A stretch of 64,000 nucleotides of DNA. Origin: a virus. Position 1 is the first letter of the stretch; each line of letters begins with the position of its first letter. Shown here in pieces: positions 1 to 64,000 of the stretch. The DNA is taken from positions 1 through 64,000 of the IMG/VR virus record IMGVR_UViG_3300020442_003949, one strand, 5' to 3'. A model generated the notes under the pieces. It made no database searches. It had not been told where the DNA came from and saw only the letters and a list, made by a program, of their open reading frames with translations. The translations under genes were made by a program, and so were the position numbers.

Positions 1-247
1 GTTTTTGGGTTATACATGGCCTGTAATTGAAGTAGATCATTCTGGAGCTAGCCACGTTGTGCTAGCTAACAAAAATAGCACCGACTTTGACATTGAAGGC
101 GTAGACCGTGCTTTAGAAATTGCCAGAGATGTTAGGATATTTGGTAAGCCTAGCACACGAAAGCATCGCAGGATGGGCGTAGTACTTGCAGACACAATAG
201 GTGTAGCAAAGACTGCTGCAGACCACATCCGTGTAATTGAAAGATAA
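1..247 (+). CDS. purT: C-terminal fragment of formate-dependent GAR transformylase (5' end outside window)
   Basis: VRIFGKP...RRMGVVLA matches the PurT C-terminal motif; frame is open from the window edge. Confidence 0.75.
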   Translation, partial: FLGYTWPVIEVDHSGASHVVLANKNSTDFDIEGVDRALEIARDVRIFGKPSTRKHRRMGVVLADTIGVAKTAADHIRVIER

Positions 248-249
248 TT

Positions 250-1221
250 ATGTTTAGATTTTTTTATGATAGTCGTTGGAGGCTATGGAGTACACTGGGT
301 ACTCTAACCATAGTTGCTGCTATATGGTATAGTGTGCAACTAGATGTCCAGATTAACGAATGGTTTGGTAAGTTTTATGATGCATTACAACGTGCATTGT
401 CACAGCCAGGATCCGTTAGTAGTGAAGAATATTATGGATATATGTTTGAGTTTTTTAGCATTGCAGGTATCTATATTATTGTAAACGTAATTTTTAACGG
501 ATTCCTTGTTAATCATTGGACATTCCGTTGGCGGCAAAGTATGGCAGATTATTATCATGATAATTGGCAACGTGTCCGTCATATAGAAGGAGCAAGTCAA
601 CGTGTACAAGAAGATACACTAAAGTTTGCTCGTTTGACAGAAAACTTAGGAGTAGGATTATTAGAAAGTGTACTTATGCTGATTGCATTTGTACCAATCC
701 TTTACGGACTAAGTAAAGCAGTAACAGAATTTCCTATCTTAGGACATGTTGATCATGGACTTGTTTGGGCTGTTTTAATTACTGCATTAGGAGGTACTGT
801 TATACTGAGTTTGATAGGTAGTAAGCTTCCCGGTATTGAATATGATATACAAAAGGAAGAAGCCGCATATCGAAAAGAACTAGTACACGGAGAAGACAAT
901 CAGTACCGTGCATCTGTAACAGATGTTGAGTTATTATTTGCAAATGTAAGAAAAATCCATTTTAGATCTTACTTGCATTATTTCTACTTTAACATTGCTA
1001 AGTGGAGTTATTTACAAGGGATGGTCATTGTACCATATGTAGCATTAGGACCTAGCATTATTGCAGGTGGCATTACGTTAGGAGTTGTAAGTCAAACCAC
1101 AAGAGCATTTGGAAAAGTAGCAGAAAGTTTACAATTTATAATCCGTTCATGGTTACAAATTGTAGAACTAATGAGTGTTTATAAGCGATTACGTGAATTT
1201 GAAAGTCAATTTAAAAAATAA
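250..1221 (+). CDS. sbmA: SbmA/BacA-family inner-membrane peptide transporter
   Basis: HWTFRWRQSMADYY..W.R.RHIEGASQRVQEDT.KF and EAAYRKELVHGED motifs; several TM segments; no nucleotide-binding domain. Confidence 0.85.
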   Translation: MFRFFYDSRWRLWSTLGTLTIVAAIWYSVQLDVQINEWFGKFYDALQRALSQPGSVSSEEYYGYMFEFFSIAGIYIIVNVIFNGFLVNHWTFRWRQSMADYYHDNWQRVRHIEGASQRVQEDTLKFARLTENLGVGLLESVLMLIAFVPILYGLSKAVTEFPILGHVDHGLVWAVLITALGGTVILSLIGSKLPGIEYDIQKEEAAYRKELVHGEDNQYRASVTDVELLFANVRKIHFRSYLHYFYFNIAKWSYLQGMVIVPYVALGPSIIAGGITLGVVSQTTRAFGKVAESLQFIIRSWLQIVELMSVYKRLREFESQFKK

Positions 1222-1228
1222 GGAAAAA

Positions 1229-2281
1229 GTGAAGAAAATTATTAATGTATTAATTACTTTGATTGCATTTGCAACAGTTGCAATTGCAGCAGAAAAGCCA
1301 ACTGCAGGTTTGGTGTTAGTTGGTCCAAAAAGTGACGGTGGCTGGAGTATGCGTCACTATCAGGGAATGGTAGAGTCTGGCTATGAATTTGATTATGTTG
1401 AATCAGTATCTGAAACTGATTCTGCTCGTGTATTTACTAGATTAGCTCGCAAGCACGATGTAGTATTTGGAACGTCATTTGGTTATATGGATCCAATGTT
1501 AGAAACTGCAAAAAAGTTTCCTAATGTAAAGTTTATGCATGCTACAGGATTTAAAACTGCAGAAAATTTAAACAATTACAACTGTAGACTGTTTCAAGCA
1601 CGATATCTAGCAGGGATGGCTGCAGGATTACTCACAAAAACAAACAAGATTGGTGTTGTAGGATCACATCCAATTCCAGAAATCATTTCAAACATCAACG
1701 CTATGACACTGGGCGCACAATCTGTTAATCCTGATATTGAAGTAAACATTATCTGGATAAATTCCTGGTTTGACCCTGCAAAAGATATGTCAGCAGCGCG
1801 AGCTTTACTTGATTGGGGTGCTGATGTGTCATTTACTACTACAGACTCACCCTCTGTTGTAGTAGTTGCCGAAGAAAAGTCTACTGCAGAAAAGCCATTA
1901 TGGGGCATGGGCAATGACGCTCCTATGAATTCATATGGTCCTAATCGCTATGCAACAGGCCCAATGTTTAATTGGGATGTGTATTACAAGCATGTTATGA
2001 AATCTGTAGAAGATGGAACATGGGAAGTAGATCGTCCTTTTTGGGGTATGGAAAAAGGATGTGTGGGACTTAGCCCATGGGGACCAAATGTACCTGAAGA
2101 AGTTGTGCAGATTATTGAAAGGGAAAAGCAACGCTTTGTAACAGAAGAATACGATGCTGCTTATCCTTTTTCAGCAGGATATACAAAGCAAGACGGTACA
2201 ATTGTTCCGCCCGGCGCAGGTCGTGCTGAAGTAGATTCTATGAATCATTATGTAAATGGCGTAATTACTCCGATGCAATAA
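1229..2281 (+). CDS. BMP-family ABC substrate-binding protein (purine/nucleoside-binding type)
   Basis: GPKSDGGW, FGTSFGYMD, YLAGMAAG..TKTNKIG, WFDP motifs; probable GTG start at 1229 after AAGGA, followed by a signal peptide with no lipobox Cys. Confidence 0.85.
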   Translation: MKKIINVLITLIAFATVAIAAEKPTAGLVLVGPKSDGGWSMRHYQGMVESGYEFDYVESVSETDSARVFTRLARKHDVVFGTSFGYMDPMLETAKKFPNVKFMHATGFKTAENLNNYNCRLFQARYLAGMAAGLLTKTNKIGVVGSHPIPEIISNINAMTLGAQSVNPDIEVNIIWINSWFDPAKDMSAARALLDWGADVSFTTTDSPSVVVVAEEKSTAEKPLWGMGNDAPMNSYGPNRYATGPMFNWDVYYKHVMKSVEDGTWEVDRPFWGMEKGCVGLSPWGPNVPEEVVQIIEREKQRFVTEEYDAAYPFSAGYTKQDGTIVPPGAGRAEVDSMNHYVNGVITPMQ

Positions 2282-2289
2282 AAACAATT

Positions 2290-2316
2290 GGGGAACACAG
2301 TTCCCCTTTTTTTTTT
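2290..2316 (+). terminator. Rho-independent terminator
   Basis: GGGGAAC-aca-GTTCCCC hairpin followed by T10. Confidence 0.85.
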
Positions 2317-2324
2317 GGAAAATT

Positions 2325-3164
2325 ATGGAAATACCAATAATAGATATAGAAGATGCAAAAGCACATGAAAGATTACACAAAGCCTTTACAACTGCTGGAT
2401 TTGCCTACATAAAAAATCGTGTTCTTACTGCAGACATCTTGTCTTACGCAAAACAATTTTTTGCCTTACCTTTAGAAGAAAAAAATAAAGTGGCTTATAA
2501 ATCAACAGAAGCAAACACTGGTTATCAAGGTATGATAGAAAGTTTAACTCCTGGAACTCCTGTTGATTTAAAAGAAGCTTTTAACTGGTGTGAACATAGA
2601 GATGATAATCAATGGTATAACGAAGAACAAGAGGATGAATGTTTAATTTGGAATCATCGTTTATTAGTGCTAACCATAGATATATTAAGAATGATTGAAA
2701 AAGCATTAGACATAGATAGTGGTTACCTTGTGGAAAAACATCTAGCATCTAAATCAACTACAACAAGGATGCTACATTATCCTCCCTGGAATGGAGAAAT
2801 AGAAACTAATCAAATGCGAGGAGGAGAACATACAGATTATGGAACAATTACTATACTTTTCACTGATGAAAATCCAGGTTTGCAAATAAAACCAAGGAGC
2901 ACTAATGAATGGCTCGATGCGCCCTACATACCAGATACCTGTATTGTCAATGTTGGTGACTTATTACAACGTTGGACTAACGACCTTTATGTTTCTACTC
3001 CTCATCGTGTTATTAATACTAACCTCAATACTAGTCGTTACAGTTTCGCTCATTTCGTACATCCCTGCGATGACGTCCAAGTTGACAGTCTTGTTGGCAA
3101 ACAAAAATACGAAACAATAAGCGCAAAAGAATATTTGGTTTGGCGATTAAACCAAAGTTATTAA
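2325..3164 (+). CDS. Isopenicillin N synthase-family Fe(II)/2-oxoglutarate oxygenase
   Basis: IPIID N-terminus, RMLHYPP, EHTDYG, NVGDLLQRWTN, HRV and RYS motifs. Confidence 0.85.
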   Translation: MEIPIIDIEDAKAHERLHKAFTTAGFAYIKNRVLTADILSYAKQFFALPLEEKNKVAYKSTEANTGYQGMIESLTPGTPVDLKEAFNWCEHRDDNQWYNEEQEDECLIWNHRLLVLTIDILRMIEKALDIDSGYLVEKHLASKSTTTRMLHYPPWNGEIETNQMRGGEHTDYGTITILFTDENPGLQIKPRSTNEWLDAPYIPDTCIVNVGDLLQRWTNDLYVSTPHRVINTNLNTSRYSFAHFVHPCDDVQVDSLVGKQKYETISAKEYLVWRLNQSY

Positions 3165-3169
3165 AAAAC

Positions 3170-3198
3170 TTGACAAATTTTCTAAATACATATACAAT
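3170..3198 (+). promoter_or_regulatory. sigma70-type promoter for folE-queE
   Basis: TTGACA-17 nt-TACAAT. Confidence 0.7.
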
Positions 3199-3237
3199 TA
3201 ACTATTAGACATCCTCGTCTCAAACTCGGAGAAATAA

Positions 3238-3909
3238 ATGATAAGCGATGAAATAAAACAAAGACTAAAAGAACGAAACGTTAGATTCCACAGCAACGAC
3301 AATATCAGCGAGCATATTGCTCCATACGAAGTAGAACTGCTACAAGAAGAAGTAGAACAAAAATTTAAAGCAGTACTAGACAGTCTAGTAATTGACACTG
3401 AAAACGACCACAACACAAACGAAACTGCAAAACGTGTAGCAAAAATGTATGTACAGGAAATCTTCGGCGGAAGATATAAACCTGTTCCTAAAATTACAGC
3501 ATTCCCTAATATGGGATATAAAAGCCTATACACTAGCGGCCCTATCTCAATCCGCAGTACCTGTGCCCATCATTTCCAAAATATAGTAGGTAAATGTTGG
3601 GTAGGTATTGTGCCAGAAGAGGAAGTAATTGGATTAAGCAAGTTTAACAGGATTGTGCATCACATTGCAGAGCGTCCGCAGATACAAGAAGAAATGACTA
3701 CACAGATTGCAAAAGCATTAACTGAATATGCAAAAACTCCAAATGTTGCTGTTGTAGTTAAAGCAGAACATCACTGCATGACACACAGAGGTGTACGTGA
3801 ACATGAAAGTGATATGACTACTGCAATTATGCTAGGTGCTTTCCAATCAGATCCATACTTAAAGCAAGAGTTTTATGATATATGCCTTAGCATGAAAGGA
3901 CACCGATGA
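3238..3909 (+). CDS. folE: GTP cyclohydrolase I
   Basis: ETAKRVAKMY, STCAHH, IGLSKF.RIV, RPQIQEEMT.QIA, EHHCMTHRGV. Confidence 0.95.
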   Translation: MISDEIKQRLKERNVRFHSNDNISEHIAPYEVELLQEEVEQKFKAVLDSLVIDTENDHNTNETAKRVAKMYVQEIFGGRYKPVPKITAFPNMGYKSLYTSGPISIRSTCAHHFQNIVGKCWVGIVPEEEVIGLSKFNRIVHHIAERPQIQEEMTTQIAKALTEYAKTPNVAVVVKAEHHCMTHRGVREHESDMTTAIMLGAFQSDPYLKQEFYDICLSMKGHR

Positions 3910-4778
3910 AAACATTAAGATATTCAGAAGCGTTCTATTCAGTGCAAGGAGAGGGCAATTTTATTGGTACTCCTAGTGTATTTTTACGGAGCTTTGGTTG
4001 CAACTTCCGTTGTCAAGGATTTGGACTGCCTAGAGGTGTAAAGCGGAAAAAATACAGCGACGAAGTACTTGCATTCTTAGACGACGGCGTATTAGACAAT
4101 GTACATCGCTTTGAAGACTTACCTATGGTTAGGACAGGATGCGATACATACGCAAGCATCTATCCAGAATTTAAAAAGTATATGATGGATAGGACTGTAG
4201 ATGAAGTTGTAGAACATTTGCTTAGTTTGACACCAGAAGGCAAGTGGCAAATGGATAATGGACAGGATATACACTTTATACTCACAGGCGGAGAGCCCTT
4301 ACTTTGGCAAAGATTTTGGATTAATCTCTTCCAACATCCTGGCATGGCAGATCTTAAAAATCTTACAATTGAAACAAATACAACACAACCTTTAAATCGT
4401 AAATTTTTTACATTTTTATCTGAGCAAGAACAATTCCAAGTTACATGGGCTTGCAGTCCTAAATTAACTGTAAGTGGAGAGGCATGGAGTGATGCAATTA
4501 ACCCTCAAGTAGCTTGTCAATACTTAAATGTACAGAACAGCAAGATGTATCTTAAATTTGTAGTAGCAGACGAAACTGATATAGAAGATGTTAAAAAAGC
4601 TGTTGATCAATATATAGAAGGTACAGTAAATGTTCCTGTATATGTTATGCCAGTTGGCGGGTGCAAAGAAGAATATGGTGCAAATAAAATAAACGTAGCT
4701 GAACTAGCACTTGAAAAAGGCTGGAGGTATAGTCCTAGGCTACAAGTAGATTTATTTGGTAACAGTTGGGGTACATAA
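3906..4778 (+). CDS. queE: 7-carboxy-7-deazaguanine synthase (radical SAM)
   Basis: EAFYSVQGEG..G.PSVFLR.FGCNFRC...GCDT, TGGEPLL, TIETN, SPKL, RLQVDLFG; ATGA overlap with folE. Confidence 0.9.
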   Translation: MKTLRYSEAFYSVQGEGNFIGTPSVFLRSFGCNFRCQGFGLPRGVKRKKYSDEVLAFLDDGVLDNVHRFEDLPMVRTGCDTYASIYPEFKKYMMDRTVDEVVEHLLSLTPEGKWQMDNGQDIHFILTGGEPLLWQRFWINLFQHPGMADLKNLTIETNTTQPLNRKFFTFLSEQEQFQVTWACSPKLTVSGEAWSDAINPQVACQYLNVQNSKMYLKFVVADETDIEDVKKAVDQYIEGTVNVPVYVMPVGGCKEEYGANKINVAELALEKGWRYSPRLQVDLFGNSWGT

Positions 4779-5107
4779 TGTTAAATTGGTTAAAGAAGAA
4801 AAAAGAAATTAATTTATCTCCTCAAGACGAAAGAAGAGAAATCTTAGCAAAAGAAAAAGAAATTGCTACAAAAAAAGGCGAGCCTTGGGTAGCTGTTCTT
4901 GACACGCAGGTAAATCCTAATAATATTCGTAATGGGTTTTTTGAGCTAGATTGGAACAATGAATTTATAGAACAATTACTTGATGCTGGATACTCAGGAG
5001 AAACTAATGAAGAAATTGTCGACCAATGGTTTAGGACCATCGCTACACAAATATTAAATGAACAAGGGGTTGACAACGATCGTGGAATCGGGTATATTAA
5101 AGTATAA
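4778..5107 (+). CDS. Hypothetical phage protein
   Basis: ATG overlaps the queE stop (TAATG); GFFELDWN..F motif; no function recognised. Confidence 0.7.
   Translation: MLNWLKKKKEINLSPQDERREILAKEKEIATKKGEPWVAVLDTQVNPNNIRNGFFELDWNNEFIEQLLDAGYSGETNEEIVDQWFRTIATQILNEQGVDNDRGIGYIKV
5070..5098 (+). promoter_or_regulatory. sigma70-type promoter for RNase H block
   Basis: TTGACA-17 nt-TATATT, 30 nt upstream of the ATG at 5128. Confidence 0.6.
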
Positions 5108-5127
5108 ACATTCTAATCTAAATAGGT

Positions 5128-6120
5128 ATGGCAACTTACATTCTAGTAGATAGTGCAAACACATTCTTCCGTGCTCGCCATGTTGTACGTGGTGACATTG
5201 AAACAAAAACAGGTATGGCACTGCATGTCACATTAAGTTCTGTTAAAAAGGCTTGGCAGGATTTTAACGGCGATCATGTAGTGTTTTGCTTAGAAGGTCG
5301 TAGCTGGCGTAAAGATTTTTACGCTCCTTACAAACGTAATAGACAGGAATCTCGTGAAGCACTTACCGAGCGAGAAGCAAAAGAAGATCGTGCGTTTTGG
5401 GAATGTTTTGATCAATTCAAAGACTTTATCATAGAAAAAACTAATTGTACAGTTTTGCATGACCCGCAGCTAGAAGCAGATGATCTAATCGCAGGGTGGA
5501 TACAACATCATCCTAATGACCAGCATGTAATTATTTCAACTGACGGAGACTTTGCACAACTTATCGCACCTAATGTAAAACAATACAACGGTGTAACAAA
5601 TCAAACTACAACAATAGATGGGTACTTAACAGAAAAAGGTAATCCTGTAAGAGATCGCAAAACAGGTAAACCTAAACCTGCGCCTAATCCAGAGTGGCTA
5701 TTATTTGAAAAATGTATGCGAGGTGACACTAGTGACAATGTGTTTAGTGCATATCCCGGTGTCCGTAAAAAAGGTACTAAGAATAAAGTAGGATTGCTTG
5801 AAGCATTTGATGACAAGAAATCTAAAGGCTTTAATTGGAACAATCTAATGCTCCAGCGATGGGTCGACCATGAAGGTATCGAACATCGTGTGCTAGATGA
5901 TTACAACAGGAATGTGATGCTATGTGATCTTACAGCTCAACCCAAAGAAATTAAAGAAATAATTAGTAATAAAATAAAAAGCTCACCTAGTAAATCTGTA
6001 GGACAAGTAGGAATCAAATTTATGAAATTCTGTGCAAAACATGAATTAAATAGATTATCTGAACAAGCTGATGCATATGCAAAAATTATCAACTCTAGCT
6101 ATAACGGAGACACACAATGA
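5128..6120 (+). CDS. T4 RNase H-like 5'-3' exonuclease / flap nuclease
   Basis: ILVD, SWRK..Y..YK.NR, LEADDLIA, ISTDGDFAQL, GDTSDNV acidic FEN/PIN motifs. Confidence 0.9.
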   Translation: MATYILVDSANTFFRARHVVRGDIETKTGMALHVTLSSVKKAWQDFNGDHVVFCLEGRSWRKDFYAPYKRNRQESREALTEREAKEDRAFWECFDQFKDFIIEKTNCTVLHDPQLEADDLIAGWIQHHPNDQHVIISTDGDFAQLIAPNVKQYNGVTNQTTTIDGYLTEKGNPVRDRKTGKPKPAPNPEWLLFEKCMRGDTSDNVFSAYPGVRKKGTKNKVGLLEAFDDKKSKGFNWNNLMLQRWVDHEGIEHRVLDDYNRNVMLCDLTAQPKEIKEIISNKIKSSPSKSVGQVGIKFMKFCAKHELNRLSEQADAYAKIINSSYNGDTQ

Positions 6121-6605
6121 CAGTTCATGCAAAAGAAATTATAAATGGTAAGTTTTGGATTTTAGAAGACGACGGAGAAAAAATTGCAACATTATCTTTA
6201 ACAGATAATAAATTTTTGCTGGCTGATAAAAAAGGCACACATTTTTTTGATAATACAAAATTTATAGAAAATAATTTTGGTAAAAATATAATATGGGATA
6301 AATTAAATATTACAGAACATATTCCTTTCGAAGTATACGGGTATGAAACTTCAGTTATACCATTCAACCCAGTTTTTGATGTAAAGAGAAAATTACCTCT
6401 TTTCACAAAAAGTCAAAATTCGAAAAGTTTGTATTGTGCTGGCTTTTATATCATTGAATTTGAAAAAGGTTGGGTAAAAAGTTTTTGTCCAAAATTAATC
6501 ACTATAGAAAAATATAATTATGAAGGTCCTTTTCATACAAAAATCGAAATGAAAAACAAACTAGGAACCAAATGCAAACTGAAAAAATCAACACACACTG
6601 TATAG
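6117..6605 (+). CDS. Hypothetical phage protein
   Basis: 162-aa ORF, ATGA overlap, GGAG RBS. Confidence 0.7.
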   Translation: MTVHAKEIINGKFWILEDDGEKIATLSLTDNKFLLADKKGTHFFDNTKFIENNFGKNIIWDKLNITEHIPFEVYGYETSVIPFNPVFDVKRKLPLFTKSQNSKSLYCAGFYIIEFEKGWVKSFCPKLITIEKYNYEGPFHTKIEMKNKLGTKCKLKKSTHTV

Positions 6606-6811
6606 AGTCATTTATTAAAACTGTAAAAGCTGCTGATTTTTCTAGACAAAAAGAAATTAAAATAGACATAAAAACAGCAAAAGATATTAGTTATACCCTA
6701 CAGTTAATTTTACTTAGATATACAGGAAATTTAGAACAGTTTTTAGAAAACCAAAATACTAGTAAAGAAGAAACAATACAGGTTAATTTAGATGGAGGAC
6801 AAGGATGGTAA
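6572..6811 (+). CDS. Hypothetical phage protein
   Basis: 79-aa ORF with AGGA RBS, ends DGGQGW. Confidence 0.6.
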   Translation: MQTEKINTHCIESFIKTVKAADFSRQKEIKIDIKTAKDISYTLQLILLRYTGNLEQFLENQNTSKEETIQVNLDGGQGW

Positions 6812-6840
6812 ATAAATAATAATTGTAAGGATTATTGTCT

Positions 6841-7122
6841 ATGAGCCGTCCTAAACCAAAAGTATTGTTAGAATATACTGATAAAAAAACATTTAGAAGT
6901 GAACAAATTTTACAGGCCGATGCTATATGGGCAGTATTTTACAACAATGCACCATTCAATCTAAAAAGTTACAATAGCCTAACAAATTACCCAGGTCCTA
7001 AATACAAAAAAACAAGTTTTAGCAACTCAGGACATGCTTATCATTTAGCCGAAAGACTAAACAAACTGTATGACACAGATCTTTTTACAGTTGTTAAATT
7101 TACTACTACAAAACAAATATAA
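6841..7122 (+). CDS. Hypothetical phage protein
   Basis: AAGGA RBS before ATG 6841; GPKYKKTSFSN.GHA. Confidence 0.7.
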   Translation: MSRPKPKVLLEYTDKKTFRSEQILQADAIWAVFYNNAPFNLKSYNSLTNYPGPKYKKTSFSNSGHAYHLAERLNKLYDTDLFTVVKFTTTKQI

Positions 7123-7502
7123 TGTCAAATAGAGAAACACTGACAAAAATTTTTTTGAAACAATCTAATACAGCAATATCTGCAGCTAATTTAAAGCTTT
7201 ACGCAAGAAAATGGTGGCAAAATAATAGAGATAAAAAAACTGGTGGATTACGATTGACAGAATCTGGATATTATTTTTTACATGATGAGATTAATTTAAA
7301 ATTTTACGAAATCCCACTACCGAGAGACCAAAAAATTACTACACAAACAATTATTTTTTTAGACCAATTCATAGATTGTCCATATTATCTCACAGAACGC
7401 TCTATATTTGTTACTGACGAAAAAAAATCTATGGAACTATATTTGTTTTCTGGCGATTTACAAAAATATGGATTAACAAAGGCTATGAGCAGATATGAGT
7501 AA
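7122..7502 (+). CDS. Hypothetical phage protein
   Basis: TAATG coupling; GGLRLT..G motif. Confidence 0.7.
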   Translation: MSNRETLTKIFLKQSNTAISAANLKLYARKWWQNNRDKKTGGLRLTESGYYFLHDEINLKFYEIPLPRDQKITTQTIIFLDQFIDCPYYLTERSIFVTDEKKSMELYLFSGDLQKYGLTKAMSRYE

Positions 7503-7737
7503 CGAAGAACTTGAAAACATTTTAAAAACATTAACGGAAAGCCCGTCAATATTCAAAACTGCAATAGAGATTTATAACACGACCGACGATCTAGAAATTA
7601 AAAAAGAACTAGGCGAACAAATTAAAAAAGGAAAAGAAAGCTTCGAGCGGCTTGATATATTATTAGAAGATTTACAATGGGATATAGAAACTGAGTTAGT
7701 TAACAAACTTATGGAGAAAAATGAAGATAGCGCCTAG
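7495..7737 (+). CDS. Hypothetical acidic/coiled-coil protein
   Basis: 80-aa ORF overlapping both neighbours. Confidence 0.55.
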
Positions 7738-8368
7738 TATTTTATCATCAGATTTTGCAAACCTTGGAAAAGAAATTACTAATGTAACTGAAGCTGGTGC
7801 CGATTGGATTCATATAGATGTAATGGATGGTCATTTTGTTCCTAATATAACTATAGGTCCTAGTGTAGTAAAAGCAATACGCCCTTACAGTAATATTCCT
7901 TTTGATGTTCATTTGATGATAGAACCTTATGAAAATTATATCAGCTTGTTTGCAGATGCAGGTGCAGACCATATTACTATACACGCCGAAGCAGGACCTC
8001 ATCTACATAGAGCTTTACAAAATATTAAATCTCTTGGCAAAAGAGCTGGAGTAAGCTTAAATCCGTCTACGTCTGAAACAGTATTAGAATATATTTTAGA
8101 TGACGTAGATATTATTTTAGTAATGTCAGTTAATCCAGGGTTTGGAGGACAAAGTTTTATCCATTCACAACTAAACAAGATTAAGAAAATAAAAAATATG
8201 ATCGGCGAATTACCGATAGATATTGTTGTAGACGGCGGTGTAACTAAAGATAATATAAGCGTAGTGAAAGCTGCCGGAGCTTCTGTAGCAGTAGCCGGAA
8301 GCTCCGTATTCACAAGTCATAGCAAAGAAATCTACAAAAAAAATATTTTATCACTAAAATCCTCTTGA
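7721..8368 (+). CDS. rpe: Ribulose-phosphate 3-epimerase
   Basis: [42 protein letters not shown]. Confidence 0.97.
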
Positions 8369-8392
8369 CCTTTTCTGCACAACTGCTATACT
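8365..8392 (+). promoter_or_regulatory. sigma70-type promoter with extended -10 for the AAA ATPase
   Basis: TTGACC-16 nt-TATACT, with TG at the extended -10 position. Confidence 0.6.
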
Positions 8393-8448
8393 ATTATTAT
8401 GTTGCGTAACAGAACGCAGCGCATTTTAACCCTACCAGGAGATACTAA

Positions 8449-9528
8449 ATGGATACTGCACGAACACTTTCCCCAAACAAAGCCAAGTCACGTATTTCAC
8501 ATGCTATCACTAAGAAGCGTCCAGTATTCATTTGGGGGCCTCCAGGCATTGGCAAAAGTGACATTGTTCATCAGATCGGTGATGCACTTGATGCTCACGT
8601 AATTGATGTCCGGTTGAGCTTGTGGGAGCCAACTGACATTAAAGGCATTCCTTATTACTCTGCAGAAGACAACAAGATGAGCTGGGCTCCTCCAGTCGAG
8701 TTGCCTGACGCTGCTATGGCTTCACAACACAAGGCTATCATCTTGTTCTTAGATGAGATGAATTCTGCTGCACCTGCTGTACAGGCTGCTGCATATCAGC
8801 TTATCCTTAATCGTCGTGTAGGCGCTTACGAACTGCCTGACAACGTTTATATTGTTGCTGCAGGTAACAGAGAAACTGATAAGGGTGTCACTTATCGCAT
8901 GCCTGCTCCGCTTGCTAATCGCTTTGTTCACTTAGAACTTGCTGTCAACTTCGACGACTGGTTTAACTGGGCTGTTGACAACAAAATTCACAAAGATGTT
9001 GTAGGCTTCCTGCAGTTTGCTAAACGTGATTTGTATGACTTCGATCCGAAGAGTCCTAATCGTTCATTTGCTACTCCTCGCAGTTGGAGCTTTGTAAGTG
9101 AATTGCTCGAAGATAATCTCGACGACGAAACTACAACTGATCTAGTGTCAGGTTGTGTCGGCGAGGGTCTTGCAATTAAATTTGTTGCACATCGCAAAGT
9201 TGCTGCAAGCATGCCTAACCCAACTGACATCCTTGAAGGTAAGATCAAAGAGATCAAATCAAAAGAGATTTCTGCAATGTATTCACTTACTGTTTCATTG
9301 TGCTACGAATTAAAAGAGGCATGTGACAAAGGTGACAAGAAATTCGACTCTAAAGTTGACAAGTTTTTACGTTTTATGATGGATAATTTTGAGACTGAAC
9401 TTGTTGTTATGGGTGTGAAGCTTGCACTTACACAATATCAGCTTCCAATTGATCCAGACGAAATTGAGTGCTTTGACGAATTCCACGAGCGTTTCGGACG
9501 TTACATTACAAAAGCTCAACAAGCTTAA
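8449..9528 (+). CDS. MoxR-like AAA+ ATPase
   Basis: Walker A GPPGIGKS, Walker B LFLDE, AAGN, PLANRF, TPRSW. Confidence 0.9.
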   Translation: MDTARTLSPNKAKSRISHAITKKRPVFIWGPPGIGKSDIVHQIGDALDAHVIDVRLSLWEPTDIKGIPYYSAEDNKMSWAPPVELPDAAMASQHKAIILFLDEMNSAAPAVQAAAYQLILNRRVGAYELPDNVYIVAAGNRETDKGVTYRMPAPLANRFVHLELAVNFDDWFNWAVDNKIHKDVVGFLQFAKRDLYDFDPKSPNRSFATPRSWSFVSELLEDNLDDETTTDLVSGCVGEGLAIKFVAHRKVAASMPNPTDILEGKIKEIKSKEISAMYSLTVSLCYELKEACDKGDKKFDSKVDKFLRFMMDNFETELVVMGVKLALTQYQLPIDPDEIECFDEFHERFGRYITKAQQA

Positions 9529-9535
9529 TCCTACC

Positions 9536-9560
9536 GGGCGCCAAGTGCGCCCAATTTTTT
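9536..9560 (+). terminator. Probable Rho-independent terminator
   Basis: GGGCGC-caagt-GCGCCC followed by AATTTTTT. Confidence 0.7.
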
Positions 9561-9562
9561 CC

Positions 9563-9591
9563 TTGACTTCCTGCCCGCATTCTCATATAAT
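9563..9591 (+). promoter_or_regulatory. Near-consensus sigma70 promoter
   Basis: TTGACT-17 nt-TATAAT; AGGAG RBS before 9621. Confidence 0.8.
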
Positions 9592-9620
9592 ATAAGTATA
9601 ATTACAACATAGGAGACTTT

Positions 9621-10916
9621 ATGACAGTTGACACTAAAGAATTCAAGCCAAAAGATTTATCCCCAGAAGAACTTGCTAAGATGAGCAAAGAGGTTGAGGA
9701 TAAGATTATTGTTGCTCGTGTAGGTCTTTTGCTGCGCCATCCATTCTTCGGCAATATGGCAACTCGTCTAAAAATCGAATCCTGCGATAAATGGTGTCCT
9801 ACTGCTGCAACAGATGGCAGACATCTCTACTACAATACACAATTCTTTAATCAGCTCACAGAAAAACAGATCGAGTTTGTAATTGCACATGAGATTTTAC
9901 ATTGTGTATATGATCACATGAGTCGCAGAGATAACAGAAATCCTATGCTGTACAACGTTGCCTGTGACTATCTTGTAAACAACTTACTATTACGTGAACG
10001 CATTGGAGAAAAGGTGACACAAATTCCTATCTTCCAAGATTACAAATATGACGGCTGGACTAGTGAAGAAGTTTATGACGAATTAAAGAAAAAATCTGAT
10101 GAAGAAGGTGAAGAATTTCTTAAAGAGCTAGGCGATCTACTCGACGAACATATGGACTGGTCAGATGATAGTGACCAAGGACAAGGACAAGGACAAGGCG
10201 AAGAAGATAGTGAAAACGGAGAAGGCAGACCTCGCAAACTATCAGCAGACGAAATTAAAGCAATCAAAGATGAAATAAAAGAGGGCATGTTACAGGCTGC
10301 CCAAGCTGCAGGTGCGGGTAATGTTCCAGGCGAAATTACCCGCATGATACAGGAACTTACTGAACCTAAGATGAACTGGCGTGAGATCATCCAAACGCAA
10401 ATCCAGTCTACTATACGCAATGACTATACCTTTGCTCGTCCTAGTAGGAAAGGTTGGCACACTGGTGCAGTATTACCAGGTATGAACTTCGAAGATACAA
10501 TTGATGTGTGTGTTGCACTTGACATGAGCGGCTCTATCAGTGGAGATCAAGCACGTGATATGCTTAGTGAGCTACAAGGTATCATGCAACAATATAAAGA
10601 TTATAGAATTAAAGTTTGGTGCTTTGATACTCAAGTTTACAACGAACAAGATTTTTCCTCTGATAACGGGGATGATGTAAATACATACGAACCTAAAGGC
10701 GGTGGCGGTACAGATTTTATGTGTAATTGGGATTATATGAAACAAAATAATATTGAACCTAAAAAGTTCATTATGTTTACAGACGGATATCCTTGGGATA
10801 GCTGGGGAGACGAAGACTATTGTGATACGATTTTTATGATACACGATTATCACGATAAAAACTTTGAAGCACCTTTTGGACTTACAACACATTATGACAA
10901 CACCGTTGAAAATTAA
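9621..10916 (+). CDS. Putative metallopeptidase (HEXXH) plus VWA-like domain protein (DUF2201-type)
   Basis: TAATDG, AHEILH, acidic linker, MIDAS DMSGS, GGGGTDF, FTDG. Confidence 0.85.
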   Translation: MTVDTKEFKPKDLSPEELAKMSKEVEDKIIVARVGLLLRHPFFGNMATRLKIESCDKWCPTAATDGRHLYYNTQFFNQLTEKQIEFVIAHEILHCVYDHMSRRDNRNPMLYNVACDYLVNNLLLRERIGEKVTQIPIFQDYKYDGWTSEEVYDELKKKSDEEGEEFLKELGDLLDEHMDWSDDSDQGQGQGQGEEDSENGEGRPRKLSADEIKAIKDEIKEGMLQAAQAAGAGNVPGEITRMIQELTEPKMNWREIIQTQIQSTIRNDYTFARPSRKGWHTGAVLPGMNFEDTIDVCVALDMSGSISGDQARDMLSELQGIMQQYKDYRIKVWCFDTQVYNEQDFSSDNGDDVNTYEPKGGGGTDFMCNWDYMKQNNIEPKKFIMFTDGYPWDSWGDEDYCDTIFMIHDYHDKNFEAPFGLTTHYDNTVEN

Positions 10917-11184
10917 AAAGCCTAACCATTTAGATTTTTGGAATATACGTCAACCACAATCTGCACCTCCGCATTTTGATTATATAAATATTCCATTACA
11001 ATATAATTTGCAAGAAACTATTACAAGATGGATACAATTACATTTAAAAGGTAGATTCTATGTAGGTAAAGTGTGTGGCCTTGATAAGGAAAAAAAGATT
11101 ACAGAATATTTACATATTGGTTTCGAAGATGCAAAAGAGTTGTCCTATTTCACTTTAGCATGTCCACATTTAAAATATAATTAA
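10894..11184 (+). CDS. Hypothetical phage protein
   Basis: ORF overlapping the upstream stop; IGFED..ELSYF.L; start uncertain. Confidence 0.6.
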   Translation: MTTPLKIKKPNHLDFWNIRQPQSAPPHFDYINIPLQYNLQETITRWIQLHLKGRFYVGKVCGLDKEKKITEYLHIGFEDAKELSYFTLACPHLKYN

Positions 11185-11203
11185 ATAAATAAAAGGAGAA
11201 AAA

Positions 11204-11431
11204 ATGTCAGAAGAACAACAACAAGAAGTAAACAATGAAACTGCTGAAAAAAATATCGAACTTACTGTAAACGATCTCAATGCTTTGAAGCAAATTATTG
11301 ACATTGCTAGCGGTCGTGGCGCATTCAAACCAAATGAAATGGTTGTAATTGGAACAACTTATACCAAATTAGAAAATTTCTTAAATGCTGTTGCTGCACA
11401 ACAACAAGCTGCTGGTGCTAAAGATGCTTAA
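11204..11431 (+). CDS. Hypothetical phage protein
   Basis: AAGGAG RBS; IID.A..RGAFK..E. Confidence 0.7.
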   Translation: MSEEQQQEVNNETAEKNIELTVNDLNALKQIIDIASGRGAFKPNEMVVIGTTYTKLENFLNAVAAQQQAAGAKDA

Positions 11432-12035
11432 ACATATTGGTAGATTAAAAAGAAATCAAAGGAAAGTAATTGTTGCGTATAGAACACTTCCAGGTGATGC
11501 TAAATCGTGTGTGGTTGTAACTACGGAAAATTTAGAAGCTGCTGATCATGACAGTTTAATCAAATTAGTAGAATCAAATGCAGGACAATCAAGTTATGAA
11601 TTTGCTACAGTGATGGCAAGAGCTACATTATCAGATGGTAGTAATATGCTTGCACGATTTCACACCACTGGTAAGATGGTAAAATTTCCTACATCTGAAA
11701 TTGAAATGACACCAGACACTACTTCTACTGTAATGTTAGATGAGCTTAATAATGTAATTGCCACTCAAAAAGGTGTTACAATAGAAGATCTTGCAATAAC
11801 TCCGGAGAACGAAGAACCAAAGACTAAAAGAAATGTACAACCTACTGCTACTAATGTAGAAGAACCTATAGTAGAAGCTGCAAATCCTAATGATGTTTTA
11901 TCAGACGAACAACTTGCCGCTAGTTATAGATCACAAGCAGACGGCTTGTTTAAAGAAGCAAAAAGATTACGTGAAGAAGCAGAAAAATTACATCCTACAA
12001 AAAAGAAATCAGTAAAAAAAAGTGGAAACGATTAA
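11424..12035 (+). CDS. Hypothetical phage protein
   Basis: Probable ATG at 11424 (MLKHIG) overlapping the upstream gene end; coiled-coil C-terminus. Confidence 0.7.
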   Translation: MLKHIGRLKRNQRKVIVAYRTLPGDAKSCVVVTTENLEAADHDSLIKLVESNAGQSSYEFATVMARATLSDGSNMLARFHTTGKMVKFPTSEIEMTPDTTSTVMLDELNNVIATQKGVTIEDLAITPENEEPKTKRNVQPTATNVEEPIVEAANPNDVLSDEQLAASYRSQADGLFKEAKRLREEAEKLHPTKKKSVKKSGND

Positions 12036-12318
12036 TCAACAGGATGATCAGTGGCCTAAAATTTTTGAGGAGCTAGAGCTTACAAGCGTACCTATTAAGT
12101 ATCTACATTCAGTAAGAATAACTTTTGCAGACGGAAAAGTATGGGATATAGATATTAAAAAAAGCAAGACACGCAATACAAGTGTTGAAGAATCTTTACA
12201 AACACTTTTCGATGAATATGAAGATACTATTGAAAATATAGACTTTAGATTAGATATGGAAAAGATAAAAAAAGATATACAAAAACGAACTGCAAAATTT
12301 TTAAAAAAAGGAAAATAA
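12022..12318 (+). CDS. Hypothetical phage protein
   Basis: 98-aa ORF, GTG start. Confidence 0.6.
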   Translation: METINQQDDQWPKIFEELELTSVPIKYLHSVRITFADGKVWDIDIKKSKTRNTSVEESLQTLFDEYEDTIENIDFRLDMEKIKKDIQKRTAKFLKKGK

Positions 12319-12329
12319 TGATTATTTTA

Positions 12330-12337
12330 TATAAATA
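12330..12337 (+). promoter_or_regulatory. T4-type late promoter motif
   Basis: TATAAATA ~33 nt upstream of the fibre-like gene. Confidence 0.6.
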
Positions 12338-12370
12338 TATAAAGCATAAATCATTAGGAGCAAGATAAAA

Positions 12371-13831
12371 ATGGCACTACGTTTACGAAGAGGAACAGAT
12401 TTAGAAAGAATAGGTGTAGTCTTTGCAGAGGGAGAATTAGTTTATTCAACTGATACAAAAAGGCTGTTTATTGGTGACGGTGTAACAGCTGGAGGAATAC
12501 CTGTATCAGATTTAATTTCTGATATGTCTCCACAACTAGGTGCTTCGTTAGATTTAAACACATATGACATTGTAGGCTTTGGCAACATAAATGTAAATGG
12601 AGATATAACAGCCTCAGGCACACTAACTGTACCAAACATTATTACTGATGTACAAGGTAGTATTTTTGGAGACGACTCGTCTCCGTTAGTAGACGGTGCA
12701 AATAACAAAATAATTTTAGACAATAATTCAATTACAGACTTATCAGATGTAAACACAACTGGTGTACAAGTAGGAGATGTTCTTAAATGGGACGGTGCTA
12801 CTTGGGTTACTGGTCAAGATTCAGCAGAACTTGCGCTAACAGACCTAACAGATGTCATTACAGGTATTAACGTAGTAGGAGATTTTCTTAAATGGGACGG
12901 TGCTACTTGGATTGCTTCTGCTAGTGAAATATCTGACCTATCAGATGTAGACACAACTGGGTTACAAGTAGGAGATATTCTTAAATGGGACGGTGCAAAT
13001 TGGGTTGCTAATCCAGATGAAGGACAGCTTGAATTAGCAGACTTAACAGATGTGCTTGTAGGTGGTTTACAAGTAGGTGATATTTTAAGTTGGGATGGAG
13101 TTAATTGGACTCCTACGGCAGGTCCAGGTGATATTCTTGAAACTGATATACAAGGTTCTGTTTATGGTCTTGATAGTAGCATAATTGTAGATGCGGCTAC
13201 AGGTTCATTCATAGGTAATTTCACTGGCGCTGTCACTGGCGATATTAATGCATTAAATGTTAATGCTACGAACCTATATGTTACCAGTATTTACGATCAA
13301 CCTACTTTCTATAGTGATACAGTAGGATTTAATAACATAGCGACTTTTGTAAAAGAAACAGAAGTTGATGATACCGTAAATCGTGCAAACATAACTCTTG
13401 TAAGAAAATCTACAACGCTGGACTTATCATCGAGTATAGAGCCTAATGCTACTATTTTATTTGCGACAGACGATACTAATGGATTTACCTATAAAGGTGT
13501 AATTGGTGTTCATAACGACCTTATGACTTTTGCTGTTAATTCAACAGGAAATTTTTCAGACAATAACCAAATTTTTTTAGTTGATACTGGATACTTCGGT
13601 ATAGGAACAAAAACTCCAACAGAAAAATTACAAGTTGAAGGGAATACAAAAATCTCAGGATTTGTACAATTTGGAAGTTACACAACAGCAGAAAGAGATG
13701 ATTTAACAACTACAAACACGCCACAATACGCAACAAATTGGGGAATGGTAATATATAATACTGACACTAATAAATTCCAAGGTTGGCAAAACACCGGAGG
13801 AACTACTCCAGAATGGGTAGATTTGAGTTAA
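12371..13831 (+). CDS. Fibre/decoration-type virion protein with internal repeats
   Basis: N-terminal LRRGT...AEGELVY.TDT..L.IGDG.TAGG typical of phage fibre (Mtd/hyaluronidase-like) N-termini; GIGT.TP.EKL.V.G; IYNTDTNKFQG. Confidence 0.7.
   Translation: MALRLRRGTDLERIGVVFAEGELVYSTDTKRLFIGDGVTAGGIPVSDLISDMSPQLGASLDLNTYDIVGFGNINVNGDITASGTLTVPNIITDVQGSIFGDDSSPLVDGANNKIILDNNSITDLSDVNTTGVQVGDVLKWDGATWVTGQDSAELALTDLTDVITGINVVGDFLKWDGATWIASASEISDLSDVDTTGLQVGDILKWDGANWVANPDEGQLELADLTDVLVGGLQVGDILSWDGVNWTPTAGPGDILETDIQGSVYGLDSSIIVDAATGSFIGNFTGAVTGDINALNVNATNLYVTSIYDQPTFYSDTVGFNNIATFVKETEVDDTVNRANITLVRKSTTLDLSSSIEPNATILFATDDTNGFTYKGVIGVHNDLMTFAVNSTGNFSDNNQIFLVDTGYFGIGTKTPTEKLQVEGNTKISGFVQFGSYTTAERDDLTTTNTPQYATNWGMVIYNTDTNKFQGWQNTGGTTPEWVDLS
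12735..13110 (+). repeat. Four ~100-bp coding repeats (DLSDV...VGDxLKWDGxxW)
   Basis: TTCTTAAATGGGACGGTGC occurs three times, plus a diverged fourth copy. Confidence 0.85.
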
Positions 13832-14628
13832 TAATTATATTTAACTTCTTTACCACGAACAATATATTTTATTATATAGTAAAGAGGATCAAAATCCTTT
13901 AAACTTTTTTCAATAGATACGGTAGCTTTGTGAGGCTGAGCATGATGATTGTTATGCATTTCTTCGCCGAGTAATAATGGTTTGAGCCAAGGTATATTCC
14001 ACGACTTATCGATCGTTTCAATTCTTCTTTCTCCACCTACCATTTTAGCATACTTTGGCGTATGAACTAACGCTATTAATATGGCGTTTACGTGAAATTG
14101 CATTATCGCAGGAATGGCATACAAATATACAAATAAAATTGGATCGATTATTATTAATGTGATTACATAAACTAAAATAATTCCAAAATAATAATTATGG
14201 AAAAATCTGTTTATAGGATCTTTTAGAAGTTGAATATACTTTTTTGCTCCAAACACTAACTTTGTCTCATCATATACGCCCCACCAAGTTTTAAAAAATC
14301 TGTCTTTTGGATTATGCGGATCTTTATCAGTATCTGCGTTTGCGTGATGCTTTAAATGCATTAGAATATAGCCAACAGTTGAACCTGTAGAGCTTATTGT
14401 AAAGAAAAACGAAAAAATTATTTGCCAAAACTTATTAGTAGAAAATGTGTTATGAACATAATATCTATGAACACCTATACCAGATCCTATTCCGTGCATT
14501 AACCAAAAAGTCAGTAATACCATTAACCAATATGTTGATGTGCTGTAATATATGGCTGGAATGATTGCCAAGTGTAAAAACCATTGTAGGCTTTTTACTT
14601 TTCTGTGTGTGGGTTGTAATATTTTCAA
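13828..14628 (-). CDS. Membrane fatty-acid desaturase (delta-9/DesC-like)
   Basis: Three His boxes HRYYVH, HLKHH, HNNHH; DT.KDPH.P; TM segments; TTG start overlapping the upstream TGA. Confidence 0.85.
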   Translation of the reverse strand: MKILQPTHRKVKSLQWFLHLAIIPAIYYSTSTYWLMVLLTFWLMHGIGSGIGVHRYYVHNTFSTNKFWQIIFSFFFTISSTGSTVGYILMHLKHHANADTDKDPHNPKDRFFKTWWGVYDETKLVFGAKKYIQLLKDPINRFFHNYYFGIILVYVITLIIIDPILFVYLYAIPAIMQFHVNAILIALVHTPKYAKMVGGERRIETIDKSWNIPWLKPLLLGEEMHNNHHAQPHKATVSIEKSLKDFDPLYYIIKYIVRGKEVKYNY

Positions 14629-15470
14629 AAAGACTTACCTATTACTTTCTTATTGTCTGTGGTTATTCTGTACAATAGTCTACCACCTAAAGTAGTAGCA
14701 TATCTTTTATGAACAGTTAGCCACTGATTACCTATAATAATATCACCATCATTATATTCATGAATATACATATACTTATTAGATTTATATGTATGATTAT
14801 CTAAATATTCAACCATAGAATCTGATTCTTCTTTTGGAACATCTTTAAATCCAAAAAATTGGAATTTAGGGTAAAACATTCCTTTTAATCCGTTATCAAA
14901 AGTCCGTATAAATTTTTGCCCAGCATTATTTCTATGTGATTTCCATACATTAGATGGAAGATGCTTTGTATATGTGTTTGGTTCAAATCCATATATACCT
15001 AATTTATCTTCTAACCAATCTTTTTTATCATTTGGTAAATCATCATAGGCCAAGCACATATTTAGCCAACCAATCTTACTTCCAGCACTATGCTCAACAG
15101 CATACAACATTACATTAGGTTTTCTCTCTAATTCTGCACTTGGACGATTTGCATGCCAATCTAAATCACTGTCATGTCCAAATAATCCTGTTTGCGATCC
15201 ATCTGGGTTAGTACCAGCACATACTCTTTGAATACCATTCAAACCTGGTATGCCTCTTTGTTGTTGCGTAGTTTCATCTAACAGTTCTAAATCGCCAAAT
15301 CTATTTGCAAATGCAAGAAACTCATCTGCCTCTAATACTTGCCCTCTAATAAAGATAACTAAATGATTTATATATAAATCAGCAAGTAATTTAAAATTAT
15401 CATCATTGAGATTTTTTACATCTATATTAGAAATTTCAATAAAATTGGCAGTCAAGTTTTTTATATCCAT
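14625..15470 (-). CDS. TauD/TfdA-family dioxygenase-like protein (HxN variant)
   Basis: HLVIFIRGQ, FA.RFG, WHAN, AYDDL, GDIIIGN..TVHKR, RLLYR. Confidence 0.75.
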   Translation of the reverse strand: MDIKNLTANFIEISNIDVKNLNDDNFKLLADLYINHLVIFIRGQVLEADEFLAFANRFGDLELLDETTQQQRGIPGLNGIQRVCAGTNPDGSQTGLFGHDSDLDWHANRPSAELERKPNVMLYAVEHSAGSKIGWLNMCLAYDDLPNDKKDWLEDKLGIYGFEPNTYTKHLPSNVWKSHRNNAGQKFIRTFDNGLKGMFYPKFQFFGFKDVPKEESDSMVEYLDNHTYKSNKYMYIHEYNDGDIIIGNQWLTVHKRYATTLGGRLLYRITTDNKKVIGKSF

Positions 15471-16110
15471 TTTTTCTTCTATCTACTTTGTCTGCAATTG
15501 TTTTATATAAGTTATCTATTGATGTATGATATGGTGCATCGTAATATGCATGAAAATTTTCTTTTCTATATAGTATTCGTTGCGGAACATTATTAAATGT
15601 AATAAATTTATCATCCATAGAATATGTCTGCAAAGTTTCTATAGACTCAGCGTCACCTAATTGCCTATATTGTTTATGAATGAGCGACTGGCTCCATGAT
15701 TCTAGTTTTTCATTATATGGATAGATTGTTACAAAAGAATAATGCAAATTCTTAAATTCTTTTGTTGCTGCTGGTATTGTGTGTGTCCATAATGTGCTTC
15801 GTACATCTTTTCTAAATCTTTTAAGAGTATAATAATTCATACCTAATCTAAGGTACTTTCCTTGTCCATAAACTCTTGCTCCACTTATACTAGCAAGTTC
15901 ACCATTATACATAATTCCATATAGTGCGTCTAAAAATAATTTATCCCAATTAGTTTTACTGAATTTCCAAACTTCTTCTTCTAAATTTGAATCATACTTA
16001 GAACTGTAATCTAAAAAATGCTTATGAGAATTATGATCTTGTGTTAAAATTTCTTCTCTAAATCTATATACTAAATCATTATTTGTATCTAATTTAATTA
16101 ATTGTATCAT
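15436..16110 (-). CDS. Hypothetical protein, possibly GNAT-like fold
   Basis: YGIMYNGELASISG...LRL...YYTLKRFRK resembles a GNAT core; weak. Confidence 0.45.
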   Translation of the reverse strand: MIQLIKLDTNNDLVYRFREEILTQDHNSHKHFLDYSSKYDSNLEEEVWKFSKTNWDKLFLDALYGIMYNGELASISGARVYGQGKYLRLGMNYYTLKRFRKDVRSTLWTHTIPAATKEFKNLHYSFVTIYPYNEKLESWSQSLIHKQYRQLGDAESIETLQTYSMDDKFITFNNVPQRILYRKENFHAYYDAPYHTSIDNLYKTIADKVDRRKNGYKKLDCQFY

Positions 16111-16122
16111 ATTGTTTTGTAA

Positions 16123-16773
16123 TTAGTTAGTTAAATTCCACATCTTTTCAAACGTATAGTTTCCTTTTAATCTAAGCGATATCAAATGCCGTTCCTTATT
16201 TCCTACAAGTGCCTTATGCGGAATGCAAGTATTAAGAACATAAGGATTTTTTTGTGAAAAGTAGTAATAATTAAAGTCGTCAACTTCTTGTTCTACATGC
16301 AATGCAGGAATATTAAACTCATTATATTTTTCCTTAGAAATAATCCACTTTCCACTTTTATCGTACCAAGCTTTATTAGTAACGTAATTACTTCCAGTCC
16401 AAACTATAACACTATCGTCACAATTACAGAGTGGTATATTCAATGCACATTTGACAATACAATCAAGTTTTGCATTATAATCAATATGATATTTTACTAT
16501 TTGTCCTTGTTTATTAGAGGAAAACGTTTTAAAATAAACTGCATAATCTAATTGCGGTAATTTTAAATCCGTTAACCATTTATCTATAATTTTCTTGTGC
16601 TCATAAGATATTTCATATCTGTCTAAAACTTCTATTCTATTAGTTATATTAGTATTGTCTAACTGACATTTTTCTTTTCTATAGATATCAAAAAATACTG
16701 AAGGAATATTAATCTCTAATTCTTTATAATAATTATATAGTTTCGTTAATCTTTTTCCAACTGTGCCAATCAT
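16123..16773 (-). CDS. Putative Fe(II)/2OG (cupin) oxygenase-like protein
   Basis: HID...LNIP...NT.IPH....R..ISLR pattern; start uncertain. Confidence 0.55.
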   Translation of the reverse strand: MIGTVGKRLTKLYNYYKELEINIPSVFFDIYRKEKCQLDNTNITNRIEVLDRYEISYEHKKIIDKWLTDLKLPQLDYAVYFKTFSSNKQGQIVKYHIDYNAKLDCIVKCALNIPLCNCDDSVIVWTGSNYVTNKAWYDKSGKWIISKEKYNEFNIPALHVEQEVDDFNYYYFSQKNPYVLNTCIPHKALVGNKERHLISLRLKGNYTFEKMWNLTN

Positions 16774-17467
16774 ATATTCTTTCTTTTTTAGGATTTTTTA
16801 TACCTGCTGCATGATCTACATTGCCTAATGACGATATTTTGATTGATGTTGCTTCATGCTTATTTATCTGCTCTGTAATATATGCTACAAACTTTGTATT
16901 TTGTAAATTGTCACCAACCCAAGGATCTCCCCAACATAATGTGTATTTTTCATCTCCATTATTATCCATTCCATGGAGGGCGGCGCCACTCATAAGATAT
17001 CCTGTCCAATCATTAGGAATAGGAACACGATTATTTTTCTCATCAATATAATATAACGGATTATTTTCTCTACCTTTCAAAACTAATCTTAATTTTGGTT
17101 CTAAAGTTTTCAGCTGATCTGCATAACAATCTGTATGATGCCTCATTTTCATTCCTGGCATTGTTCTAATAATTATTATTCGAGGCCTTATATCTGTCAT
17201 TGGAAAAATAAAATTATTACACAATTCTCTAAGGGATTTACAATCTTTTGTATATGGCAACCAATCCATATTTTTTTTATTGTTCACATCTTCATTTCCG
17301 TACAAACAAATCAAATAACTTTCTCGAAAGGTGCACCAATACCAATGCTCATTAGGTATAGCATCAATCTCTTCAGCCATTTGTGCTAAATCTTCATCTG
17401 TAACAGGAAAATCTAATTTCATTGCTGCAATATCTAATAGAGTAGAAAGCAGTCTATCATTCTTCAT
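16733..17467 (-). CDS. Asp/Asn beta-hydroxylase-like Fe(II)/2OG protein
   Basis: RIII...PG..M.HHTD...LHG..N. Confidence 0.55.
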   Translation of the reverse strand: MKNDRLLSTLLDIAAMKLDFPVTDEDLAQMAEEIDAIPNEHWYWCTFRESYLICLYGNEDVNNKKNMDWLPYTKDCKSLRELCNNFIFPMTDIRPRIIIIRTMPGMKMRHHTDCYADQLKTLEPKLRLVLKGRENNPLYYIDEKNNRVPIPNDWTGYLMSGAALHGMDNNGDEKYTLCWGDPWVGDNLQNTKFVAYITEQINKHEATSIKISSLGNVDHAAGIKNPKKERIYDWHSWKKINETI

Positions 17468-18113
17468 TTTTTAAAAATATCCTTTCATCACCTGAGTCCC
17501 ATTTTATTTCAACATTTTTTTTATTTTCTTTCATCTTCTTTTTTTCTTGAGGTTGAATTGGCGTTATATGTAATTCGTCTATATTACAACTTACAGGACT
17601 CTCAATTATCCATTGTACATACGCAGCAATATCTTCTTGCTTAAAATGATGAAAATGACTCCATTGATGCATAGTCTTATCAGTATCAACTCCACCGAAG
17701 CTAAAATAAGTTGTTTTGATTTTACTATCAAACCAATTTACATGCTTTGATAAGGATCTATTCAAATCTCTTAAGGCACGTTTTTCAATTGGGTACAATC
17801 TATTATCTGGTCTAAAATAATAATCTACAGCAGATCCAAAACTAATTATATGTCCACTTTTATTATTGTCTTTCCATTCTGTCCAAACATATTGTAACAG
17901 TTTTGTTTGTGCAAAATCAATTAATAGTGAAGAATTTATAAAAACATCATAGTTCATACTAATTTTTGCTACTTTCTTAAGATTTTCCGATGTTAATAAA
18001 TCTAAAGTATATGTTGCGTCATCCGATCTAGATATAGTATGAGCTGTTGGATATAATTCACATATTGCTTTAGCTATATTTTTTTTTGGGTTTCCAGTTA
18101 ATAATATTTTCAT
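17457..18113 (-). CDS. Short-chain dehydrogenase/reductase-like protein
   Basis: KILLTG...IAKAI, DVFINS, GHIISFGS, YxxxK (YPIEK), GGVDT. Confidence 0.75.
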   Translation of the reverse strand: MKILLTGNPKKNIAKAICELYPTAHTISRSDDATYTLDLLTSENLKKVAKISMNYDVFINSSLLIDFAQTKLLQYVWTEWKDNNKSGHIISFGSAVDYYFRPDNRLYPIEKRALRDLNRSLSKHVNWFDSKIKTTYFSFGGVDTDKTMHQWSHFHHFKQEDIAAYVQWIIESPVSCNIDELHITPIQPQEKKKMKENKKNVEIKWDSGDERIFLKNEE

Positions 18114-19703
18114 TTATAAAATTTTTTGTAAATAATTATTTTTTATATTAATTCTTCTTGCAATAGCATTTTCAACAAAGTCTAAATCATCATAATATAA
18201 ATCTTTAATTTCTTCATGCGTATAACCAATGTTTTTCATTCTATTATAATATTGAAATATACTCATACTTTTTTTCTGTCGTGCTCTACTATCATCATAG
18301 AATTCTTTTTCTAATTCAATTGCTTTTTCTACAGTTAAACAAGTATTAGTCCATCTATTATTATCACGCTCCTTTTCCATTGAATAACCATAAGCAGCTG
18401 GATTAGCAAATATTTTAGATACATTTTCATAAACATATCCTTTTGGTGTTTTGTAAAATCCAGCATTTTCTAAATTATATTTTTCAGCATCATCTACTGA
18501 TATTATCGGAGGAACCGAAAATGCATATCTATTCAATTGTATACCATCTAATGGATTATCTTTCCTATATAACCATTCCATTGTTTCCCTAATACTTGCT
18601 TCGTCTTCATAAGGCAAACCTACAATGAATCCTGCTGCTATATAAACTTTCTCTTTCCATATATCTTTTAACATATGCAAATCTTTTTCAATTATTTTTC
18701 TATCACCTCTTTTTCCAATAAACGATCCTGTTTTTTTATTCATAGTTTCTATGCCAAATTCAACAGATCGCAACCCTATTTCTTCTAACATGTAAGGCAT
18801 TTCTTTTGACTTTGACATTATTTCTAGTCTAGAATATGCGCTAAATTCAATTTTAAATGGCAATTCAGATATTACATCATATAAAAACCTTACTTTATTC
18901 ATACTATCATTAAGCGTATCATCTGAAATCATATATCCAGTTGTACCATATAACTCATAGTTTCTAATAAATTCTTCTTGCAATACTTCTTTTTCTTTTG
19001 TGTAATCACCAAATTTTTTACCATTTAGATTAAATGCACAAAAACTACACGCAAATACACATCCTCTAGCAGTTTCAATAGGTAAATTTTCATTTTCAAA
19101 AATATAATCAGTCTTATCATAAATTATTTTAGACTTGCTGAAATCATTATATTGGTACATTTTTTCAGTAATAATATTACCCCAATCGGTTTTTATTGTT
19201 TTTAACGGTGTACTATATTTTAAATGGTTAGCAAGTGCAACACTAGATCGTTCTGCCTGCCCTAATATCCAATAATCAACACCTTGTGTATCATAATTAG
19301 CTGCCTTATATCCACCGACTACAATTTTTGCTTTGTTATTTTTACTTTTTATAAATTCAAAAATAACTCGCATCTCATCGTCTATTAAAGGAAATAATCT
19401 AACATAATTACTAGCTATTATTGTACGTAAACTTGTATTAGTATTTAAATATAATTCTTTTAAATCGTGATCTGAAATATATTTAGTCCATAATGTTGTT
19501 GAAAATCCTACAAATAAAGTAGATTTATCTACATGAACACTTAATATTCTGCAAATAGTATTAATATCAAAAGATGCAAAAAAATCTATAACTTGAACAT
19601 TAAAACCATGTGATCTTAATTCTGTTGCAATTCTATAAGGTCCTGCATATCTGCTAACGCCGAAAACACCATTGACATCAGAAAATATTATAATTTCAGC
19701 CAT
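18114..19703 (-). CDS. B12-binding-domain radical SAM protein (class B methylase-like)
   Basis: N-terminal GPY.IA..LR..G, FVGFST, IVVGG; IETARGCVFACSFC; SDDT, FGIET, GFIVGLP.E. Confidence 0.85.
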   Translation of the reverse strand: MAEIIIFSDVNGVFGVSRYAGPYRIATELRSHGFNVQVIDFFASFDINTICRILSVHVDKSTLFVGFSTTLWTKYISDHDLKELYLNTNTSLRTIIASNYVRLFPLIDDEMRVIFEFIKSKNNKAKIVVGGYKAANYDTQGVDYWILGQAERSSVALANHLKYSTPLKTIKTDWGNIITEKMYQYNDFSKSKIIYDKTDYIFENENLPIETARGCVFACSFCAFNLNGKKFGDYTKEKEVLQEEFIRNYELYGTTGYMISDDTLNDSMNKVRFLYDVISELPFKIEFSAYSRLEIMSKSKEMPYMLEEIGLRSVEFGIETMNKKTGSFIGKRGDRKIIEKDLHMLKDIWKEKVYIAAGFIVGLPYEDEASIRETMEWLYRKDNPLDGIQLNRYAFSVPPIISVDDAEKYNLENAGFYKTPKGYVYENVSKIFANPAAYGYSMEKERDNNRWTNTCLTVEKAIELEKEFYDDSRARQKKSMSIFQYYNRMKNIGYTHEEIKDLYYDDLDFVENAIARRINIKNNYLQKIL

Positions 19704-20355
19704 TGTTCCAAATTAAAAAATCTTGTGCTTGTGTATTTAAAATAATGTCACAGTGAAATATTTTTTGTAAAAATTTATTGCAATAAAATGTAAAAAAATA
19801 ATCATGCGTTTTATGATAAATTGGTGTATTATTTACAAGAATATTATTTTGTATTAAATAGTAATAATTGGATCTTAAATTTAAATCTAAGCAAGAACCA
19901 AATTCTTCATATCTTTTCCTATACACCCAATCTTTAAAAAATTTATTATTATTATCTACAAAAGATAGTATTAACTTTTTACATATACCTTGCAAATAAT
20001 TAATTGTTGTTTTAAATGTAAAAAAATCAGTGTGTGTAAACACACTATAAGCAAAACAAATATCAAATTTTTCTTCTAATATAGGAAAAGGCTCATCTAT
20101 ATTGCCTTCATTATACATAGGACTAAAACGATTGTAATGTATAAAATTAGCATTACTAAATTCTATTTTTCCTTGACGTATCGCATCTTTTTCTACATCA
20201 ATGCACGTATAGTTTTCTTCTTTAATTTTACCTTGACTAAAATATAATAAATTTCCTCTATTTCCTCCATAATCTAATATTTTTTTATTTTTATAATCAC
20301 CAGCAAATTTTTCAAACAAACTAAATGTATGTTTAGTTTCATATCGTAGATGCAT
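19696..20355 (-). CDS. Class I SAM-dependent methyltransferase
   Basis: KILDYGGNRG, CIDV, FD..FAYSVFTH. Confidence 0.8.
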   Translation of the reverse strand: MHLRYETKHTFSLFEKFAGDYKNKKILDYGGNRGNLLYFSQGKIKEENYTCIDVEKDAIRQGKIEFSNANFIHYNRFSPMYNEGNIDEPFPILEEKFDICFAYSVFTHTDFFTFKTTINYLQGICKKLILSFVDNNNKFFKDWVYRKRYEEFGSCLDLNLRSNYYYLIQNNILVNNTPIYHKTHDYFFTFYCNKFLQKIFHCDIILNTQAQDFLIWNNG

Positions 20356-20362
20356 AATATAC

Positions 20363-21142
20363 TTAAAATTTTATTATATTAGATTTTGGATTACCTCTCG
20401 CTTCTGCCTCACCTACTCTTCTTTTTTCATAAAAATGTACATGAGTAATTTGATTATTTTCTTTTTCTATTAAAACCTCTTGACACCGACTGCCTTCCCA
20501 TCTTTTCATATCCTCTTTGCCTATACATAATAAAATAATTATATTTTCACTATCATTTAACGTTACTATGCCATTTTTGTTTACTAAATTATTATCATGT
20601 TGTCCAGCAATACCTACAAATGCAGTATCATATCCTAGCTCTTGCGCTTTTAATTGTGCCCAACTACAAGATAACATACAATCACGAATTACCCTTGTTA
20701 AAATTTCCATGTTCTTACCTTCTATAAGGTTTTCAAATGTCAATACATCATAATTATCTTTTATTGTAAAAAAATTATCAAATTTATTTTTATCATCTAC
20801 CCATTTCCCTACAAAAGCTAAAGTAAGAGGCGCTTCTATTTGTTTAAGCTCTTGATGCATAAAAATCTGAGGTGTATCAATAGTGTCCCTTGGAAAATCA
20901 ATGTACATTTGATCATCTTTATTAATTACCCATTCGCACACACACACATTACGACATAAATGTTGCTTTATCTGCTTACCTTCGTCAGTGTTTGTAAAAG
21001 CCATTATATTATATGGTTTTAAACAATTTTTACTAGGTGCTTTTTCTGCTGCTGCTATAATTTTATCTACATGATCGTTAGGTACTGGCTCATCTAAGAA
21101 TAATCTAACAGTGCGTCTTGCATCAAATAAATTATCTAACAT
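20363..21142 (-). CDS. Nitroreductase-family flavoprotein
   Basis: RRTVRLF...PV, APSKN, A.ELGYDT.F, LL.IG; ATG 21142 after AGGA. Confidence 0.75.
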   Translation of the reverse strand: MLDNLFDARRTVRLFLDEPVPNDHVDKIIAAAEKAPSKNCLKPYNIMAFTNTDEGKQIKQHLCRNVCVCEWVINKDDQMYIDFPRDTIDTPQIFMHQELKQIEAPLTLAFVGKWVDDKNKFDNFFTIKDNYDVLTFENLIEGKNMEILTRVIRDCMLSCSWAQLKAQELGYDTAFVGIAGQHDNNLVNKNGIVTLNDSENIIILLCIGKEDMKRWEGSRCQEVLIEKENNQITHVHFYEKRRVGEAEARGNPKSNIIKF

Positions 21143-21144
21143 AT

Positions 21145-21657
21145 TTAATCCTTTATATTTGTACATCCTACTAAATGCCATCTAACGTTATCTGAACTAT
21201 TAATGAATGTATGTGTTTCTTTAGTATTAACTAAATATACTTTTCCAGATTCTAAATGATATTGTTGTTTGTGCTTAGGAAAATAAAATACACAATTTTT
21301 GTTTGTCCAAATAGGTACATGAAGTCTCCATGTAGGGTCTGCGTGAAAAGAGTAACAAGTTTTACCTTCTTTAAACATACATCTTGTCCTAATCAGTTCA
21401 AAATCTTTTACAATTTTTTCAATCTCTGTATTTATAAAACTTTTATGAATTTGATCAAAGTCATATTCAGTTACTCCATTATACAGTTTTAAACTTTCTA
21501 GACCGTCAATTATATCCCAAGGACTTGGTACTCCTTTTCTATGTTGAACAGATATTCCTTCCATTCTAATTACTAACGGATGTTTCCTAACATCTTCTAA
21601 ACAATTTCTAATATCATCAATGTTAATTTGATACTTTAATTCTTTAACTAATTCCAT
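21145..21657 (-). CDS. Asp/Asn beta-hydroxylase-like Fe(II)/2OG protein
   Basis: YSFHAD..WRLHVPI.TN...NT...HTFIN...RWHLV. Confidence 0.7.
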   Translation of the reverse strand: MELVKELKYQINIDDIRNCLEDVRKHPLVIRMEGISVQHRKGVPSPWDIIDGLESLKLYNGVTEYDFDQIHKSFINTEIEKIVKDFELIRTRCMFKEGKTCYSFHADPTWRLHVPIWTNKNCVFYFPKHKQQYHLESGKVYLVNTKETHTFINSSDNVRWHLVGCTNIKD

Positions 21658-21659
21658 AT

Positions 21660-22802
21660 TTATTCTGCTACATTCAAATCAATTAAATCTAAAATTTTCC
21701 TTTTTGGTATTTTTGAATCTGCACTACTCACACAAGATTCTGTTGTACATACAACTGGATTTTTAAACAGTTGAAACCCAGTTTCTATGTTACCTAGAGG
21801 CACATCATGACAACTATAACTTCTTTTTACACTTCCGTCAGGTTCTCTAATTATAATTCCTTGATACCCAGCGTTACAACTCCATCCTTTAAATTTATTA
21901 AAATTAAAAGCATTAAATCTTTCTGCTTGGTCCATGTACCATTTTTTTCCATCTTTATCAGTAAATTCTACCTGCATATGCCAAGGCACACTGGCATCAT
22001 TCTTACCCATTATTCCTGGATTAATATCATAAGATGGTTTTGGTCGATCTTGCCATTTGCGCTTAGATTCTGTGTAAGCACGTTGTGGCATTCCATTCCA
22101 TAATTTTTTTAACTGTTCATCTGTATATCCATCAACAACACGGCTAGCAGTAGGATCGCTTTGTGGTTTTAGTGTTACATTTATTCCTTGTTCGTGAAAA
22201 AATAATGCATTTTCCCAATCTCTGTCAAACCATTCTGGAACCATTACTTGATTAATTGTTATTTGAACATCGTTTTCTTGACACAATATTAATTTATCTG
22301 CAAAATCTTGCATCTGTTCTTTTGTGCATACATGTTCAGTATGTAAACTTGCTGTAATACTTGCCCTATGGAATGGTTTTGCATATTCAACATACTGTTT
22401 AAACCATTCCATAGGTCTAGAACAATTACTAGTCATGTGTATGCTTGTATAATTTGTGTTAGGCACATCATCTGCAAGATATTTTAGGATATCTAAATAT
22501 CCTGGATGGAATGTAGGTTCGCCGCCAGACAAACTAAAATGGAAACTGTTAAATCCGTTGCTTCTTGCTTGTTTTTTTATCTCATCTATAGTCAGCAAAC
22601 ATAATTTTGTTGGTCTATGATCTTTTGTATTTGATCTTGCATAAGGCCAACAATACGAACAACGATAATTACAATACCTACCTAATAACCACGAAACTGT
22701 AAAAAGGTCTCTATATAACAATGTCCTTTGTCCAACTTGAACTAAATTATCAAATGGTATTTTAGTAAAATCATAGTTAGACCATTTTAAATCTTCAGAC
22801 AT
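21660..22802 (-). CDS. Radical SAM protein with C-terminal SPASM/Twitch-like domain (family B)
   Basis: CNYRCSYC, SGGEPT, FKGWSCNAG...C...C...C. Confidence 0.88.
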   Translation of the reverse strand: MSEDLKWSNYDFTKIPFDNLVQVGQRTLLYRDLFTVSWLLGRYCNYRCSYCWPYARSNTKDHRPTKLCLLTIDEIKKQARSNGFNSFHFSLSGGEPTFHPGYLDILKYLADDVPNTNYTSIHMTSNCSRPMEWFKQYVEYAKPFHRASITASLHTEHVCTKEQMQDFADKLILCQENDVQITINQVMVPEWFDRDWENALFFHEQGINVTLKPQSDPTASRVVDGYTDEQLKKLWNGMPQRAYTESKRKWQDRPKPSYDINPGIMGKNDASVPWHMQVEFTDKDGKKWYMDQAERFNAFNFNKFKGWSCNAGYQGIIIREPDGSVKRSYSCHDVPLGNIETGFQLFKNPVVCTTESCVSSADSKIPKRKILDLIDLNVAE

Positions 22803-22812
22803 TTATAAACCA

Positions 22813-23772
22813 TTATAATTTTTCTTTAATAAAAACATCTCTCTTCTTTTGTTTACATACTTGTTTACAACGCAGGATTGGTGATTCTGTATTCCAAGAA
22901 TCTATTATTCCAATCCATATATCACTATTAATTGCATCATCAATGGTAGTTGTTTTTAAATTAATTGTATTAATATAATCATTTTTTGCTAGCAACACTT
23001 CAAAATCATCTTTTATTATACGACTAACATTATATTCTAACATTTTACTATTTAAATGACAACAAGGTATTATATTACCATTATGATTAACAAATATCCT
23101 TTTTTGGTTACCATATTTACAACTTATAGTACTTTCTTCAATAGCACTATCAATTGACTTTGTTTGTGACGGTTTTACACCTTGTGAATCTTTTCTGTGA
23201 CTAATAATTGTTTTAAAATCTTTAAATCCTTCTTCTTTGGCAATTCGTTTGGCTGCATCTAGTTGGTGCTCATTATGTTCAAATACTATAAACTGCCAAT
23301 TACTATCTCCTCCTGCTTTATTAAAGGCTCTAAAATTTTCTTGGATTTTTTTAAATCTTGATCCTTTTCGATATATTTCTGAAGTTTCATCACTTCCGTC
23401 TATTCCCCAAGTTACCCTATGTGAATGTGAAGTTGTAAGTAACTTAGCTAACTTTTTCCACCATACTGCTGTTCTTGTGCTTCCATTTGTAGCAATATTA
23501 ATATGGCATTTCCATTCAACAAAATATTTTATTATATCAAAAAAATGAGGATGAGTAGTGGGTTCATCTACACTTCCGCAAAAATTGATTATCTTTATAT
23601 TTGGAAACATTTCTTTTTTGAATCTATGTTTAATTAACTCAAAATCTATATATTCTTTGTTTAAAATTTTATCTGCTTGATTTGATATAACACGAAAACA
23701 TCCTTTACATTCTATATTACAAAAACTTGTAAGCTCAATATCAATCCATTCTAAAGTATCAATTGTCCACAT
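22813..23772 (-). CDS. Radical SAM protein with C-terminal SPASM-like domain (family A)
   Basis: CNIECKGC, FCG..DEP, TNG, IDG, WQFIVFEHNE, PCC, CKQVC. Confidence 0.88.
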   Translation of the reverse strand: MWTIDTLEWIDIELTSFCNIECKGCFRVISNQADKILNKEYIDFELIKHRFKKEMFPNIKIINFCGSVDEPTTHPHFFDIIKYFVEWKCHINIATNGSTRTAVWWKKLAKLLTTSHSHRVTWGIDGSDETSEIYRKGSRFKKIQENFRAFNKAGGDSNWQFIVFEHNEHQLDAAKRIAKEEGFKDFKTIISHRKDSQGVKPSQTKSIDSAIEESTISCKYGNQKRIFVNHNGNIIPCCHLNSKMLEYNVSRIIKDDFEVLLAKNDYINTINLKTTTIDDAINSDIWIGIIDSWNTESPILRCKQVCKQKKRDVFIKEKL

Positions 23773-25001
23773 TACAAAATCTCCGTAGGGTCAATCGGAA
23801 CATTGTTTGGCTTCTGGAAATCTGTGTTATCAAAAATCTTCATATTAACATGTCTTGCTAATATAGTTTTATAATTGTCTAAATAAACACTTTTAGGCGC
23901 ACACAATCCACATCCGCAAGTATGCTTTGGGCATATTACTGTAGGCATTGTGCCGCTAGAAAGTTTTTCTTTTAATTCAGCAATAATTTTTTTACCTTCA
24001 GAAATTTTTCCAATAGGACCTCTTGTTTGGTCAAACTTTGCTTGACAAGTTTGATGATGAAATATACTATCTGTTTGTTGTTCAAGATGTAAGAAAAACC
24101 AATTAACACTACAATTCCAACCTTTAAAATTTCTAAAGTCTACAAAAGTACCTTTGCGGTGTTTTCCTTTTGCAATTAGGCACATTTCTCTACTTCCACA
24201 ACATGGTCTTCCAATGGCCCATCCTTCTTTCTTTTCTACTTGATGTTTTTCATTCTGCTCTTTCCCCACTGCACTGAGAGCTGATGTAACTTCTTTTTCA
24301 TCATTTAGTTTTGCATTCTTATATTTCCAATAATTTTTCATATAGTCAAGTTGAGCATCTGTATATAAATGTGAAAAATTACTCTTACTACCTGCTTCTT
24401 CACCAATTACTCTAGGAACATATACTACTCCATTTTTGTGCAAGTAGTCACAAAGTTCTTTACACTCGTCAAAATATGCTGCATGAAACATAACATTTAC
24501 ACTAACTGTACAATTATTCTCAGGTCCATGCGTGTGAAACTGCATGATTCTATCACGAACCTGTTGCTTTAACATATTGTTACTTTCAGCATGGTAACTT
24601 ATAGTTATATGATCGGTGTGTTTTATTACCGCATTAGCCATCTCTTCACTCATAGCGCCGTTTGATGTTACTGTAAACGCTGCGTGCCAGCGGTCTTGAT
24701 ATTTTTTTTCATATGTTTGTCTTAAATAACGTAAAAAAGGAATAAAGTTTGGATTTACTGTTGGCTCTCCACCTGTAAAACCTATATTAGCTTCTTTAAA
24801 ACTTCTGTATTCTGTGTAAGTATCTATATATTCAAATAGAAAATCAATATTAGCTTTTAACTCATCTAATGTTGCATGCTTGCTAAAATTGTCATGTCTG
24901 TGTGCAGGACAATAACTGCAATCATAATTGCATCTACGTCCTAAATCCCATGTAACTTGAAATATTTTACCTGATAATAAGTCTACTGTATCAAAACTCA
25001 T
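23772..25001 (-). CDS. Radical SAM protein with Cys-rich C-terminus (family B)
   Basis: CNYDCSYC, TGGEPT, FKGWNC, CPKHTCGCGLC. Confidence 0.88.
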   Translation of the reverse strand: MSFDTVDLLSGKIFQVTWDLGRRCNYDCSYCPAHRHDNFSKHATLDELKANIDFLFEYIDTYTEYRSFKEANIGFTGGEPTVNPNFIPFLRYLRQTYEKKYQDRWHAAFTVTSNGAMSEEMANAVIKHTDHITISYHAESNNMLKQQVRDRIMQFHTHGPENNCTVSVNVMFHAAYFDECKELCDYLHKNGVVYVPRVIGEEAGSKSNFSHLYTDAQLDYMKNYWKYKNAKLNDEKEVTSALSAVGKEQNEKHQVEKKEGWAIGRPCCGSREMCLIAKGKHRKGTFVDFRNFKGWNCSVNWFFLHLEQQTDSIFHHQTCQAKFDQTRGPIGKISEGKKIIAELKEKLSSGTMPTVICPKHTCGCGLCAPKSVYLDNYKTILARHVNMKIFDNTDFQKPNNVPIDPTEIL

Positions 25002-25584
25002 TAGTTATTCCTTGTTTTTTAACATATATTTCAAAACTTTTTTTTAAGCCATAATAGTTTTTTATAACTATATCTTTTTGATAAGGAGATTTATAGCTAG
25101 TTTTTTTAAAAGAGTTTTCCTCAAAACAAAAATTTATTTTATTACCTACGTCTAACAAGATGTTAGTTGAAAATAAAGTTTCATAATATATTTTATTAAA
25201 TGAATTAAACTTCTTACCTTCTTTCTTCCAATGGGTTTCATGCTTGATAATATTCCAATAATCACATATTAATTCTTCCATAGAAAGATTTATTTTACAA
25301 TCTATATAACTATATTTTCGCCATTGATTAGTATATATTGCTATATACTTACTACAAATTTGATCAAATTTATTTTGCCGTGTGCTTAAGATAAACTCCC
25401 AATTTTGTGTGTCCTTCACTGTAACTTCAAATTTATGACAATGTAACATATTATTTTTATTTTTTTGTAAAACTCTACATTTTTTATCATCTAAATTGTA
25501 AGAATTACCATTGTTATAAAAAAAATTTCTTATATATGTGCTACCTGTTCTTGTTGCAGATTTTATTAATATATTTTTAAACAT
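24991..25584 (-). CDS. Sulfotransferase-like protein (Stf0-like)
   Basis: SATRTGST 5'-PAPS loop; R.N.FDQ..S 3'-PAPS-like motif; YYE. Confidence 0.65.
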   Translation of the reverse strand: MFKNILIKSATRTGSTYIRNFFYNNGNSYNLDDKKCRVLQKNKNNMLHCHKFEVTVKDTQNWEFILSTRQNKFDQICSKYIAIYTNQWRKYSYIDCKINLSMEELICDYWNIIKHETHWKKEGKKFNSFNKIYYETLFSTNILLDVGNKINFCFEENSFKKTSYKSPYQKDIVIKNYYGLKKSFEIYVKKQGITNEF

Positions 25585-26980
25585 TTTTAAATATACTTTT
25601 CATTTCTGTGAATGTTTCATAAAAATTTGTATTTCTTTGAGCATCACACAATTCTAAATATTCCTTTAATTCTGGTAATCTTATAGTCCAATCTTCAGAT
25701 TCCATAAAAGATAACATTCCTTCTAATCTTTTGATTCCGTAAGCCGCATTCTCCCAATCTTTATACTCTACGTTATGCCAACTTGGTATTCCTAAATGGT
25801 AATTATCTTTCCACCAAGGATAAAAATCTTGATATTTTTTACGACATTCTTCTTTGAACCATTTAGGCAATACTTTTACATTTATGTGTCCGGGCCAATA
25901 TACAAAATGATAGTTTATGCCTCCTGCACCAAATGGCCACATATTGACTTTCCTAAATCCTTGTGTCAATTTCCATTGTATAAAATCTGGTATATAATAA
26001 ATGTTCAAAGCATTGACTGCACAAGCTACAGTAACTTCTACATTATCTGTAGTTTCTTTATCTAAAATATGAAAGACTTCTTCTGTTCGTTCCCATGTAG
26101 ATGGGTAACGTATATATTCATTCATTTTGTATATTGAATCAACTGAGTAATGGAATCTAACTATTTTAAATTCTTTCCAAAGATCAAACAAATCTTCTCT
26201 CCATTCCACACCATTGGAGTTGTATCGTAATTCTAAATCTTTAGCATAACCATTTTTTACAGCATACTCTAATATTTCGTAATGCTCATCAATTATTAAA
26301 CTTTCACCCCCTGCAAAATATACTTGTTGCATTGTTGGCATTTGCTCATAAAACTGATCCCAAAATATAGGATTTTCTTTATGCCAGTTATAAGATGAGT
26401 GATTTGTACTGCCTTTGTTCTCCCACTGCATTATTTCTTTGAGAGATTCATTTTGTACCTTTGGAAATATAGCTCCCCAATCCTTAATCCACCCCGATGA
26501 ATCGTGTGGTGAACACATAATACAACCTAACTGACATTTGGTTCCAAATCTCAAGTCAATATAGGTAAGATGGGCTGGCGAAAATCCATCTTCTTCTGTA
26601 TTAGCTACAATTTTATCCATATCAACTCGTTGCGCCCAGTAATCTGTTTCCCATTGACGTTTGGATCTATGTCCTGCCGCTTCTTCCTTATAACACTTTA
26701 TACACGAAGGCGGTTGCTCACCATTCAACATCTGTTTGCGAACATTTTTCATATAATTAGAGTTCCAAGCAGTTTGAAAATCAGTTACATTTAGATTGTT
26801 AGGTTTACCATCATCTGTTTTTAGAATTCCTACTTGTCCGCCATGTTCCTTATCATTAGTAGGACCAACTGAAGATGCATTTGCTGTACAACAAACTCTC
26901 ATAGATCCATCTGGACGAGTACTCAAATGAACCCAAGGCAATAAGCAAAAAGTTTCTGAAGGGTATTTATTATCTTTCAT
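25577..26980 (-). CDS. Radical SAM protein with N-terminal Twitch-like Cys domain (family C)
   Basis: CLLPW..L, CC, CIKC..E; DLRFGTKCQLGCIMC....SS.W; AGGE. Confidence 0.88.
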   Translation of the reverse strand: MKDNKYPSETFCLLPWVHLSTRPDGSMRVCCTANASSVGPTNDKEHGGQVGILKTDDGKPNNLNVTDFQTAWNSNYMKNVRKQMLNGEQPPSCIKCYKEEAAGHRSKRQWETDYWAQRVDMDKIVANTEEDGFSPAHLTYIDLRFGTKCQLGCIMCSPHDSSGWIKDWGAIFPKVQNESLKEIMQWENKGSTNHSSYNWHKENPIFWDQFYEQMPTMQQVYFAGGESLIIDEHYEILEYAVKNGYAKDLELRYNSNGVEWREDLFDLWKEFKIVRFHYSVDSIYKMNEYIRYPSTWERTEEVFHILDKETTDNVEVTVACAVNALNIYYIPDFIQWKLTQGFRKVNMWPFGAGGINYHFVYWPGHINVKVLPKWFKEECRKKYQDFYPWWKDNYHLGIPSWHNVEYKDWENAAYGIKRLEGMLSFMESEDWTIRLPELKEYLELCDAQRNTNFYETFTEMKSIFKNV

Positions 26981-26984
26981 ACTA

Positions 26985-27919
26985 TTACTTATTATTTAAC
27001 CTCTCTAATGCCCATTTTCTTTCAACACACCAAAAACATAAGCCACATTCTTTTAGCTCTATAGAATCCTTTGCAATTGAATAGTATGTGTAATCTATTC
27101 CTAAAAGATTTTCATTCTTATAATCACCTTCACAACTTCTTGTTACGTTAAAGAAATCCATAATATCATAGTTTTTATATTGTTGTACAATCCAATCTTT
27201 TTCTATAAGACGCAACGGCTCTAAACACCAAGAAATTCCTTCATGTTTGATGTATGCTAAAGTTTTTAAGTCATGTGTAACATTGTCTCTATTACACATT
27301 CTATCTTTAATATCAAAATCTACAGTAGGATTTTGTGTAGTAGCATTATAAACAGCATTATACTTGTTATAGAATGCCAAATAACTATTAAAGGAAGAAA
27401 TTAAAACTTGATCTGGGGATCTATCGCCAACAATATTTCCCACTACACCATGCTCCAACTCAGGCGGTATATAAGTTGTTTCTCTATTATCTATTATATT
27501 TGGAAATCTATTCTTAAGCCAATTATACACATTTAACGATACATCACCTTGCCAAGGACGTGTTTTCCAACATCTTTTATATGTAATAACATCAATTTTA
27601 CATTTATAATTTTTTTCTTGAATTATTGTTGCTAGTAGGTAAGTTAGCATAGCACTATCAGCACCACCACTTAAATTAATCGCAACTTTGTTCCAATTAG
27701 GATTTAACGGAATTGCAACGCCATTTATTAAATGTGTTTGCAAACCTTGCTCTAATAATCGATCCTTAATACTACCATATAGCTTTTCTTTTGCCAAAAA
27801 AAAAGCTCATGATCAGATATATTATTATGTATTCTTTTTGTTTCTTCTTCAATAAATTTAAATTGATCAAAATTATAATTATTATTAAAAATACAAGTTT
27901 GATATAATGTATTATCCAT
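26985..27919 (-). CDS. QueC-like N-type ATP pyrophosphatase; 5' end appears frameshifted at a T9 tract (main frame 26985-27797)
   Basis: PP-loop NLSGGADS, TRSC, CGLCFWC.ER. ATG with AAGGA RBS at 27919 is out of frame with the body, and the frames can join at the A9 run at 27796-27804. Confidence 0.65.
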
Positions 27920-27921
27920 TT

Positions 27922-29220
27922 TTATCCTTTATTGTAACTATTTATTGGTCTTTTAAGATTTTTAAAATCAGGCACATACCTCACTGCCTTTTTTGGAAAC
28001 ATCGCATATAATTCTTCTATCATAATTGACATATGTGGGAATAATCTATCCCAATCAGTTTCTGGTCTTTTGATTTTAAAATATGAAAATGCCATATCAT
28101 AATGCCATGCTGTTGTATCAATTATGTTTGTACCGATTAAGTTTTTTATTTTGCTTAAATATCTTATGAAATAATCTAATTTATGTTGTTCGCAAAACTT
28201 AATAGCATCATTTTGATCTTCTTTAAAACGCTTAGGCATTCCTATAATAGTCATTCCCATCTCATTTGCATAGTTAAATGCAAACCTTGTTATTGTATGC
28301 CGAAACATTTCTTTCATCTTCTTTGGTCCTAAAGTATCTAAATAAAATTCTATATCATCTTTAAAATACGGCACACTATATACGTTTAATGTATTAACAA
28401 TTCTAATATCAATATTTTTAAAATCAGCATCTAAAATATAATTCATATTTCGCATAAGCCGATTCCATTGTAAACCATGTCTTATTGCTTCGGCTCTATC
28501 TCTTGTTGAATCTACACTAACATCAAAAACACACTTTATATCTTTGTGTTTATCAAATAAATTTATATAATCATTAAAAACTTTTTCTTTGGTATTGAAA
28601 TTTGTATGCAAGAACAAAAAAAGTTGTTTATTAGGAACAATATCTATAATTTGCTCTATAAGCCATAAACTATGTGGATTATATGTAGGCTCTCCTCCTG
28701 AAATTATAAAGGTATACTGTACGTTAGGGTTATATTTTTTGTTTTTTAAATACGTAATAAAGTTTTTTATAGCAGATTCAAACCATTCATCACTAGTACC
28801 TACTGTAGGAATTCCTATTTCTTTTGCCCAACTTGAACTATCCTTAGGTGCGCAATATACACATTTTAAATCACATGCACTACTAAGATTGATAGTAAAT
28901 CTTTCAATATAATCATCATCTAATAAACTTTTTTTAAAACTTTCATCTAATCTACTATGAAACAAATTTCTATTTTTAAAAAAACTATTAGGCAAGGATT
29001 TAGTACAAGTAAAACAACTTGGCTCTGGTAACTTGTTATGAAGAATCATTGATTCTTTACGACTTTTTAATTCAGGATTATGACATAAAATATTTGGATT
29101 GTTAAAATCTTTTATGTCTAACATAATATCAGTAGTTTTACAACAATTGGTAATACTACCTCGCATAAGTCTTAAATCCATACTGTAGAATAATTCACTA
29201 CAAATATTCTGTTTATCCAT
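27922..29220 (-). CDS. Radical SAM protein (family C, divergent)
   Basis: N-terminal CC and CFTC; CDLKCVYC....SSSW; SGGEPT. Confidence 0.82.
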   Translation of the reverse strand: MDKQNICSELFYSMDLRLMRGSITNCCKTTDIMLDIKDFNNPNILCHNPELKSRKESMILHNKLPEPSCFTCTKSLPNSFFKNRNLFHSRLDESFKKSLLDDDYIERFTINLSSACDLKCVYCAPKDSSSWAKEIGIPTVGTSDEWFESAIKNFITYLKNKKYNPNVQYTFIISGGEPTYNPHSLWLIEQIIDIVPNKQLFLFLHTNFNTKEKVFNDYINLFDKHKDIKCVFDVSVDSTRDRAEAIRHGLQWNRLMRNMNYILDADFKNIDIRIVNTLNVYSVPYFKDDIEFYLDTLGPKKMKEMFRHTITRFAFNYANEMGMTIIGMPKRFKEDQNDAIKFCEQHKLDYFIRYLSKIKNLIGTNIIDTTAWHYDMAFSYFKIKRPETDWDRLFPHMSIMIEELYAMFPKKAVRYVPDFKNLKRPINSYNKG

Positions 29221-30583
29221 TTTTTATTCTTGTAAGGTATACATCTTCCACATCATCTATCTGATAATTCTGAAATACATCATTAAAACGTTTTTTAAAT
29301 AATCTATCAGAATATCTTCTATACACAAAAAAAGAACTATACCATTTTGGATCTAATTTTGTTGAATCTATATAATCTTTAATTTCGTCTAATATTTTTA
29401 TTGCCGATTCAATAGGTACGAATGTATCCTTTGATTTTAAATATCCATAGTTATCTTTGTAGTTTACTAAAGTCTTTCTTAAATACTTCTCATACTCTAT
29501 TATTGCATCCTTTGTTTCATTGATATCTTCATATACTTCATTCCTAAACTCATGCATTATTAATGATGGATTTATATATTCTGGAGTTTGAACTGGGGCT
29601 GCTTTTATATCATCAAGAGGCAAAGTTAAAATACTTTCAAATACATTTTTAATATCCATTATTTGATATATTGAATATGTAATAACTCCTACTATCTTGG
29701 AATTAGTATTAATTTTCCTAAACTTATCTAAATTTGTAGATAATGTATTCCAATCTCCGTCTCGAAAATATCTATAAATATTTGTTCCTGCATCTATGCT
29801 TATATTCATAGTTACTTTTTTAAATTTTGAAAGCAAATCATTAAGGCGATCCATATCAAACTCAGCATTAAAATTTGTATAAAAAAATATGTGTAAATTT
29901 TTTGCATTAGGATGATGTTGTAATAATTCTAGCGCAAGAAAAAATTGCTGTTGTTTGAGCGGCTCGCCTCCGCTACAATCAAATTGTTCTAAATTAGGAA
30001 AATTATCACATAAATCATTAATTATATTCCTTGTGTCATCTAAACTCAATTTCATTCTTTGATATCTTTCTTTATCCTTAGGCTGATGACGAAGTCCTAA
30101 TAATTGATAAATTAAATTATTAGATAATTCCTTACGATATTTTTCTATTTCTGATTGTAATCCTTTTAGTTTTGTTTCCCAACTACTTGAAAATGTAGAG
30201 TCACAATGCAAACAAGACATATTACAACTATTATTAAATCTTAATTCAATATGTTTTAATGCTTTATAATCCATTTCTCCTGTTTCAGAATTATAAAATT
30301 CTTTACTAAAATTTTTACTATAATCAAATCTCATAGATTTTAAATTTACTGCTTCCATTTCTTTACATAAATGACACCCAGCAGGAAATTTTCCGGATTG
30401 CAGTTGTTTCCTATGATTTCTAAAATTTTCATTATTCCAAAAATCACTAGTCACCTTTCCTTCCAAAATATGCAAAGGGTCAACTTGTGTAGGGCAACTA
30501 GTTGCAAATCCGTTCTTATAGTTAACACCATGTAAGCTATAAAAACAATTAAGACTCATTGTATAATTATCTAATGTATTCAT
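29213..30583 (-). CDS. Radical SAM protein (family C)
   Basis: CHLC..E; ELRFNNSCNMSCLHC...SSSW; SGGEP; SIDA. Confidence 0.85.
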   Translation of the reverse strand: MNTLDNYTMSLNCFYSLHGVNYKNGFATSCPTQVDPLHILEGKVTSDFWNNENFRNHRKQLQSGKFPAGCHLCKEMEAVNLKSMRFDYSKNFSKEFYNSETGEMDYKALKHIELRFNNSCNMSCLHCDSTFSSSWETKLKGLQSEIEKYRKELSNNLIYQLLGLRHQPKDKERYQRMKLSLDDTRNIINDLCDNFPNLEQFDCSGGEPLKQQQFFLALELLQHHPNAKNLHIFFYTNFNAEFDMDRLNDLLSKFKKVTMNISIDAGTNIYRYFRDGDWNTLSTNLDKFRKINTNSKIVGVITYSIYQIMDIKNVFESILTLPLDDIKAAPVQTPEYINPSLIMHEFRNEVYEDINETKDAIIEYEKYLRKTLVNYKDNYGYLKSKDTFVPIESAIKILDEIKDYIDSTKLDPKWYSSFFVYRRYSDRLFKKRFNDVFQNYQIDDVEDVYLTRIKNG

Positions 30584-30596
30584 AGGTTTATTGACT

Positions 30597-31682
30597 CTAT
30601 TCAGTACTTATTTTAGTAAATTCATTATGATAGGCTTTGTTTTTAGCACAAGTTCGTATACATCTAGAGACGTGCTTATTATGATAAGGATTCCAACTAG
30701 ATTCTAATACTTCTGTGTACCAAGGATGAGAAATTATTTCATCTATATTGTAATATATTAAGCTGTTCCAATTTAGATCAAATGAATTAAGTTTATCTAA
30801 TATTCCATCTTTATTTCTTATCGTACTATCCCACAAAAAACAACAAGGCCACACTGTTAAATTACTTGCTATAAAAATTTCACCTTCATGAACAAATTTA
30901 CAAACAATTGTATCTGTTACTTCTTTTATTTGCTCTTCTGATAATTGCTTAGTAGAACTAGATTCTATAAATTTATCTAATTCTTCAATTTCTTTTATCT
31001 TACTATGTTCTTTTTTTCCAGTAGTAGTAATTATATAATTTTCTGTATTGATCTTTTTAGTAGCTTTGTCACGTTTTTGTATATTAGACATCCACTCATT
31101 ATAGCTATTCCGCATACCAGTCCTAGTTGAAAAAGTAAAGCCTAATTCTTTTGCACGATTGTATGCAGCATCTAATTCATATTCATTATGATCAAATACA
31201 ATATAAACCCATTGCCCACTTCCTTCACTTGCATTTTCTGCAAATGCAACCATATTACGATCAATTATCTTATATGAAGTATTAACTCGATATATATGAT
31301 TTGTTTCTTTAAATCCATCTACACACCAATGAACATGGACCAACCCAGGCCTTGCTCTAGATATTTCTCCAAGCCGTGCCCACCAGTCTGCACTTTGAAT
31401 TCCACCATTTGTACTAACTTCACAATACGCATTGTTTTCTGTTAAATAATCAATCATATCTACCATTTCAAAGTTTTTTGCAGGATCTCCTAAAACTCCA
31501 CAAAACTTAAACATTTTACCTTGAATATTTTCTTTTAAAGGAAAGATACGTTGGATTTCTTTAAGTCCAAAACTTTTAATTTTGTATTTTCCTACATTCA
31601 GTGTTCTAGCACATCCAGGACATGCTGCATTACAATCGCTAGTAATTTCTAATTCGATTTTTTTAATATTATTTCTAAGCAC
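30597..31682 (-). CDS. Radical SAM protein (family A)
   Basis: CNAACPGC, FCG..GDP, VDG..ETN.IYR, IVFDHNE, PCC, CIRTC. Confidence 0.88.
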   Translation of the reverse strand: MLRNNIKKIELEITSDCNAACPGCARTLNVGKYKIKSFGLKEIQRIFPLKENIQGKMFKFCGVLGDPAKNFEMVDMIDYLTENNAYCEVSTNGGIQSADWWARLGEISRARPGLVHVHWCVDGFKETNHIYRVNTSYKIIDRNMVAFAENASEGSGQWVYIVFDHNEYELDAAYNRAKELGFTFSTRTGMRNSYNEWMSNIQKRDKATKKINTENYIITTTGKKEHSKIKEIEELDKFIESSSTKQLSEEQIKEVTDTIVCKFVHEGEIFIASNLTVWPCCFLWDSTIRNKDGILDKLNSFDLNWNSLIYYNIDEIISHPWYTEVLESSWNPYHNKHVSRCIRTCAKNKAYHNEFTKISTE

Positions 31683-31707
31683 AAATTATTTACCTTTTCA
31701 TGATATG

Positions 31708-32787
31708 CTATTTAAATTGTTCTGAAAATACGTCAAACTCTATGCCACACTTCATACTACAAACCTTTAACCTTCCATTGTTACAACCTGTGATTTTCCA
31801 ACTACGTTCTATACTATCAAATATACCTGTTTCAAAAACAGCCTTCAATCCATGTTTCTTAACATTAATTGCATCTTTACCGCCAACAGCATTGATAAAG
31901 TTCCATATTTGTTCAACTTTAGGATCTTTGTGCCACCACTTATACATGCGTCCAGCAGTCCAGCAGCAAGGCATAACTAAACCTTCAGCTGTAATAAACA
32001 AGCTGCCTTGATCTTTTACTTTACAATTGATAGGTACTACATCATAATATTCATCCATACTACCATATTTCTCAATCAATAAATCCTGTCTAGTTAAGGC
32101 TTTATTTTGGTATATTACAGTTGGCTTTTTAAGTTTTGTAGTTTCTTTTCCATTCCGATTTTTAGCTTGATGTACTTCTTTCTTTTTATTATTTGCTGTA
32201 ATAAATCTACCTGTTTTTTTAGGAATAAATCTTTCACATCCCCATTTTTTAGCCAAAGCTTTTGCTTCATCTACTTGATGTTCGTTGTGCTTAAATATTA
32301 AAAAATCCCAGCGAGCTCTGCCGCCTGCGTCAATGAACGCTCGCATATTGCGTTCTACATTATTCCAGACAACACCTTGCCTATACAAATGATTAGTGTC
32401 GCTAAGGCCATCTACGCTGAAAATAACAGCACCCATTTTACCAAAGACTTCAGCCAATTCACGCCACCACGCTTCATCTTTTGCCCCTGCATTTGTGTTC
32501 ATAGAGAGCCATATTTTGCTGTTATGCTCTCTAAAGTATTTGAATATATCTAGTGTATAACGGGAAACAATAGGATCACCTAGGTTGCCACACATGTACA
32601 TAGTATCTAACTGTTTTATAAATTCAGGTTCAAATATACGTTTGCAATCTTCTAAAGTAAGCTCACTAAGATCAATATGAGGATTTAAACCTTCGCCATT
32701 CATATTACGATCACACATAGGGCAGTTTGCTTGACAATTTTGTGTATTTTCTAAATGAATTGTTTTTATATCGTAGTAATTATACAT
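31708..32787 (-). CDS. Radical SAM protein (family A)
   Basis: CQANCPMC, MCGN.GDP, SVDGL.DTN.LYR, LIFKHNEHQ, PCC, CSMKC. Confidence 0.88.
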   Translation of the reverse strand: MYNYYDIKTIHLENTQNCQANCPMCDRNMNGEGLNPHIDLSELTLEDCKRIFEPEFIKQLDTMYMCGNLGDPIVSRYTLDIFKYFREHNSKIWLSMNTNAGAKDEAWWRELAEVFGKMGAVIFSVDGLSDTNHLYRQGVVWNNVERNMRAFIDAGGRARWDFLIFKHNEHQVDEAKALAKKWGCERFIPKKTGRFITANNKKKEVHQAKNRNGKETTKLKKPTVIYQNKALTRQDLLIEKYGSMDEYYDVVPINCKVKDQGSLFITAEGLVMPCCWTAGRMYKWWHKDPKVEQIWNFINAVGGKDAINVKKHGLKAVFETGIFDSIERSWKITGCNNGRLKVCSMKCGIEFDVFSEQFK

Positions 32788-33643
32788 GCAAGTATTCTAT
32801 CATTTCTTTATCGAGATAAATCATATCTTTTAGTTGATCTAACTTTTGTTCGAACTCTTTAAGATCTTCTAAATTGTCGTGATATAATTCTCTAGCAATC
32901 TCTTTATTCTTACTAGTAATTTTAAGGTCAAGTGGTTTATTAATCAACCTAATTACTTCCTCAACATATAGATCAAACCTATTATCAGTGTCTTCGTCAA
33001 AACTTAAATCACAGTCAAAAATAAATCCGTATTCTTTTAGTTTTTTATACATACCTGGATATCCGTAATTAAGGAAAGGCTTTCCGCTTAGTAAGGGTCT
33101 AAATGTTTTTTCTGATATAAAAAAGTAAGGAACGCCTGTAACACTACAGGTCTCTATTTGAAATTCAAATAAGCTACAGTACCATTCTTCTGGTAGGTTT
33201 CTTTTGACATCGTAATGACTTTTTACATTATGTTCTGAAGGTAAGGCAACTTCAGGCCACAAACTGTAAATACCATAATCTAATACTTTTGCGTTTTTTA
33301 GTTTAGATATTAATGCAGTTCTAGTAGTACTATGTGCTCCATTTAGAGATATAAACTTCCAGTCACATCTAGGTGTATAATCTACTAAGGGTCTTTTATA
33401 CATCCAATACAAAGGAAAAGTCCTAATATTGTCTGACTGCGAATCTACGCTCGAACAATAAATTGTGCTATTCTTAATTACTTCGGGTTTTACATTATAC
33501 CTTACAGTTAATTCTTCTATAGGTTCTGTAGAAATATCTATGTATGTGTTAATTTCAAAAAATCTGTTAAATAAATCTTGTCGAGATAAAAATTTTTTAT
33601 GCAAGCAACAACTATTTAATCCTAACTCCCTAAGCATTTTCAT
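32780..33643 (-). CDS. Putative glycosyltransferase-like protein (S/TEK..K/RP motif family)
   Basis: F.SLN...R, ET, FISEKTFRPLL.GKPFL, LK.YGF; paralogous to 38747-40036; probable ATG at 33643. Confidence 0.5.
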   Translation of the reverse strand: MKMLRELGLNSCCLHKKFLSRQDLFNRFFEINTYIDISTEPIEELTVRYNVKPEVIKNSTIYCSSVDSQSDNIRTFPLYWMYKRPLVDYTPRCDWKFISLNGAHSTTRTALISKLKNAKVLDYGIYSLWPEVALPSEHNVKSHYDVKRNLPEEWYCSLFEFQIETCSVTGVPYFFISEKTFRPLLSGKPFLNYGYPGMYKKLKEYGFIFDCDLSFDEDTDNRFDLYVEEVIRLINKPLDLKITSKNKEIARELYHDNLEDLKEFEQKLDQLKDMIYLDKEMIEYLHV

Positions 33644-34172
33644 ATAAAAATCCAGATATTTGTAATGTGTATTTGTTATGCATACCTGCGTTAGCACTAA
33701 GGTGTAAATGATTGCTGTCCCATATATAACCTTGATTTGCTTTCCAATGAGTGCTATTATACCATGTGTTTTTTATTTTATATTGTAAAAAATGACCTTC
33801 TTTCCAATCTTCTAGATATATATGGGCTCTTACTTTTTTCCTAGTATCATTTGGAAACTTTTTTTTAATTTGAAAAAAAGTATCTCTATGTATAGGAATT
33901 ACGTTCCCAGGAGGTTGTAAAATGCTGCTTACTGTTATTACTTCAATTCCTAATTGATTACCTAAATTTTCAAAATCAATCTGTGTGTTATTCCACCATA
34001 GTTGCCTAATTAAGGTATTATTAGTATCATAACTATCAGGAAAACCTCCATATGTTTCATGGATATCTTCAAGCTCGTGTATTTGGTGAGTTATACAACT
34101 ACCTTCATGTACATTATAGTCCGCACTTAAAAAAATTTCAGTGTCATATATTATTGTGGTATCATAGATCAT
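33630..34172 (-). CDS. Putative Fe(II)/2OG (cupin) hydroxylase
   Basis: PG..IP.HRD...W.S...H..AN.G...KYTLQISG. Confidence 0.65.
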   Translation of the reverse strand: MIYDTTIIYDTEIFLSADYNVHEGSCITHQIHELEDIHETYGGFPDSYDTNNTLIRQLWWNNTQIDFENLGNQLGIEVITVSSILQPPGNVIPIHRDTFFQIKKKFPNDTRKKVRAHIYLEDWKEGHFLQYKIKNTWYNSTHWKANQGYIWDSNHLHLSANAGMHNKYTLQISGFLYENA

Positions 34173-34188
34173 AAATTAATTCCATATC
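34120..34188 (-). repeat. Direct repeat copy B of a gene-junction duplication
   Basis: Minus strand GATATGGAATTAATTTATGATCTATGATACCACAAT...TTAAGTGCGGA aligns with 34759-34824. Confidence 0.8.
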
Positions 34189-34718
34189 TATACATCTTTT
34201 CCTCTAGATTTAAAATAAAATATTTTTTGTATATTATACATTACATTTATAGAAGACATATAATATTTTTCTATGTAATCTAAATTATCAACAAAAGTAA
34301 AACTGTCAGGATCGATTACTACTATTTTTTTTGATTTAGTAAAGGCAAAATTAGATAATAATGGATCTGTATGGATAAAATACTTATCATCTGGTAAGGA
34401 TTTTGAATAGTTTAAAGTTTCTAAAAATATAGAAGGTAAAAGTGAACTTATATTAATTATCTCAGTTTTTTCTAACAAATGATAGTTGTCACTATTTTTT
34501 ATTAAGTCTTCTACAGTACAAATAATATCTGGAATATATTCCATAGTATAAGTTTGTTCATCGATAATATCTAAAACTTTTACATACATAGATTTTTTTT
34601 TTGATAATTGGTTATAAGCATACAACCAATACTTGTCAATCTTGGTGTATTTTAAATATTTTATAACTATATTGTTTTTAAGAGTAACAATAGATTTAGA
34701 ATTTTCGTGTATAATCAT
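34188..34718 (-). CDS. Protein-kinase-like / APH-type phosphotransferase
   Basis: VIK, MEYI, IHTD...SN, VIDPD. Confidence 0.65.
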   Translation of the reverse strand: MIIHENSKSIVTLKNNIVIKYLKYTKIDKYWLYAYNQLSKKKSMYVKVLDIIDEQTYTMEYIPDIICTVEDLIKNSDNYHLLEKTEIINISSLLPSIFLETLNYSKSLPDDKYFIHTDPLLSNFAFTKSKKIVVIDPDSFTFVDNLDYIEKYYMSSINVMYNIQKIFYFKSRGKDV

Positions 34719-34758
34719 TTATCTAATCCTATATCACTAAGTTTTTTCATTTAGAAAT

Positions 34759-34824
34759 TCTGCACTTAAAATATTAGTATCATATTTAATTGTTGTATTA
34801 TAAATCATAAATTAATTTTATATC
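34759..34824 (-). repeat. Direct repeat copy A; contains a 23-aa remnant ORF (34737-34808) mimicking the N-terminus of the 33630 gene
   Basis: MIYNTTIKYDTNI-LSAE versus MIYDTTIIYDTEIFLSAD. Confidence 0.8.
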
Positions 34825-35040
34825 CGTTCCAGGGCCTGCTAGACTGGGTAAATCTCCATACTTTTCTACATACCATTTAATAACCGCAAGGTACCAGTTT
34901 CGACTATTATGATGTGCTTGTTTGTTGAATTGGTTTATATTATTATTAGTAGCTTGCATAGTGCTAAGTGCTCGTGAACTTTCTTTTTGCAGTTCTCTTA
35001 AAGAAAATTTTTCTAGATAGATTTTTTTATCTATGTCCAA
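34798..35040 (-). CDS. Small hypothetical protein
   Basis: Probable TTG start at 35040 overlapping the upstream gene end; ~80 aa. Confidence 0.6.
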   Translation of the reverse strand: MDIDKKIYLEKFSLRELQKESSRALSTMQATNNNINQFNKQAHHNSRNWYLAVIKWYVEKYGDLPSLAGPGTDIKLIYDL

Positions 35041-35890
35041 TTCGCATAAATCGTTTGTATTGACCAACGTCTAATTCTCCTTCATAGTATAATTCACTTA
35101 ATGGTGTTATTTCACCAAATTGTTCTAATGATTCTGAACAATTAACATGATCTTCGATACCTTTGAAATTATTAGTTTGCAAGATTACCAATTTTCCAAT
35201 AGGAATTTTTTCATACCATTTATCAAAATTTTTAACATGTTCACAACTAGTATTAATAATTGTATTCACAGCGTCCTTTATTGGATAAGACATCCTATTA
35301 TTTTTTTTACTCCAATAAGTCCATTCGTGAATATCATAATTGAGATTTAGAATATTATCAGTAATTGCTTTAAATCTCCAACTTTGCTCAACCCAACGTT
35401 TATTAAAAATTTCTGCTATTTCTATACAACTAGGATCTATATCAAAACTTCTTATTTTATCAACAATTATTCCACTCTCAAATAACATTGGACCTAGTGT
35501 TGCATACCATCCGGCACATAGATACACTGTTCCTAATGGCTTGTTCAATTTTTTTAAGTTATCTATTAACCATTTTTTACTATGTAACTGACCTCTTGAA
35601 AAACAATCTTTATTATAAGGAATTTTTAATCTATGTAAAGATTTAAAGGATGCAACTAAACTTGTATCGATATAATAATTTAGGATAGGCCATAATTTCC
35701 ATTCATTATCTTCTAAAATTAGTTTTCTTAAATTATCATTATATTCGTGTGTTAATGGAGAACTTGCAAGCAATCTAAATAGACTGTGCATATCTTTATC
35801 AATATAAAGTCTCCTTAAATCTGATAGATTTGCGTTTGTAGGATAAAGTATCTCTAATCTATCTAATAACTCAAATAATTGAAGACTCAT
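35027..35890 (-). CDS. Class I SAM-dependent methyltransferase-like protein
   Basis: SK.WL, LCAGWYA, SFDIDP, INTSCEH, RFM.IG. Confidence 0.65.
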   Translation of the reverse strand: MSLQLFELLDRLEILYPTNANLSDLRRLYIDKDMHSLFRLLASSPLTHEYNDNLRKLILEDNEWKLWPILNYYIDTSLVASFKSLHRLKIPYNKDCFSRGQLHSKKWLIDNLKKLNKPLGTVYLCAGWYATLGPMLFESGIIVDKIRSFDIDPSCIEIAEIFNKRWVEQSWRFKAITDNILNLNYDIHEWTYWSKKNNRMSYPIKDAVNTIINTSCEHVKNFDKWYEKIPIGKLVILQTNNFKGIEDHVNCSESLEQFGEITPLSELYYEGELDVGQYKRFMRIGHR

Positions 35891-37529
35891 ATTTTTCTCT
35901 TAACCAATCAAAGTCATTTATAAGCTTCAATGCAGCTAAATTGTCTTTATTTTCATAACCATAATTTCTTCCTGCATTTGCTCCTAATATAGCAAATTGA
36001 CCATATAACTTATCTGCACCAACTGTACACCATACATCTAATCTTTCTTCTGTTTCTTTAGACTTTTGTCTATCAATAATCTTAGATGCTAATTTACAAC
36101 ATTCTCTAAAAGCAGATTTCCAAGTTGAAAACTCATCAACATTAAATGCAGTTATATTAGAAACTTGTGGAATTGATTTAAATTTATCTGTTATACTAGT
36201 TGTCATGTCAGGTTTGGATATATCCATATTGATTGTTAGTTGCCGAGGAAATAACTTTATTCCACCATATCCGTACACTAAATCATTGATTGGATTTTTT
36301 GACCTCCACACATGAACAGTCTCTCTATCCCAAGTGTCTACAAACAATTCAAAATTAAAATCATCCATTAAAATAGCATCTGCATCTACAATCCATACCA
36401 TTTCAGATGTAGATTGCTTTGCTGCCTGTATATGTGCTTGATGGATACCTTTTACACCATGAACACGAGTAGCATGAGGTGCTTTCTTGAGTAATTCTTT
36501 ATAATGCTCATCTGCATTTACCTCGTCGTAGCTTATAAACACAACATCATATGGTTTATGCTTACTAGCAATAATATTCCATTCTTTTTTATAAACTATA
36601 TGCCTATGCTCTAACTCTCTACGACTTATAGGATGATATTTAGAAAACAAGAACACGCCATTATACTTTTCGTCGTCATTACATATATTCTTAAAGGCAT
36701 GATTTTCTTTTCTTTCATACTCAAATTCTTTACCTCTATAAGTATAAAATATATCAAAGTTAAAATCTAATAACTCTATACTATTACTTGTGCCAAAAAA
36801 CATTTCTGTATTACAAGTATTTAGAGCATGTTCATACTCTTCGTATGTATCAATTGTAAATATTGGATATTTACTTGCTCTTGTTGCTACAGTTTCATAT
36901 TCTTTTTTATGAACAAGATGCCTGTATTCTATTTCTTTTTTTGAAACAGGTTTATGTTTAGAAAATAGATATAACCCATCATATTTTAATTCGCCACATA
37001 CATCATTTAACCAGGCATGATTTTCTTGCCTATTATATTCTTCTGCTTTACTTACTCTAAAATAAACATTAGGCATATCAATTATATCAACCATAGAAGA
37101 AATACCATAAAACATTTCTGTTTTGGAACTTGCTAATGCCTGTTCATACTGCTCCATTGTATCAATGATAAAAATCTCATAAGGTTTAGGAGTACTAGCA
37201 ATAATTGGTACTTCTTTTTTTCTGACATAAAACCTATAATCAACTTCATTTTTTGATAAAGGATAAGTTTTTGGTAGTAATGCTATACCATCGTAACAAT
37301 CTCCATTTAAGAAAGTATGAGGATATTCTTGAGAAAAATTATCGGGAATATAATCAAACAAAAAGGAATTGTCAACTATAACATCAGGATACACTGTATA
37401 AAAAAATTTAGTAGTTGTCTTTTCCTGCGCTGAAAATACTGAAGTAGCAAATTTTAATGTAAAAAACTTTTCTCTTAAATTTTTATACGTTTCATCTTTT
37501 GAATCGTTGATATAAAAAATATCATACAT
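35871..37529 (-). CDS. Glycosyltransferase-like protein (GT-A DxD) with three N-terminal degenerate repeats
   Basis: C-terminal DVVFISYDE..A, RVHGVKG...AH, VDADA, YGYGG.KL, W.SAFRE. Confidence 0.7.
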   Translation of the reverse strand: MYDIFYINDSKDETYKNLREKFFTLKFATSVFSAQEKTTTKFFYTVYPDVIVDNSFLFDYIPDNFSQEYPHTFLNGDCYDGIALLPKTYPLSKNEVDYRFYVRKKEVPIIASTPKPYEIFIIDTMEQYEQALASSKTEMFYGISSMVDIIDMPNVYFRVSKAEEYNRQENHAWLNDVCGELKYDGLYLFSKHKPVSKKEIEYRHLVHKKEYETVATRASKYPIFTIDTYEEYEHALNTCNTEMFFGTSNSIELLDFNFDIFYTYRGKEFEYERKENHAFKNICNDDEKYNGVFLFSKYHPISRRELEHRHIVYKKEWNIIASKHKPYDVVFISYDEVNADEHYKELLKKAPHATRVHGVKGIHQAHIQAAKQSTSEMVWIVDADAILMDDFNFELFVDTWDRETVHVWRSKNPINDLVYGYGGIKLFPRQLTINMDISKPDMTTSITDKFKSIPQVSNITAFNVDEFSTWKSAFRECCKLASKIIDRQKSKETEERLDVWCTVGADKLYGQFAILGANAGRNYGYENKDNLAALKLINDFDWLREKYESSII

Positions 37530-38745
37530 TTCTAGTATTGCCGTAATGAATTACAATATAATTAGGATCATTAAATTTACGCCACGGATCAACAACAATA
37601 GAACCTACTGGTATATTGCAGTATAAAGAATCATGTTGTTCTTGATTCATATACGAATAGGTAGTAGTAGCTGAATGAGCAAGCAAAACTACACAAGGTG
37701 AAGTAGGAACAAAATTGTCGCCTGTTTGAGGATCAATGTATTGTGGTGTAATACCGTATTCTTCGCAATAATGGCCAATTAATATAGAGTAACTTCCTTC
37801 TTCGTACGGCACGTTAGGTTTATATGCTTTACCATGAATTAAAATAGGAAATCCGGATTTTTTTGATTCCTGCACTAATTTGCCAGCTAAATTCTTTGCT
37901 TGTATTTCTCTAGCTGTCATTATAGCATCAAACAAATCATACCCTAGCCCTAAATCGTCAGCCATGTATCGTAACGCAATATTATCTCTAGGATGACAAG
38001 CTCCGCCGTCGCCCATGCCTGCTTTCATATATTGCGGACCCATTATACGCCAGGTAGATTTAGCTAAAGCATCTGTTACAATATCAACATTTATATTTCC
38101 TTGTATTTCTGCTACATCTTGAATCATATTCACTAGAGATAATTTTGCTGAAATAAAAGTATTGTAAAATACTTTTATACATTCGCATTCGTCCCAAGTG
38201 CCAACAATATAACGTGGCTCATTCTGCATTATAGTCTTATAAAATTCAACTAATTTTTTTGCAGGACCTGTTTCTTTGCCGTCTTCGGTTCCTATCATTA
38301 CCATTTCAGGATTTACCATGTCCCACGCTACACTGCCCATAGCAATAAGATAAGGATTATACACAAATTCACAGTTTGTAACTAAAGGTGCTAACTCTCT
38401 GCGAACGGTTCCTGGCAAGACTGTTGATATTAGAACTAGGAGTTGAGATTTTTTCATATAATGATTTGCTTCTTTTAGCACAGATTTTGCTATATCATAT
38501 GAAAAATCTTTTGGAGGTAAATCTACGATAGGTGTTTTGCCATCGTATCTTGTATCGTGTGGTGTAGGTACTGCTACAAATACAATATCTTTTCCTTCAA
38601 CTACTTCTTTGATTGATTCAACAACTTTGACGTTATTTGACTTAACAGATTGTACATCATAACCATCAACTTGATAACCATTTTTTGCTATTTCAGTAGC
38701 ACAAGGCATACCTAATTTTCCTAAACCAATATATCCAATCTTCAT
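37522..38745 (-). CDS. ugd: UDP-glucose/GDP-mannose dehydrogenase family
   Basis: GLGKLG, VAVPTP, STV.PGT, K..YN, GGACHPRD with catalytic Cys, AYKP. Confidence 0.85.
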   Translation of the reverse strand: MKIGYIGLGKLGMPCATEIAKNGYQVDGYDVQSVKSNNVKVVESIKEVVEGKDIVFVAVPTPHDTRYDGKTPIVDLPPKDFSYDIAKSVLKEANHYMKKSQLLVLISTVLPGTVRRELAPLVTNCEFVYNPYLIAMGSVAWDMVNPEMVMIGTEDGKETGPAKKLVEFYKTIMQNEPRYIVGTWDECECIKVFYNTFISAKLSLVNMIQDVAEIQGNINVDIVTDALAKSTWRIMGPQYMKAGMGDGGACHPRDNIALRYMADDLGLGYDLFDAIMTAREIQAKNLAGKLVQESKKSGFPILIHGKAYKPNVPYEEGSYSILIGHYCEEYGITPQYIDPQTGDNFVPTSPCVVLLAHSATTTYSYMNQEQHDSLYCNIPVGSIVVDPWRKFNDPNYIVIHYGNTRNV

Positions 38746-38746
38746 C

Positions 38747-40036
38747 TTATTCCTTATTAAAAAAGTCTAGTAAAATTGGTATTAAATCTGTCTGATAATA
38801 CCAATTTTCAACATTCTTTACCGTATATAAATTATGTAATAAATCTGGTAGCATTTCATATAAAATTGATACCCATTGATTATCTGGTATACCATACAAC
38901 CTGTCAAATTCTTTTAAAACCTTCCTAAGCCTTTGATGATTGTCATCTATTTCATCATAACTGTGATCTATCCATTTATCAAACATTCTATATCCATAAC
39001 TTCTTAATGCAGCTACATTACCTTTTGGACCAGCAACAATAAAAGGCTGTAGCATTCCAAAAGGTTTAAATGACTTTTCTGTTATAAATGGAACTTCTAC
39101 CCTATCTTCCCATGTTTCACTCACTAATTGAAAATAACTTTTTAAAGTATGTATCCAACCCACTCTATCAGCTAAATTGATATCTAAATCTAAATTGTTG
39201 TGATTTTTACTCATATCATTTGCTTCAATTATTTTACAATGAATATCTCCAATTTTATGTAATTGTTCAAATTCTTTTTTATATTCGGAAAAATCCTCTG
39301 CCCAAGAATAATTTCTTAATTGTTCTGCATCACAAGGAGCACATTCGGTAAATCTACCTAAACTATATAATGCTCTATCATATCTATGATGCATTTGATG
39401 AGCTACTATTACAACTCTAGCCTTTCTAGGCCTCCTATTATAATTTAATGATTTATACGGAACACGTTCTTTTCTTATAATAGAATGAATTTTTTCTTGC
39501 TGATTTTTATTTGATATCGGATCATCCCATTGTATAAACCTTTCTAAATGTCTACCAGCAACTATATTATAAGCATTTTTAGTTCCTAGCTTACCTTTAT
39601 ACTCGCCTACTGCATGTGCTCCTGTTATTATAGTAATATTACTAGGTACAGTAAATAAAGCATTACAAAAATTCCCTATATGTGGATCTGCATAACCATC
39701 AAATGCGTTACATTCTGTGTCATCACATATTAGCCAGTGTACTAAACCATTTTCACTGTCTTCTTTTATCCGTTTTGACATAGGAAAAACACCTGGATTA
39801 TAATCCAGGGATTGCCAATCACCGAAAATGAAATCTAATTCACGGCGAGCATGAGAAAAAATAACATACTTGCTGCCAACAGGTAAGTCAAAAATTGTTT
39901 TATAAGTGTATAAACTTAATTTATCATAACTCTCTTTAAACATGCTTAGTGTACATATGGGTTTCACATCATTTCGAGGTATACCTACAAAAAGTTCTTT
40001 TCCTATTTTTGTAATTAGAAAAACAATTTCTGTCAT
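38747..40036 (-). CDS. Putative glycosyltransferase-like protein (TEK motif family)
   Basis: LNYNRRPR..R, LVSET, FITEKSFKP....QPFI, LR.YG, IDHSYD. Confidence 0.5.
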   Translation of the reverse strand: MTEIVFLITKIGKELFVGIPRNDVKPICTLSMFKESYDKLSLYTYKTIFDLPVGSKYVIFSHARRELDFIFGDWQSLDYNPGVFPMSKRIKEDSENGLVHWLICDDTECNAFDGYADPHIGNFCNALFTVPSNITIITGAHAVGEYKGKLGTKNAYNIVAGRHLERFIQWDDPISNKNQQEKIHSIIRKERVPYKSLNYNRRPRKARVVIVAHQMHHRYDRALYSLGRFTECAPCDAEQLRNYSWAEDFSEYKKEFEQLHKIGDIHCKIIEANDMSKNHNNLDLDINLADRVGWIHTLKSYFQLVSETWEDRVEVPFITEKSFKPFGMLQPFIVAGPKGNVAALRSYGYRMFDKWIDHSYDEIDDNHQRLRKVLKEFDRLYGIPDNQWVSILYEMLPDLLHNLYTVKNVENWYYQTDLIPILLDFFNKE

Positions 40037-41439
40037 TTTTTATTATCCCAATAAAAATCATACATTTCAGGAAAAGTTTGTAAAAAATTTGTATCTCTAC
40101 GCCTATCATGCTCATCTACAAAAATTATAAAATCTTTCCTGTGTTGTTGTAAATCAACACTGTCAAAATTATTATCTTTAAATATATCAACAATCCTTTG
40201 AAATTTTGCAAGTTCCCATGAATAGAAACCGTAATTTTCTTTTCCTCTTATATTTCTATACTCAAGATTATTTTGCATAAAATCTCTATATTTCGTAAAA
40301 TGCTCTGACCAATTTTTGTATCCTATGAATATAGACTGATGTTTTGGCCAACGTAAGTAAGGTGTATCTAATATAATTGGAATTGCTTTATTTGTTCCAC
40401 CAAATTCTAATTTAAGTTCTAAAATATCTTTCAAAAATTTATCAAAAGAAAATATGCTTAAAACATTGAACGTGCTTGTGCATGTAAATGTACAATTTGG
40501 AACTTCTATTAGTATTCTTCTAATATTATGTAACCATTTATTGTAATCTAGTCCATATCTAATATAATTTGCTTGATCGCCGTATGCTTCTGCACTTGTA
40601 AAAATTTTTAATTTTTTTACTTTCCTTTGCCCACCAATAATTTTTATTTTTTCTACAAATTTATTCATTATTTCATCTGTAGGACAAAGATTACTATTGA
40701 TAGAAAATTCTAAATCAGGCCTTGGATTCAAAATTAAATCATCAAGAATTTTAAATGTATCTTTTGTTAAAAGAGGTTCTCCTCCTGTAATCCTGAAATG
40801 CTTTAGATCGTTTGCTAATGTAGGCCACCATTTCCAAAAAGCTTCTACGTAAGGATTATGTTCTTTATTAGGAATAGGCATGTGATCATGCCTTTTTAAC
40901 CAACTTAAATCATGCAAATTTGAACTAGTAGGATAAGGCCCATATTCATTTATTTCTTCCATCCATTTACTACTTACTTGCGGAGAACAATAACTACATT
41001 TAAAATTACAAACACTACTAAAACTAACTTCTAAATAAGATGGATTTACATTCTTTTTCCAATGAGAATTTATAATGTCATTTACATAAGGTTGTGCCCA
41101 CCATTCGTAAGACTTAAACATTCTATCACTTAATATAGAATCATTATTGTCCTCTACTTTCCAACAATAATCGCACTCACTAGGCCTTTTACCTTCTAAC
41201 ATTTCTTTTCTTGCAAGTTTTTTCCAATAAGTGTTATGCAATGCACTTGGGTGATGATTAACTTCGTCTAATGGTATTTTATGCGGTTCAGGATGATGAC
41301 AACTGTGAGTTAATCCATTATGTAAATGTAATGTTACTTGCTTCCATTTTGCTGTACAAAAAGTAGGAGATATATTATCTAAAACCGATTCTTTATAATT
41401 TTTTACTTTCTGCAAAAAATTGTTTTCTTCAATACTCAT
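40033..41439 (-). CDS. Radical SAM protein with N-terminal Twitch-like domain (family C)
   Basis: FC.AKW, SCHHP, CDYCW..E; EVSFSSVCNFKCSYC....SS.W; TGGEPL. Confidence 0.88.
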   Translation of the reverse strand: MSIEENNFLQKVKNYKESVLDNISPTFCTAKWKQVTLHLHNGLTHSCHHPEPHKIPLDEVNHHPSALHNTYWKKLARKEMLEGKRPSECDYCWKVEDNNDSILSDRMFKSYEWWAQPYVNDIINSHWKKNVNPSYLEVSFSSVCNFKCSYCSPQVSSKWMEEINEYGPYPTSSNLHDLSWLKRHDHMPIPNKEHNPYVEAFWKWWPTLANDLKHFRITGGEPLLTKDTFKILDDLILNPRPDLEFSINSNLCPTDEIMNKFVEKIKIIGGQRKVKKLKIFTSAEAYGDQANYIRYGLDYNKWLHNIRRILIEVPNCTFTCTSTFNVLSIFSFDKFLKDILELKLEFGGTNKAIPIILDTPYLRWPKHQSIFIGYKNWSEHFTKYRDFMQNNLEYRNIRGKENYGFYSWELAKFQRIVDIFKDNNFDSVDLQQHRKDFIIFVDEHDRRRDTNFLQTFPEMYDFYWDNKK

Positions 41440-42359
41440 TCTGGATCAATTACTTTCTTAGATATCCGTGTAGGATTCATATAAACTGTTTTAAAAAATT
41501 TACTTTGCTTAAAATTTAACGGCTCTCTCGCAATTGGAAGATTCAACTGTTTAATTAACTGTTCCCCAGTAATATGTATTTGATTTTCAAGTTGAGCTAA
41601 TGAAAATTTTTCATATTCTGTAAACCATAAATTGTTCAAATATTGAAAATCTCTTACATTTACGTAATTCCAATTAGAACACATAGTTTTAAACAGACCT
41701 TCTCTAGCGCCCATAATAGCCCAATTACCATTTTCAACATCTGCACCAATCATCAACCATATATATAGTCTGTGTAAATTTTTCCAGTGATTTTCTTTAA
41801 ACTGATCTAATGTAGGTTTAACACCTTGATCAAGTGCCATTTTTACGCCTTCGCGAAATCCTGCTCGCCAAGCTTGATGTGGAGTTGCATTATTATATAT
41901 ATCAGAAAAACAAGAATTCATCTGTATATATTCTACATCCCAACAAAAATCTACTTGAGCATGTGGATTATCTTTATCTGCATTCTCATGAGTTTTCATA
42001 TTTAAAACAAATTCTTTAGGCCAACATTTTACTCCACCATTACCATACATAAGTCCATTTATTACATTATAGCCGCACCATGAAATAACTTTATTTTCTA
42101 ATTCTATATGTTCTTCAAAATCAATTTCCTGCGTTAAAAAATGTTCTCTTATACGATTATCACCATCAATTGTTACAAATCTATCTGTTTCAGATAGATT
42201 TGCACAGGCCTTGTGCGCTGAATCAGAACCTTCTACACCATGCACTCGTTTTGCCCAAGGAATTTTTTTGCACAAATCAGCGTAATTTTGTTCTGCGTTA
42301 GGCTCGTCATAACTTAGAAAAATAACATCATAATCTAAAACTTTAAATTTAGTAGACAT
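41436..42359 (-). CDS. Glycosyltransferase-like protein (GT-A), paralogue of the 35871 C-terminal domain
   Basis: DVIFLSYDE.NA, RVHGV.G...AH, IDGDN, YGNGG.K, WRAGFRE; probable ATG 42359. Confidence 0.7.
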   Translation of the reverse strand: MSTKFKVLDYDVIFLSYDEPNAEQNYADLCKKIPWAKRVHGVEGSDSAHKACANLSETDRFVTIDGDNRIREHFLTQEIDFEEHIELENKVISWCGYNVINGLMYGNGGVKCWPKEFVLNMKTHENADKDNPHAQVDFCWDVEYIQMNSCFSDIYNNATPHQAWRAGFREGVKMALDQGVKPTLDQFKENHWKNLHRLYIWLMIGADVENGNWAIMGAREGLFKTMCSNWNYVNVRDFQYLNNLWFTEYEKFSLAQLENQIHITGEQLIKQLNLPIAREPLNFKQSKFFKTVYMNPTRISKKVIDPE

Positions 42360-42912
42360 ACCCGACTCTTTCATAATTGTAATCAAAAATTTTATTTGTA
42401 TAAATGCTAATCAAACTACCTTCTTTGTTATGTTCAAATTCTTCAGAAAAATCTATAATGAAATAATGTTTTTTTATTAGTTGTTCTAAGTCAACTTGTA
42501 ATTGTTTATAAAGAATATTTGGATTATTAAATTCCGTTACACTAAAAAATAGTTGGAAATTATCTAAAGCAATATTTGTTTTACACTCTACTTCTAATTG
42601 ATCATTAATCAGGAATTTCCAACATACTTCATCACAACTTTGAATTATTGTAATTCCAGATCTATCAATATTTTGTGGAATTTGGTAAAGAATTTGATTT
42701 ATATTTTTAGAGAAAACATCTATTTCATTTTTCTTTTTAAATTCATATATATTTTTTGTTTCATTAAATTCTACAAAAAATTTGTTTGATGATTCTTTTC
42801 CTTCATGAATTAATTTTACATCTTCTATATCTACCTCAACAAAATTCTCCAAAGGCTGAATATTAGTAATAGAAAGAATTTTTCCATTGTCTGGATTAAA
42901 TTTTACAAACAT
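42349..42912 (-). CDS. Hypothetical protein
   Basis: 187-aa ORF packed between neighbours. Confidence 0.6.
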   Translation of the reverse strand: MFVKFNPDNGKILSITNIQPLENFVEVDIEDVKLIHEGKESSNKFFVEFNETKNIYEFKKKNEIDVFSKNINQILYQIPQNIDRSGITIIQSCDEVCWKFLINDQLEVECKTNIALDNFQLFFSVTEFNNPNILYKQLQVDLEQLIKKHYFIIDFSEEFEHNKEGSLISIYTNKIFDYNYERVGYVY

Positions 42913-42914
42913 TA

Positions 42915-43739
42915 TTATATTCCTAAATACTTTTCATACGTACTTACAATACTTTCAGTTGCAAAATCATTATTTACATAATGGAATATTCCATCTTGCA
43001 AATAATTACCAATATACAATTTCAAGTCATTTGTAAGATATACTGGAACTTTATCTTGCCAATTATCTTTAACTGATTGCCAATCTTGAACATAGGGTTT
43101 CATATGAACAAATTTTAAAAAATCTACTTTTCTATTTGTTATTTCCGTATCATTATTTAGAATTTTACTTGCAATTGCACAAGTTAAATCCATACTAGGT
43201 TGCTTTGGATAAAATTCTTTACAATATTGACCATAAAAAAGTTCCCAATTTTTTGAAATTAATTCTACCCAAGTAAAAAAATCTTGCGAAGACGGACTTT
43301 TCTTAAAATAATGCAAACCGTTATATAAATTAGGTAAATTATTATATGTAAATGATTTCCTATAATAATCATTAGTGATTAATGTAGATCTATAAGTAAA
43401 AACCTTAGATAAGTAAAATAAATTATAATTTTGAAAAAAATTCCACCACGCATCTAACTGATTTAAAACTAAAATATCAGTATCTAATACAATTGTTTCG
43501 TCATAAGGACTATTGTGATAAATTTTCCATCTATTAAGCACATCATATCTTGAATTATCATGCTCTATCCAAGAAGGTTTTATTACAAAATCAAAAATGC
43601 TTTTATATTTTTTTGGAACTCTTGAATTAGTGATTATTGATATTGGAATTTCTGAATTAATCTTTAAACTAACAGCAGCCAAGCAAGCCTGTTTGACATA
43701 AGAATTACCTTTAGCATAAAATACATATCCTTTAGACAT
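42915..43739 (-). CDS. Glycosyltransferase-like protein (GT-A, SPYDET..LDTD)
   Basis: Y...A..A.S.K, SPYDETIVLDTD, YFKK, FVHMKP; ATG 43739 after AAGGA. Confidence 0.65.
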   Translation of the reverse strand: MSKGYVFYAKGNSYVKQACLAAVSLKINSEIPISIITNSRVPKKYKSIFDFVIKPSWIEHDNSRYDVLNRWKIYHNSPYDETIVLDTDILVLNQLDAWWNFFQNYNLFYLSKVFTYRSTLITNDYYRKSFTYNNLPNLYNGLHYFKKSPSSQDFFTWVELISKNWELFYGQYCKEFYPKQPSMDLTCAIASKILNNDTEITNRKVDFLKFVHMKPYVQDWQSVKDNWQDKVPVYLTNDLKLYIGNYLQDGIFHYVNNDFATESIVSTYEKYLGI

Positions 43740-44634
43740 TTTTAAATTCCTTATCAATGCATCTATTTAAACTAAACTTATTCATTACATGAACTGATAA
43801 ACCATTTGTAACTGCTAGTGTATATTCTCCTAAATAATCTTCTTTTTCTAACAAGAATGTTATTTTTTGGTCTTTAATATTGTAACAGATATCTTTATCT
43901 GTAGTATAGTATAACCTTCCTGGCATAGATTTTGCGAAATCACCTTCTGTATAACCATTCATAATATGAATAGCAATACTAAATGCATGATCATTTCTAA
44001 AATAAGATTGATTAATTTGGAAAATTGATCTATAATGATTCCAGTTTTCTTGTATGTGTTGAACTAAATCAAAAAATATTCTATTTTCTTTAGATTTCCG
44101 AAAAAATACTACAGTAGCCCAATAAAATTTAACTCCTATGTCATTTATATACGTAAATTCATTAGATTTTCTGAATAAAGTTAAATCACATGCATCATGA
44201 TAAATTAAAAAATTATTATTTTGCTGAAAACACTGTAAATATTGATCATTACATAAAACAATATCTGTGTCTAATAATAATGTTTCATCATACGGAGAAA
44301 TATCATAAGCTTTTGATCTTAATTGATTTTTAAATTGTAATTTAATTCTAGTTAGGGTGCCATCTCTATAATTTTTATAAAAATGATTTTCTGTTGTGCT
44401 TAATACCGTATTTTCATTATTATTTTTTTCCGACCAAACTACTTCTATAATATTATCAAAAACTTCCTCTGCATCTTGATATTGTTTTTTTAGATATTCT
44501 AAACTATCTGTAACTACTGTTGTAGGTAAATTAAGGTAATATTTTACTTTTTTTGCAAGAAAATATGCCTGTTTTAAATAATCTATTTTTGCATTATTCC
44601 TTGCAAAAAGTAAAATGCCCGCAGATTTATTCAT
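43732..44634 (-). CDS. Glycosyltransferase-like protein, paralogue of 42915
   Basis: SPYDETLLLDTD, WATVVFFRKS, RND.AFSIA, HVMNK. Confidence 0.65.
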   Translation of the reverse strand: MNKSAGILLFARNNAKIDYLKQAYFLAKKVKYYLNLPTTVVTDSLEYLKKQYQDAEEVFDNIIEVVWSEKNNNENTVLSTTENHFYKNYRDGTLTRIKLQFKNQLRSKAYDISPYDETLLLDTDIVLCNDQYLQCFQQNNNFLIYHDACDLTLFRKSNEFTYINDIGVKFYWATVVFFRKSKENRIFFDLVQHIQENWNHYRSIFQINQSYFRNDHAFSIAIHIMNGYTEGDFAKSMPGRLYYTTDKDICYNIKDQKITFLLEKEDYLGEYTLAVTNGLSVHVMNKFSLNRCIDKEFKNV

Positions 44635-44978
44635 AAATTAACTAAATTTTCTACAGTTCTTTGTTTTTTAATCTGACTATATTCAGTGAGATATTTATTT
44701 GTTGCTCGAAAGTAAACATCTAAGATATCTTTAAAAAAAGACTTTAGATCTTCTATATATATTGGTATATTGTTATCATCTACTAAAATTAATTCATCTT
44801 GATTATTACGAATCATTATATCACAAAAAGAAATTAATTCTTTTGAAACTGTAAATTGACTACCATTTGTATAATATATAGAATTTTGAGCGAATTGCTC
44901 TTGAAATATTTTTGTTTGATTGTGAAGTGTAACCATGTAATTTGAAAAAGCTAATGCTTTCTCTAATTTTTCATCCAT
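44631..44978 (-). CDS. Hypothetical protein, first gene of the enzyme cluster
   Basis: AGGAG RBS; 115 aa; LVDDNN.P. Confidence 0.7.
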   Translation of the reverse strand: MDEKLEKALAFSNYMVTLHNQTKIFQEQFAQNSIYYTNGSQFTVSKELISFCDIMIRNNQDELILVDDNNIPIYIEDLKSFFKDILDVYFRATNKYLTEYSQIKKQRTVENLVNL

Positions 44979-44999
44979 ACTTCTCCTATAAATGTATTT

Positions 45000-45007
45000 T
45001 ATTTATA
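45000..45007 (-). promoter_or_regulatory. T4-type late promoter motif at the head of the enzyme cluster
   Basis: TATAAATA on the minus strand ~21 nt upstream of ATG 44978. Confidence 0.55.
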
Positions 45008-45037
45008 AAAGAGAAATAAAGATGAAAATAACATTGA

Positions 45038-45964
45038 TTAGAAATTACTGTTTGTAATATAAGAAGGCGACGACACTGAAACGTAAGAACCCGAAGCAAT
45101 AAATTCATCTACCGAACAAGTTATAGTACCTTGTACATTTTCATCTTGTGCAGCTCCTAAACCAGTCTGATCTCCAGTATCATTATCTTCTAATCTAACT
45201 TCAAATCCAAGCCTCCAAGCATCAATATTTTCCTTTACTCGCACATATATTGCATTTTCTGCATACACTGCAGCTCCGCCAGTCGAACTGTAAAGATTTG
45301 TATACGATGTAGTTAAGCCTGCATGTGTATTATAATTACAAACAACAGGGTCTGGTGCGTTAGTAACCATAGTTTGCCAGTCTAGAGTTTTTTGTTCAGA
45401 TCCACTATATGAATGCGACAAATTAATTCTTATTTCGCCGCCAGTATTGAAAAAATGTCGTCTTGCTGCAAGAGATCCAAAATCTACTGTAAAAATAAAA
45501 TTTTTCGTTCCATTCCAGCCTGCTGCTAATGAACTAGACCGGACTGATAAATTTGTTGTCATCTGTGAAGTATTCAAACTTACTGTAGGCAAACGATTAG
45601 TTTCTATCTGATTTGTATAATACACATATTGATTATGTGTGTCATTTTCTGATCCATCTGCTGCTCCTGCAGTTATCCAATCTCCTACTGCAATATCTCC
45701 TAAATTAAATGCTGCTGTCGTTTGATGAATCCAGCATTTTTGAATATCAGTTCGTAAATCATCTAGTTGTTGTGCTGTAACAAAATCTCCAACTGAAGGT
45801 TGAGCAGGATAATTACTTGCAACAACTTGTCCGCTTGTTACTGTTTGTCCATAGCCAAAACCGTCATTTGCAGTAGCTGTTCCTAATATTTGGGCTACTT
45901 TGCTTTGCATTGTATTGTAATCTGCAGCATTAATAGATCCGCCCTGTGATACTGTTGCTACCAT
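45038..45964 (-). CDS. Putative virion structural protein
   Basis: Small/polar-rich composition; GYGQ and R.FFN.GG.IR motifs; lies in the tail block; AAGGAG RBS. Confidence 0.6.
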   Translation of the reverse strand: MVATVSQGGSINAADYNTMQSKVAQILGTATANDGFGYGQTVTSGQVVASNYPAQPSVGDFVTAQQLDDLRTDIQKCWIHQTTAAFNLGDIAVGDWITAGAADGSENDTHNQYVYYTNQIETNRLPTVSLNTSQMTTNLSVRSSSLAAGWNGTKNFIFTVDFGSLAARRHFFNTGGEIRINLSHSYSGSEQKTLDWQTMVTNAPDPVVCNYNTHAGLTTSYTNLYSSTGGAAVYAENAIYVRVKENIDAWRLGFEVRLEDNDTGDQTGLGAAQDENVQGTITCSVDEFIASGSYVSVSSPSYITNSNF

Positions 45965-45987
45965 TATCGCTCCTTAAATAATATACG

Positions 45988-45995
45988 TATTTATA
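45988..45995 (-). promoter_or_regulatory. T4-type late promoter motif
   Basis: TATAAATA on the minus strand ~23 nt upstream of ATG 45964, overlapping the upstream stop. Confidence 0.55.
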
Positions 45996-47556
45996 CAATA
46001 ATTTCTATTATTCCTATTTCATCTGAATCATAATCTTCTAAACTTTTACCAATGACACTGCTATACTTATAATCATCCATTTTAACTGTTGTTGCAACAC
46101 CTGACATGTTAGATGTAACTAATATATCACCTTTTCCTATCTTACCTACGACCTTGCAAGGTATGCGACCCCGTAAAGCAACTGTGACTGTTATTCCTTC
46201 TAACTCGCTGTTCATTATATGTGCAGGATTTGTTGAAACAACACCTATTACTTTTGTATCACAATAAGTTTTTGATTCTGTAACTTCAGCTGAGCCACCT
46301 ATGATCATAACAGTACCTGGCTCATAGCCTTTATCGCTAAGATATTTTTCTGCTAAATCCGCATACTGAGCTGCAGTTGCAGTTCCCCTAAATAAATTAG
46401 CATGGATATCGCCTGATATATCTCGAGCAACTACAGAAACGCCAGCAGTTGCTGCAGCATACGCTTGAAAATAATCGGTTACTAGGTTGCTTTGAGCATT
46501 AACGTATTCTACTTTAATCAAATCAGCTTTGTCAGCTGTTCCTTTGAATGCTGTTGCGTACATAGATTGAAATGCATTTGTATCACTTCCTATATCTACA
46601 ACTCTATTACCAGCAGCAACTGGATCAAAAGCAGAGCTATTTGGATCTATCACTAAATTATAGCCTGGTAAGATTTGATTATGTTTTAAACGCACAGGCA
46701 TTCTTATGTCATCATTTGTATCTCTTACTTGGAAAAATACATCATAACCGATTTCATTACCAATGATCGCTTGTTTATCATTTACAATACGCAACCGCAA
46801 ATCATTGTCATTACCAATGCCTATTCCGGTATCATTAAAATTTACTTGTCCATCAAAACTTGCATTCGCTTTTTGCACAAAATTTGACGCATCTGTACCA
46901 CCTAACCTATCTGCATTTGTAGCTGTACCCCACCACCTATGAGCAGTGCTCGTAACTCCACTTGTAGCATTTATAGTATTTTTAAGAGTCAATCCTTCAT
47001 GAATTTTGTCAAACCCTGGATAATCAGTAGCATCTTCTACGCCTATGGTAAAAGTCAACCCACTTATTATATGGACAACCTCATCATCAATAACACTTAC
47101 AATAACAGGACGATTGACTCCGTTGCTATCTCTTATAGTTCTACTTTGGAACTGAGTAATACTATCACCAGTTCCTTGTGGGCCTATCAAAATCCATTCG
47201 GTCCCATTATATGCGTATAACTGTTCATTTTGTGTATCCCACCAAAAATCACCAACAGTTAGCCCTGCAGGGGCTTCTGTTCCAACTTCTGATCCGCCAG
47301 TTGTTCGCCATTTTGTTCCGTCGTAAAATTTAAGTTTGTTATTACCATTATCAAACCAAACTTGTCCACCTATTGCTTTAGGCGGTTCATTTGCTCCTGC
47401 AAAATTTTCAAGCAAAAATACAAAATTTTCATTTTGTATTTCTCCATATCCAGCATAATTTTTTCCAACTAACTTAAGATCTGTAGTTTGATCAATTGTT
47501 CCATCTTCTACTACAGTAAGTTGAGCAGTGTTATACGTATTAATTATATAAGCCAT
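45991..47556 (-). CDS. Tail fibre-like protein with C-terminal autoprocessing-chaperone-like (peptidase G2-like) domain
   Basis: Shared N-terminal GKNY.GYGE..NENF..LLENFA domain; C-terminal YADLAE.Y...GVVS..P...VAL.GR.PCKV.G...KGD.LV.S. Confidence 0.65.
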   Translation of the reverse strand: MAYIINTYNTAQLTVVEDGTIDQTTDLKLVGKNYAGYGEIQNENFVFLLENFAGANEPPKAIGGQVWFDNGNNKLKFYDGTKWRTTGGSEVGTEAPAGLTVGDFWWDTQNEQLYAYNGTEWILIGPQGTGDSITQFQSRTIRDSNGVNRPVIVSVIDDEVVHIISGLTFTIGVEDATDYPGFDKIHEGLTLKNTINATSGVTSTAHRWWGTATNADRLGGTDASNFVQKANASFDGQVNFNDTGIGIGNDNDLRLRIVNDKQAIIGNEIGYDVFFQVRDTNDDIRMPVRLKHNQILPGYNLVIDPNSSAFDPVAAGNRVVDIGSDTNAFQSMYATAFKGTADKADLIKVEYVNAQSNLVTDYFQAYAAATAGVSVVARDISGDIHANLFRGTATAAQYADLAEKYLSDKGYEPGTVMIIGGSAEVTESKTYCDTKVIGVVSTNPAHIMNSELEGITVTVALRGRIPCKVVGKIGKGDILVTSNMSGVATTVKMDDYKYSSVIGKSLEDYDSDEIGIIEIIV

Positions 47557-47594
47557 TCCATATTACCCCTAGTTTATTAGTTGTATTTACCCTA

Positions 47595-49607
47595 TTAAAC
47601 AACTATTCTATCTACACCTGTACTATTCCAATTAGCCCCATCACTCTGAAATTTATAAATAAATCTGTCAACTATAAATTCAATATTTGTAGTTGAACCA
47701 GAATATGCCGGATTTGCAACAATATCTTGTACAACTGCTACTGTTCCACTATTATCAAAATTCCTAACTGTCACTCTTGATTTTTGCAATACAGCGGTAT
47801 CCTCTTCAGATACTGTTATAGGAAACACTGCTGTAATTTGCCTAATCCTTGTTGCCATAATCTTTACATTTTGCCCAACTAAGGAATTCTCAATTGGTAA
47901 CATGTAATTCATCACTTGCCTTACATTGTCAATCGTTGATGCATAAAATGGCGTGTAATCAGGGTCACCTTCTGCAATCAACCCATTTATGTCTAATGAT
48001 AATAAAATTTCTGCACCATCTACAGCCCTATCTACATATTCTTTATTTGCAGCATCTTTTAAATCTACAGGATCAGCTAAATCGGTAATCCTGTTATGTG
48101 TTGAAAAACTTACTGTGCCTTGTTGTTGCGCTGTTCCATTTGCATCGATTGTTAATCCTGTACCATTAATCCTGCTAATGCTTGCAGAATCTATACTTAC
48201 ATTATCTACAACTAAACTTGTCAGTGTTCCTATATCTGTTAATCCAAGAGCTTGAGTTACACCACTATGTAATTCGTTACTACTTAAAACAGGTGTTCCA
48301 TCTATTTTAAATGCAGGATCTAAATTATTGTTCGTAACAGCTAAATCAATATCTTGATTACTTGTCCACGATAATGTATTTTCTTTCCATAAAAATTCTT
48401 TGTTTCCTTCTGAACATCTTACAATAATTCCTGCATCATCTACTGCTAAATTGTTTCCTTCAATGTTGTCTGCACCTATTGCTAATTCTATATTTTTATC
48501 TTCAATATACAAAATTTGTGAATTAACATACGTAATTTCACCACCAACTATAAGAGATCCATTAACATTAAGATCTCCGCTAAACGATCCATTTGCATTT
48601 ACTGTAAGTTTAGATACTACTTGATCATTCTGTAAAGGAACATTATCAAATATTTTAAGTTCATATTCTGAACTATCTAGCAATAACGCATTCAAAAAAT
48701 AATTTTGATATTGATTATTTTTAAATCGTAATCCATAATCACTGTCTTGCTCTAAATTATCGGCAAAAACTGTAGATCCAAATATTTTTACATTATGGAA
48801 AGGTTTATCTCCAACGCCTATTGTTATTCCTTGACTATTTTTAATAGAGATACTACCAGTAGTTGTACCATTTCCATCTGTAGGTAAAAAATTAACGCTT
48901 GTTTTTTGGACGCCTTGATCATCTAACAAAAATTTTGCATTTATTGCTGTTCCCCTATACCAAAATCCATCAATGGCTGTTTCAGCATTTGCATCTGCTA
49001 AATTAAACCCTTTGTATAATTTTTGACGTTTAGGTTCCTGTGTATCATTAGCATCTACACTTAAACCAGTTATTGCAAATTCTACAGGAATAGTAAACTC
49101 AGCAGGACTATAAATCCCAACTAAAACACCACCTAAAAATAATTTCAATATAGTGCGTGTAACATTTTGTATATCTACTTGACTTGCAGATTCGAAACCT
49201 GTTTTACCTTGCCCTGCATCATAAGTAGGTCCTACTAATGTTAAATCTGATCCATCATACAAATATAATCTATTATTTGCATTATCTATCCAAATATCAC
49301 CAGCAACTAAATTAGTTGGTTGAGAACTGTTTACTATAGTTCCAGTAGCAGACCTAAATGTAACGCCATTAAATATTTTTAATCTCTGATCTTGCTTATC
49401 GTACCATAATTGTCCTGTAAGAGGATTAGGTGGCTGTGATGTACTTGAAAAATTTTCTAAAAGTTTTACAAAATTTTCATTTAACCATTCTCCAAATCCT
49501 TTATAATTCCTACCTATTAGTGTTAAATCGGTGCTACTTGTGTCAATTATTCCATCCGTAAGATCAACCAGTAGTTCACCATCTGTTCTATTAATTCTAT
49601 AACTCAT
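47595..49607 (-). CDS. Tail fibre/baseplate-associated virion protein
   Basis: Same N-terminal domain (GRNY.GFGE..NENF..LLENF, GQLWYD); fibre motif ITDLADPV...DAANKEYVD. Confidence 0.7.
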   Translation of the reverse strand: MSYRINRTDGELLVDLTDGIIDTSSTDLTLIGRNYKGFGEWLNENFVKLLENFSSTSQPPNPLTGQLWYDKQDQRLKIFNGVTFRSATGTIVNSSQPTNLVAGDIWIDNANNRLYLYDGSDLTLVGPTYDAGQGKTGFESASQVDIQNVTRTILKLFLGGVLVGIYSPAEFTIPVEFAITGLSVDANDTQEPKRQKLYKGFNLADANAETAIDGFWYRGTAINAKFLLDDQGVQKTSVNFLPTDGNGTTTGSISIKNSQGITIGVGDKPFHNVKIFGSTVFADNLEQDSDYGLRFKNNQYQNYFLNALLLDSSEYELKIFDNVPLQNDQVVSKLTVNANGSFSGDLNVNGSLIVGGEITYVNSQILYIEDKNIELAIGADNIEGNNLAVDDAGIIVRCSEGNKEFLWKENTLSWTSNQDIDLAVTNNNLDPAFKIDGTPVLSSNELHSGVTQALGLTDIGTLTSLVVDNVSIDSASISRINGTGLTIDANGTAQQQGTVSFSTHNRITDLADPVDLKDAANKEYVDRAVDGAEILLSLDINGLIAEGDPDYTPFYASTIDNVRQVMNYMLPIENSLVGQNVKIMATRIRQITAVFPITVSEEDTAVLQKSRVTVRNFDNSGTVAVVQDIVANPAYSGSTTNIEFIVDRFIYKFQSDGANWNSTGVDRIVV

Positions 49608-49612
49608 TATAA

Positions 49613-51691
49613 TTATCCTGCATAAATTATATAATTTAGTGTCATAAATGGATTTAACACATCAAGTGGGTTATTTAATGTACCTTCTGTTTGTATTCCT
49701 TGAGTATTTTCCATTGCAAGACCAGTAAATTCAGTTTGTTGTTGATAATACGGATAATCTTTAATTCCGTCTGCAATTACTTCAAATTGCTTTTCTGCAA
49801 CTGCATGAAATTGCACAGTATCATCATAGTTTAATGTATGTTTATGATCAGGTAGATTTGATTCAGCTATGGTTAATTTCTCTATTCCTCCTGTACCTCC
49901 TAAAACTTCTGCATTACTATTTGTAACAACAGGAGTATTTGGCACAATATCTCCCATATTATGCATACCCATTACAAATCTACCTCGCAAATCAGGTAAT
50001 GCAAAATAACCGGCTTGTACTAATTCTTGTGCTTTGAATCTATAATTAATAACTGCAAATAATGCATCATAATCTGCTCTTTGAACTTCTTGACCATTAC
50101 ACAATAACCATCCAGTAGGAGGTTCTTCTCCTGCATATGGAACAACAGTTCCAATAGGCGTAATTGGAACTGTCGATAATAAACTTGAAACTGTAATTTT
50201 TTTCAAACCTATATCTGTTGTTTCCCTAAACAATAACAATAAATCATTTTCTTGTGTAAATTCTGTTACATCCTTATTTGCTATTACATTATTATCTAAT
50301 GTTGTAGCAAATTCTACCAATTCTCCTTGGCCATTAAAATTAATATCAGGTGCTGTTATATCTCCTAAAAATCTAAACGTAGACGATTTTGCTAATTTAT
50401 TTGCTGAACCAGCACGACCAGTTACACCTCCTGTAACATTACCAGTTACATCTCCATAAAATCTTTTGGAATATATTCCTTCATATCTTTTGCTCGGCTG
50501 ACCAATATATGAACTTGCTTGTCCTAATAAATCCTCAGCATCAACTGTGGGCTCTATTTTATCACCTATAATTTTACTATCATTTGAATGATTTAAATAT
50601 AGGTTTTCACCAACTGTCAAACTTTTTGCTACTGCAACACCACCTGCAGTCTTAATTGATCCACTTGAAATTTGAGTACTGTTCCTAGTACTATTGACAA
50701 TTAAATTTCCTTTTGTAGTATCTGCTACAGGAACTGTTACTGTTACATCTCCATGCACATCCAATTCAGAACTAGGATTGTCTGTATTAACACCTATACT
50801 CATAGTACTGCTATCATATCGCATTATTGTCCTAAATAATCCGTCATTTTTTACTTTTACATCAATAGCAGATCCTGCAACATTGTGTTTTATAATACCT
50901 ATTGATCCTTCAACATTAAGAGCAAACTCTGAATTCCTACCTAAGACTATTCCATCGTTGCTTAAAACAGATAAAGAAAAACTACTTGAACTAGGAGCGT
51001 CACTCCTTAGAAAATTACCAGCTGGTACTGTTTCATTATTAACAAGTAATGCATCTGCTTTCTCAGCAACCCCTATATATTTAGGAACCGGATTGTTAGG
51101 TATATTTTTTGTTGTTAAGTTTAACCCCGGCTTTACTGTGGAAAAACCATCAATCTTTGACTTAGGAGTAAACTCGTTCATTGATATTATTACTGCAGGT
51201 GTGTTATTTACATCAATCTGTAATATATTATAATTTACATCATCTATACCTAAAACAACCTTAGGCGTAGATCCTGTAACTGATCCTTCGCTAAACTCTG
51301 GTCCAATTAAAATCCAGCCAGCTTGATCCGTAAACATATATAATTGCAAATTCTCACTGTCTATCCACAAATCACCTTCAGTTTTATATATAGGCTGTGC
51401 TACAGATTTATTCACCCCATTAACCGGTATCCAATTTGTACCGTTATACACCATTAATTGTTCATTGCCGGGTGTAGAATCATACCATAGTTGACCTTCT
51501 ACTGGTATATCTGGATTAGTTGGTGCAGCAAAATTTTCTAATAAATGTAAAAAGTTTTCAGCTATTATTGTTCCATATGATGTGGTATTTTTTCCTGGAA
51601 GTTGTAATGATGTTTCACTGTTTATAGTTCCATCTTCTACAACAAGAGATAATTTATTTACGGAATCAGTAAAAGATATTTCATAAGGCAT
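49613..51691 (-). CDS. Tail fibre protein with phage tail-collar domain
   Basis: PIGTVVPYAG...GWLLCNGQ.V.R.DY..LFAVI...LPDLRGRF...NLPDH.H...LNYII. Confidence 0.85.
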   Translation of the reverse strand: MPYEISFTDSVNKLSLVVEDGTINSETSLQLPGKNTTSYGTIIAENFLHLLENFAAPTNPDIPVEGQLWYDSTPGNEQLMVYNGTNWIPVNGVNKSVAQPIYKTEGDLWIDSENLQLYMFTDQAGWILIGPEFSEGSVTGSTPKVVLGIDDVNYNILQIDVNNTPAVIISMNEFTPKSKIDGFSTVKPGLNLTTKNIPNNPVPKYIGVAEKADALLVNNETVPAGNFLRSDAPSSSSFSLSVLSNDGIVLGRNSEFALNVEGSIGIIKHNVAGSAIDVKVKNDGLFRTIMRYDSSTMSIGVNTDNPSSELDVHGDVTVTVPVADTTKGNLIVNSTRNSTQISSGSIKTAGGVAVAKSLTVGENLYLNHSNDSKIIGDKIEPTVDAEDLLGQASSYIGQPSKRYEGIYSKRFYGDVTGNVTGGVTGRAGSANKLAKSSTFRFLGDITAPDINFNGQGELVEFATTLDNNVIANKDVTEFTQENDLLLLFRETTDIGLKKITVSSLLSTVPITPIGTVVPYAGEEPPTGWLLCNGQEVQRADYDALFAVINYRFKAQELVQAGYFALPDLRGRFVMGMHNMGDIVPNTPVVTNSNAEVLGGTGGIEKLTIAESNLPDHKHTLNYDDTVQFHAVAEKQFEVIADGIKDYPYYQQQTEFTGLAMENTQGIQTEGTLNNPLDVLNPFMTLNYIIYAG

Positions 51692-51695
51692 AATA

Positions 51696-52310
51696 TTATT
51701 CTCCTGCTATACCAGATAAACTCTGGACACGGACGGTATAATCTATTTGGATTAACCTATTTAAACTTTTTTGCACAGGATGAAAAATTACATGTGTAAT
51801 TAACATCATATTATTATCCGTATTCCAACTTTTCAAACCTAATTCATCAAACACATATAAACTATCTGTTGTAGACGCAGTATCAAACGCATCCTGTCCT
51901 ACAGGTTCTCCATAATCTAACAAACAAGAAACTAAAACATCTGTATAATTTGTTCCACTTACATGCCTAACCTCAGTTTTATTACGAAATGCATCAATAT
52001 TGTTTACACTTCTATCATCTACTACTTTTTCAAATGTTTCATTATACAAACTTGCATTTGTACCTGTACTATTAGGAGTTAAATATGTAATAATACCTGT
52101 TGGATCTACACTTGTTCCACCATTACCAAAAGCCATTGAATAAATAAAACCATTACCCGAATTACTTAAACTTTGTGCTAGGGCAATGCTCATGTTTTCA
52201 TAATGAATTGCATTCCTTTTGTTAACGAAAATTTCATTAGTTTTCGGATCATAAATTTTAATATGTCCTTCAACACATACTCCATTATTCTCTTTTAATT
52301 TATCATTCAT
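51696..52310 (-). CDS. Putative virion structural protein
   Basis: GHIKI.D, MAFGNGG, FDELGL, HVIFHPVQK; lies between tail genes. Confidence 0.6.
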   Translation of the reverse strand: MNDKLKENNGVCVEGHIKIYDPKTNEIFVNKRNAIHYENMSIALAQSLSNSGNGFIYSMAFGNGGTSVDPTGIITYLTPNSTGTNASLYNETFEKVVDDRSVNNIDAFRNKTEVRHVSGTNYTDVLVSCLLDYGEPVGQDAFDTASTTDSLYVFDELGLKSWNTDNNMMLITHVIFHPVQKSLNRLIQIDYTVRVQSLSGIAGE

Positions 52311-52330
52311 AATTTTTCCTACTAAGTTAT

Positions 52331-55300
52331 TTATCTTGGCAAGTCTGCCACGACAGATTGTATTTTTTTAACAATTCTATTATCAGTTTCACTTAAAGGC
52401 ACACCTTTATCTGTCCAGGTTTTACCAATCCTCCTAATTACATTTATAATTTGACCTTTTGCTGGCACAAACTCTAATTGCAAAATATTCTCATCAAGAC
52501 TAAATTCTGCAGGTAAAGTAACATCTGATTCAGGTGAATCCATACTTTGATTATTTTGATAACTTTCTAGTTCAGTTTTCCTTAATCTCCTACCAGCTAC
52601 AAAAACTTCAAATTCATTTACACTAGCTGGTGTAAAATCTAAAACAAATTCTTTATTCTGACCGTCAGCAGTAAATTTTGTTATAATTGTTTCGTCTTTA
52701 TATGGCAAAATGCTTGAAACACTTTGATCGTAAACTTCAATACCTTTATTATACAAATGCTTTACACCTGTACCTAACGTACCTCGTCGTAAATGAGTAA
52801 GTGTATTACCATACCTTTTCCAATATTCAATACGTTCTCCAGCTATAAAAATTACTCCTGGATATTTACTTTGTTCATTAGGACTAGGTAATCCTTCTCC
52901 ATTTGTAATTTCGATTGTTTTATCATACCAATTCAAATCATTGGCTAATTTAATGTTAAGTTGTCCATTTAGAACAGTATAATGATTTTTATTCATTATA
53001 TCTTTAAATTGACTCCACCCAAAAGTATTCTTAAATCTTGTATCACTAAAATGTATTGTTTGAATATTATCATTATCATTTACAGGATCAGTAAGAATTA
53101 CCTGTAATTTGTTATCACTCAATTTATAGTCAATGCTTGATTGTAAAATTACTCCATTAACCGCTACCCATACATACTGATCATCTATAGCTGGTTGATT
53201 AAGTGGTACAATACCGTTACGTAAAAATCTTAGTTCATAATAATTTTCTGCTGTTTCGCCTATTTCTAACTGTCTTCCAATTTCTTCAAAAACAATTACA
53301 TCATCTTCATTAGAAGTTATACCTAACAACCCCAAATCTATAATATTAGATCCTAATCCAAAAGGTGTTTGTATAACAGCTAAAGGATTACTTTGATAAG
53401 GAGTTGCAAAATTTTCATCATCTATCCGGACATTATTTTTGTAAATAGCATATTGTGCGTTGGCATTCATTTCAAATGGTAATTCTATAATATTTGTATT
53501 ACCCACTATAACAGTCGCGTATCTATCACTAACACCAGGTAATAGTTTTGTACGCTCTATTACATCAAAACTTTGCCAATCTATACTCTGAGTATCGTGA
53601 TTTGTAAACTGATAAACTTTAATATTATCACCATTGCTTAAAGGAGTATGAATATGTAATTGCCCTGGTGTAGAAATAAAATCGCCTTGATCAAAATATC
53701 CATAACGATAATCTCCTCCAGAATCTACACTATCTTCATAAGCATTAATGTAAACCCGTAAAGTATCTCCTGCAGAAAATATGCCTCTCTTCAATACAAT
53801 TGTACTTCCGCTTTGCTGATCATCAGGTAAAGTAGGATCTATAGATTCTGCTGCTGTAAATGTCCATTGCGTCAAATAATTTAATTCAACTGTATTTAAG
53901 AATACACGCAACTGTTTAAAGCTAACTGTACTAATAGGAACTTGATATAGTTTCAATTGATATTCTAATACGTCTGTACAAACAAAAGTTTCAACATACC
54001 CAGGATTTAACAATTTGTCATTTACAATAACCATTGTATACCATTCAACCGGTTCCTGTTGCTTAGGTATTTTAGTCAACTCAAACGCTGTTGAACTACC
54101 GTCAGCTACAAAATTATCAATATGTACATTGCTGAAATTATTTTGACTATTTTCAAAAATTTTGTAATGTATTATACTTCCTTCACTCACAGGATTAGCA
54201 AACTTAATTAACACATTATTTGAACTATCATATAATTCACTATCTGTCTTTTTCAATACATAATCTAAATGCTGGCCATTTACTGTTACATAACTACTTA
54301 CATTATCTACCCATCTAGCATTTGTTATATAAGAGCCTAATGTTCCATCAGCAACAATATTATCTGTATCAAGTATATTACTTCCACTACTACCTAATAT
54401 TAAAATATTAATCCTACTATTTTGTGGCAGAGTATTTGTAAATTCTATTAGCTTTCCTTCAACATTGACATTATAATCAACTGCAACAGTTTTTATTTTA
54501 TTATCTACATTCACAATAACCGAATCTACTGATATCGGATATTCTAATAAAGAAAAACTATTTTGTTGTCCGTCAGCAATATAATTTAAAGAAACAATAT
54601 TACTAATACCTGGTGTTGGTCTTTCGTAAACTTTTATATTTACTGAGTCCTGTACTAATCCAGGAACTTGTTCTTCAGGTCCTTTTGAAGTTAATGGTGT
54701 AATAAAATTATCACCATCTATAATTATGTCTTCTGCATTTACACCTAATGCATTACTATAATTTAATTTTCCCCCTCCTACTAGCGCATCAAAGTCTAAA
54801 TCAGTAGGTATAAAACTACCATCACTAGTAATTTTCCTAATAATTATCTTATCTCCTACTTCTGGTTGTATATTTAAATCTCTAACCAATATACCGTTTA
54901 GTACTCCGTCGCCTGTTATACTATTTGTGACCGCATTAGGATTTGTATTAGATATGTTTTCATCATTATAATTAATATCATCTATCCGCAGATTATTATG
55001 ATATATGTTATATATGATTCCATTTTCCAAAGGATACCTAAAATCTATGTATAATTCATCTAATATTTTTGCAGAAATCAATTCTGTTATTTGCCCTGCA
55101 GTGCATTGGTTGAACAACGGAATAATTTGATTTTCAATATTGTTACTTGCTGTTTCACTTTCACTATTGCCTAAACCATATTTTTGTATTTCATTTGCAC
55201 TGTTAAAGGTAACCCTTGGAACTGCATCTGAAATCCCTTCCTCGTCAACAATATCAATTACTTCATCAAGAACATTTAATATAGATGATCCATCTAAAGG

Positions 55301-58300
55301 ATCTGCTAATGGCTCTCCAACTGAGTTTTTATTAAAAATTTCTAAGAAAATATCTGCAACTGTTGGATCTCCTTTTACTAACTTGTTTACTTCTTTTGCA
55401 AAATTTATGTAATTAATAGCAACTTTATAATTGAATCCAGTAACTGTAATTAACAACAAATTGTTAGGAACTGTATATAGAACATCTTCATAATTTATAT
55501 CGTACGTATCATAAGCTGCTTCTGTATAATTAGCAGTATCCCATCCGCTTTGATTACCAAAATCAAACCCTTTAACTTCTACTCCACCATAATCTACACC
55601 ATCCATGAGTTGCGATATATCATTGCCAAATTGCCCTACATAAGGAGTGTATAGCAAATTAATCCTGTCAGCTGCATTTAATAAATTGGTATCTTTTTTG
55701 TAACTAACCTGTATTGTGGTGAAATTTGGTGCAGGATTGAGCAACGTTATTTGACCTAAGTACCTATTATATGATTTACTTTTATCTAAATAATTAGTAT
55801 ATGTATAATCTGTAGTCAGAAGATCTTTACCATCAACAGTGACATTAATAGTATTTTTGTTTATACTTATAGGCCATTGCAAATTAAAGATATATTTTGA
55901 ACCACTTCCTATAAATGTTTCAACTGTATCTAAATCTGAAAAAGCAAAAGTCGTTGAAATCCTATCATATTTTAAATTTGTTTGCAAACTTCTTATAATT
56001 GGGTTACCAATTACAACTGCTAACTTTGCAGAATACCCGTCTGCAAAAGAGCCATTAATAACGATTCTAGGTGCAGACAAATAACCATATCCAGGATTAA
56101 TTATATCTACTCTTGTTATACTACCATTTGCTCCTAAATGAGCAACAGCAACTGCACCTGCTCCAGTAGAGCTTTCAAACTCTATGCTAGGAGGTATTCC
56201 GTACCCGGCTCCACCATCTACTACTTCTACCGATACTACTTGATATGTGCAATTATTTAACCATCCAATATCTGGATAATTTTGTATTTGCTCTGCATTA
56301 TAAAACCCTAGGTTATTTGTAGTTATTTTGTAAGGTAATATTTTATTTTCAGTTTCTATATATCTAGGTGGTAAATCAAAATCGCTTATATAAGATGCCA
56401 CATCCTCAATCTTATCATAAGCACTTAAAAACTCCCTTATTTTTGCTTTGAACGGTTTAATTTCATTAACATAATCTTCATAACTTGATAAATTATCATT
56501 ATTAAATGTTACATCTTGCCTTAATTCTCCAACATTATGCTTAATTTTTAAGAAATTTGTTTTAAAAATCCAATCAACTGATGGTTGTTCACTTAATATA
56601 TAACGTAAACAACTAAAGAACAAATTATTGTATTTTATTGCTAAATCGTCTATAAAAATATCATCTTTAATTGCATTTGCTATAATTCTTATTTCTATAC
56701 TAGGAATATTGTCATAAAAATAAGTATCAAAACTTATTGTGTCAAAATTTGTAGTAGCAAATGTTGGGTCATACAAACTTCTAGATAATTGTATCGTCCC
56801 ATTATTCCTACCAATTGTTTTATAATTTACTGAATAATCTACATTTGCTAATGAATTTATTTTTTCTAACAAAAGCCAACTACCGTCACCTATATTTCTA
56901 ATTCTTACAATATCACCTATGTTATCATCTACACTTGATAATTCATAGGAATAATCAATAGAATGTGTAACCTTAGTTGCTTCGTTATATCCAGCTGCAT
57001 ACCAGTCTATAAAATACCAATAAAGTGTTGTATTAAACCCTTGACTTTGTATTCTAATCCAAGAATTGTTATTATAATCTCTTTCATATAGAGCCCATTT
57101 ACCAAAAATTGTCTCATCTGCTGCAACAAGTGCTGTAAATTTACGTATAATGATGTAGGTAGAATCTGAATAATTTTTTCCTTGGTTTATTATATTCACA
57201 CTGCCAATACTTCCGTTGCTTGTCATTATAAATTCTAATTCTAACCCTTCACCTTTGCCTATTACTGCATAAGTAGGGGTGGTTATATATCCTCTTCCAG
57301 CGTTTAATACAAATACGTCTATTATATGACCATTTTCAATCTGCAAAGAAATTTCAGCCTGCACTGCTTTTGCAACACCATAACTATCTAAGTCACTTTT
57401 AGATTCTACTTCTATATCATAAAAATTAGATGTTAATAATGGCGGGTCGTCAACCCTATAAAAATTTTGTAAATTTTTATTATCAACTAATAACTCTTTT
57501 GCTAAATCCTGGTTTACATGCTCTACATATTGTTTTAACGCTTCTTGCTTGTTTCTAAACCAACCTTGACGTGGTGTATCTAAATTACCATATCTATATT
57601 TTTCGCTTAGGCTTGGATCTGGCACATTGCGTCCATACAAATCATATCCAACAAGACTGTCTATCCATTTTTGGTTCAACTGCTCATTTGGCTGACTAGT
57701 TGCTAGACCGCTTGTAAGCAACTTATACTGATAATGAGTGTTTAGATCTGTAACTTCGTCATAAGTTTGAAAACTCACAGCTACTTCATCGTTAACAAAA
57801 TCATTTTGTAAATTATACAAAGAAAATTCATTTGCTGAAATTAATGAAATAAATTTATATCCTTGCGTTAACGTATTACCTAATAAATTTGAAATTTTAT
57901 CTGCTGATAAGTTTCTACCATCTATACTAGGAATACTTGTTTTATTTTTCACCCAATAAAAATAACGTAAGACATAACTTTGACTTGTAGTGTCATATAC
58001 TCTTTGCGTTGAATATGAAGCATTTCCATATTTTGTTTGTCCTGTTATATTTAATGAAAAACCTTCACTTGTGCCTTGTAATGCATCCCACTCTGCTGGT
58101 AAAAAATTACTGCCTACCCACTCATAAATATCTATTGTTGAGTTAGGCCATAATCTTCCCCAGTTCAATGCTGAATAAGTAATATCGTTTATATACGGAT
58201 AATAATATCTAACGTTTGTTAAATCCCACCAAATCTTACCTATATATTCTGTGCCCCAAGACGCTCCTGTATCAACAACCTGATTATTAGTTCCGACAGT

Positions 58301-61300
58301 ATATACAGCAGGATCATAATACGATTTATAAGTGATATTTTGGTCAGCTGATCCAGGAATTTTTCCTTGTAACGGATCAATATAATCTAGATTGTATAAA
58401 AACTCATTATTCTTTTTATTGTAAACTAGAATTTTTTTAATTTTATTCAAATCCGGTACAAATTTTGGTTTATTATATTCTATCCATAACTCGTTAACAT
58501 CTTTTCTAAATTCTACAATCTTACCAATTTTAATATCACTTGATTCTATTGTTTTTGCTGTAGGTAAATTAACATATAAAGAATTTCCACTTGAATTGAA
58601 ATTTATTCCTATTTCATACACCTTTGAATCTATATTTTCATATGAAAATTTTTCTCTATAAATAAACTGATCATACAAATTATAATATACATAAATTTCT
58701 CCAACATTTACATTTGTATATTTAAATGTGGTAAAATTATTATCAAATGTTGTTAAAATATTGTCAAATGTTGTTTGCTGAGTAAATTTTCCATTGTATG
58801 CTGTAATAAAAAGTATATTGTTATGTAACAACACATTATACCCAAATTTTTGCAGTGTGACTGATTTAGGACTAGTAATTGTTTGATCTAATTCAAATTT
58901 TTGATTTTTTAACTTGTATACGTATACGCTACCGTCATCAAAATTATTATTATCATCAAGAGACAGTCCTACAACAAAGATTGATCCGTCATCGTTAATT
59001 GACAATCTATCTGCAAAATTTGTGTTTGCTTTAGGTGCAACAATATTTTGCATCCATCTATAAAATCCATCCTGTAATCTATAAACTGCTATAGAATTCG
59101 TAATATCTGTATTATATTTCACTTGAACAATTAAAACTTCCCCATCTGCACTGACAGCAAATGTTCTTGCAAAATCATACATGCCATCAGCAGGAATTGT
59201 GCTTATGTCTGCACTATCAAAAGTAACTAAAAAATCATTCATGTTATTTGGTATACATCCACTATAATCTATTAGTTGATTTATTAATTGCCAAAAATTA
59301 TTATTTGCTGGAGATATTCCTTCTTGTAAATTTGTCCTTGCAACATAAAAACTGTTTTCAAAATACACTATATCATTTGTAAAATAAATTACAGATTCGT
59401 TATAAGGTCCACGATATTTTTTATTCCTTGCTAAATCCCAATTATATTGCAAACCGTCTATTTCTCCAAATTTATAAAAATACATTTTACCAGGATATGT
59501 TTCGGAATTAGTTTCATCTGCAGCTAAAAAATAACCTGTATATATATTATTATTTTGCCTTACTTGCACTTGCTGTCCAAAATAATGATTATTTCTACTA
59601 TCAGGACTTACTAACGTCTTTTGATGCAGATAATTTGTCCCAAATTTCTCAAAGACATAAACACTACCTTCATTGTTATATAAACTAGGAATTCCTGTTG
59701 TATCTACAGGAATAGAGAATAGTTCTTGCCAAGATACACTTGTATTCGACGGAATATTAGGTAATTTTGATATTCCTTGCACCTGCTCTGTTGTGTACAC
59801 CCAATATTCTTCACCTATAATTTCTTTTTGTTGTAATCCAGTTTCTTGACTTATAACAATTGGCAAATTTCCAAATGTTTCGAATATTGCAAGTTTGCCT
59901 ACACTTGTTAATGTATCATTTGCTAAATTTACTTGTTGAGATACTCCAAATTCCCTCACTGCTGCATATATATTTTCTCTACCAAAATAATCATTTTGAT
60001 TTGCAATTGGTAACATTTCTAGTAATGAATCATTTTGACTCCATTCGCCTTGTACATTATCTACATAAACAGTTACATTATTATTTGTATTTCTTTGAAC
60101 ATACATGACTTCTGCAGTGTTTGTTGTTCCTACTTCTCTAATAATTTGACCTTGCCCAGAACCATTTACAACTAGGTTACCTGTTCCATCTTCTTCATAT
60201 TTTGCAACTAGTAGATAAGGTAATCCTTCTGCAAACCTATTTTCATTATAGATAATGTAACCATCCCACAGATTCCAAATTGTTTTTTGTTCACTGCCTT
60301 CCATTAAATCATCTGTACTAAAACCTATTGATTGTATCGAAGTATATATATTTTCTACTACATTATCTACAGGCCTTGCAAAAATTTCTCCACTTATGCT
60401 TCCTATTAATTCGTCTAGGAAATTAAATTCATTCCCATCATAATTTTTACTATAGTATTGAATTTGAATTTCATAGATAGGATTTGTAATGTCTATGCTA
60501 TCATCAGCAACTTTAACCGTATTAGAAAACACAACAGCACTTGCTTGCTCATTATTTCGCTGTTTTAAAGTTTCTCCTACGAATACTTCTGGCGGAAGAG
60601 AAAATCTTGTGTTTCGCACCCGTAGTATAGAAACTGTTTTTGCTAGCTTATTAAATTGTAGCTTGCACACATCTCCTTGATTAGAATAATCACTCATTTC
60701 TTTAGGCAACCGTAGCCCAAAATAACTTAAAGGGGCAGTTTTTGCGCTGTATACGCCTGCTGGACTGATGCTTGTGCCATTATAACTGAGCGACCTAATT
60801 AAACTTGGTTCACCGCTTATTCCTTTATCTTCATATATAGTATCATTTAAAATATTATAATAAATCCTGTCTTTTACAGGATTATTTGTTGTTCTTATTT
60901 CACTAATTATTAAACCTTTTGCAGTATAATCAGTGTCTGCATACACGTAATATTCAGGAGTAGTAATTGCAATGTAACCTTCAAAATAATTATCATTGAT
61001 AGTTTGTCTTACAAATTGCCCAATTGTTGTAATACCTACTGACAGAATTCCTTGCTCTGCAAATTCTCCTGCAACATCAGCCAAATAGAGTATAAAACTA
61101 TTAGAAGCTTCAGGTAAAGAATATAGATATACAACGGTCCCTAGAGCAGTTTCTGAAGATAAAACCTGTCCAATTTCGGGAGTAGCTGCTGCGTTATCTA
61201 CCGTAACAATTTCTTGAAACTTAAAATCAATAGCATGGTCTTTACTAATAAATTCACTCCATAATTGATTATTATCTACAAATACTGTCTGATCGTTAAA

Positions 61301-64000
61301 TGGCTCTGTAGGTAATAATTCTAATTGAGTTTGATTAGCATTGGTTAATTTATTCCAATACAAAGAAATAGAATTACCAGATTCTATTGCTTCATACAAG
61401 TCTTTAGATACACGTACAAGTAATTGCGTAGTAGTGACAGGTGTTTCCTGTGCTTTATAAGACAACGGATAGTTGCCAGTAAGTATAATCAGAGGCTGTT
61501 CAGAATCCTCGTAAATTAAATTATTGTCAATTAAAAAATCTACTGTTGAAAAATATGGATCAACAACTGTAAACGGTTCATACTTATTGATATCGACAAG
61601 AGCTTGCCATGTAAGGCTGTTATATGTTACAATATCTCCTTGTGTATAGTCTACATCTTGGCTGTATTCACCTTTATTTCTAGTCATAATATTGCTAGCA
61701 TTTGGTGCACCTACTACCAAAATCCTACCATCTGCGGATAAATCTACACTACTGCCGAATTTTTTTGGATTCAAAGATTTGGCAAATTCTATAACTAAAG
61801 TAGAATTATTTGGTAATGCATCAGACCCGTTAAATATAATTTTATTTTCTGCAACATTAATTTCATAATAGATCTTTAAATCAGCAGATAATTCTTCGTA
61901 CTCTTCAATAGGATCAATCTTTATAGCATTTATATAAACAACTTGGATATTTTGCACATTATTCATTACCCTTGTTGCCCAATCCTCTGAACTATATCCT
62001 GTTGGCTCATCTAAACTAAATTCGGTCAAATTTGATGTGTTTAATTGAAACTGAATTGGAGATTCAGGAAGCAAAATTTTCAAAAGTGTCCATTTATTGC
62101 TTATACTAGGCCGAGAATACACGTAAACTTTACCATCTCCGTCGTCAGGTGCCCCAACTGCCATATAATTATTATTTTTGTTTACCGCTACTGATTTTGA
62201 AAAATTTGTAAAATTATTATTAGCACTAACAACATTTTTTGTAAATTCGTAATTACTATAAGGTTGTAATACTCGCCATTCTCCATTACCGATATCATCT
62301 ACCCAAAATTTGTTTTTTATAGAAGATTCAAAGCTATTAATAACATCAGTCAAACCATCTAAATTAGGTATCCTTACAGATTTTAAAACTGTAAAAAACC
62401 CTTCAAAAATATCTGCAGTTTCTTTTTTAACTACATCTACAACCTCTTCTGCAGCACTTAACGTAATTTGCGAATGAAAAATATCTATAATTTCAAAAAA
62501 TCCTTTTACAGAACTTTTAACAAATTGTGTTTCTGCAGTTGAATCTTTAGCTGTATAAGATCTTCCTAAAATATTTTCTATACCAATAATTTCTCCTATT
62601 ACTAAATCTTTTGGTATGCTTGCTAGCTCTAATATAATACTTGTTAAAGATCCTTCAATAGTTTTTATGTTTTTAATTTCTATATCATGCTTTACATATG
62701 AATATACATTCCATGAGTCTCCTACTGAACCTATCCAAATTAAATCGTTAGAATTGTATTCTTCAATATTTTCATTTAATAAGTCTGCATATTGAACTAA
62801 GGTATGATTTACATCATTCACACTTACATACCCTGCATGATTGAACACTGTGCTTTTAGGTAAAAATGTAGGAAATATATCATTAGTAAAATTCTCATCT
62901 TTATTATAAATCTTGTAATCAGGTATTCTTAAAATTAAATCAGTTTCTTTTCCAGTTATATTATTAGTTAAAATGACAGGTTGTGGGTTAAGTTTAATTT
63001 TTGATTCATCTATAACAACATCAAATTCTGCATAAGTTCGATAATGGCCATATATCCCTGTTCTTACTCCCCACTCTTCGTAAAATTCAAAACTGTCTTT
63101 ATCTGCGCTTGACAAAACATCAAATAACTTTGAAAAGGCATTTTTTGTACCTTTATCTTGAATGTATCCTTGATAAAATTTGTACTGACTAACTTCATTA
63201 TTAATAATGTTTTCTAAATACTTCCTTTTTTGATATCCTATTAAATGTTGTGCTAATTTTTGTTGCTCAACATTTAAACTATCACTGTCTAAATCATAAA
63301 AATCTTTAAACTGATCAACATGATAATCAAAATTAGTATATAATTTAGATTCTGGAATATCTGTAATTTTTTTCCATATATTAAAATCAAAAATGTCAGA
63401 TCCATTTATCTTTGATTTGGCAGAATAATAAAATTCTTTATATTTTACAACCTGCCCAGTGTAATAATCATTCCAAGCCTTCCATTCAGTTATTTCTGCT
63501 TTGTCATAAAAAAATCCTGGAATATTAAGAGATCCGTTCCAATTTGCTGTTTTATACCCTGCTATTCGTATTCTTTCTTGCCTATAACCCGGTTCTTGAT
63601 CATAAATAACATCGTTAAAAACTGTTGTGTTATCTATCAAAACTGCATGTTCTTTGTATATTAATGGAATTCTTATAAAATAAATACCTGCTGCTGTGTT
63701 TACAGTGTTAATTTGAAAAATATTTGTAAAATCTCTATAAAATTTTAAATTATCTTTTGGTATGTACGTACCATCAGCTTTTAGAACACTATAACCTATT
63801 GAAGAATTTAATGTATTGCCAACAAAAGCTTTTGTATTAGTGTACGTTATCTTATCTGCTCCTGGACTTAAAGTTATTAATGATCCTTTTTTCCAATTTT
63901 GTGTTACCCAAAATAAAAATTGTTTTACCGAGAAAAGCCAATCTGCTACATCATATTGGTCTTCGACAAAATGATCAAATGTAAAACCTAAAGATTGTAA
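52331..64000 (-). CDS. Giant virion structural protein (baseplate/tail-associated), 5' end beyond window, >3,889 aa
   Basis: Manual translation shows the frame stays open from 63640 to 64000; FG-GAP-like repeats, V.V..GG.GY repeats, ADG...F.L repeats, ERIEY...LRRGTLGT. Confidence 0.8.
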   Translation of the reverse strand, partial: LQSLGFTFDHFVEDQYDVADWLFSVKQFLFWVTQNWKKGSLITLSPGADKITYTNTKAFVGNTLNSSIGYSVLKADGTYIPKDNLKFYRDFTNIFQINTVNTAAGIYFIRIPLIYKEHAVLIDNTTVFNDVIYDQEPGYRQERIRIAGYKTANWNGSLNIPGFFYDKAEITEWKAWNDYYTGQVVKYKEFYYSAKSKINGSDIFDFNIWKKITDIPESKLYTNFDYHVDQFKDFYDLDSDSLNVEQQKLAQHLIGYQKRKYLENIINNEVSQYKFYQGYIQDKGTKNAFSKLFDVLSSADKDSFEFYEEWGVRTGIYGHYRTYAEFDVVIDESKIKLNPQPVILTNNITGKETDLILRIPDYKIYNKDENFTNDIFPTFLPKSTVFNHAGYVSVNDVNHTLVQYADLLNENIEEYNSNDLIWIGSVGDSWNVYSYVKHDIEIKNIKTIEGSLTSIILELASIPKDLVIGEIIGIENILGRSYTAKDSTAETQFVKSSVKGFFEIIDIFHSQITLSAAEEVVDVVKKETADIFEGFFTVLKSVRIPNLDGLTDVINSFESSIKNKFWVDDIGNGEWRVLQPYSNYEFTKNVVSANNNFTNFSKSVAVNKNNNYMAVGAPDDGDGKVYVYSRPSISNKWTLLKILLPESPIQFQLNTSNLTEFSLDEPTGYSSEDWATRVMNNVQNIQVVYINAIKIDPIEEYEELSADLKIYYEINVAENKIIFNGSDALPNNSTLVIEFAKSLNPKKFGSSVDLSADGRILVVGAPNASNIMTRNKGEYSQDVDYTQGDIVTYNSLTWQALVDINKYEPFTVVDPYFSTVDFLIDNNLIYEDSEQPLIILTGNYPLSYKAQETPVTTTQLLVRVSKDLYEAIESGNSISLYWNKLTNANQTQLELLPTEPFNDQTVFVDNNQLWSEFISKDHAIDFKFQEIVTVDNAAATPEIGQVLSSETALGTVVYLYSLPEASNSFILYLADVAGEFAEQGILSVGITTIGQFVRQTINDNYFEGYIAITTPEYYVYADTDYTAKGLIISEIRTTNNPVKDRIYYNILNDTIYEDKGISGEPSLIRSLSYNGTSISPAGVYSAKTAPLSYFGLRLPKEMSDYSNQGDVCKLQFNKLAKTVSILRVRNTRFSLPPEVFVGETLKQRNNEQASAVVFSNTVKVADDSIDITNPIYEIQIQYYSKNYDGNEFNFLDELIGSISGEIFARPVDNVVENIYTSIQSIGFSTDDLMEGSEQKTIWNLWDGYIIYNENRFAEGLPYLLVAKYEEDGTGNLVVNGSGQGQIIREVGTTNTAEVMYVQRNTNNNVTVYVDNVQGEWSQNDSLLEMLPIANQNDYFGRENIYAAVREFGVSQQVNLANDTLTSVGKLAIFETFGNLPIVISQETGLQQKEIIGEEYWVYTTEQVQGISKLPNIPSNTSVSWQELFSIPVDTTGIPSLYNNEGSVYVFEKFGTNYLHQKTLVSPDSRNNHYFGQQVQVRQNNNIYTGYFLAADETNSETYPGKMYFYKFGEIDGLQYNWDLARNKKYRGPYNESVIYFTNDIVYFENSFYVARTNLQEGISPANNNFWQLINQLIDYSGCIPNNMNDFLVTFDSADISTIPADGMYDFARTFAVSADGEVLIVQVKYNTDITNSIAVYRLQDGFYRWMQNIVAPKANTNFADRLSINDDGSIFVVGLSLDDNNNFDDGSVYVYKLKNQKFELDQTITSPKSVTLQKFGYNVLLHNNILFITAYNGKFTQQTTFDNILTTFDNNFTTFKYTNVNVGEIYVYYNLYDQFIYREKFSYENIDSKVYEIGINFNSSGNSLYVNLPTAKTIESSDIKIGKIVEFRKDVNELWIEYNKPKFVPDLNKIKKILVYNKKNNEFLYNLDYIDPLQGKIPGSADQNITYKSYYDPAVYTVGTNNQVVDTGASWGTEYIGKIWWDLTNVRYYYPYINDITYSALNWGRLWPNSTIDIYEWVGSNFLPAEWDALQGTSEGFSLNITGQTKYGNASYSTQRVYDTTSQSYVLRYFYWVKNKTSIPSIDGRNLSADKISNLLGNTLTQGYKFISLISANEFSLYNLQNDFVNDEVAVSFQTYDEVTDLNTHYQYKLLTSGLATSQPNEQLNQKWIDSLVGYDLYGRNVPDPSLSEKYRYGNLDTPRQGWFRNKQEALKQYVEHVNQDLAKELLVDNKNLQNFYRVDDPPLLTSNFYDIEVESKSDLDSYGVAKAVQAEISLQIENGHIIDVFVLNAGRGYITTPTYAVIGKGEGLELEFIMTSNGSIGSVNIINQGKNYSDSTYIIIRKFTALVAADETIFGKWALYERDYNNNSWIRIQSQGFNTTLYWYFIDWYAAGYNEATKVTHSIDYSYELSSVDDNIGDIVRIRNIGDGSWLLLEKINSLANVDYSVNYKTIGRNNGTIQLSRSLYDPTFATTNFDTISFDTYFYDNIPSIEIRIIANAIKDDIFIDDLAIKYNNLFFSCLRYILSEQPSVDWIFKTNFLKIKHNVGELRQDVTFNNDNLSSYEDYVNEIKPFKAKIREFLSAYDKIEDVASYISDFDLPPRYIETENKILPYKITTNNLGFYNAEQIQNYPDIGWLNNCTYQVVSVEVVDGGAGYGIPPSIEFESSTGAGAVAVAHLGANGSITRVDIINPGYGYLSAPRIVINGSFADGYSAKLAVVIGNPIIRSLQTNLKYDRISTTFAFSDLDTVETFIGSGSKYIFNLQWPISINKNTINVTVDGKDLLTTDYTYTNYLDKSKSYNRYLGQITLLNPAPNFTTIQVSYKKDTNLLNAADRINLLYTPYVGQFGNDISQLMDGVDYGGVEVKGFDFGNQSGWDTANYTEAAYDTYDINYEDVLYTVPNNLLLITVTGFNYKVAINYINFAKEVNKLVKGDPTVADIFLEIFNKNSVGEPLADPLDGSSILNVLDEVIDIVDEEGISDAVPRVTFNSANEIQKYGLGNSESETASNNIENQIIPLFNQCTAGQITELISAKILDELYIDFRYPLENGIIYNIYHNNLRIDDINYNDENISNTNPNAVTNSITGDGVLNGILVRDLNIQPEVGDKIIIRKITSDGSFIPTDLDFDALVGGGKLNYSNALGVNAEDIIIDGDNFITPLTSKGPEEQVPGLVQDSVNIKVYERPTPGISNIVSLNYIADGQQNSFSLLEYPISVDSVIVNVDNKIKTVAVDYNVNVEGKLIEFTNTLPQNSRINILILGSSGSNILDTDNIVADGTLGSYITNARWVDNVSSYVTVNGQHLDYVLKKTDSELYDSSNNVLIKFANPVSEGSIIHYKIFENSQNNFSNVHIDNFVADGSSTAFELTKIPKQQEPVEWYTMVIVNDKLLNPGYVETFVCTDVLEYQLKLYQVPISTVSFKQLRVFLNTVELNYLTQWTFTAAESIDPTLPDDQQSGSTIVLKRGIFSAGDTLRVYINAYEDSVDSGGDYRYGYFDQGDFISTPGQLHIHTPLSNGDNIKVYQFTNHDTQSIDWQSFDVIERTKLLPGVSDRYATVIVGNTNIIELPFEMNANAQYAIYKNNVRIDDENFATPYQSNPLAVIQTPFGLGSNIIDLGLLGITSNEDDVIVFEEIGRQLEIGETAENYYELRFLRNGIVPLNQPAIDDQYVWVAVNGVILQSSIDYKLSDNKLQVILTDPVNDNDNIQTIHFSDTRFKNTFGWSQFKDIMNKNHYTVLNGQLNIKLANDLNWYDKTIEITNGEGLPSPNEQSKYPGVIFIAGERIEYWKRYGNTLTHLRRGTLGTGVKHLYNKGIEVYDQSVSSILPYKDETIITKFTADGQNKEFVLDFTPASVNEFEVFVAGRRLRKTELESYQNNQSMDSPESDVTLPAEFSLDENILQLEFVPAKGQIINVIRRIGKTWTDKGVPLSETDNRIVKKIQSVVADLPR

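Follow-up and report, generated by a model that had tools for sequence, protein, structure and literature searches.

A radical SAM-rich enzyme island behind the fibre genes of a marine jumbo myovirus: a possible pathway for a tailored glycan on a fibre-associated protein

Introduction

The closest described counterparts of the locus analyzed here are found in marine T4-like phages. Pelagimyophages and cyanomyophages carry a host-recognition cluster (HRC) that includes radical SAM cassettes (Zaragoza-Solas et al. 2020, PMC7029224), and a T4-like marine EVG carries 12 radical SAM genes (Nishimura et al. 2017, PMC5332604). These two papers annotate the genes and propose modification of the host O-chain, and nothing further. 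Both noted how numerous radical SAM genes can be in phages of this kind, but no function was given.

Viral glycosylation is better established elsewhere. Mycobacteriophage capsid and tail-tube proteins are glycosylated (Freeman et al. 2023, cited in PMC12801897), as is the capsid of chlorovirus PBCV-1, whose glycan machinery includes A64R. In these two systems, soluble virus-encoded GT-A transferases adjoin structural genes, and sugars are added in the cytoplasm with no need for the export machinery of the host, features that resemble those of the locus described below.

Here we examine a 64,000-nt stretch of DNA (the window) from a contig that represents part of the genome of a jumbo myovirus of the T4 superfamily, marine and uncultured. 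Its 34-gene enzyme block is best explained as the enzyme half of the phage's host-recognition island. As in the HRC phages, which are likewise marine and T4-like, a hypervariable island lies downstream of a giant VrlC-type gene, and both hold fibre genes, glycosyltransferases (GT8 being prominent), a UDP-glucose dehydrogenase, and radical SAM cassettes. Unlike the HRC phages, the present phage is a member of a jumbo lineage (relatives of at least 256 kb; CheckV estimate about 350–390 kb), and its island does not have the gp14 neck gene as its far boundary in the window.

Results

Organization of the enzyme block

The ORF listing of the window contains 34 co-oriented minus-strand ORFs of 89–552 aa that span positions 13,828–44,978. 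Their junctions abut or overlap, with the largest gaps being 125 bp (27,797–27,922) and 80 bp. The block is preceded by T4-type baseplate hub and wedge genes, a giant ORF, and the fibre-type genes u05 to u01. The giant ORF continues beyond the window (L001:1–4848) to a total of ~5,505 aa. Among the fibre-type genes, u04 encodes a tail-collar domain, u02, u03, and u04 have an N-terminal attachment domain in common, and u01, which accompanies g01–g05, encodes a Ser/Thr-rich protein of 308 aa. The hairpin at the other end of the block is probably a bidirectional terminator. Thus, a preliminary description of this DNA was right that the block directly continues the tail genes, although it counted about 32 genes.

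Table 1. Locations of features in the window.
Feature	Position	Strand	Details
Giant virion structural gene, 3′ part	52331..64000	-	VrlC-like; phrog_10938 (virion structural protein)
u05–u01	45038..52310	-	five fibre-type genes; tail-collar and fibre PHROGs
Second TATAAATA copy	45988..45995	-	precedes u01
TATAAATA	45000..45007	-	T4 late-promoter type; 21 nt before g01 ATG, AGGAG between
g01	44631..44978	-	115-aa conserved protein; orthologue is RsoM2USA ORF354
g02, g03	42915..44634	-	paralogous GT8 (glycogenin-like) glycosyltransferases; profile E 6e-5; invariant DxD
g04	42349..42912	-	187-aa protein; RsoM2USA ORF351 at same position
g05	41436..42386	-	GT-A-fold glycosyltransferase; invariant DGD motif; helical C-terminal domain
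g06	40033..41439	-	N-terminal-twitch radical SAM; NF033640, 331.7 bits; orthologue RsoM2USA ORF349, 39% identity
g07, g08	37522..40036	-	g07 paralogue of g14, weak GT10 lead; g08 UDP-glucose/GDP-mannose dehydrogenase family (Ugd)
g09	35871..37529	-	multi-domain GT-A protein, g05 paralogue; fused to g05 in some relatives
g10	35027..35890	-	class I SAM methyltransferase by fold; N-terminal helical domain
g11	34798..35067	-	small conserved protein, probably 53–73 aa; marine phage clade only
g12, g13, g14	32780..34718	-	g12 kinase-like HxDxxxxN; g13 HxD...H; g14 paralogue of g07
g15, g16	30597..32787	-	SPASM-type radical SAM paralogues; g15 in conserved core
g17, g18	27922..30583	-	N-terminal-twitch radical SAM paralogues
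g19	26985..27797	-	QueC-like PP-loop ATPase; SGGADS; TRSC...CxxCxxC, QueC-like Zn motif
g20	25577..26980	-	most conserved N-terminal-twitch radical SAM; NF033640, 412.5 bits
g21, g22–g24	21660..25584	-	g21 sulfotransferase-like motif only; g22, g23, g24 radical SAM; g24 in conserved core
g25–g34	13828..21657	-	variable distal tailoring set: g25 cupin/AspH-like; g26 nitroreductase; g27 methyltransferase; g28 B12-binding radical SAM; g29 SDR; g30 and g31 HxD...H; g32; g33 TauD; g34 membrane fatty-acid desaturase
Hairpin	13794..13820	.	between convergent g34 and fibre-like gene at 12,371–13,831

Promoters in the source genome and its relatives

The block had been taken for a late operon. Indeed, a TATAAATA motif is present at its head, and the contig encodes a gp55-type late sigma factor. 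The motif occurs eight times in the window where 19.7 copies are expected, and three of the eight (12,330; 45,000; 45,988) are sense-oriented and 20–40 nt upstream of a start. However, 9 of 11 distinct related loci have an 11–12 of 12 match to the sigma-70 consensus TTGACA-17-TATAAT upstream of g01 at the same position, a match reached by 1.3% of background windows. The sigma-70 consensus is the early-promoter type in T4-like phages. With this promoter at the same spot in most relatives, the case for late transcription of the block is weak. The relatives' promoter fits early expression, unlike what is predicted for an accessory of purely structural genes, and so argues against a glycan made for the fibres.

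The island keeps its place behind fibre genes

The same island was found at 49 loci in IMG/VR, with 7–13 radical SAM genes per 21 kb in each, and the order u02-u01-g01 onward is kept in many of them. In the source contig and three further long marine contigs, which were all of those inspected, baseplate wedge, giant protein, fibres, and island follow one another on the same strand. The same linkage is seen in a distant cultured phage, Ralstonia phage RsoM2USA, which is syntenic with the proximal half of the island (g01–g06, g09, g10). There, the fibre-type ORF355 is followed by orthologues of g01, g02, g03, g05, g06, g09, and g10 with 28–44% identity, ORF351 occupies the place of g04 with no sequence match to it, and the block lies downstream of baseplate genes and the virion-confirmed giant protein ORF361. 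The fact that the position behind the fibres is conserved in marine relatives and in RsoM2USA supports a glycan destined for a fibre.

A bacterial counterpart is present in Bdellovibrionota chromosomes, where a core of GT-A, methyltransferase (g10 in the island), g20, g15, and g24 sits among GT2 genes and a carbamoyltransferase gene. In the isolate Bdellovibrio sp. HCB2-146, a fibre-type protein of 1,355 aa that carries an endosialidase-chaperone domain is encoded ~6 kb from this core. This setting favors a fibre-linked glycan. On the other hand, an S74-type fibre gene was found near the module in only one of the five Bdellovibrionota genomes checked, which speaks against a link to fibres.

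Glycosyltransferases and their likely acceptor

Of the roughly six glycosyltransferase-like proteins proposed in the preliminary description, four are supported (g02, g03, g05, g09), with intact DxD motifs in the two GT8 and the two GT-A/GT2-like enzymes, and two (g07 and g14) are possible. All are promoter-proximal, as described, and the Ugd-family enzyme (g08) and two methyltransferases (g10, and g27 through weak Pfam matches) are likewise borne out. Fusions of g05 and g09 in some relatives tie the transferases together.

The nearest solved structures to g05 include ppGalNAc-T, ThuS/SunS, and A64R, the glycosyltransferase of the chlorovirus capsid. For g02 and g03, the resemblance is to the protein-priming GT8 glycogenin. 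These neighbors include protein- and peptide-glycosylating enzymes and favor a glycan on protein, although the matches to the GT-A fold are of a generic kind, at low TM scores of about 0.3.

Among the 34 island proteins, 33 are soluble, and membrane segments were found in the terminal desaturase g34. No flippase, polymerase, ligase, initiating phosphoglycosyl transferase, or ABC exporter was found in the phage island. Because flippase, polymerase, and membrane proteins other than the desaturase are absent, an acceptor located in the cytoplasm, for example a virion protein, is favored over classical host-surface polysaccharide assembly. Nothing but this desaturase, which belongs to the variable distal set, speaks for a glycolipid product.

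These observations bear on the idea that the enzymes remodel host LPS, capsule, or another envelope glycan and thereby block superinfection. That role was proposed for the pelagimyophage HRC glycosyltransferases (PMC7029224). GT8 enzymes are frequently LPS-directed, an early-type promoter precedes g01 in most relatives, and the Bdellovibrionota loci resemble polysaccharide clusters, with many GT2 genes, a carbamoyltransferase, and at one locus (L088) an 8-TM protein. Yet the phage island has none of the export and assembly functions listed above, a late-type promoter heads the block in the source genome, and the strict position behind fibre genes in very distant phages would be left unexplained. 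We consider host surface conversion rather improbable.

Radical SAM enzymes

The ten radical SAM enzymes previously proposed are all intact with CxxxCxxC, and 8 of the 10 exceed the Pfam cut-off. They form three paralogue families plus one B12-dependent enzyme. Although g16 is weak against Pfam, its paralogy with g15 and g23 is clear (E 5e-32). In g20, g06, and g17, an N-terminal Cys cluster precedes CxxxCxxC, the arrangement of NF033640 (N_Twi_rSAM, twitch domain-containing radical SAM protein); these three pass the cut-off of this family and g18 falls below it. Identity of g20 is 72–89% across the 49 phage loci and 50–61% in Bdellovibrionota. Its sole match among solved structures is SkfB (E 0.008), with no close solved relative.

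An auxiliary Fe-S cluster domain accompanies the radical SAM core in BtrN, the type twitch enzyme, and in MoaA, which act on sugars or nucleotides, and in the peptide enzyme SkfB. The island enzymes share this design, but the island twitch enzymes carry the auxiliary domain at the N terminus instead of the C terminus, and sequence similarity is marginal. Moreover, we know of no NF033640 member with a characterized reaction, and the family name gives none, which weighs against assigning these enzymes to a glycan.

The SPASM-type enzymes also weigh against it, since their best families are peptide or protein maturases and not sugar enzymes. The best NCBIfam matches of g15, g16, g22, and g23 are MftC, PapB, anSME, and a tungsten-enzyme maturase, all scoring far below cut-off (for MftC, 29–34 bits against 265). 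These matches fit a RiPP-like pathway, in which SPASM/twitch enzymes would cross-link, epimerize, or edit a protein (a fibre, u01, or g11) to which sugars would then be added and methylated, as happens in glycocins or mycofactocin. Such a pathway would also suit the resemblance of g05 to the S-glycosyltransferases ThuS and SunS and the presence of g11 as a conserved small ORF between the methyltransferase and g15. Furthermore, the mycofactocin pathway (MftA–F, MftM) has a similar make-up, in which a conserved gene for a small peptide is joined by a SPASM radical SAM enzyme, a GT2 enzyme, and an O-methyltransferase for sugars. However, the island lacks MftB, MftD, and MftE, and g11 is conserved over its whole length, has no Cys and no leader/core layout, and is missing from Bdellovibrionota and RsoM2USA, which share the cores. 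A search for further conserved small ORFs found none besides g11, and RRE/PqqD, peptidase, and exporter were not detected. We consider a RiPP-like product unlikely.

Other tailoring enzymes

Assignments for SDR g29, nitroreductase g26, PP-loop ATPase g19, and desaturase g34 are supported. The window additionally encodes FolE and QueE-like proteins. Five Fe/2OG-type oxygenases had been proposed; TauD g33 stands, g13, g30, and g31 have the HxD...H motif with no HMM support, and g25 falls below the cut-off for Asp/Arg hydroxylase. The sulfotransferase (g21) and the kinase (g12) were not upheld by HMM searches, leaving a motif for the former and HxDxxxxN with an ABC1 match at E 0.05 for the latter.

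Pathways for aminoglycoside and nucleoside antibiotics typically employ twitch and B12 radical SAM enzymes together with SDRs, methyltransferases, and oxygenases, and a diffusible metabolite or cofactor of this kind could act on the host or on competitors. Solubility of the enzymes other than g34 is compatible with such a product, and the QueC-like g19 together with weak viperin and MoaA matches of g22 and g24 points to nucleotide-directed families. Nevertheless, an exporter, a resistance gene, and a scaffold-forming enzyme (cyclase, aminotransferase) were not found, the operon is headed by four glycosyltransferases with protein- or polymer-type folds, and the linkage to fibre genes would go unexplained. 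We regard a small molecule as decidedly improbable.

Phage DNA glycosylation and radical SAM-dependent thymidine hypermodification are both known, and the transferases and radical SAM enzymes might instead decorate modified phage DNA bases to evade restriction. The early-type promoter of relatives and the FolE and QueE-like genes would suit this function. In RsoM2USA, a second and divergent member of the thymidylate synthase family might be a hydroxymethylase, and base modification with subsequent glycosylation is for that reason conceivable in this phage. Against it, one relative (G001, 256 kb, 72% complete) yielded neither a thymidylate-synthase-family nor a TET/JBP gene, although the TET control was uninformative, a core among GT2 genes and a carbamoyltransferase in bacterial chromosomes is an unlikely setting, and the island lies inside the fibre module, not with replication or nucleotide genes. 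DNA hypermodification is very unlikely.

Discussion

The enzyme set and layout fit a pathway that builds and tailors a glycan, as first suggested. We infer, tentatively and with confidence short of probable, that the island builds a radical SAM-tailored glycan in the cytoplasm on a fibre-associated protein. The transferases would assemble an oligosaccharide on a phage protein, with u01, u02, or another fibre or fibre-associated protein as the likeliest acceptor. The radical SAM enzymes, and the N-terminal-twitch NF033640 members in particular, would act on sugars or sugar nucleotides by C–H activation, with epimerization, dehydrogenation, deoxygenation, or C-methylation as possible reactions, and the remaining enzymes may oxidize, amidate, reduce, and methylate.

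The mycobacteriophage and PBCV-1 systems are not known to include radical SAM enzymes and have far fewer tailoring genes; glycosylation has been demonstrated in them, whereas here it is proposed from gene content. The number of radical SAM genes is not in itself new. The conserved cores, the synteny with RsoM2USA, and the Bdellovibrionota counterpart are absent from PMC7029224 and PMC5332604. In this reading, the fixed core (GT-A, methyltransferase, g15, g20, and g24) would make a common scaffold, and the swappable radical SAM paralogues would diversify it in parallel to the hypervariable fibres.

A 34-gene radical SAM island follows the fibre genes

The island consists of 34 ORFs (g01, promoter-proximal, to g34, distal) that abut or overlap at every junction save the two largest gaps, of 125 and 80 bp. 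Five fibre-type genes (u01–u05) lie upstream of g01 on the same strand, one of which encodes a tail-collar domain and three of which share an N-terminal domain. A giant ORF comes next, which leaves the window and totals ~5,505 aa, and past it are baseplate wedge and hub genes. The source is a linear IMG/VR viral contig of 91 kb (CheckV completeness 23%), of which the window represents bases 1–64,000, and its remaining portion carries a gp55-type late sigma factor gene, gp46/47-type nuclease genes, and a portal gene. These genes, along with those of the baseplate, identify the virus as a T4-superfamily myovirus. The GC content is 26–32%, with a steadily negative GC skew.

A hairpin closes the block, separating g34 from a convergent fibre-like gene, beyond which are CobS/CobT-like, exonuclease, and FolE/QueE genes. 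The BMP-family lipoprotein gene probably has an auxiliary role in nucleoside or purine uptake, and offers a possible clue to the host. No QueC gene was identified beside the GTP cyclohydrolase I and QueE-like genes; a QueC-like PP-loop protein, g19, is located inside the radical SAM island, away from this arm. The phrog_1314 gene is named an HNH endonuclease in PHROGs, and its size suggests a CobT/vWA-like partner for the adjacent CobS/MoxR-like ATPase. This pair may be relevant because g28 of the island is a B12-binding radical SAM enzyme.

Coordinates of the island, its surroundings and related loci
Feature	Source	Coordinates	Strand	Remarks
Island, g01–g34	Window	44,978 down to 13,828	−	34 ORFs, 89–552 aa
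g11	Window	34798-35067	−	Conserved small ORF
g19	Window	26985-27797	−	QueC-like PP-loop protein
BMP-family (PnrA-like) periplasmic substrate-binding lipoprotein	Window	1175-2281	+	Solved bacterial homologues, E 6.5e-73
GTP cyclohydrolase I and QueE-like radical SAM genes	Window	3238-4778	+	7-Deazaguanine pathway
CobS/MoxR-like ATPase (phrog_1297), then phrog_1314	Window	8449-10916	+	
Fused g05-like and g09-like GT-A domains	Related loci L009, L010, L024	L009:4101-7481; L010:3139-6207; L024:582-3506		970–1,130 aa
Near-perfect sigma-70 promoters	Related loci L016, L017, L027, L028, L031, L049, L050, L008-L010	~20–50 nt upstream of g01 orthologues		
ORF347-355	Ralstonia phage RsoM2USA (L123)	MG752970: 215949-223553		All annotated hypothetical
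Second, divergent thymidylate-synthase-family (PF00303) gene	Ralstonia phage RsoM2USA	7739-8398		
8-TM protein flanking radical SAM/GT2 cluster	Bdellovibrio sp. HCB2-146 (L088)	L088:15209-16840	+	No Pfam match
Fibre-type protein flanking radical SAM/GT2 cluster	Bdellovibrio sp. HCB2-146 (L088)	L088:17251-21315	−	

Ten radical SAM enzymes form four groups

All ten radical SAM enzymes counted in the preliminary description are real, with the CxxxCxxC motif kept in each. Eight of them score above the PF04055 cut-off; g06 (26–27 bits) and g16 (16.9 bits) do not reach it, yet each retains the motif and is clearly paralogous to members. Paralogue comparison resolves the ten into an N-terminal-twitch group (g06, g17, g18, and g20), a SPASM-type group (g15, g16, and g23), a radical SAM pair (g22 and g24), and the B12-binding enzyme g28. 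A search of cultured-phage proteins gave weak matches only for g24 and nothing for g28, for which a pattern scan of IMG/VR was likewise negative.

The whole-protein model NF033640 (N_Twi_rSAM; curated cut-off, 170 bits) recognizes g20 (412.5 bits), g06 (331.7 bits), and g17 (191.9 bits), whereas g18 (142.5 bits) is under the cut-off and is therefore only a divergent relative. The layout of this family is present, wherein an N-terminal twitch-like cysteine cluster precedes an intact CxxxCxxC. Indeed, C31, C93, and C96 along with C149, C153, and C156 are invariant in an alignment of the four proteins and their relatives, and residues 12–97 of g20 match the Pfam SPASM domain. Fe–S carrier genes (PF01521), which have been reported for some T4-like EVGs, were found neither in this contig nor in four related records.

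Glycosyltransferases and tailoring enzymes accompany the radical SAM enzymes

The paralogues g02 and g03 match glycogenin in profile searches (GT8, E 6e-5) and have an invariant DxD motif. The predicted structure of g05 (pLDDT 84) comprises a GT-A domain and a helical domain, and its best fold matches are RmlT, polypeptide GalNAc-transferases, the S-glycosyltransferases ThuS and SunS, TarS, and chlorovirus A64R. Its paralogue g09 is a multi-domain protein. For g10, the predicted structure (pLDDT 89) is that of a class I SAM methyltransferase.

Several other enzyme assignments made from the sequence at the outset also hold: the Ugd-family enzyme (g08), the methyltransferases (g10 and, by a weak match, g27), the SDR (g29; profile E 2e-9), the nitroreductase (g26), the PP-loop protein (g19, with SGGADS and a QueC-type Zn motif), the TauD-family enzyme (g33), and the membrane fatty-acid desaturase (g34). 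In contrast, the kinase (g12), sulfotransferase (g21), and oxygenase (g13, g30, and g31) calls have a motif basis only. PDB-sequence profile searches returned nothing useful for g05, g10, g20, u01, g30, or g31. The unknown ORFs gave marginal matches only in PHROGs and relaxed Pfam searches, and the Atlas search yielded for g07 a below-threshold GT10 lead and nothing else.

The island is widespread among marine phages and has a cultured counterpart

DNA searches revealed no similarity between cultured phages and either half of the region. Orthologues of g20 with 72–89% identity occur at 49 IMG/VR loci, where the common order is u02, u01, g01, g02, g03, (g04), g05, (g06), g09, g10, g11, (g12), g15, (g16), g20, variable radical SAM paralogues, g22, g23, and g24. 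Radical-SAM-like genes number 7–13 per 21 kb (median 9) at related loci, and up to 19 per whole record. Radical SAM enzymes occupy roughly half of this 21 kb, and metagenomes hold more than 2,600 protein clusters (90% identity) of g20 orthologues; a very abundant ocean phage group therefore invests heavily in this chemistry. In some relatives, among them L009, L010, and L024, the g05-like and g09-like GT-A domains are fused. Two public MAGs with cellular labels, ‘Rickettsiales’ MAG MED657 (L101, NZHE01000012) and ‘Gammaproteobacteria’ MAG MED685 (L103, NZGL01000008), include contigs with the phage island. T4-type gp6 wedge genes are present in these MAGs as well, which shows that phage contigs were binned into them.

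In Ralstonia phage RsoM2USA (344 kb), orthologues of the genes in the proximal half of the island keep their order. There, ORF355 has a fibre-type N terminus, ORF354, ORF353, and ORF352 correspond to g01, g02, and g03, and ORF351 occupies the place of g04. These are followed by ORF350 (g05, 44% identity), ORF349 (g06, 39%), ORF348 (g09-like, 40%), and ORF347 (g10-like, 28%). Upstream of this block are baseplate genes and ORF361, a giant-protein gene whose product has been detected in RsoM2USA virions (PMC8504454). Because of its gene order and genome size, the marine clade is placed, from sequence, with the XacN1/RsoM2USA-type jumbo myoviruses; related records reach at least 256 kb, and the size of about 350–390 kb implied by CheckV fits this placement. 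The proposed linkage to tail and fibre genes is also borne out by synteny. It is kept in RsoM2USA and in three long marine records, in which the island lies downstream of a gp6-type wedge gene on the same strand.

The promoter class at the head of the island differs from that in most relatives

The sequence TATAAATA lies 21 nt upstream of the g01 start. It is rarer in the window than expected (8 copies versus 19.7), and three copies are positioned just upstream of gene starts in the sense orientation, which makes the use of TATAAATA-type late promoters in this genome plausible. The first gene has TATAAATA at about −10 and the genome encodes a gp55-type sigma factor, as in a T4-type late transcription unit. 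However, 9 of 11 distinct related loci instead carry an 11–12/12 match to TTGACA-17-TATAAT upstream of the g01 orthologue, a score reached by only 1.3% of background windows. Sigma-70-consensus promoters are the early type in T4-like phages. Thus, the late expression suggested in the preliminary description may hold for this genome, judging from the head of the block, but cannot be generalized to its relatives; an exchange of promoter class seems to have taken place at this one position. Within the block, sigma-70-like and terminator-like sites occur at chance level.

A sister module resides on Bdellovibrionota chromosomes

When one genome was scanned for each prokaryote species, g20 homologues with 50–61% identity turned up at 57 Bdellovibrionota loci, several of which are on multi-megabase chromosomes and one of which belongs to the isolate Bdellovibrio sp. 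HCB2-146. Most of the 57 loci have g15 and g24 nearby, and about half have GT-A (g05/g09-like) and g10-like genes. Housekeeping genes, rpoD and dnaG among them, are neighbours of these loci alongside several GT2 genes and the genes for a carbamoyltransferase and a QueC-like PP-loop protein, which argues that these are chromosomal loci rather than prophages. The module is patchy in this phylum (8 of 201 sampled genomes), and a FastTree phylogeny places the phage and Bdellovibrionota g20 clades as sister groups. Homologues from the candidate phyla radiation, in a Parcubacteria contig of 1.27 Mb (L107) and in Dojkabacteria (L099), branch deep in the same tree; L107 also encodes g15- and g24-like proteins and about seven twitch paralogues.

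In HCB2-146, ~6 kb separate g20 from the gene for a fibre-type protein of 1,355 aa whose C-terminal domain is of the endosialidase-chaperone type. A test of whether the Bdellovibrionota module is generally tied to S74-type fibre genes was negative: such a tie was seen in one of five genomes, and large ORFs are present in only 17 of the 57 loci.

This cellular setting bears on whether the island might serve DNA hypermodification, in which its enzymes would act on phage DNA. The second thymidylate-synthase-family gene of RsoM2USA could encode a pyrimidine hydroxymethylase. Searches of the marine relatives G001 (256 kb) and G002 gave no match to PF00303 or PF12851, although these genomes are incomplete and the TET search gave no match in any control genome. 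The chromosomal context in Bdellovibrionota weakens this explanation.

The island may tailor a glycan on a phage protein

The window represents a large and well-preserved example of an island type already in the literature rather than a first sighting. Radical SAM genes have been recorded in large numbers from T4-like marine phages, with no function assigned to them (PMC5332604). The same holds for the radical SAM cassettes and glycosyltransferases of the pelagimyophage host-recognition cluster, which likewise lies with fibre genes downstream of a giant VrlC-type gene (PMC7029224). That cluster extends to the neck gene gp14, and its genome is of ~150 kb, whereas the island in the window ends at a convergent fibre-like gene and related records reach at least 256 kb.

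Our tentative reading, to which we give somewhat less than even chances, is that the transferases would build a glycan in the cytoplasm on a protein of the phage, the simplest candidate being one associated with the fibres, and that the radical SAM enzymes would edit the sugars of this glycan. This reading is favoured because the block opens with four transferases whose catalytic motifs are intact, along with a sugar-nucleotide dehydrogenase and a methyltransferase, and because a fixed core comes with swappable radical SAM paralogues. Moreover, its place behind the fibre genes is kept across very distant phages while the rest of such islands is hypervariable, and the cellular counterpart resides in glycan-type neighbourhoods. 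The island proteins are taken as soluble, since a hydropathy scan found transmembrane segments in the desaturase g34 alone, and they come without export or polymerization machinery. In having soluble virus-encoded glycosyltransferases that adjoin structural genes, the island resembles at gene level the virion glycosylation systems of mycobacteriophages and chloroviruses.

The same genes might instead convert the host surface or make a diffusible metabolite. Against the former, the membrane components of surface-polysaccharide (Wzx/Wzy/ABC) systems are lacking: no Pfam match was found for an initiating phosphoglycosyl transferase, flippase, polymerase, or ABC exporter.

Peptide or protein maturation is a further alternative, for which g11 is the candidate precursor. 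Its annotated TTG start is probably too far upstream, and its relatives conserve ~53–73 residues, in which NI.qFNK.AHHnS.nWY.aVI.WY is invariant and a GPG lies close to the end. However, g11 is the sole conserved small ORF found in a search for such ORFs and is confined to the marine phage clade. It is conserved throughout, with no C-terminal core layout, and is absent from the shared cores. Mycofactocin-like RiPP features are also wanting, as MftC scores are 29–34 bits versus a cut-off of 265 and no RRE partner was detected.

The glycan reading is made testable by the presence of the proximal half of the island in cultured RsoM2USA and of a second core common to cultured Bdellovibrio. A broader proposal, which we regard as speculative and rather unlikely, is that N-terminal-twitch radical SAM enzymes are a new sugar-editing class that, with the GT8 and GT-A enzymes, writes a hypervariable glycan code on the fibres with which very abundant marine jumbo phages bind their receptors, and that the sister module acts likewise on surface structures of predatory Bdellovibrionota. 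If true, host or prey recognition, or adhesin protection, would rest on radical chemistry on carbohydrates that has no known precedent. If the product is a fibre glycan, it would be the first virion glycan known to be tailored by radical SAM enzymes, would give NF033640 its first substrate, and would bear on host recognition and host-range diversification.
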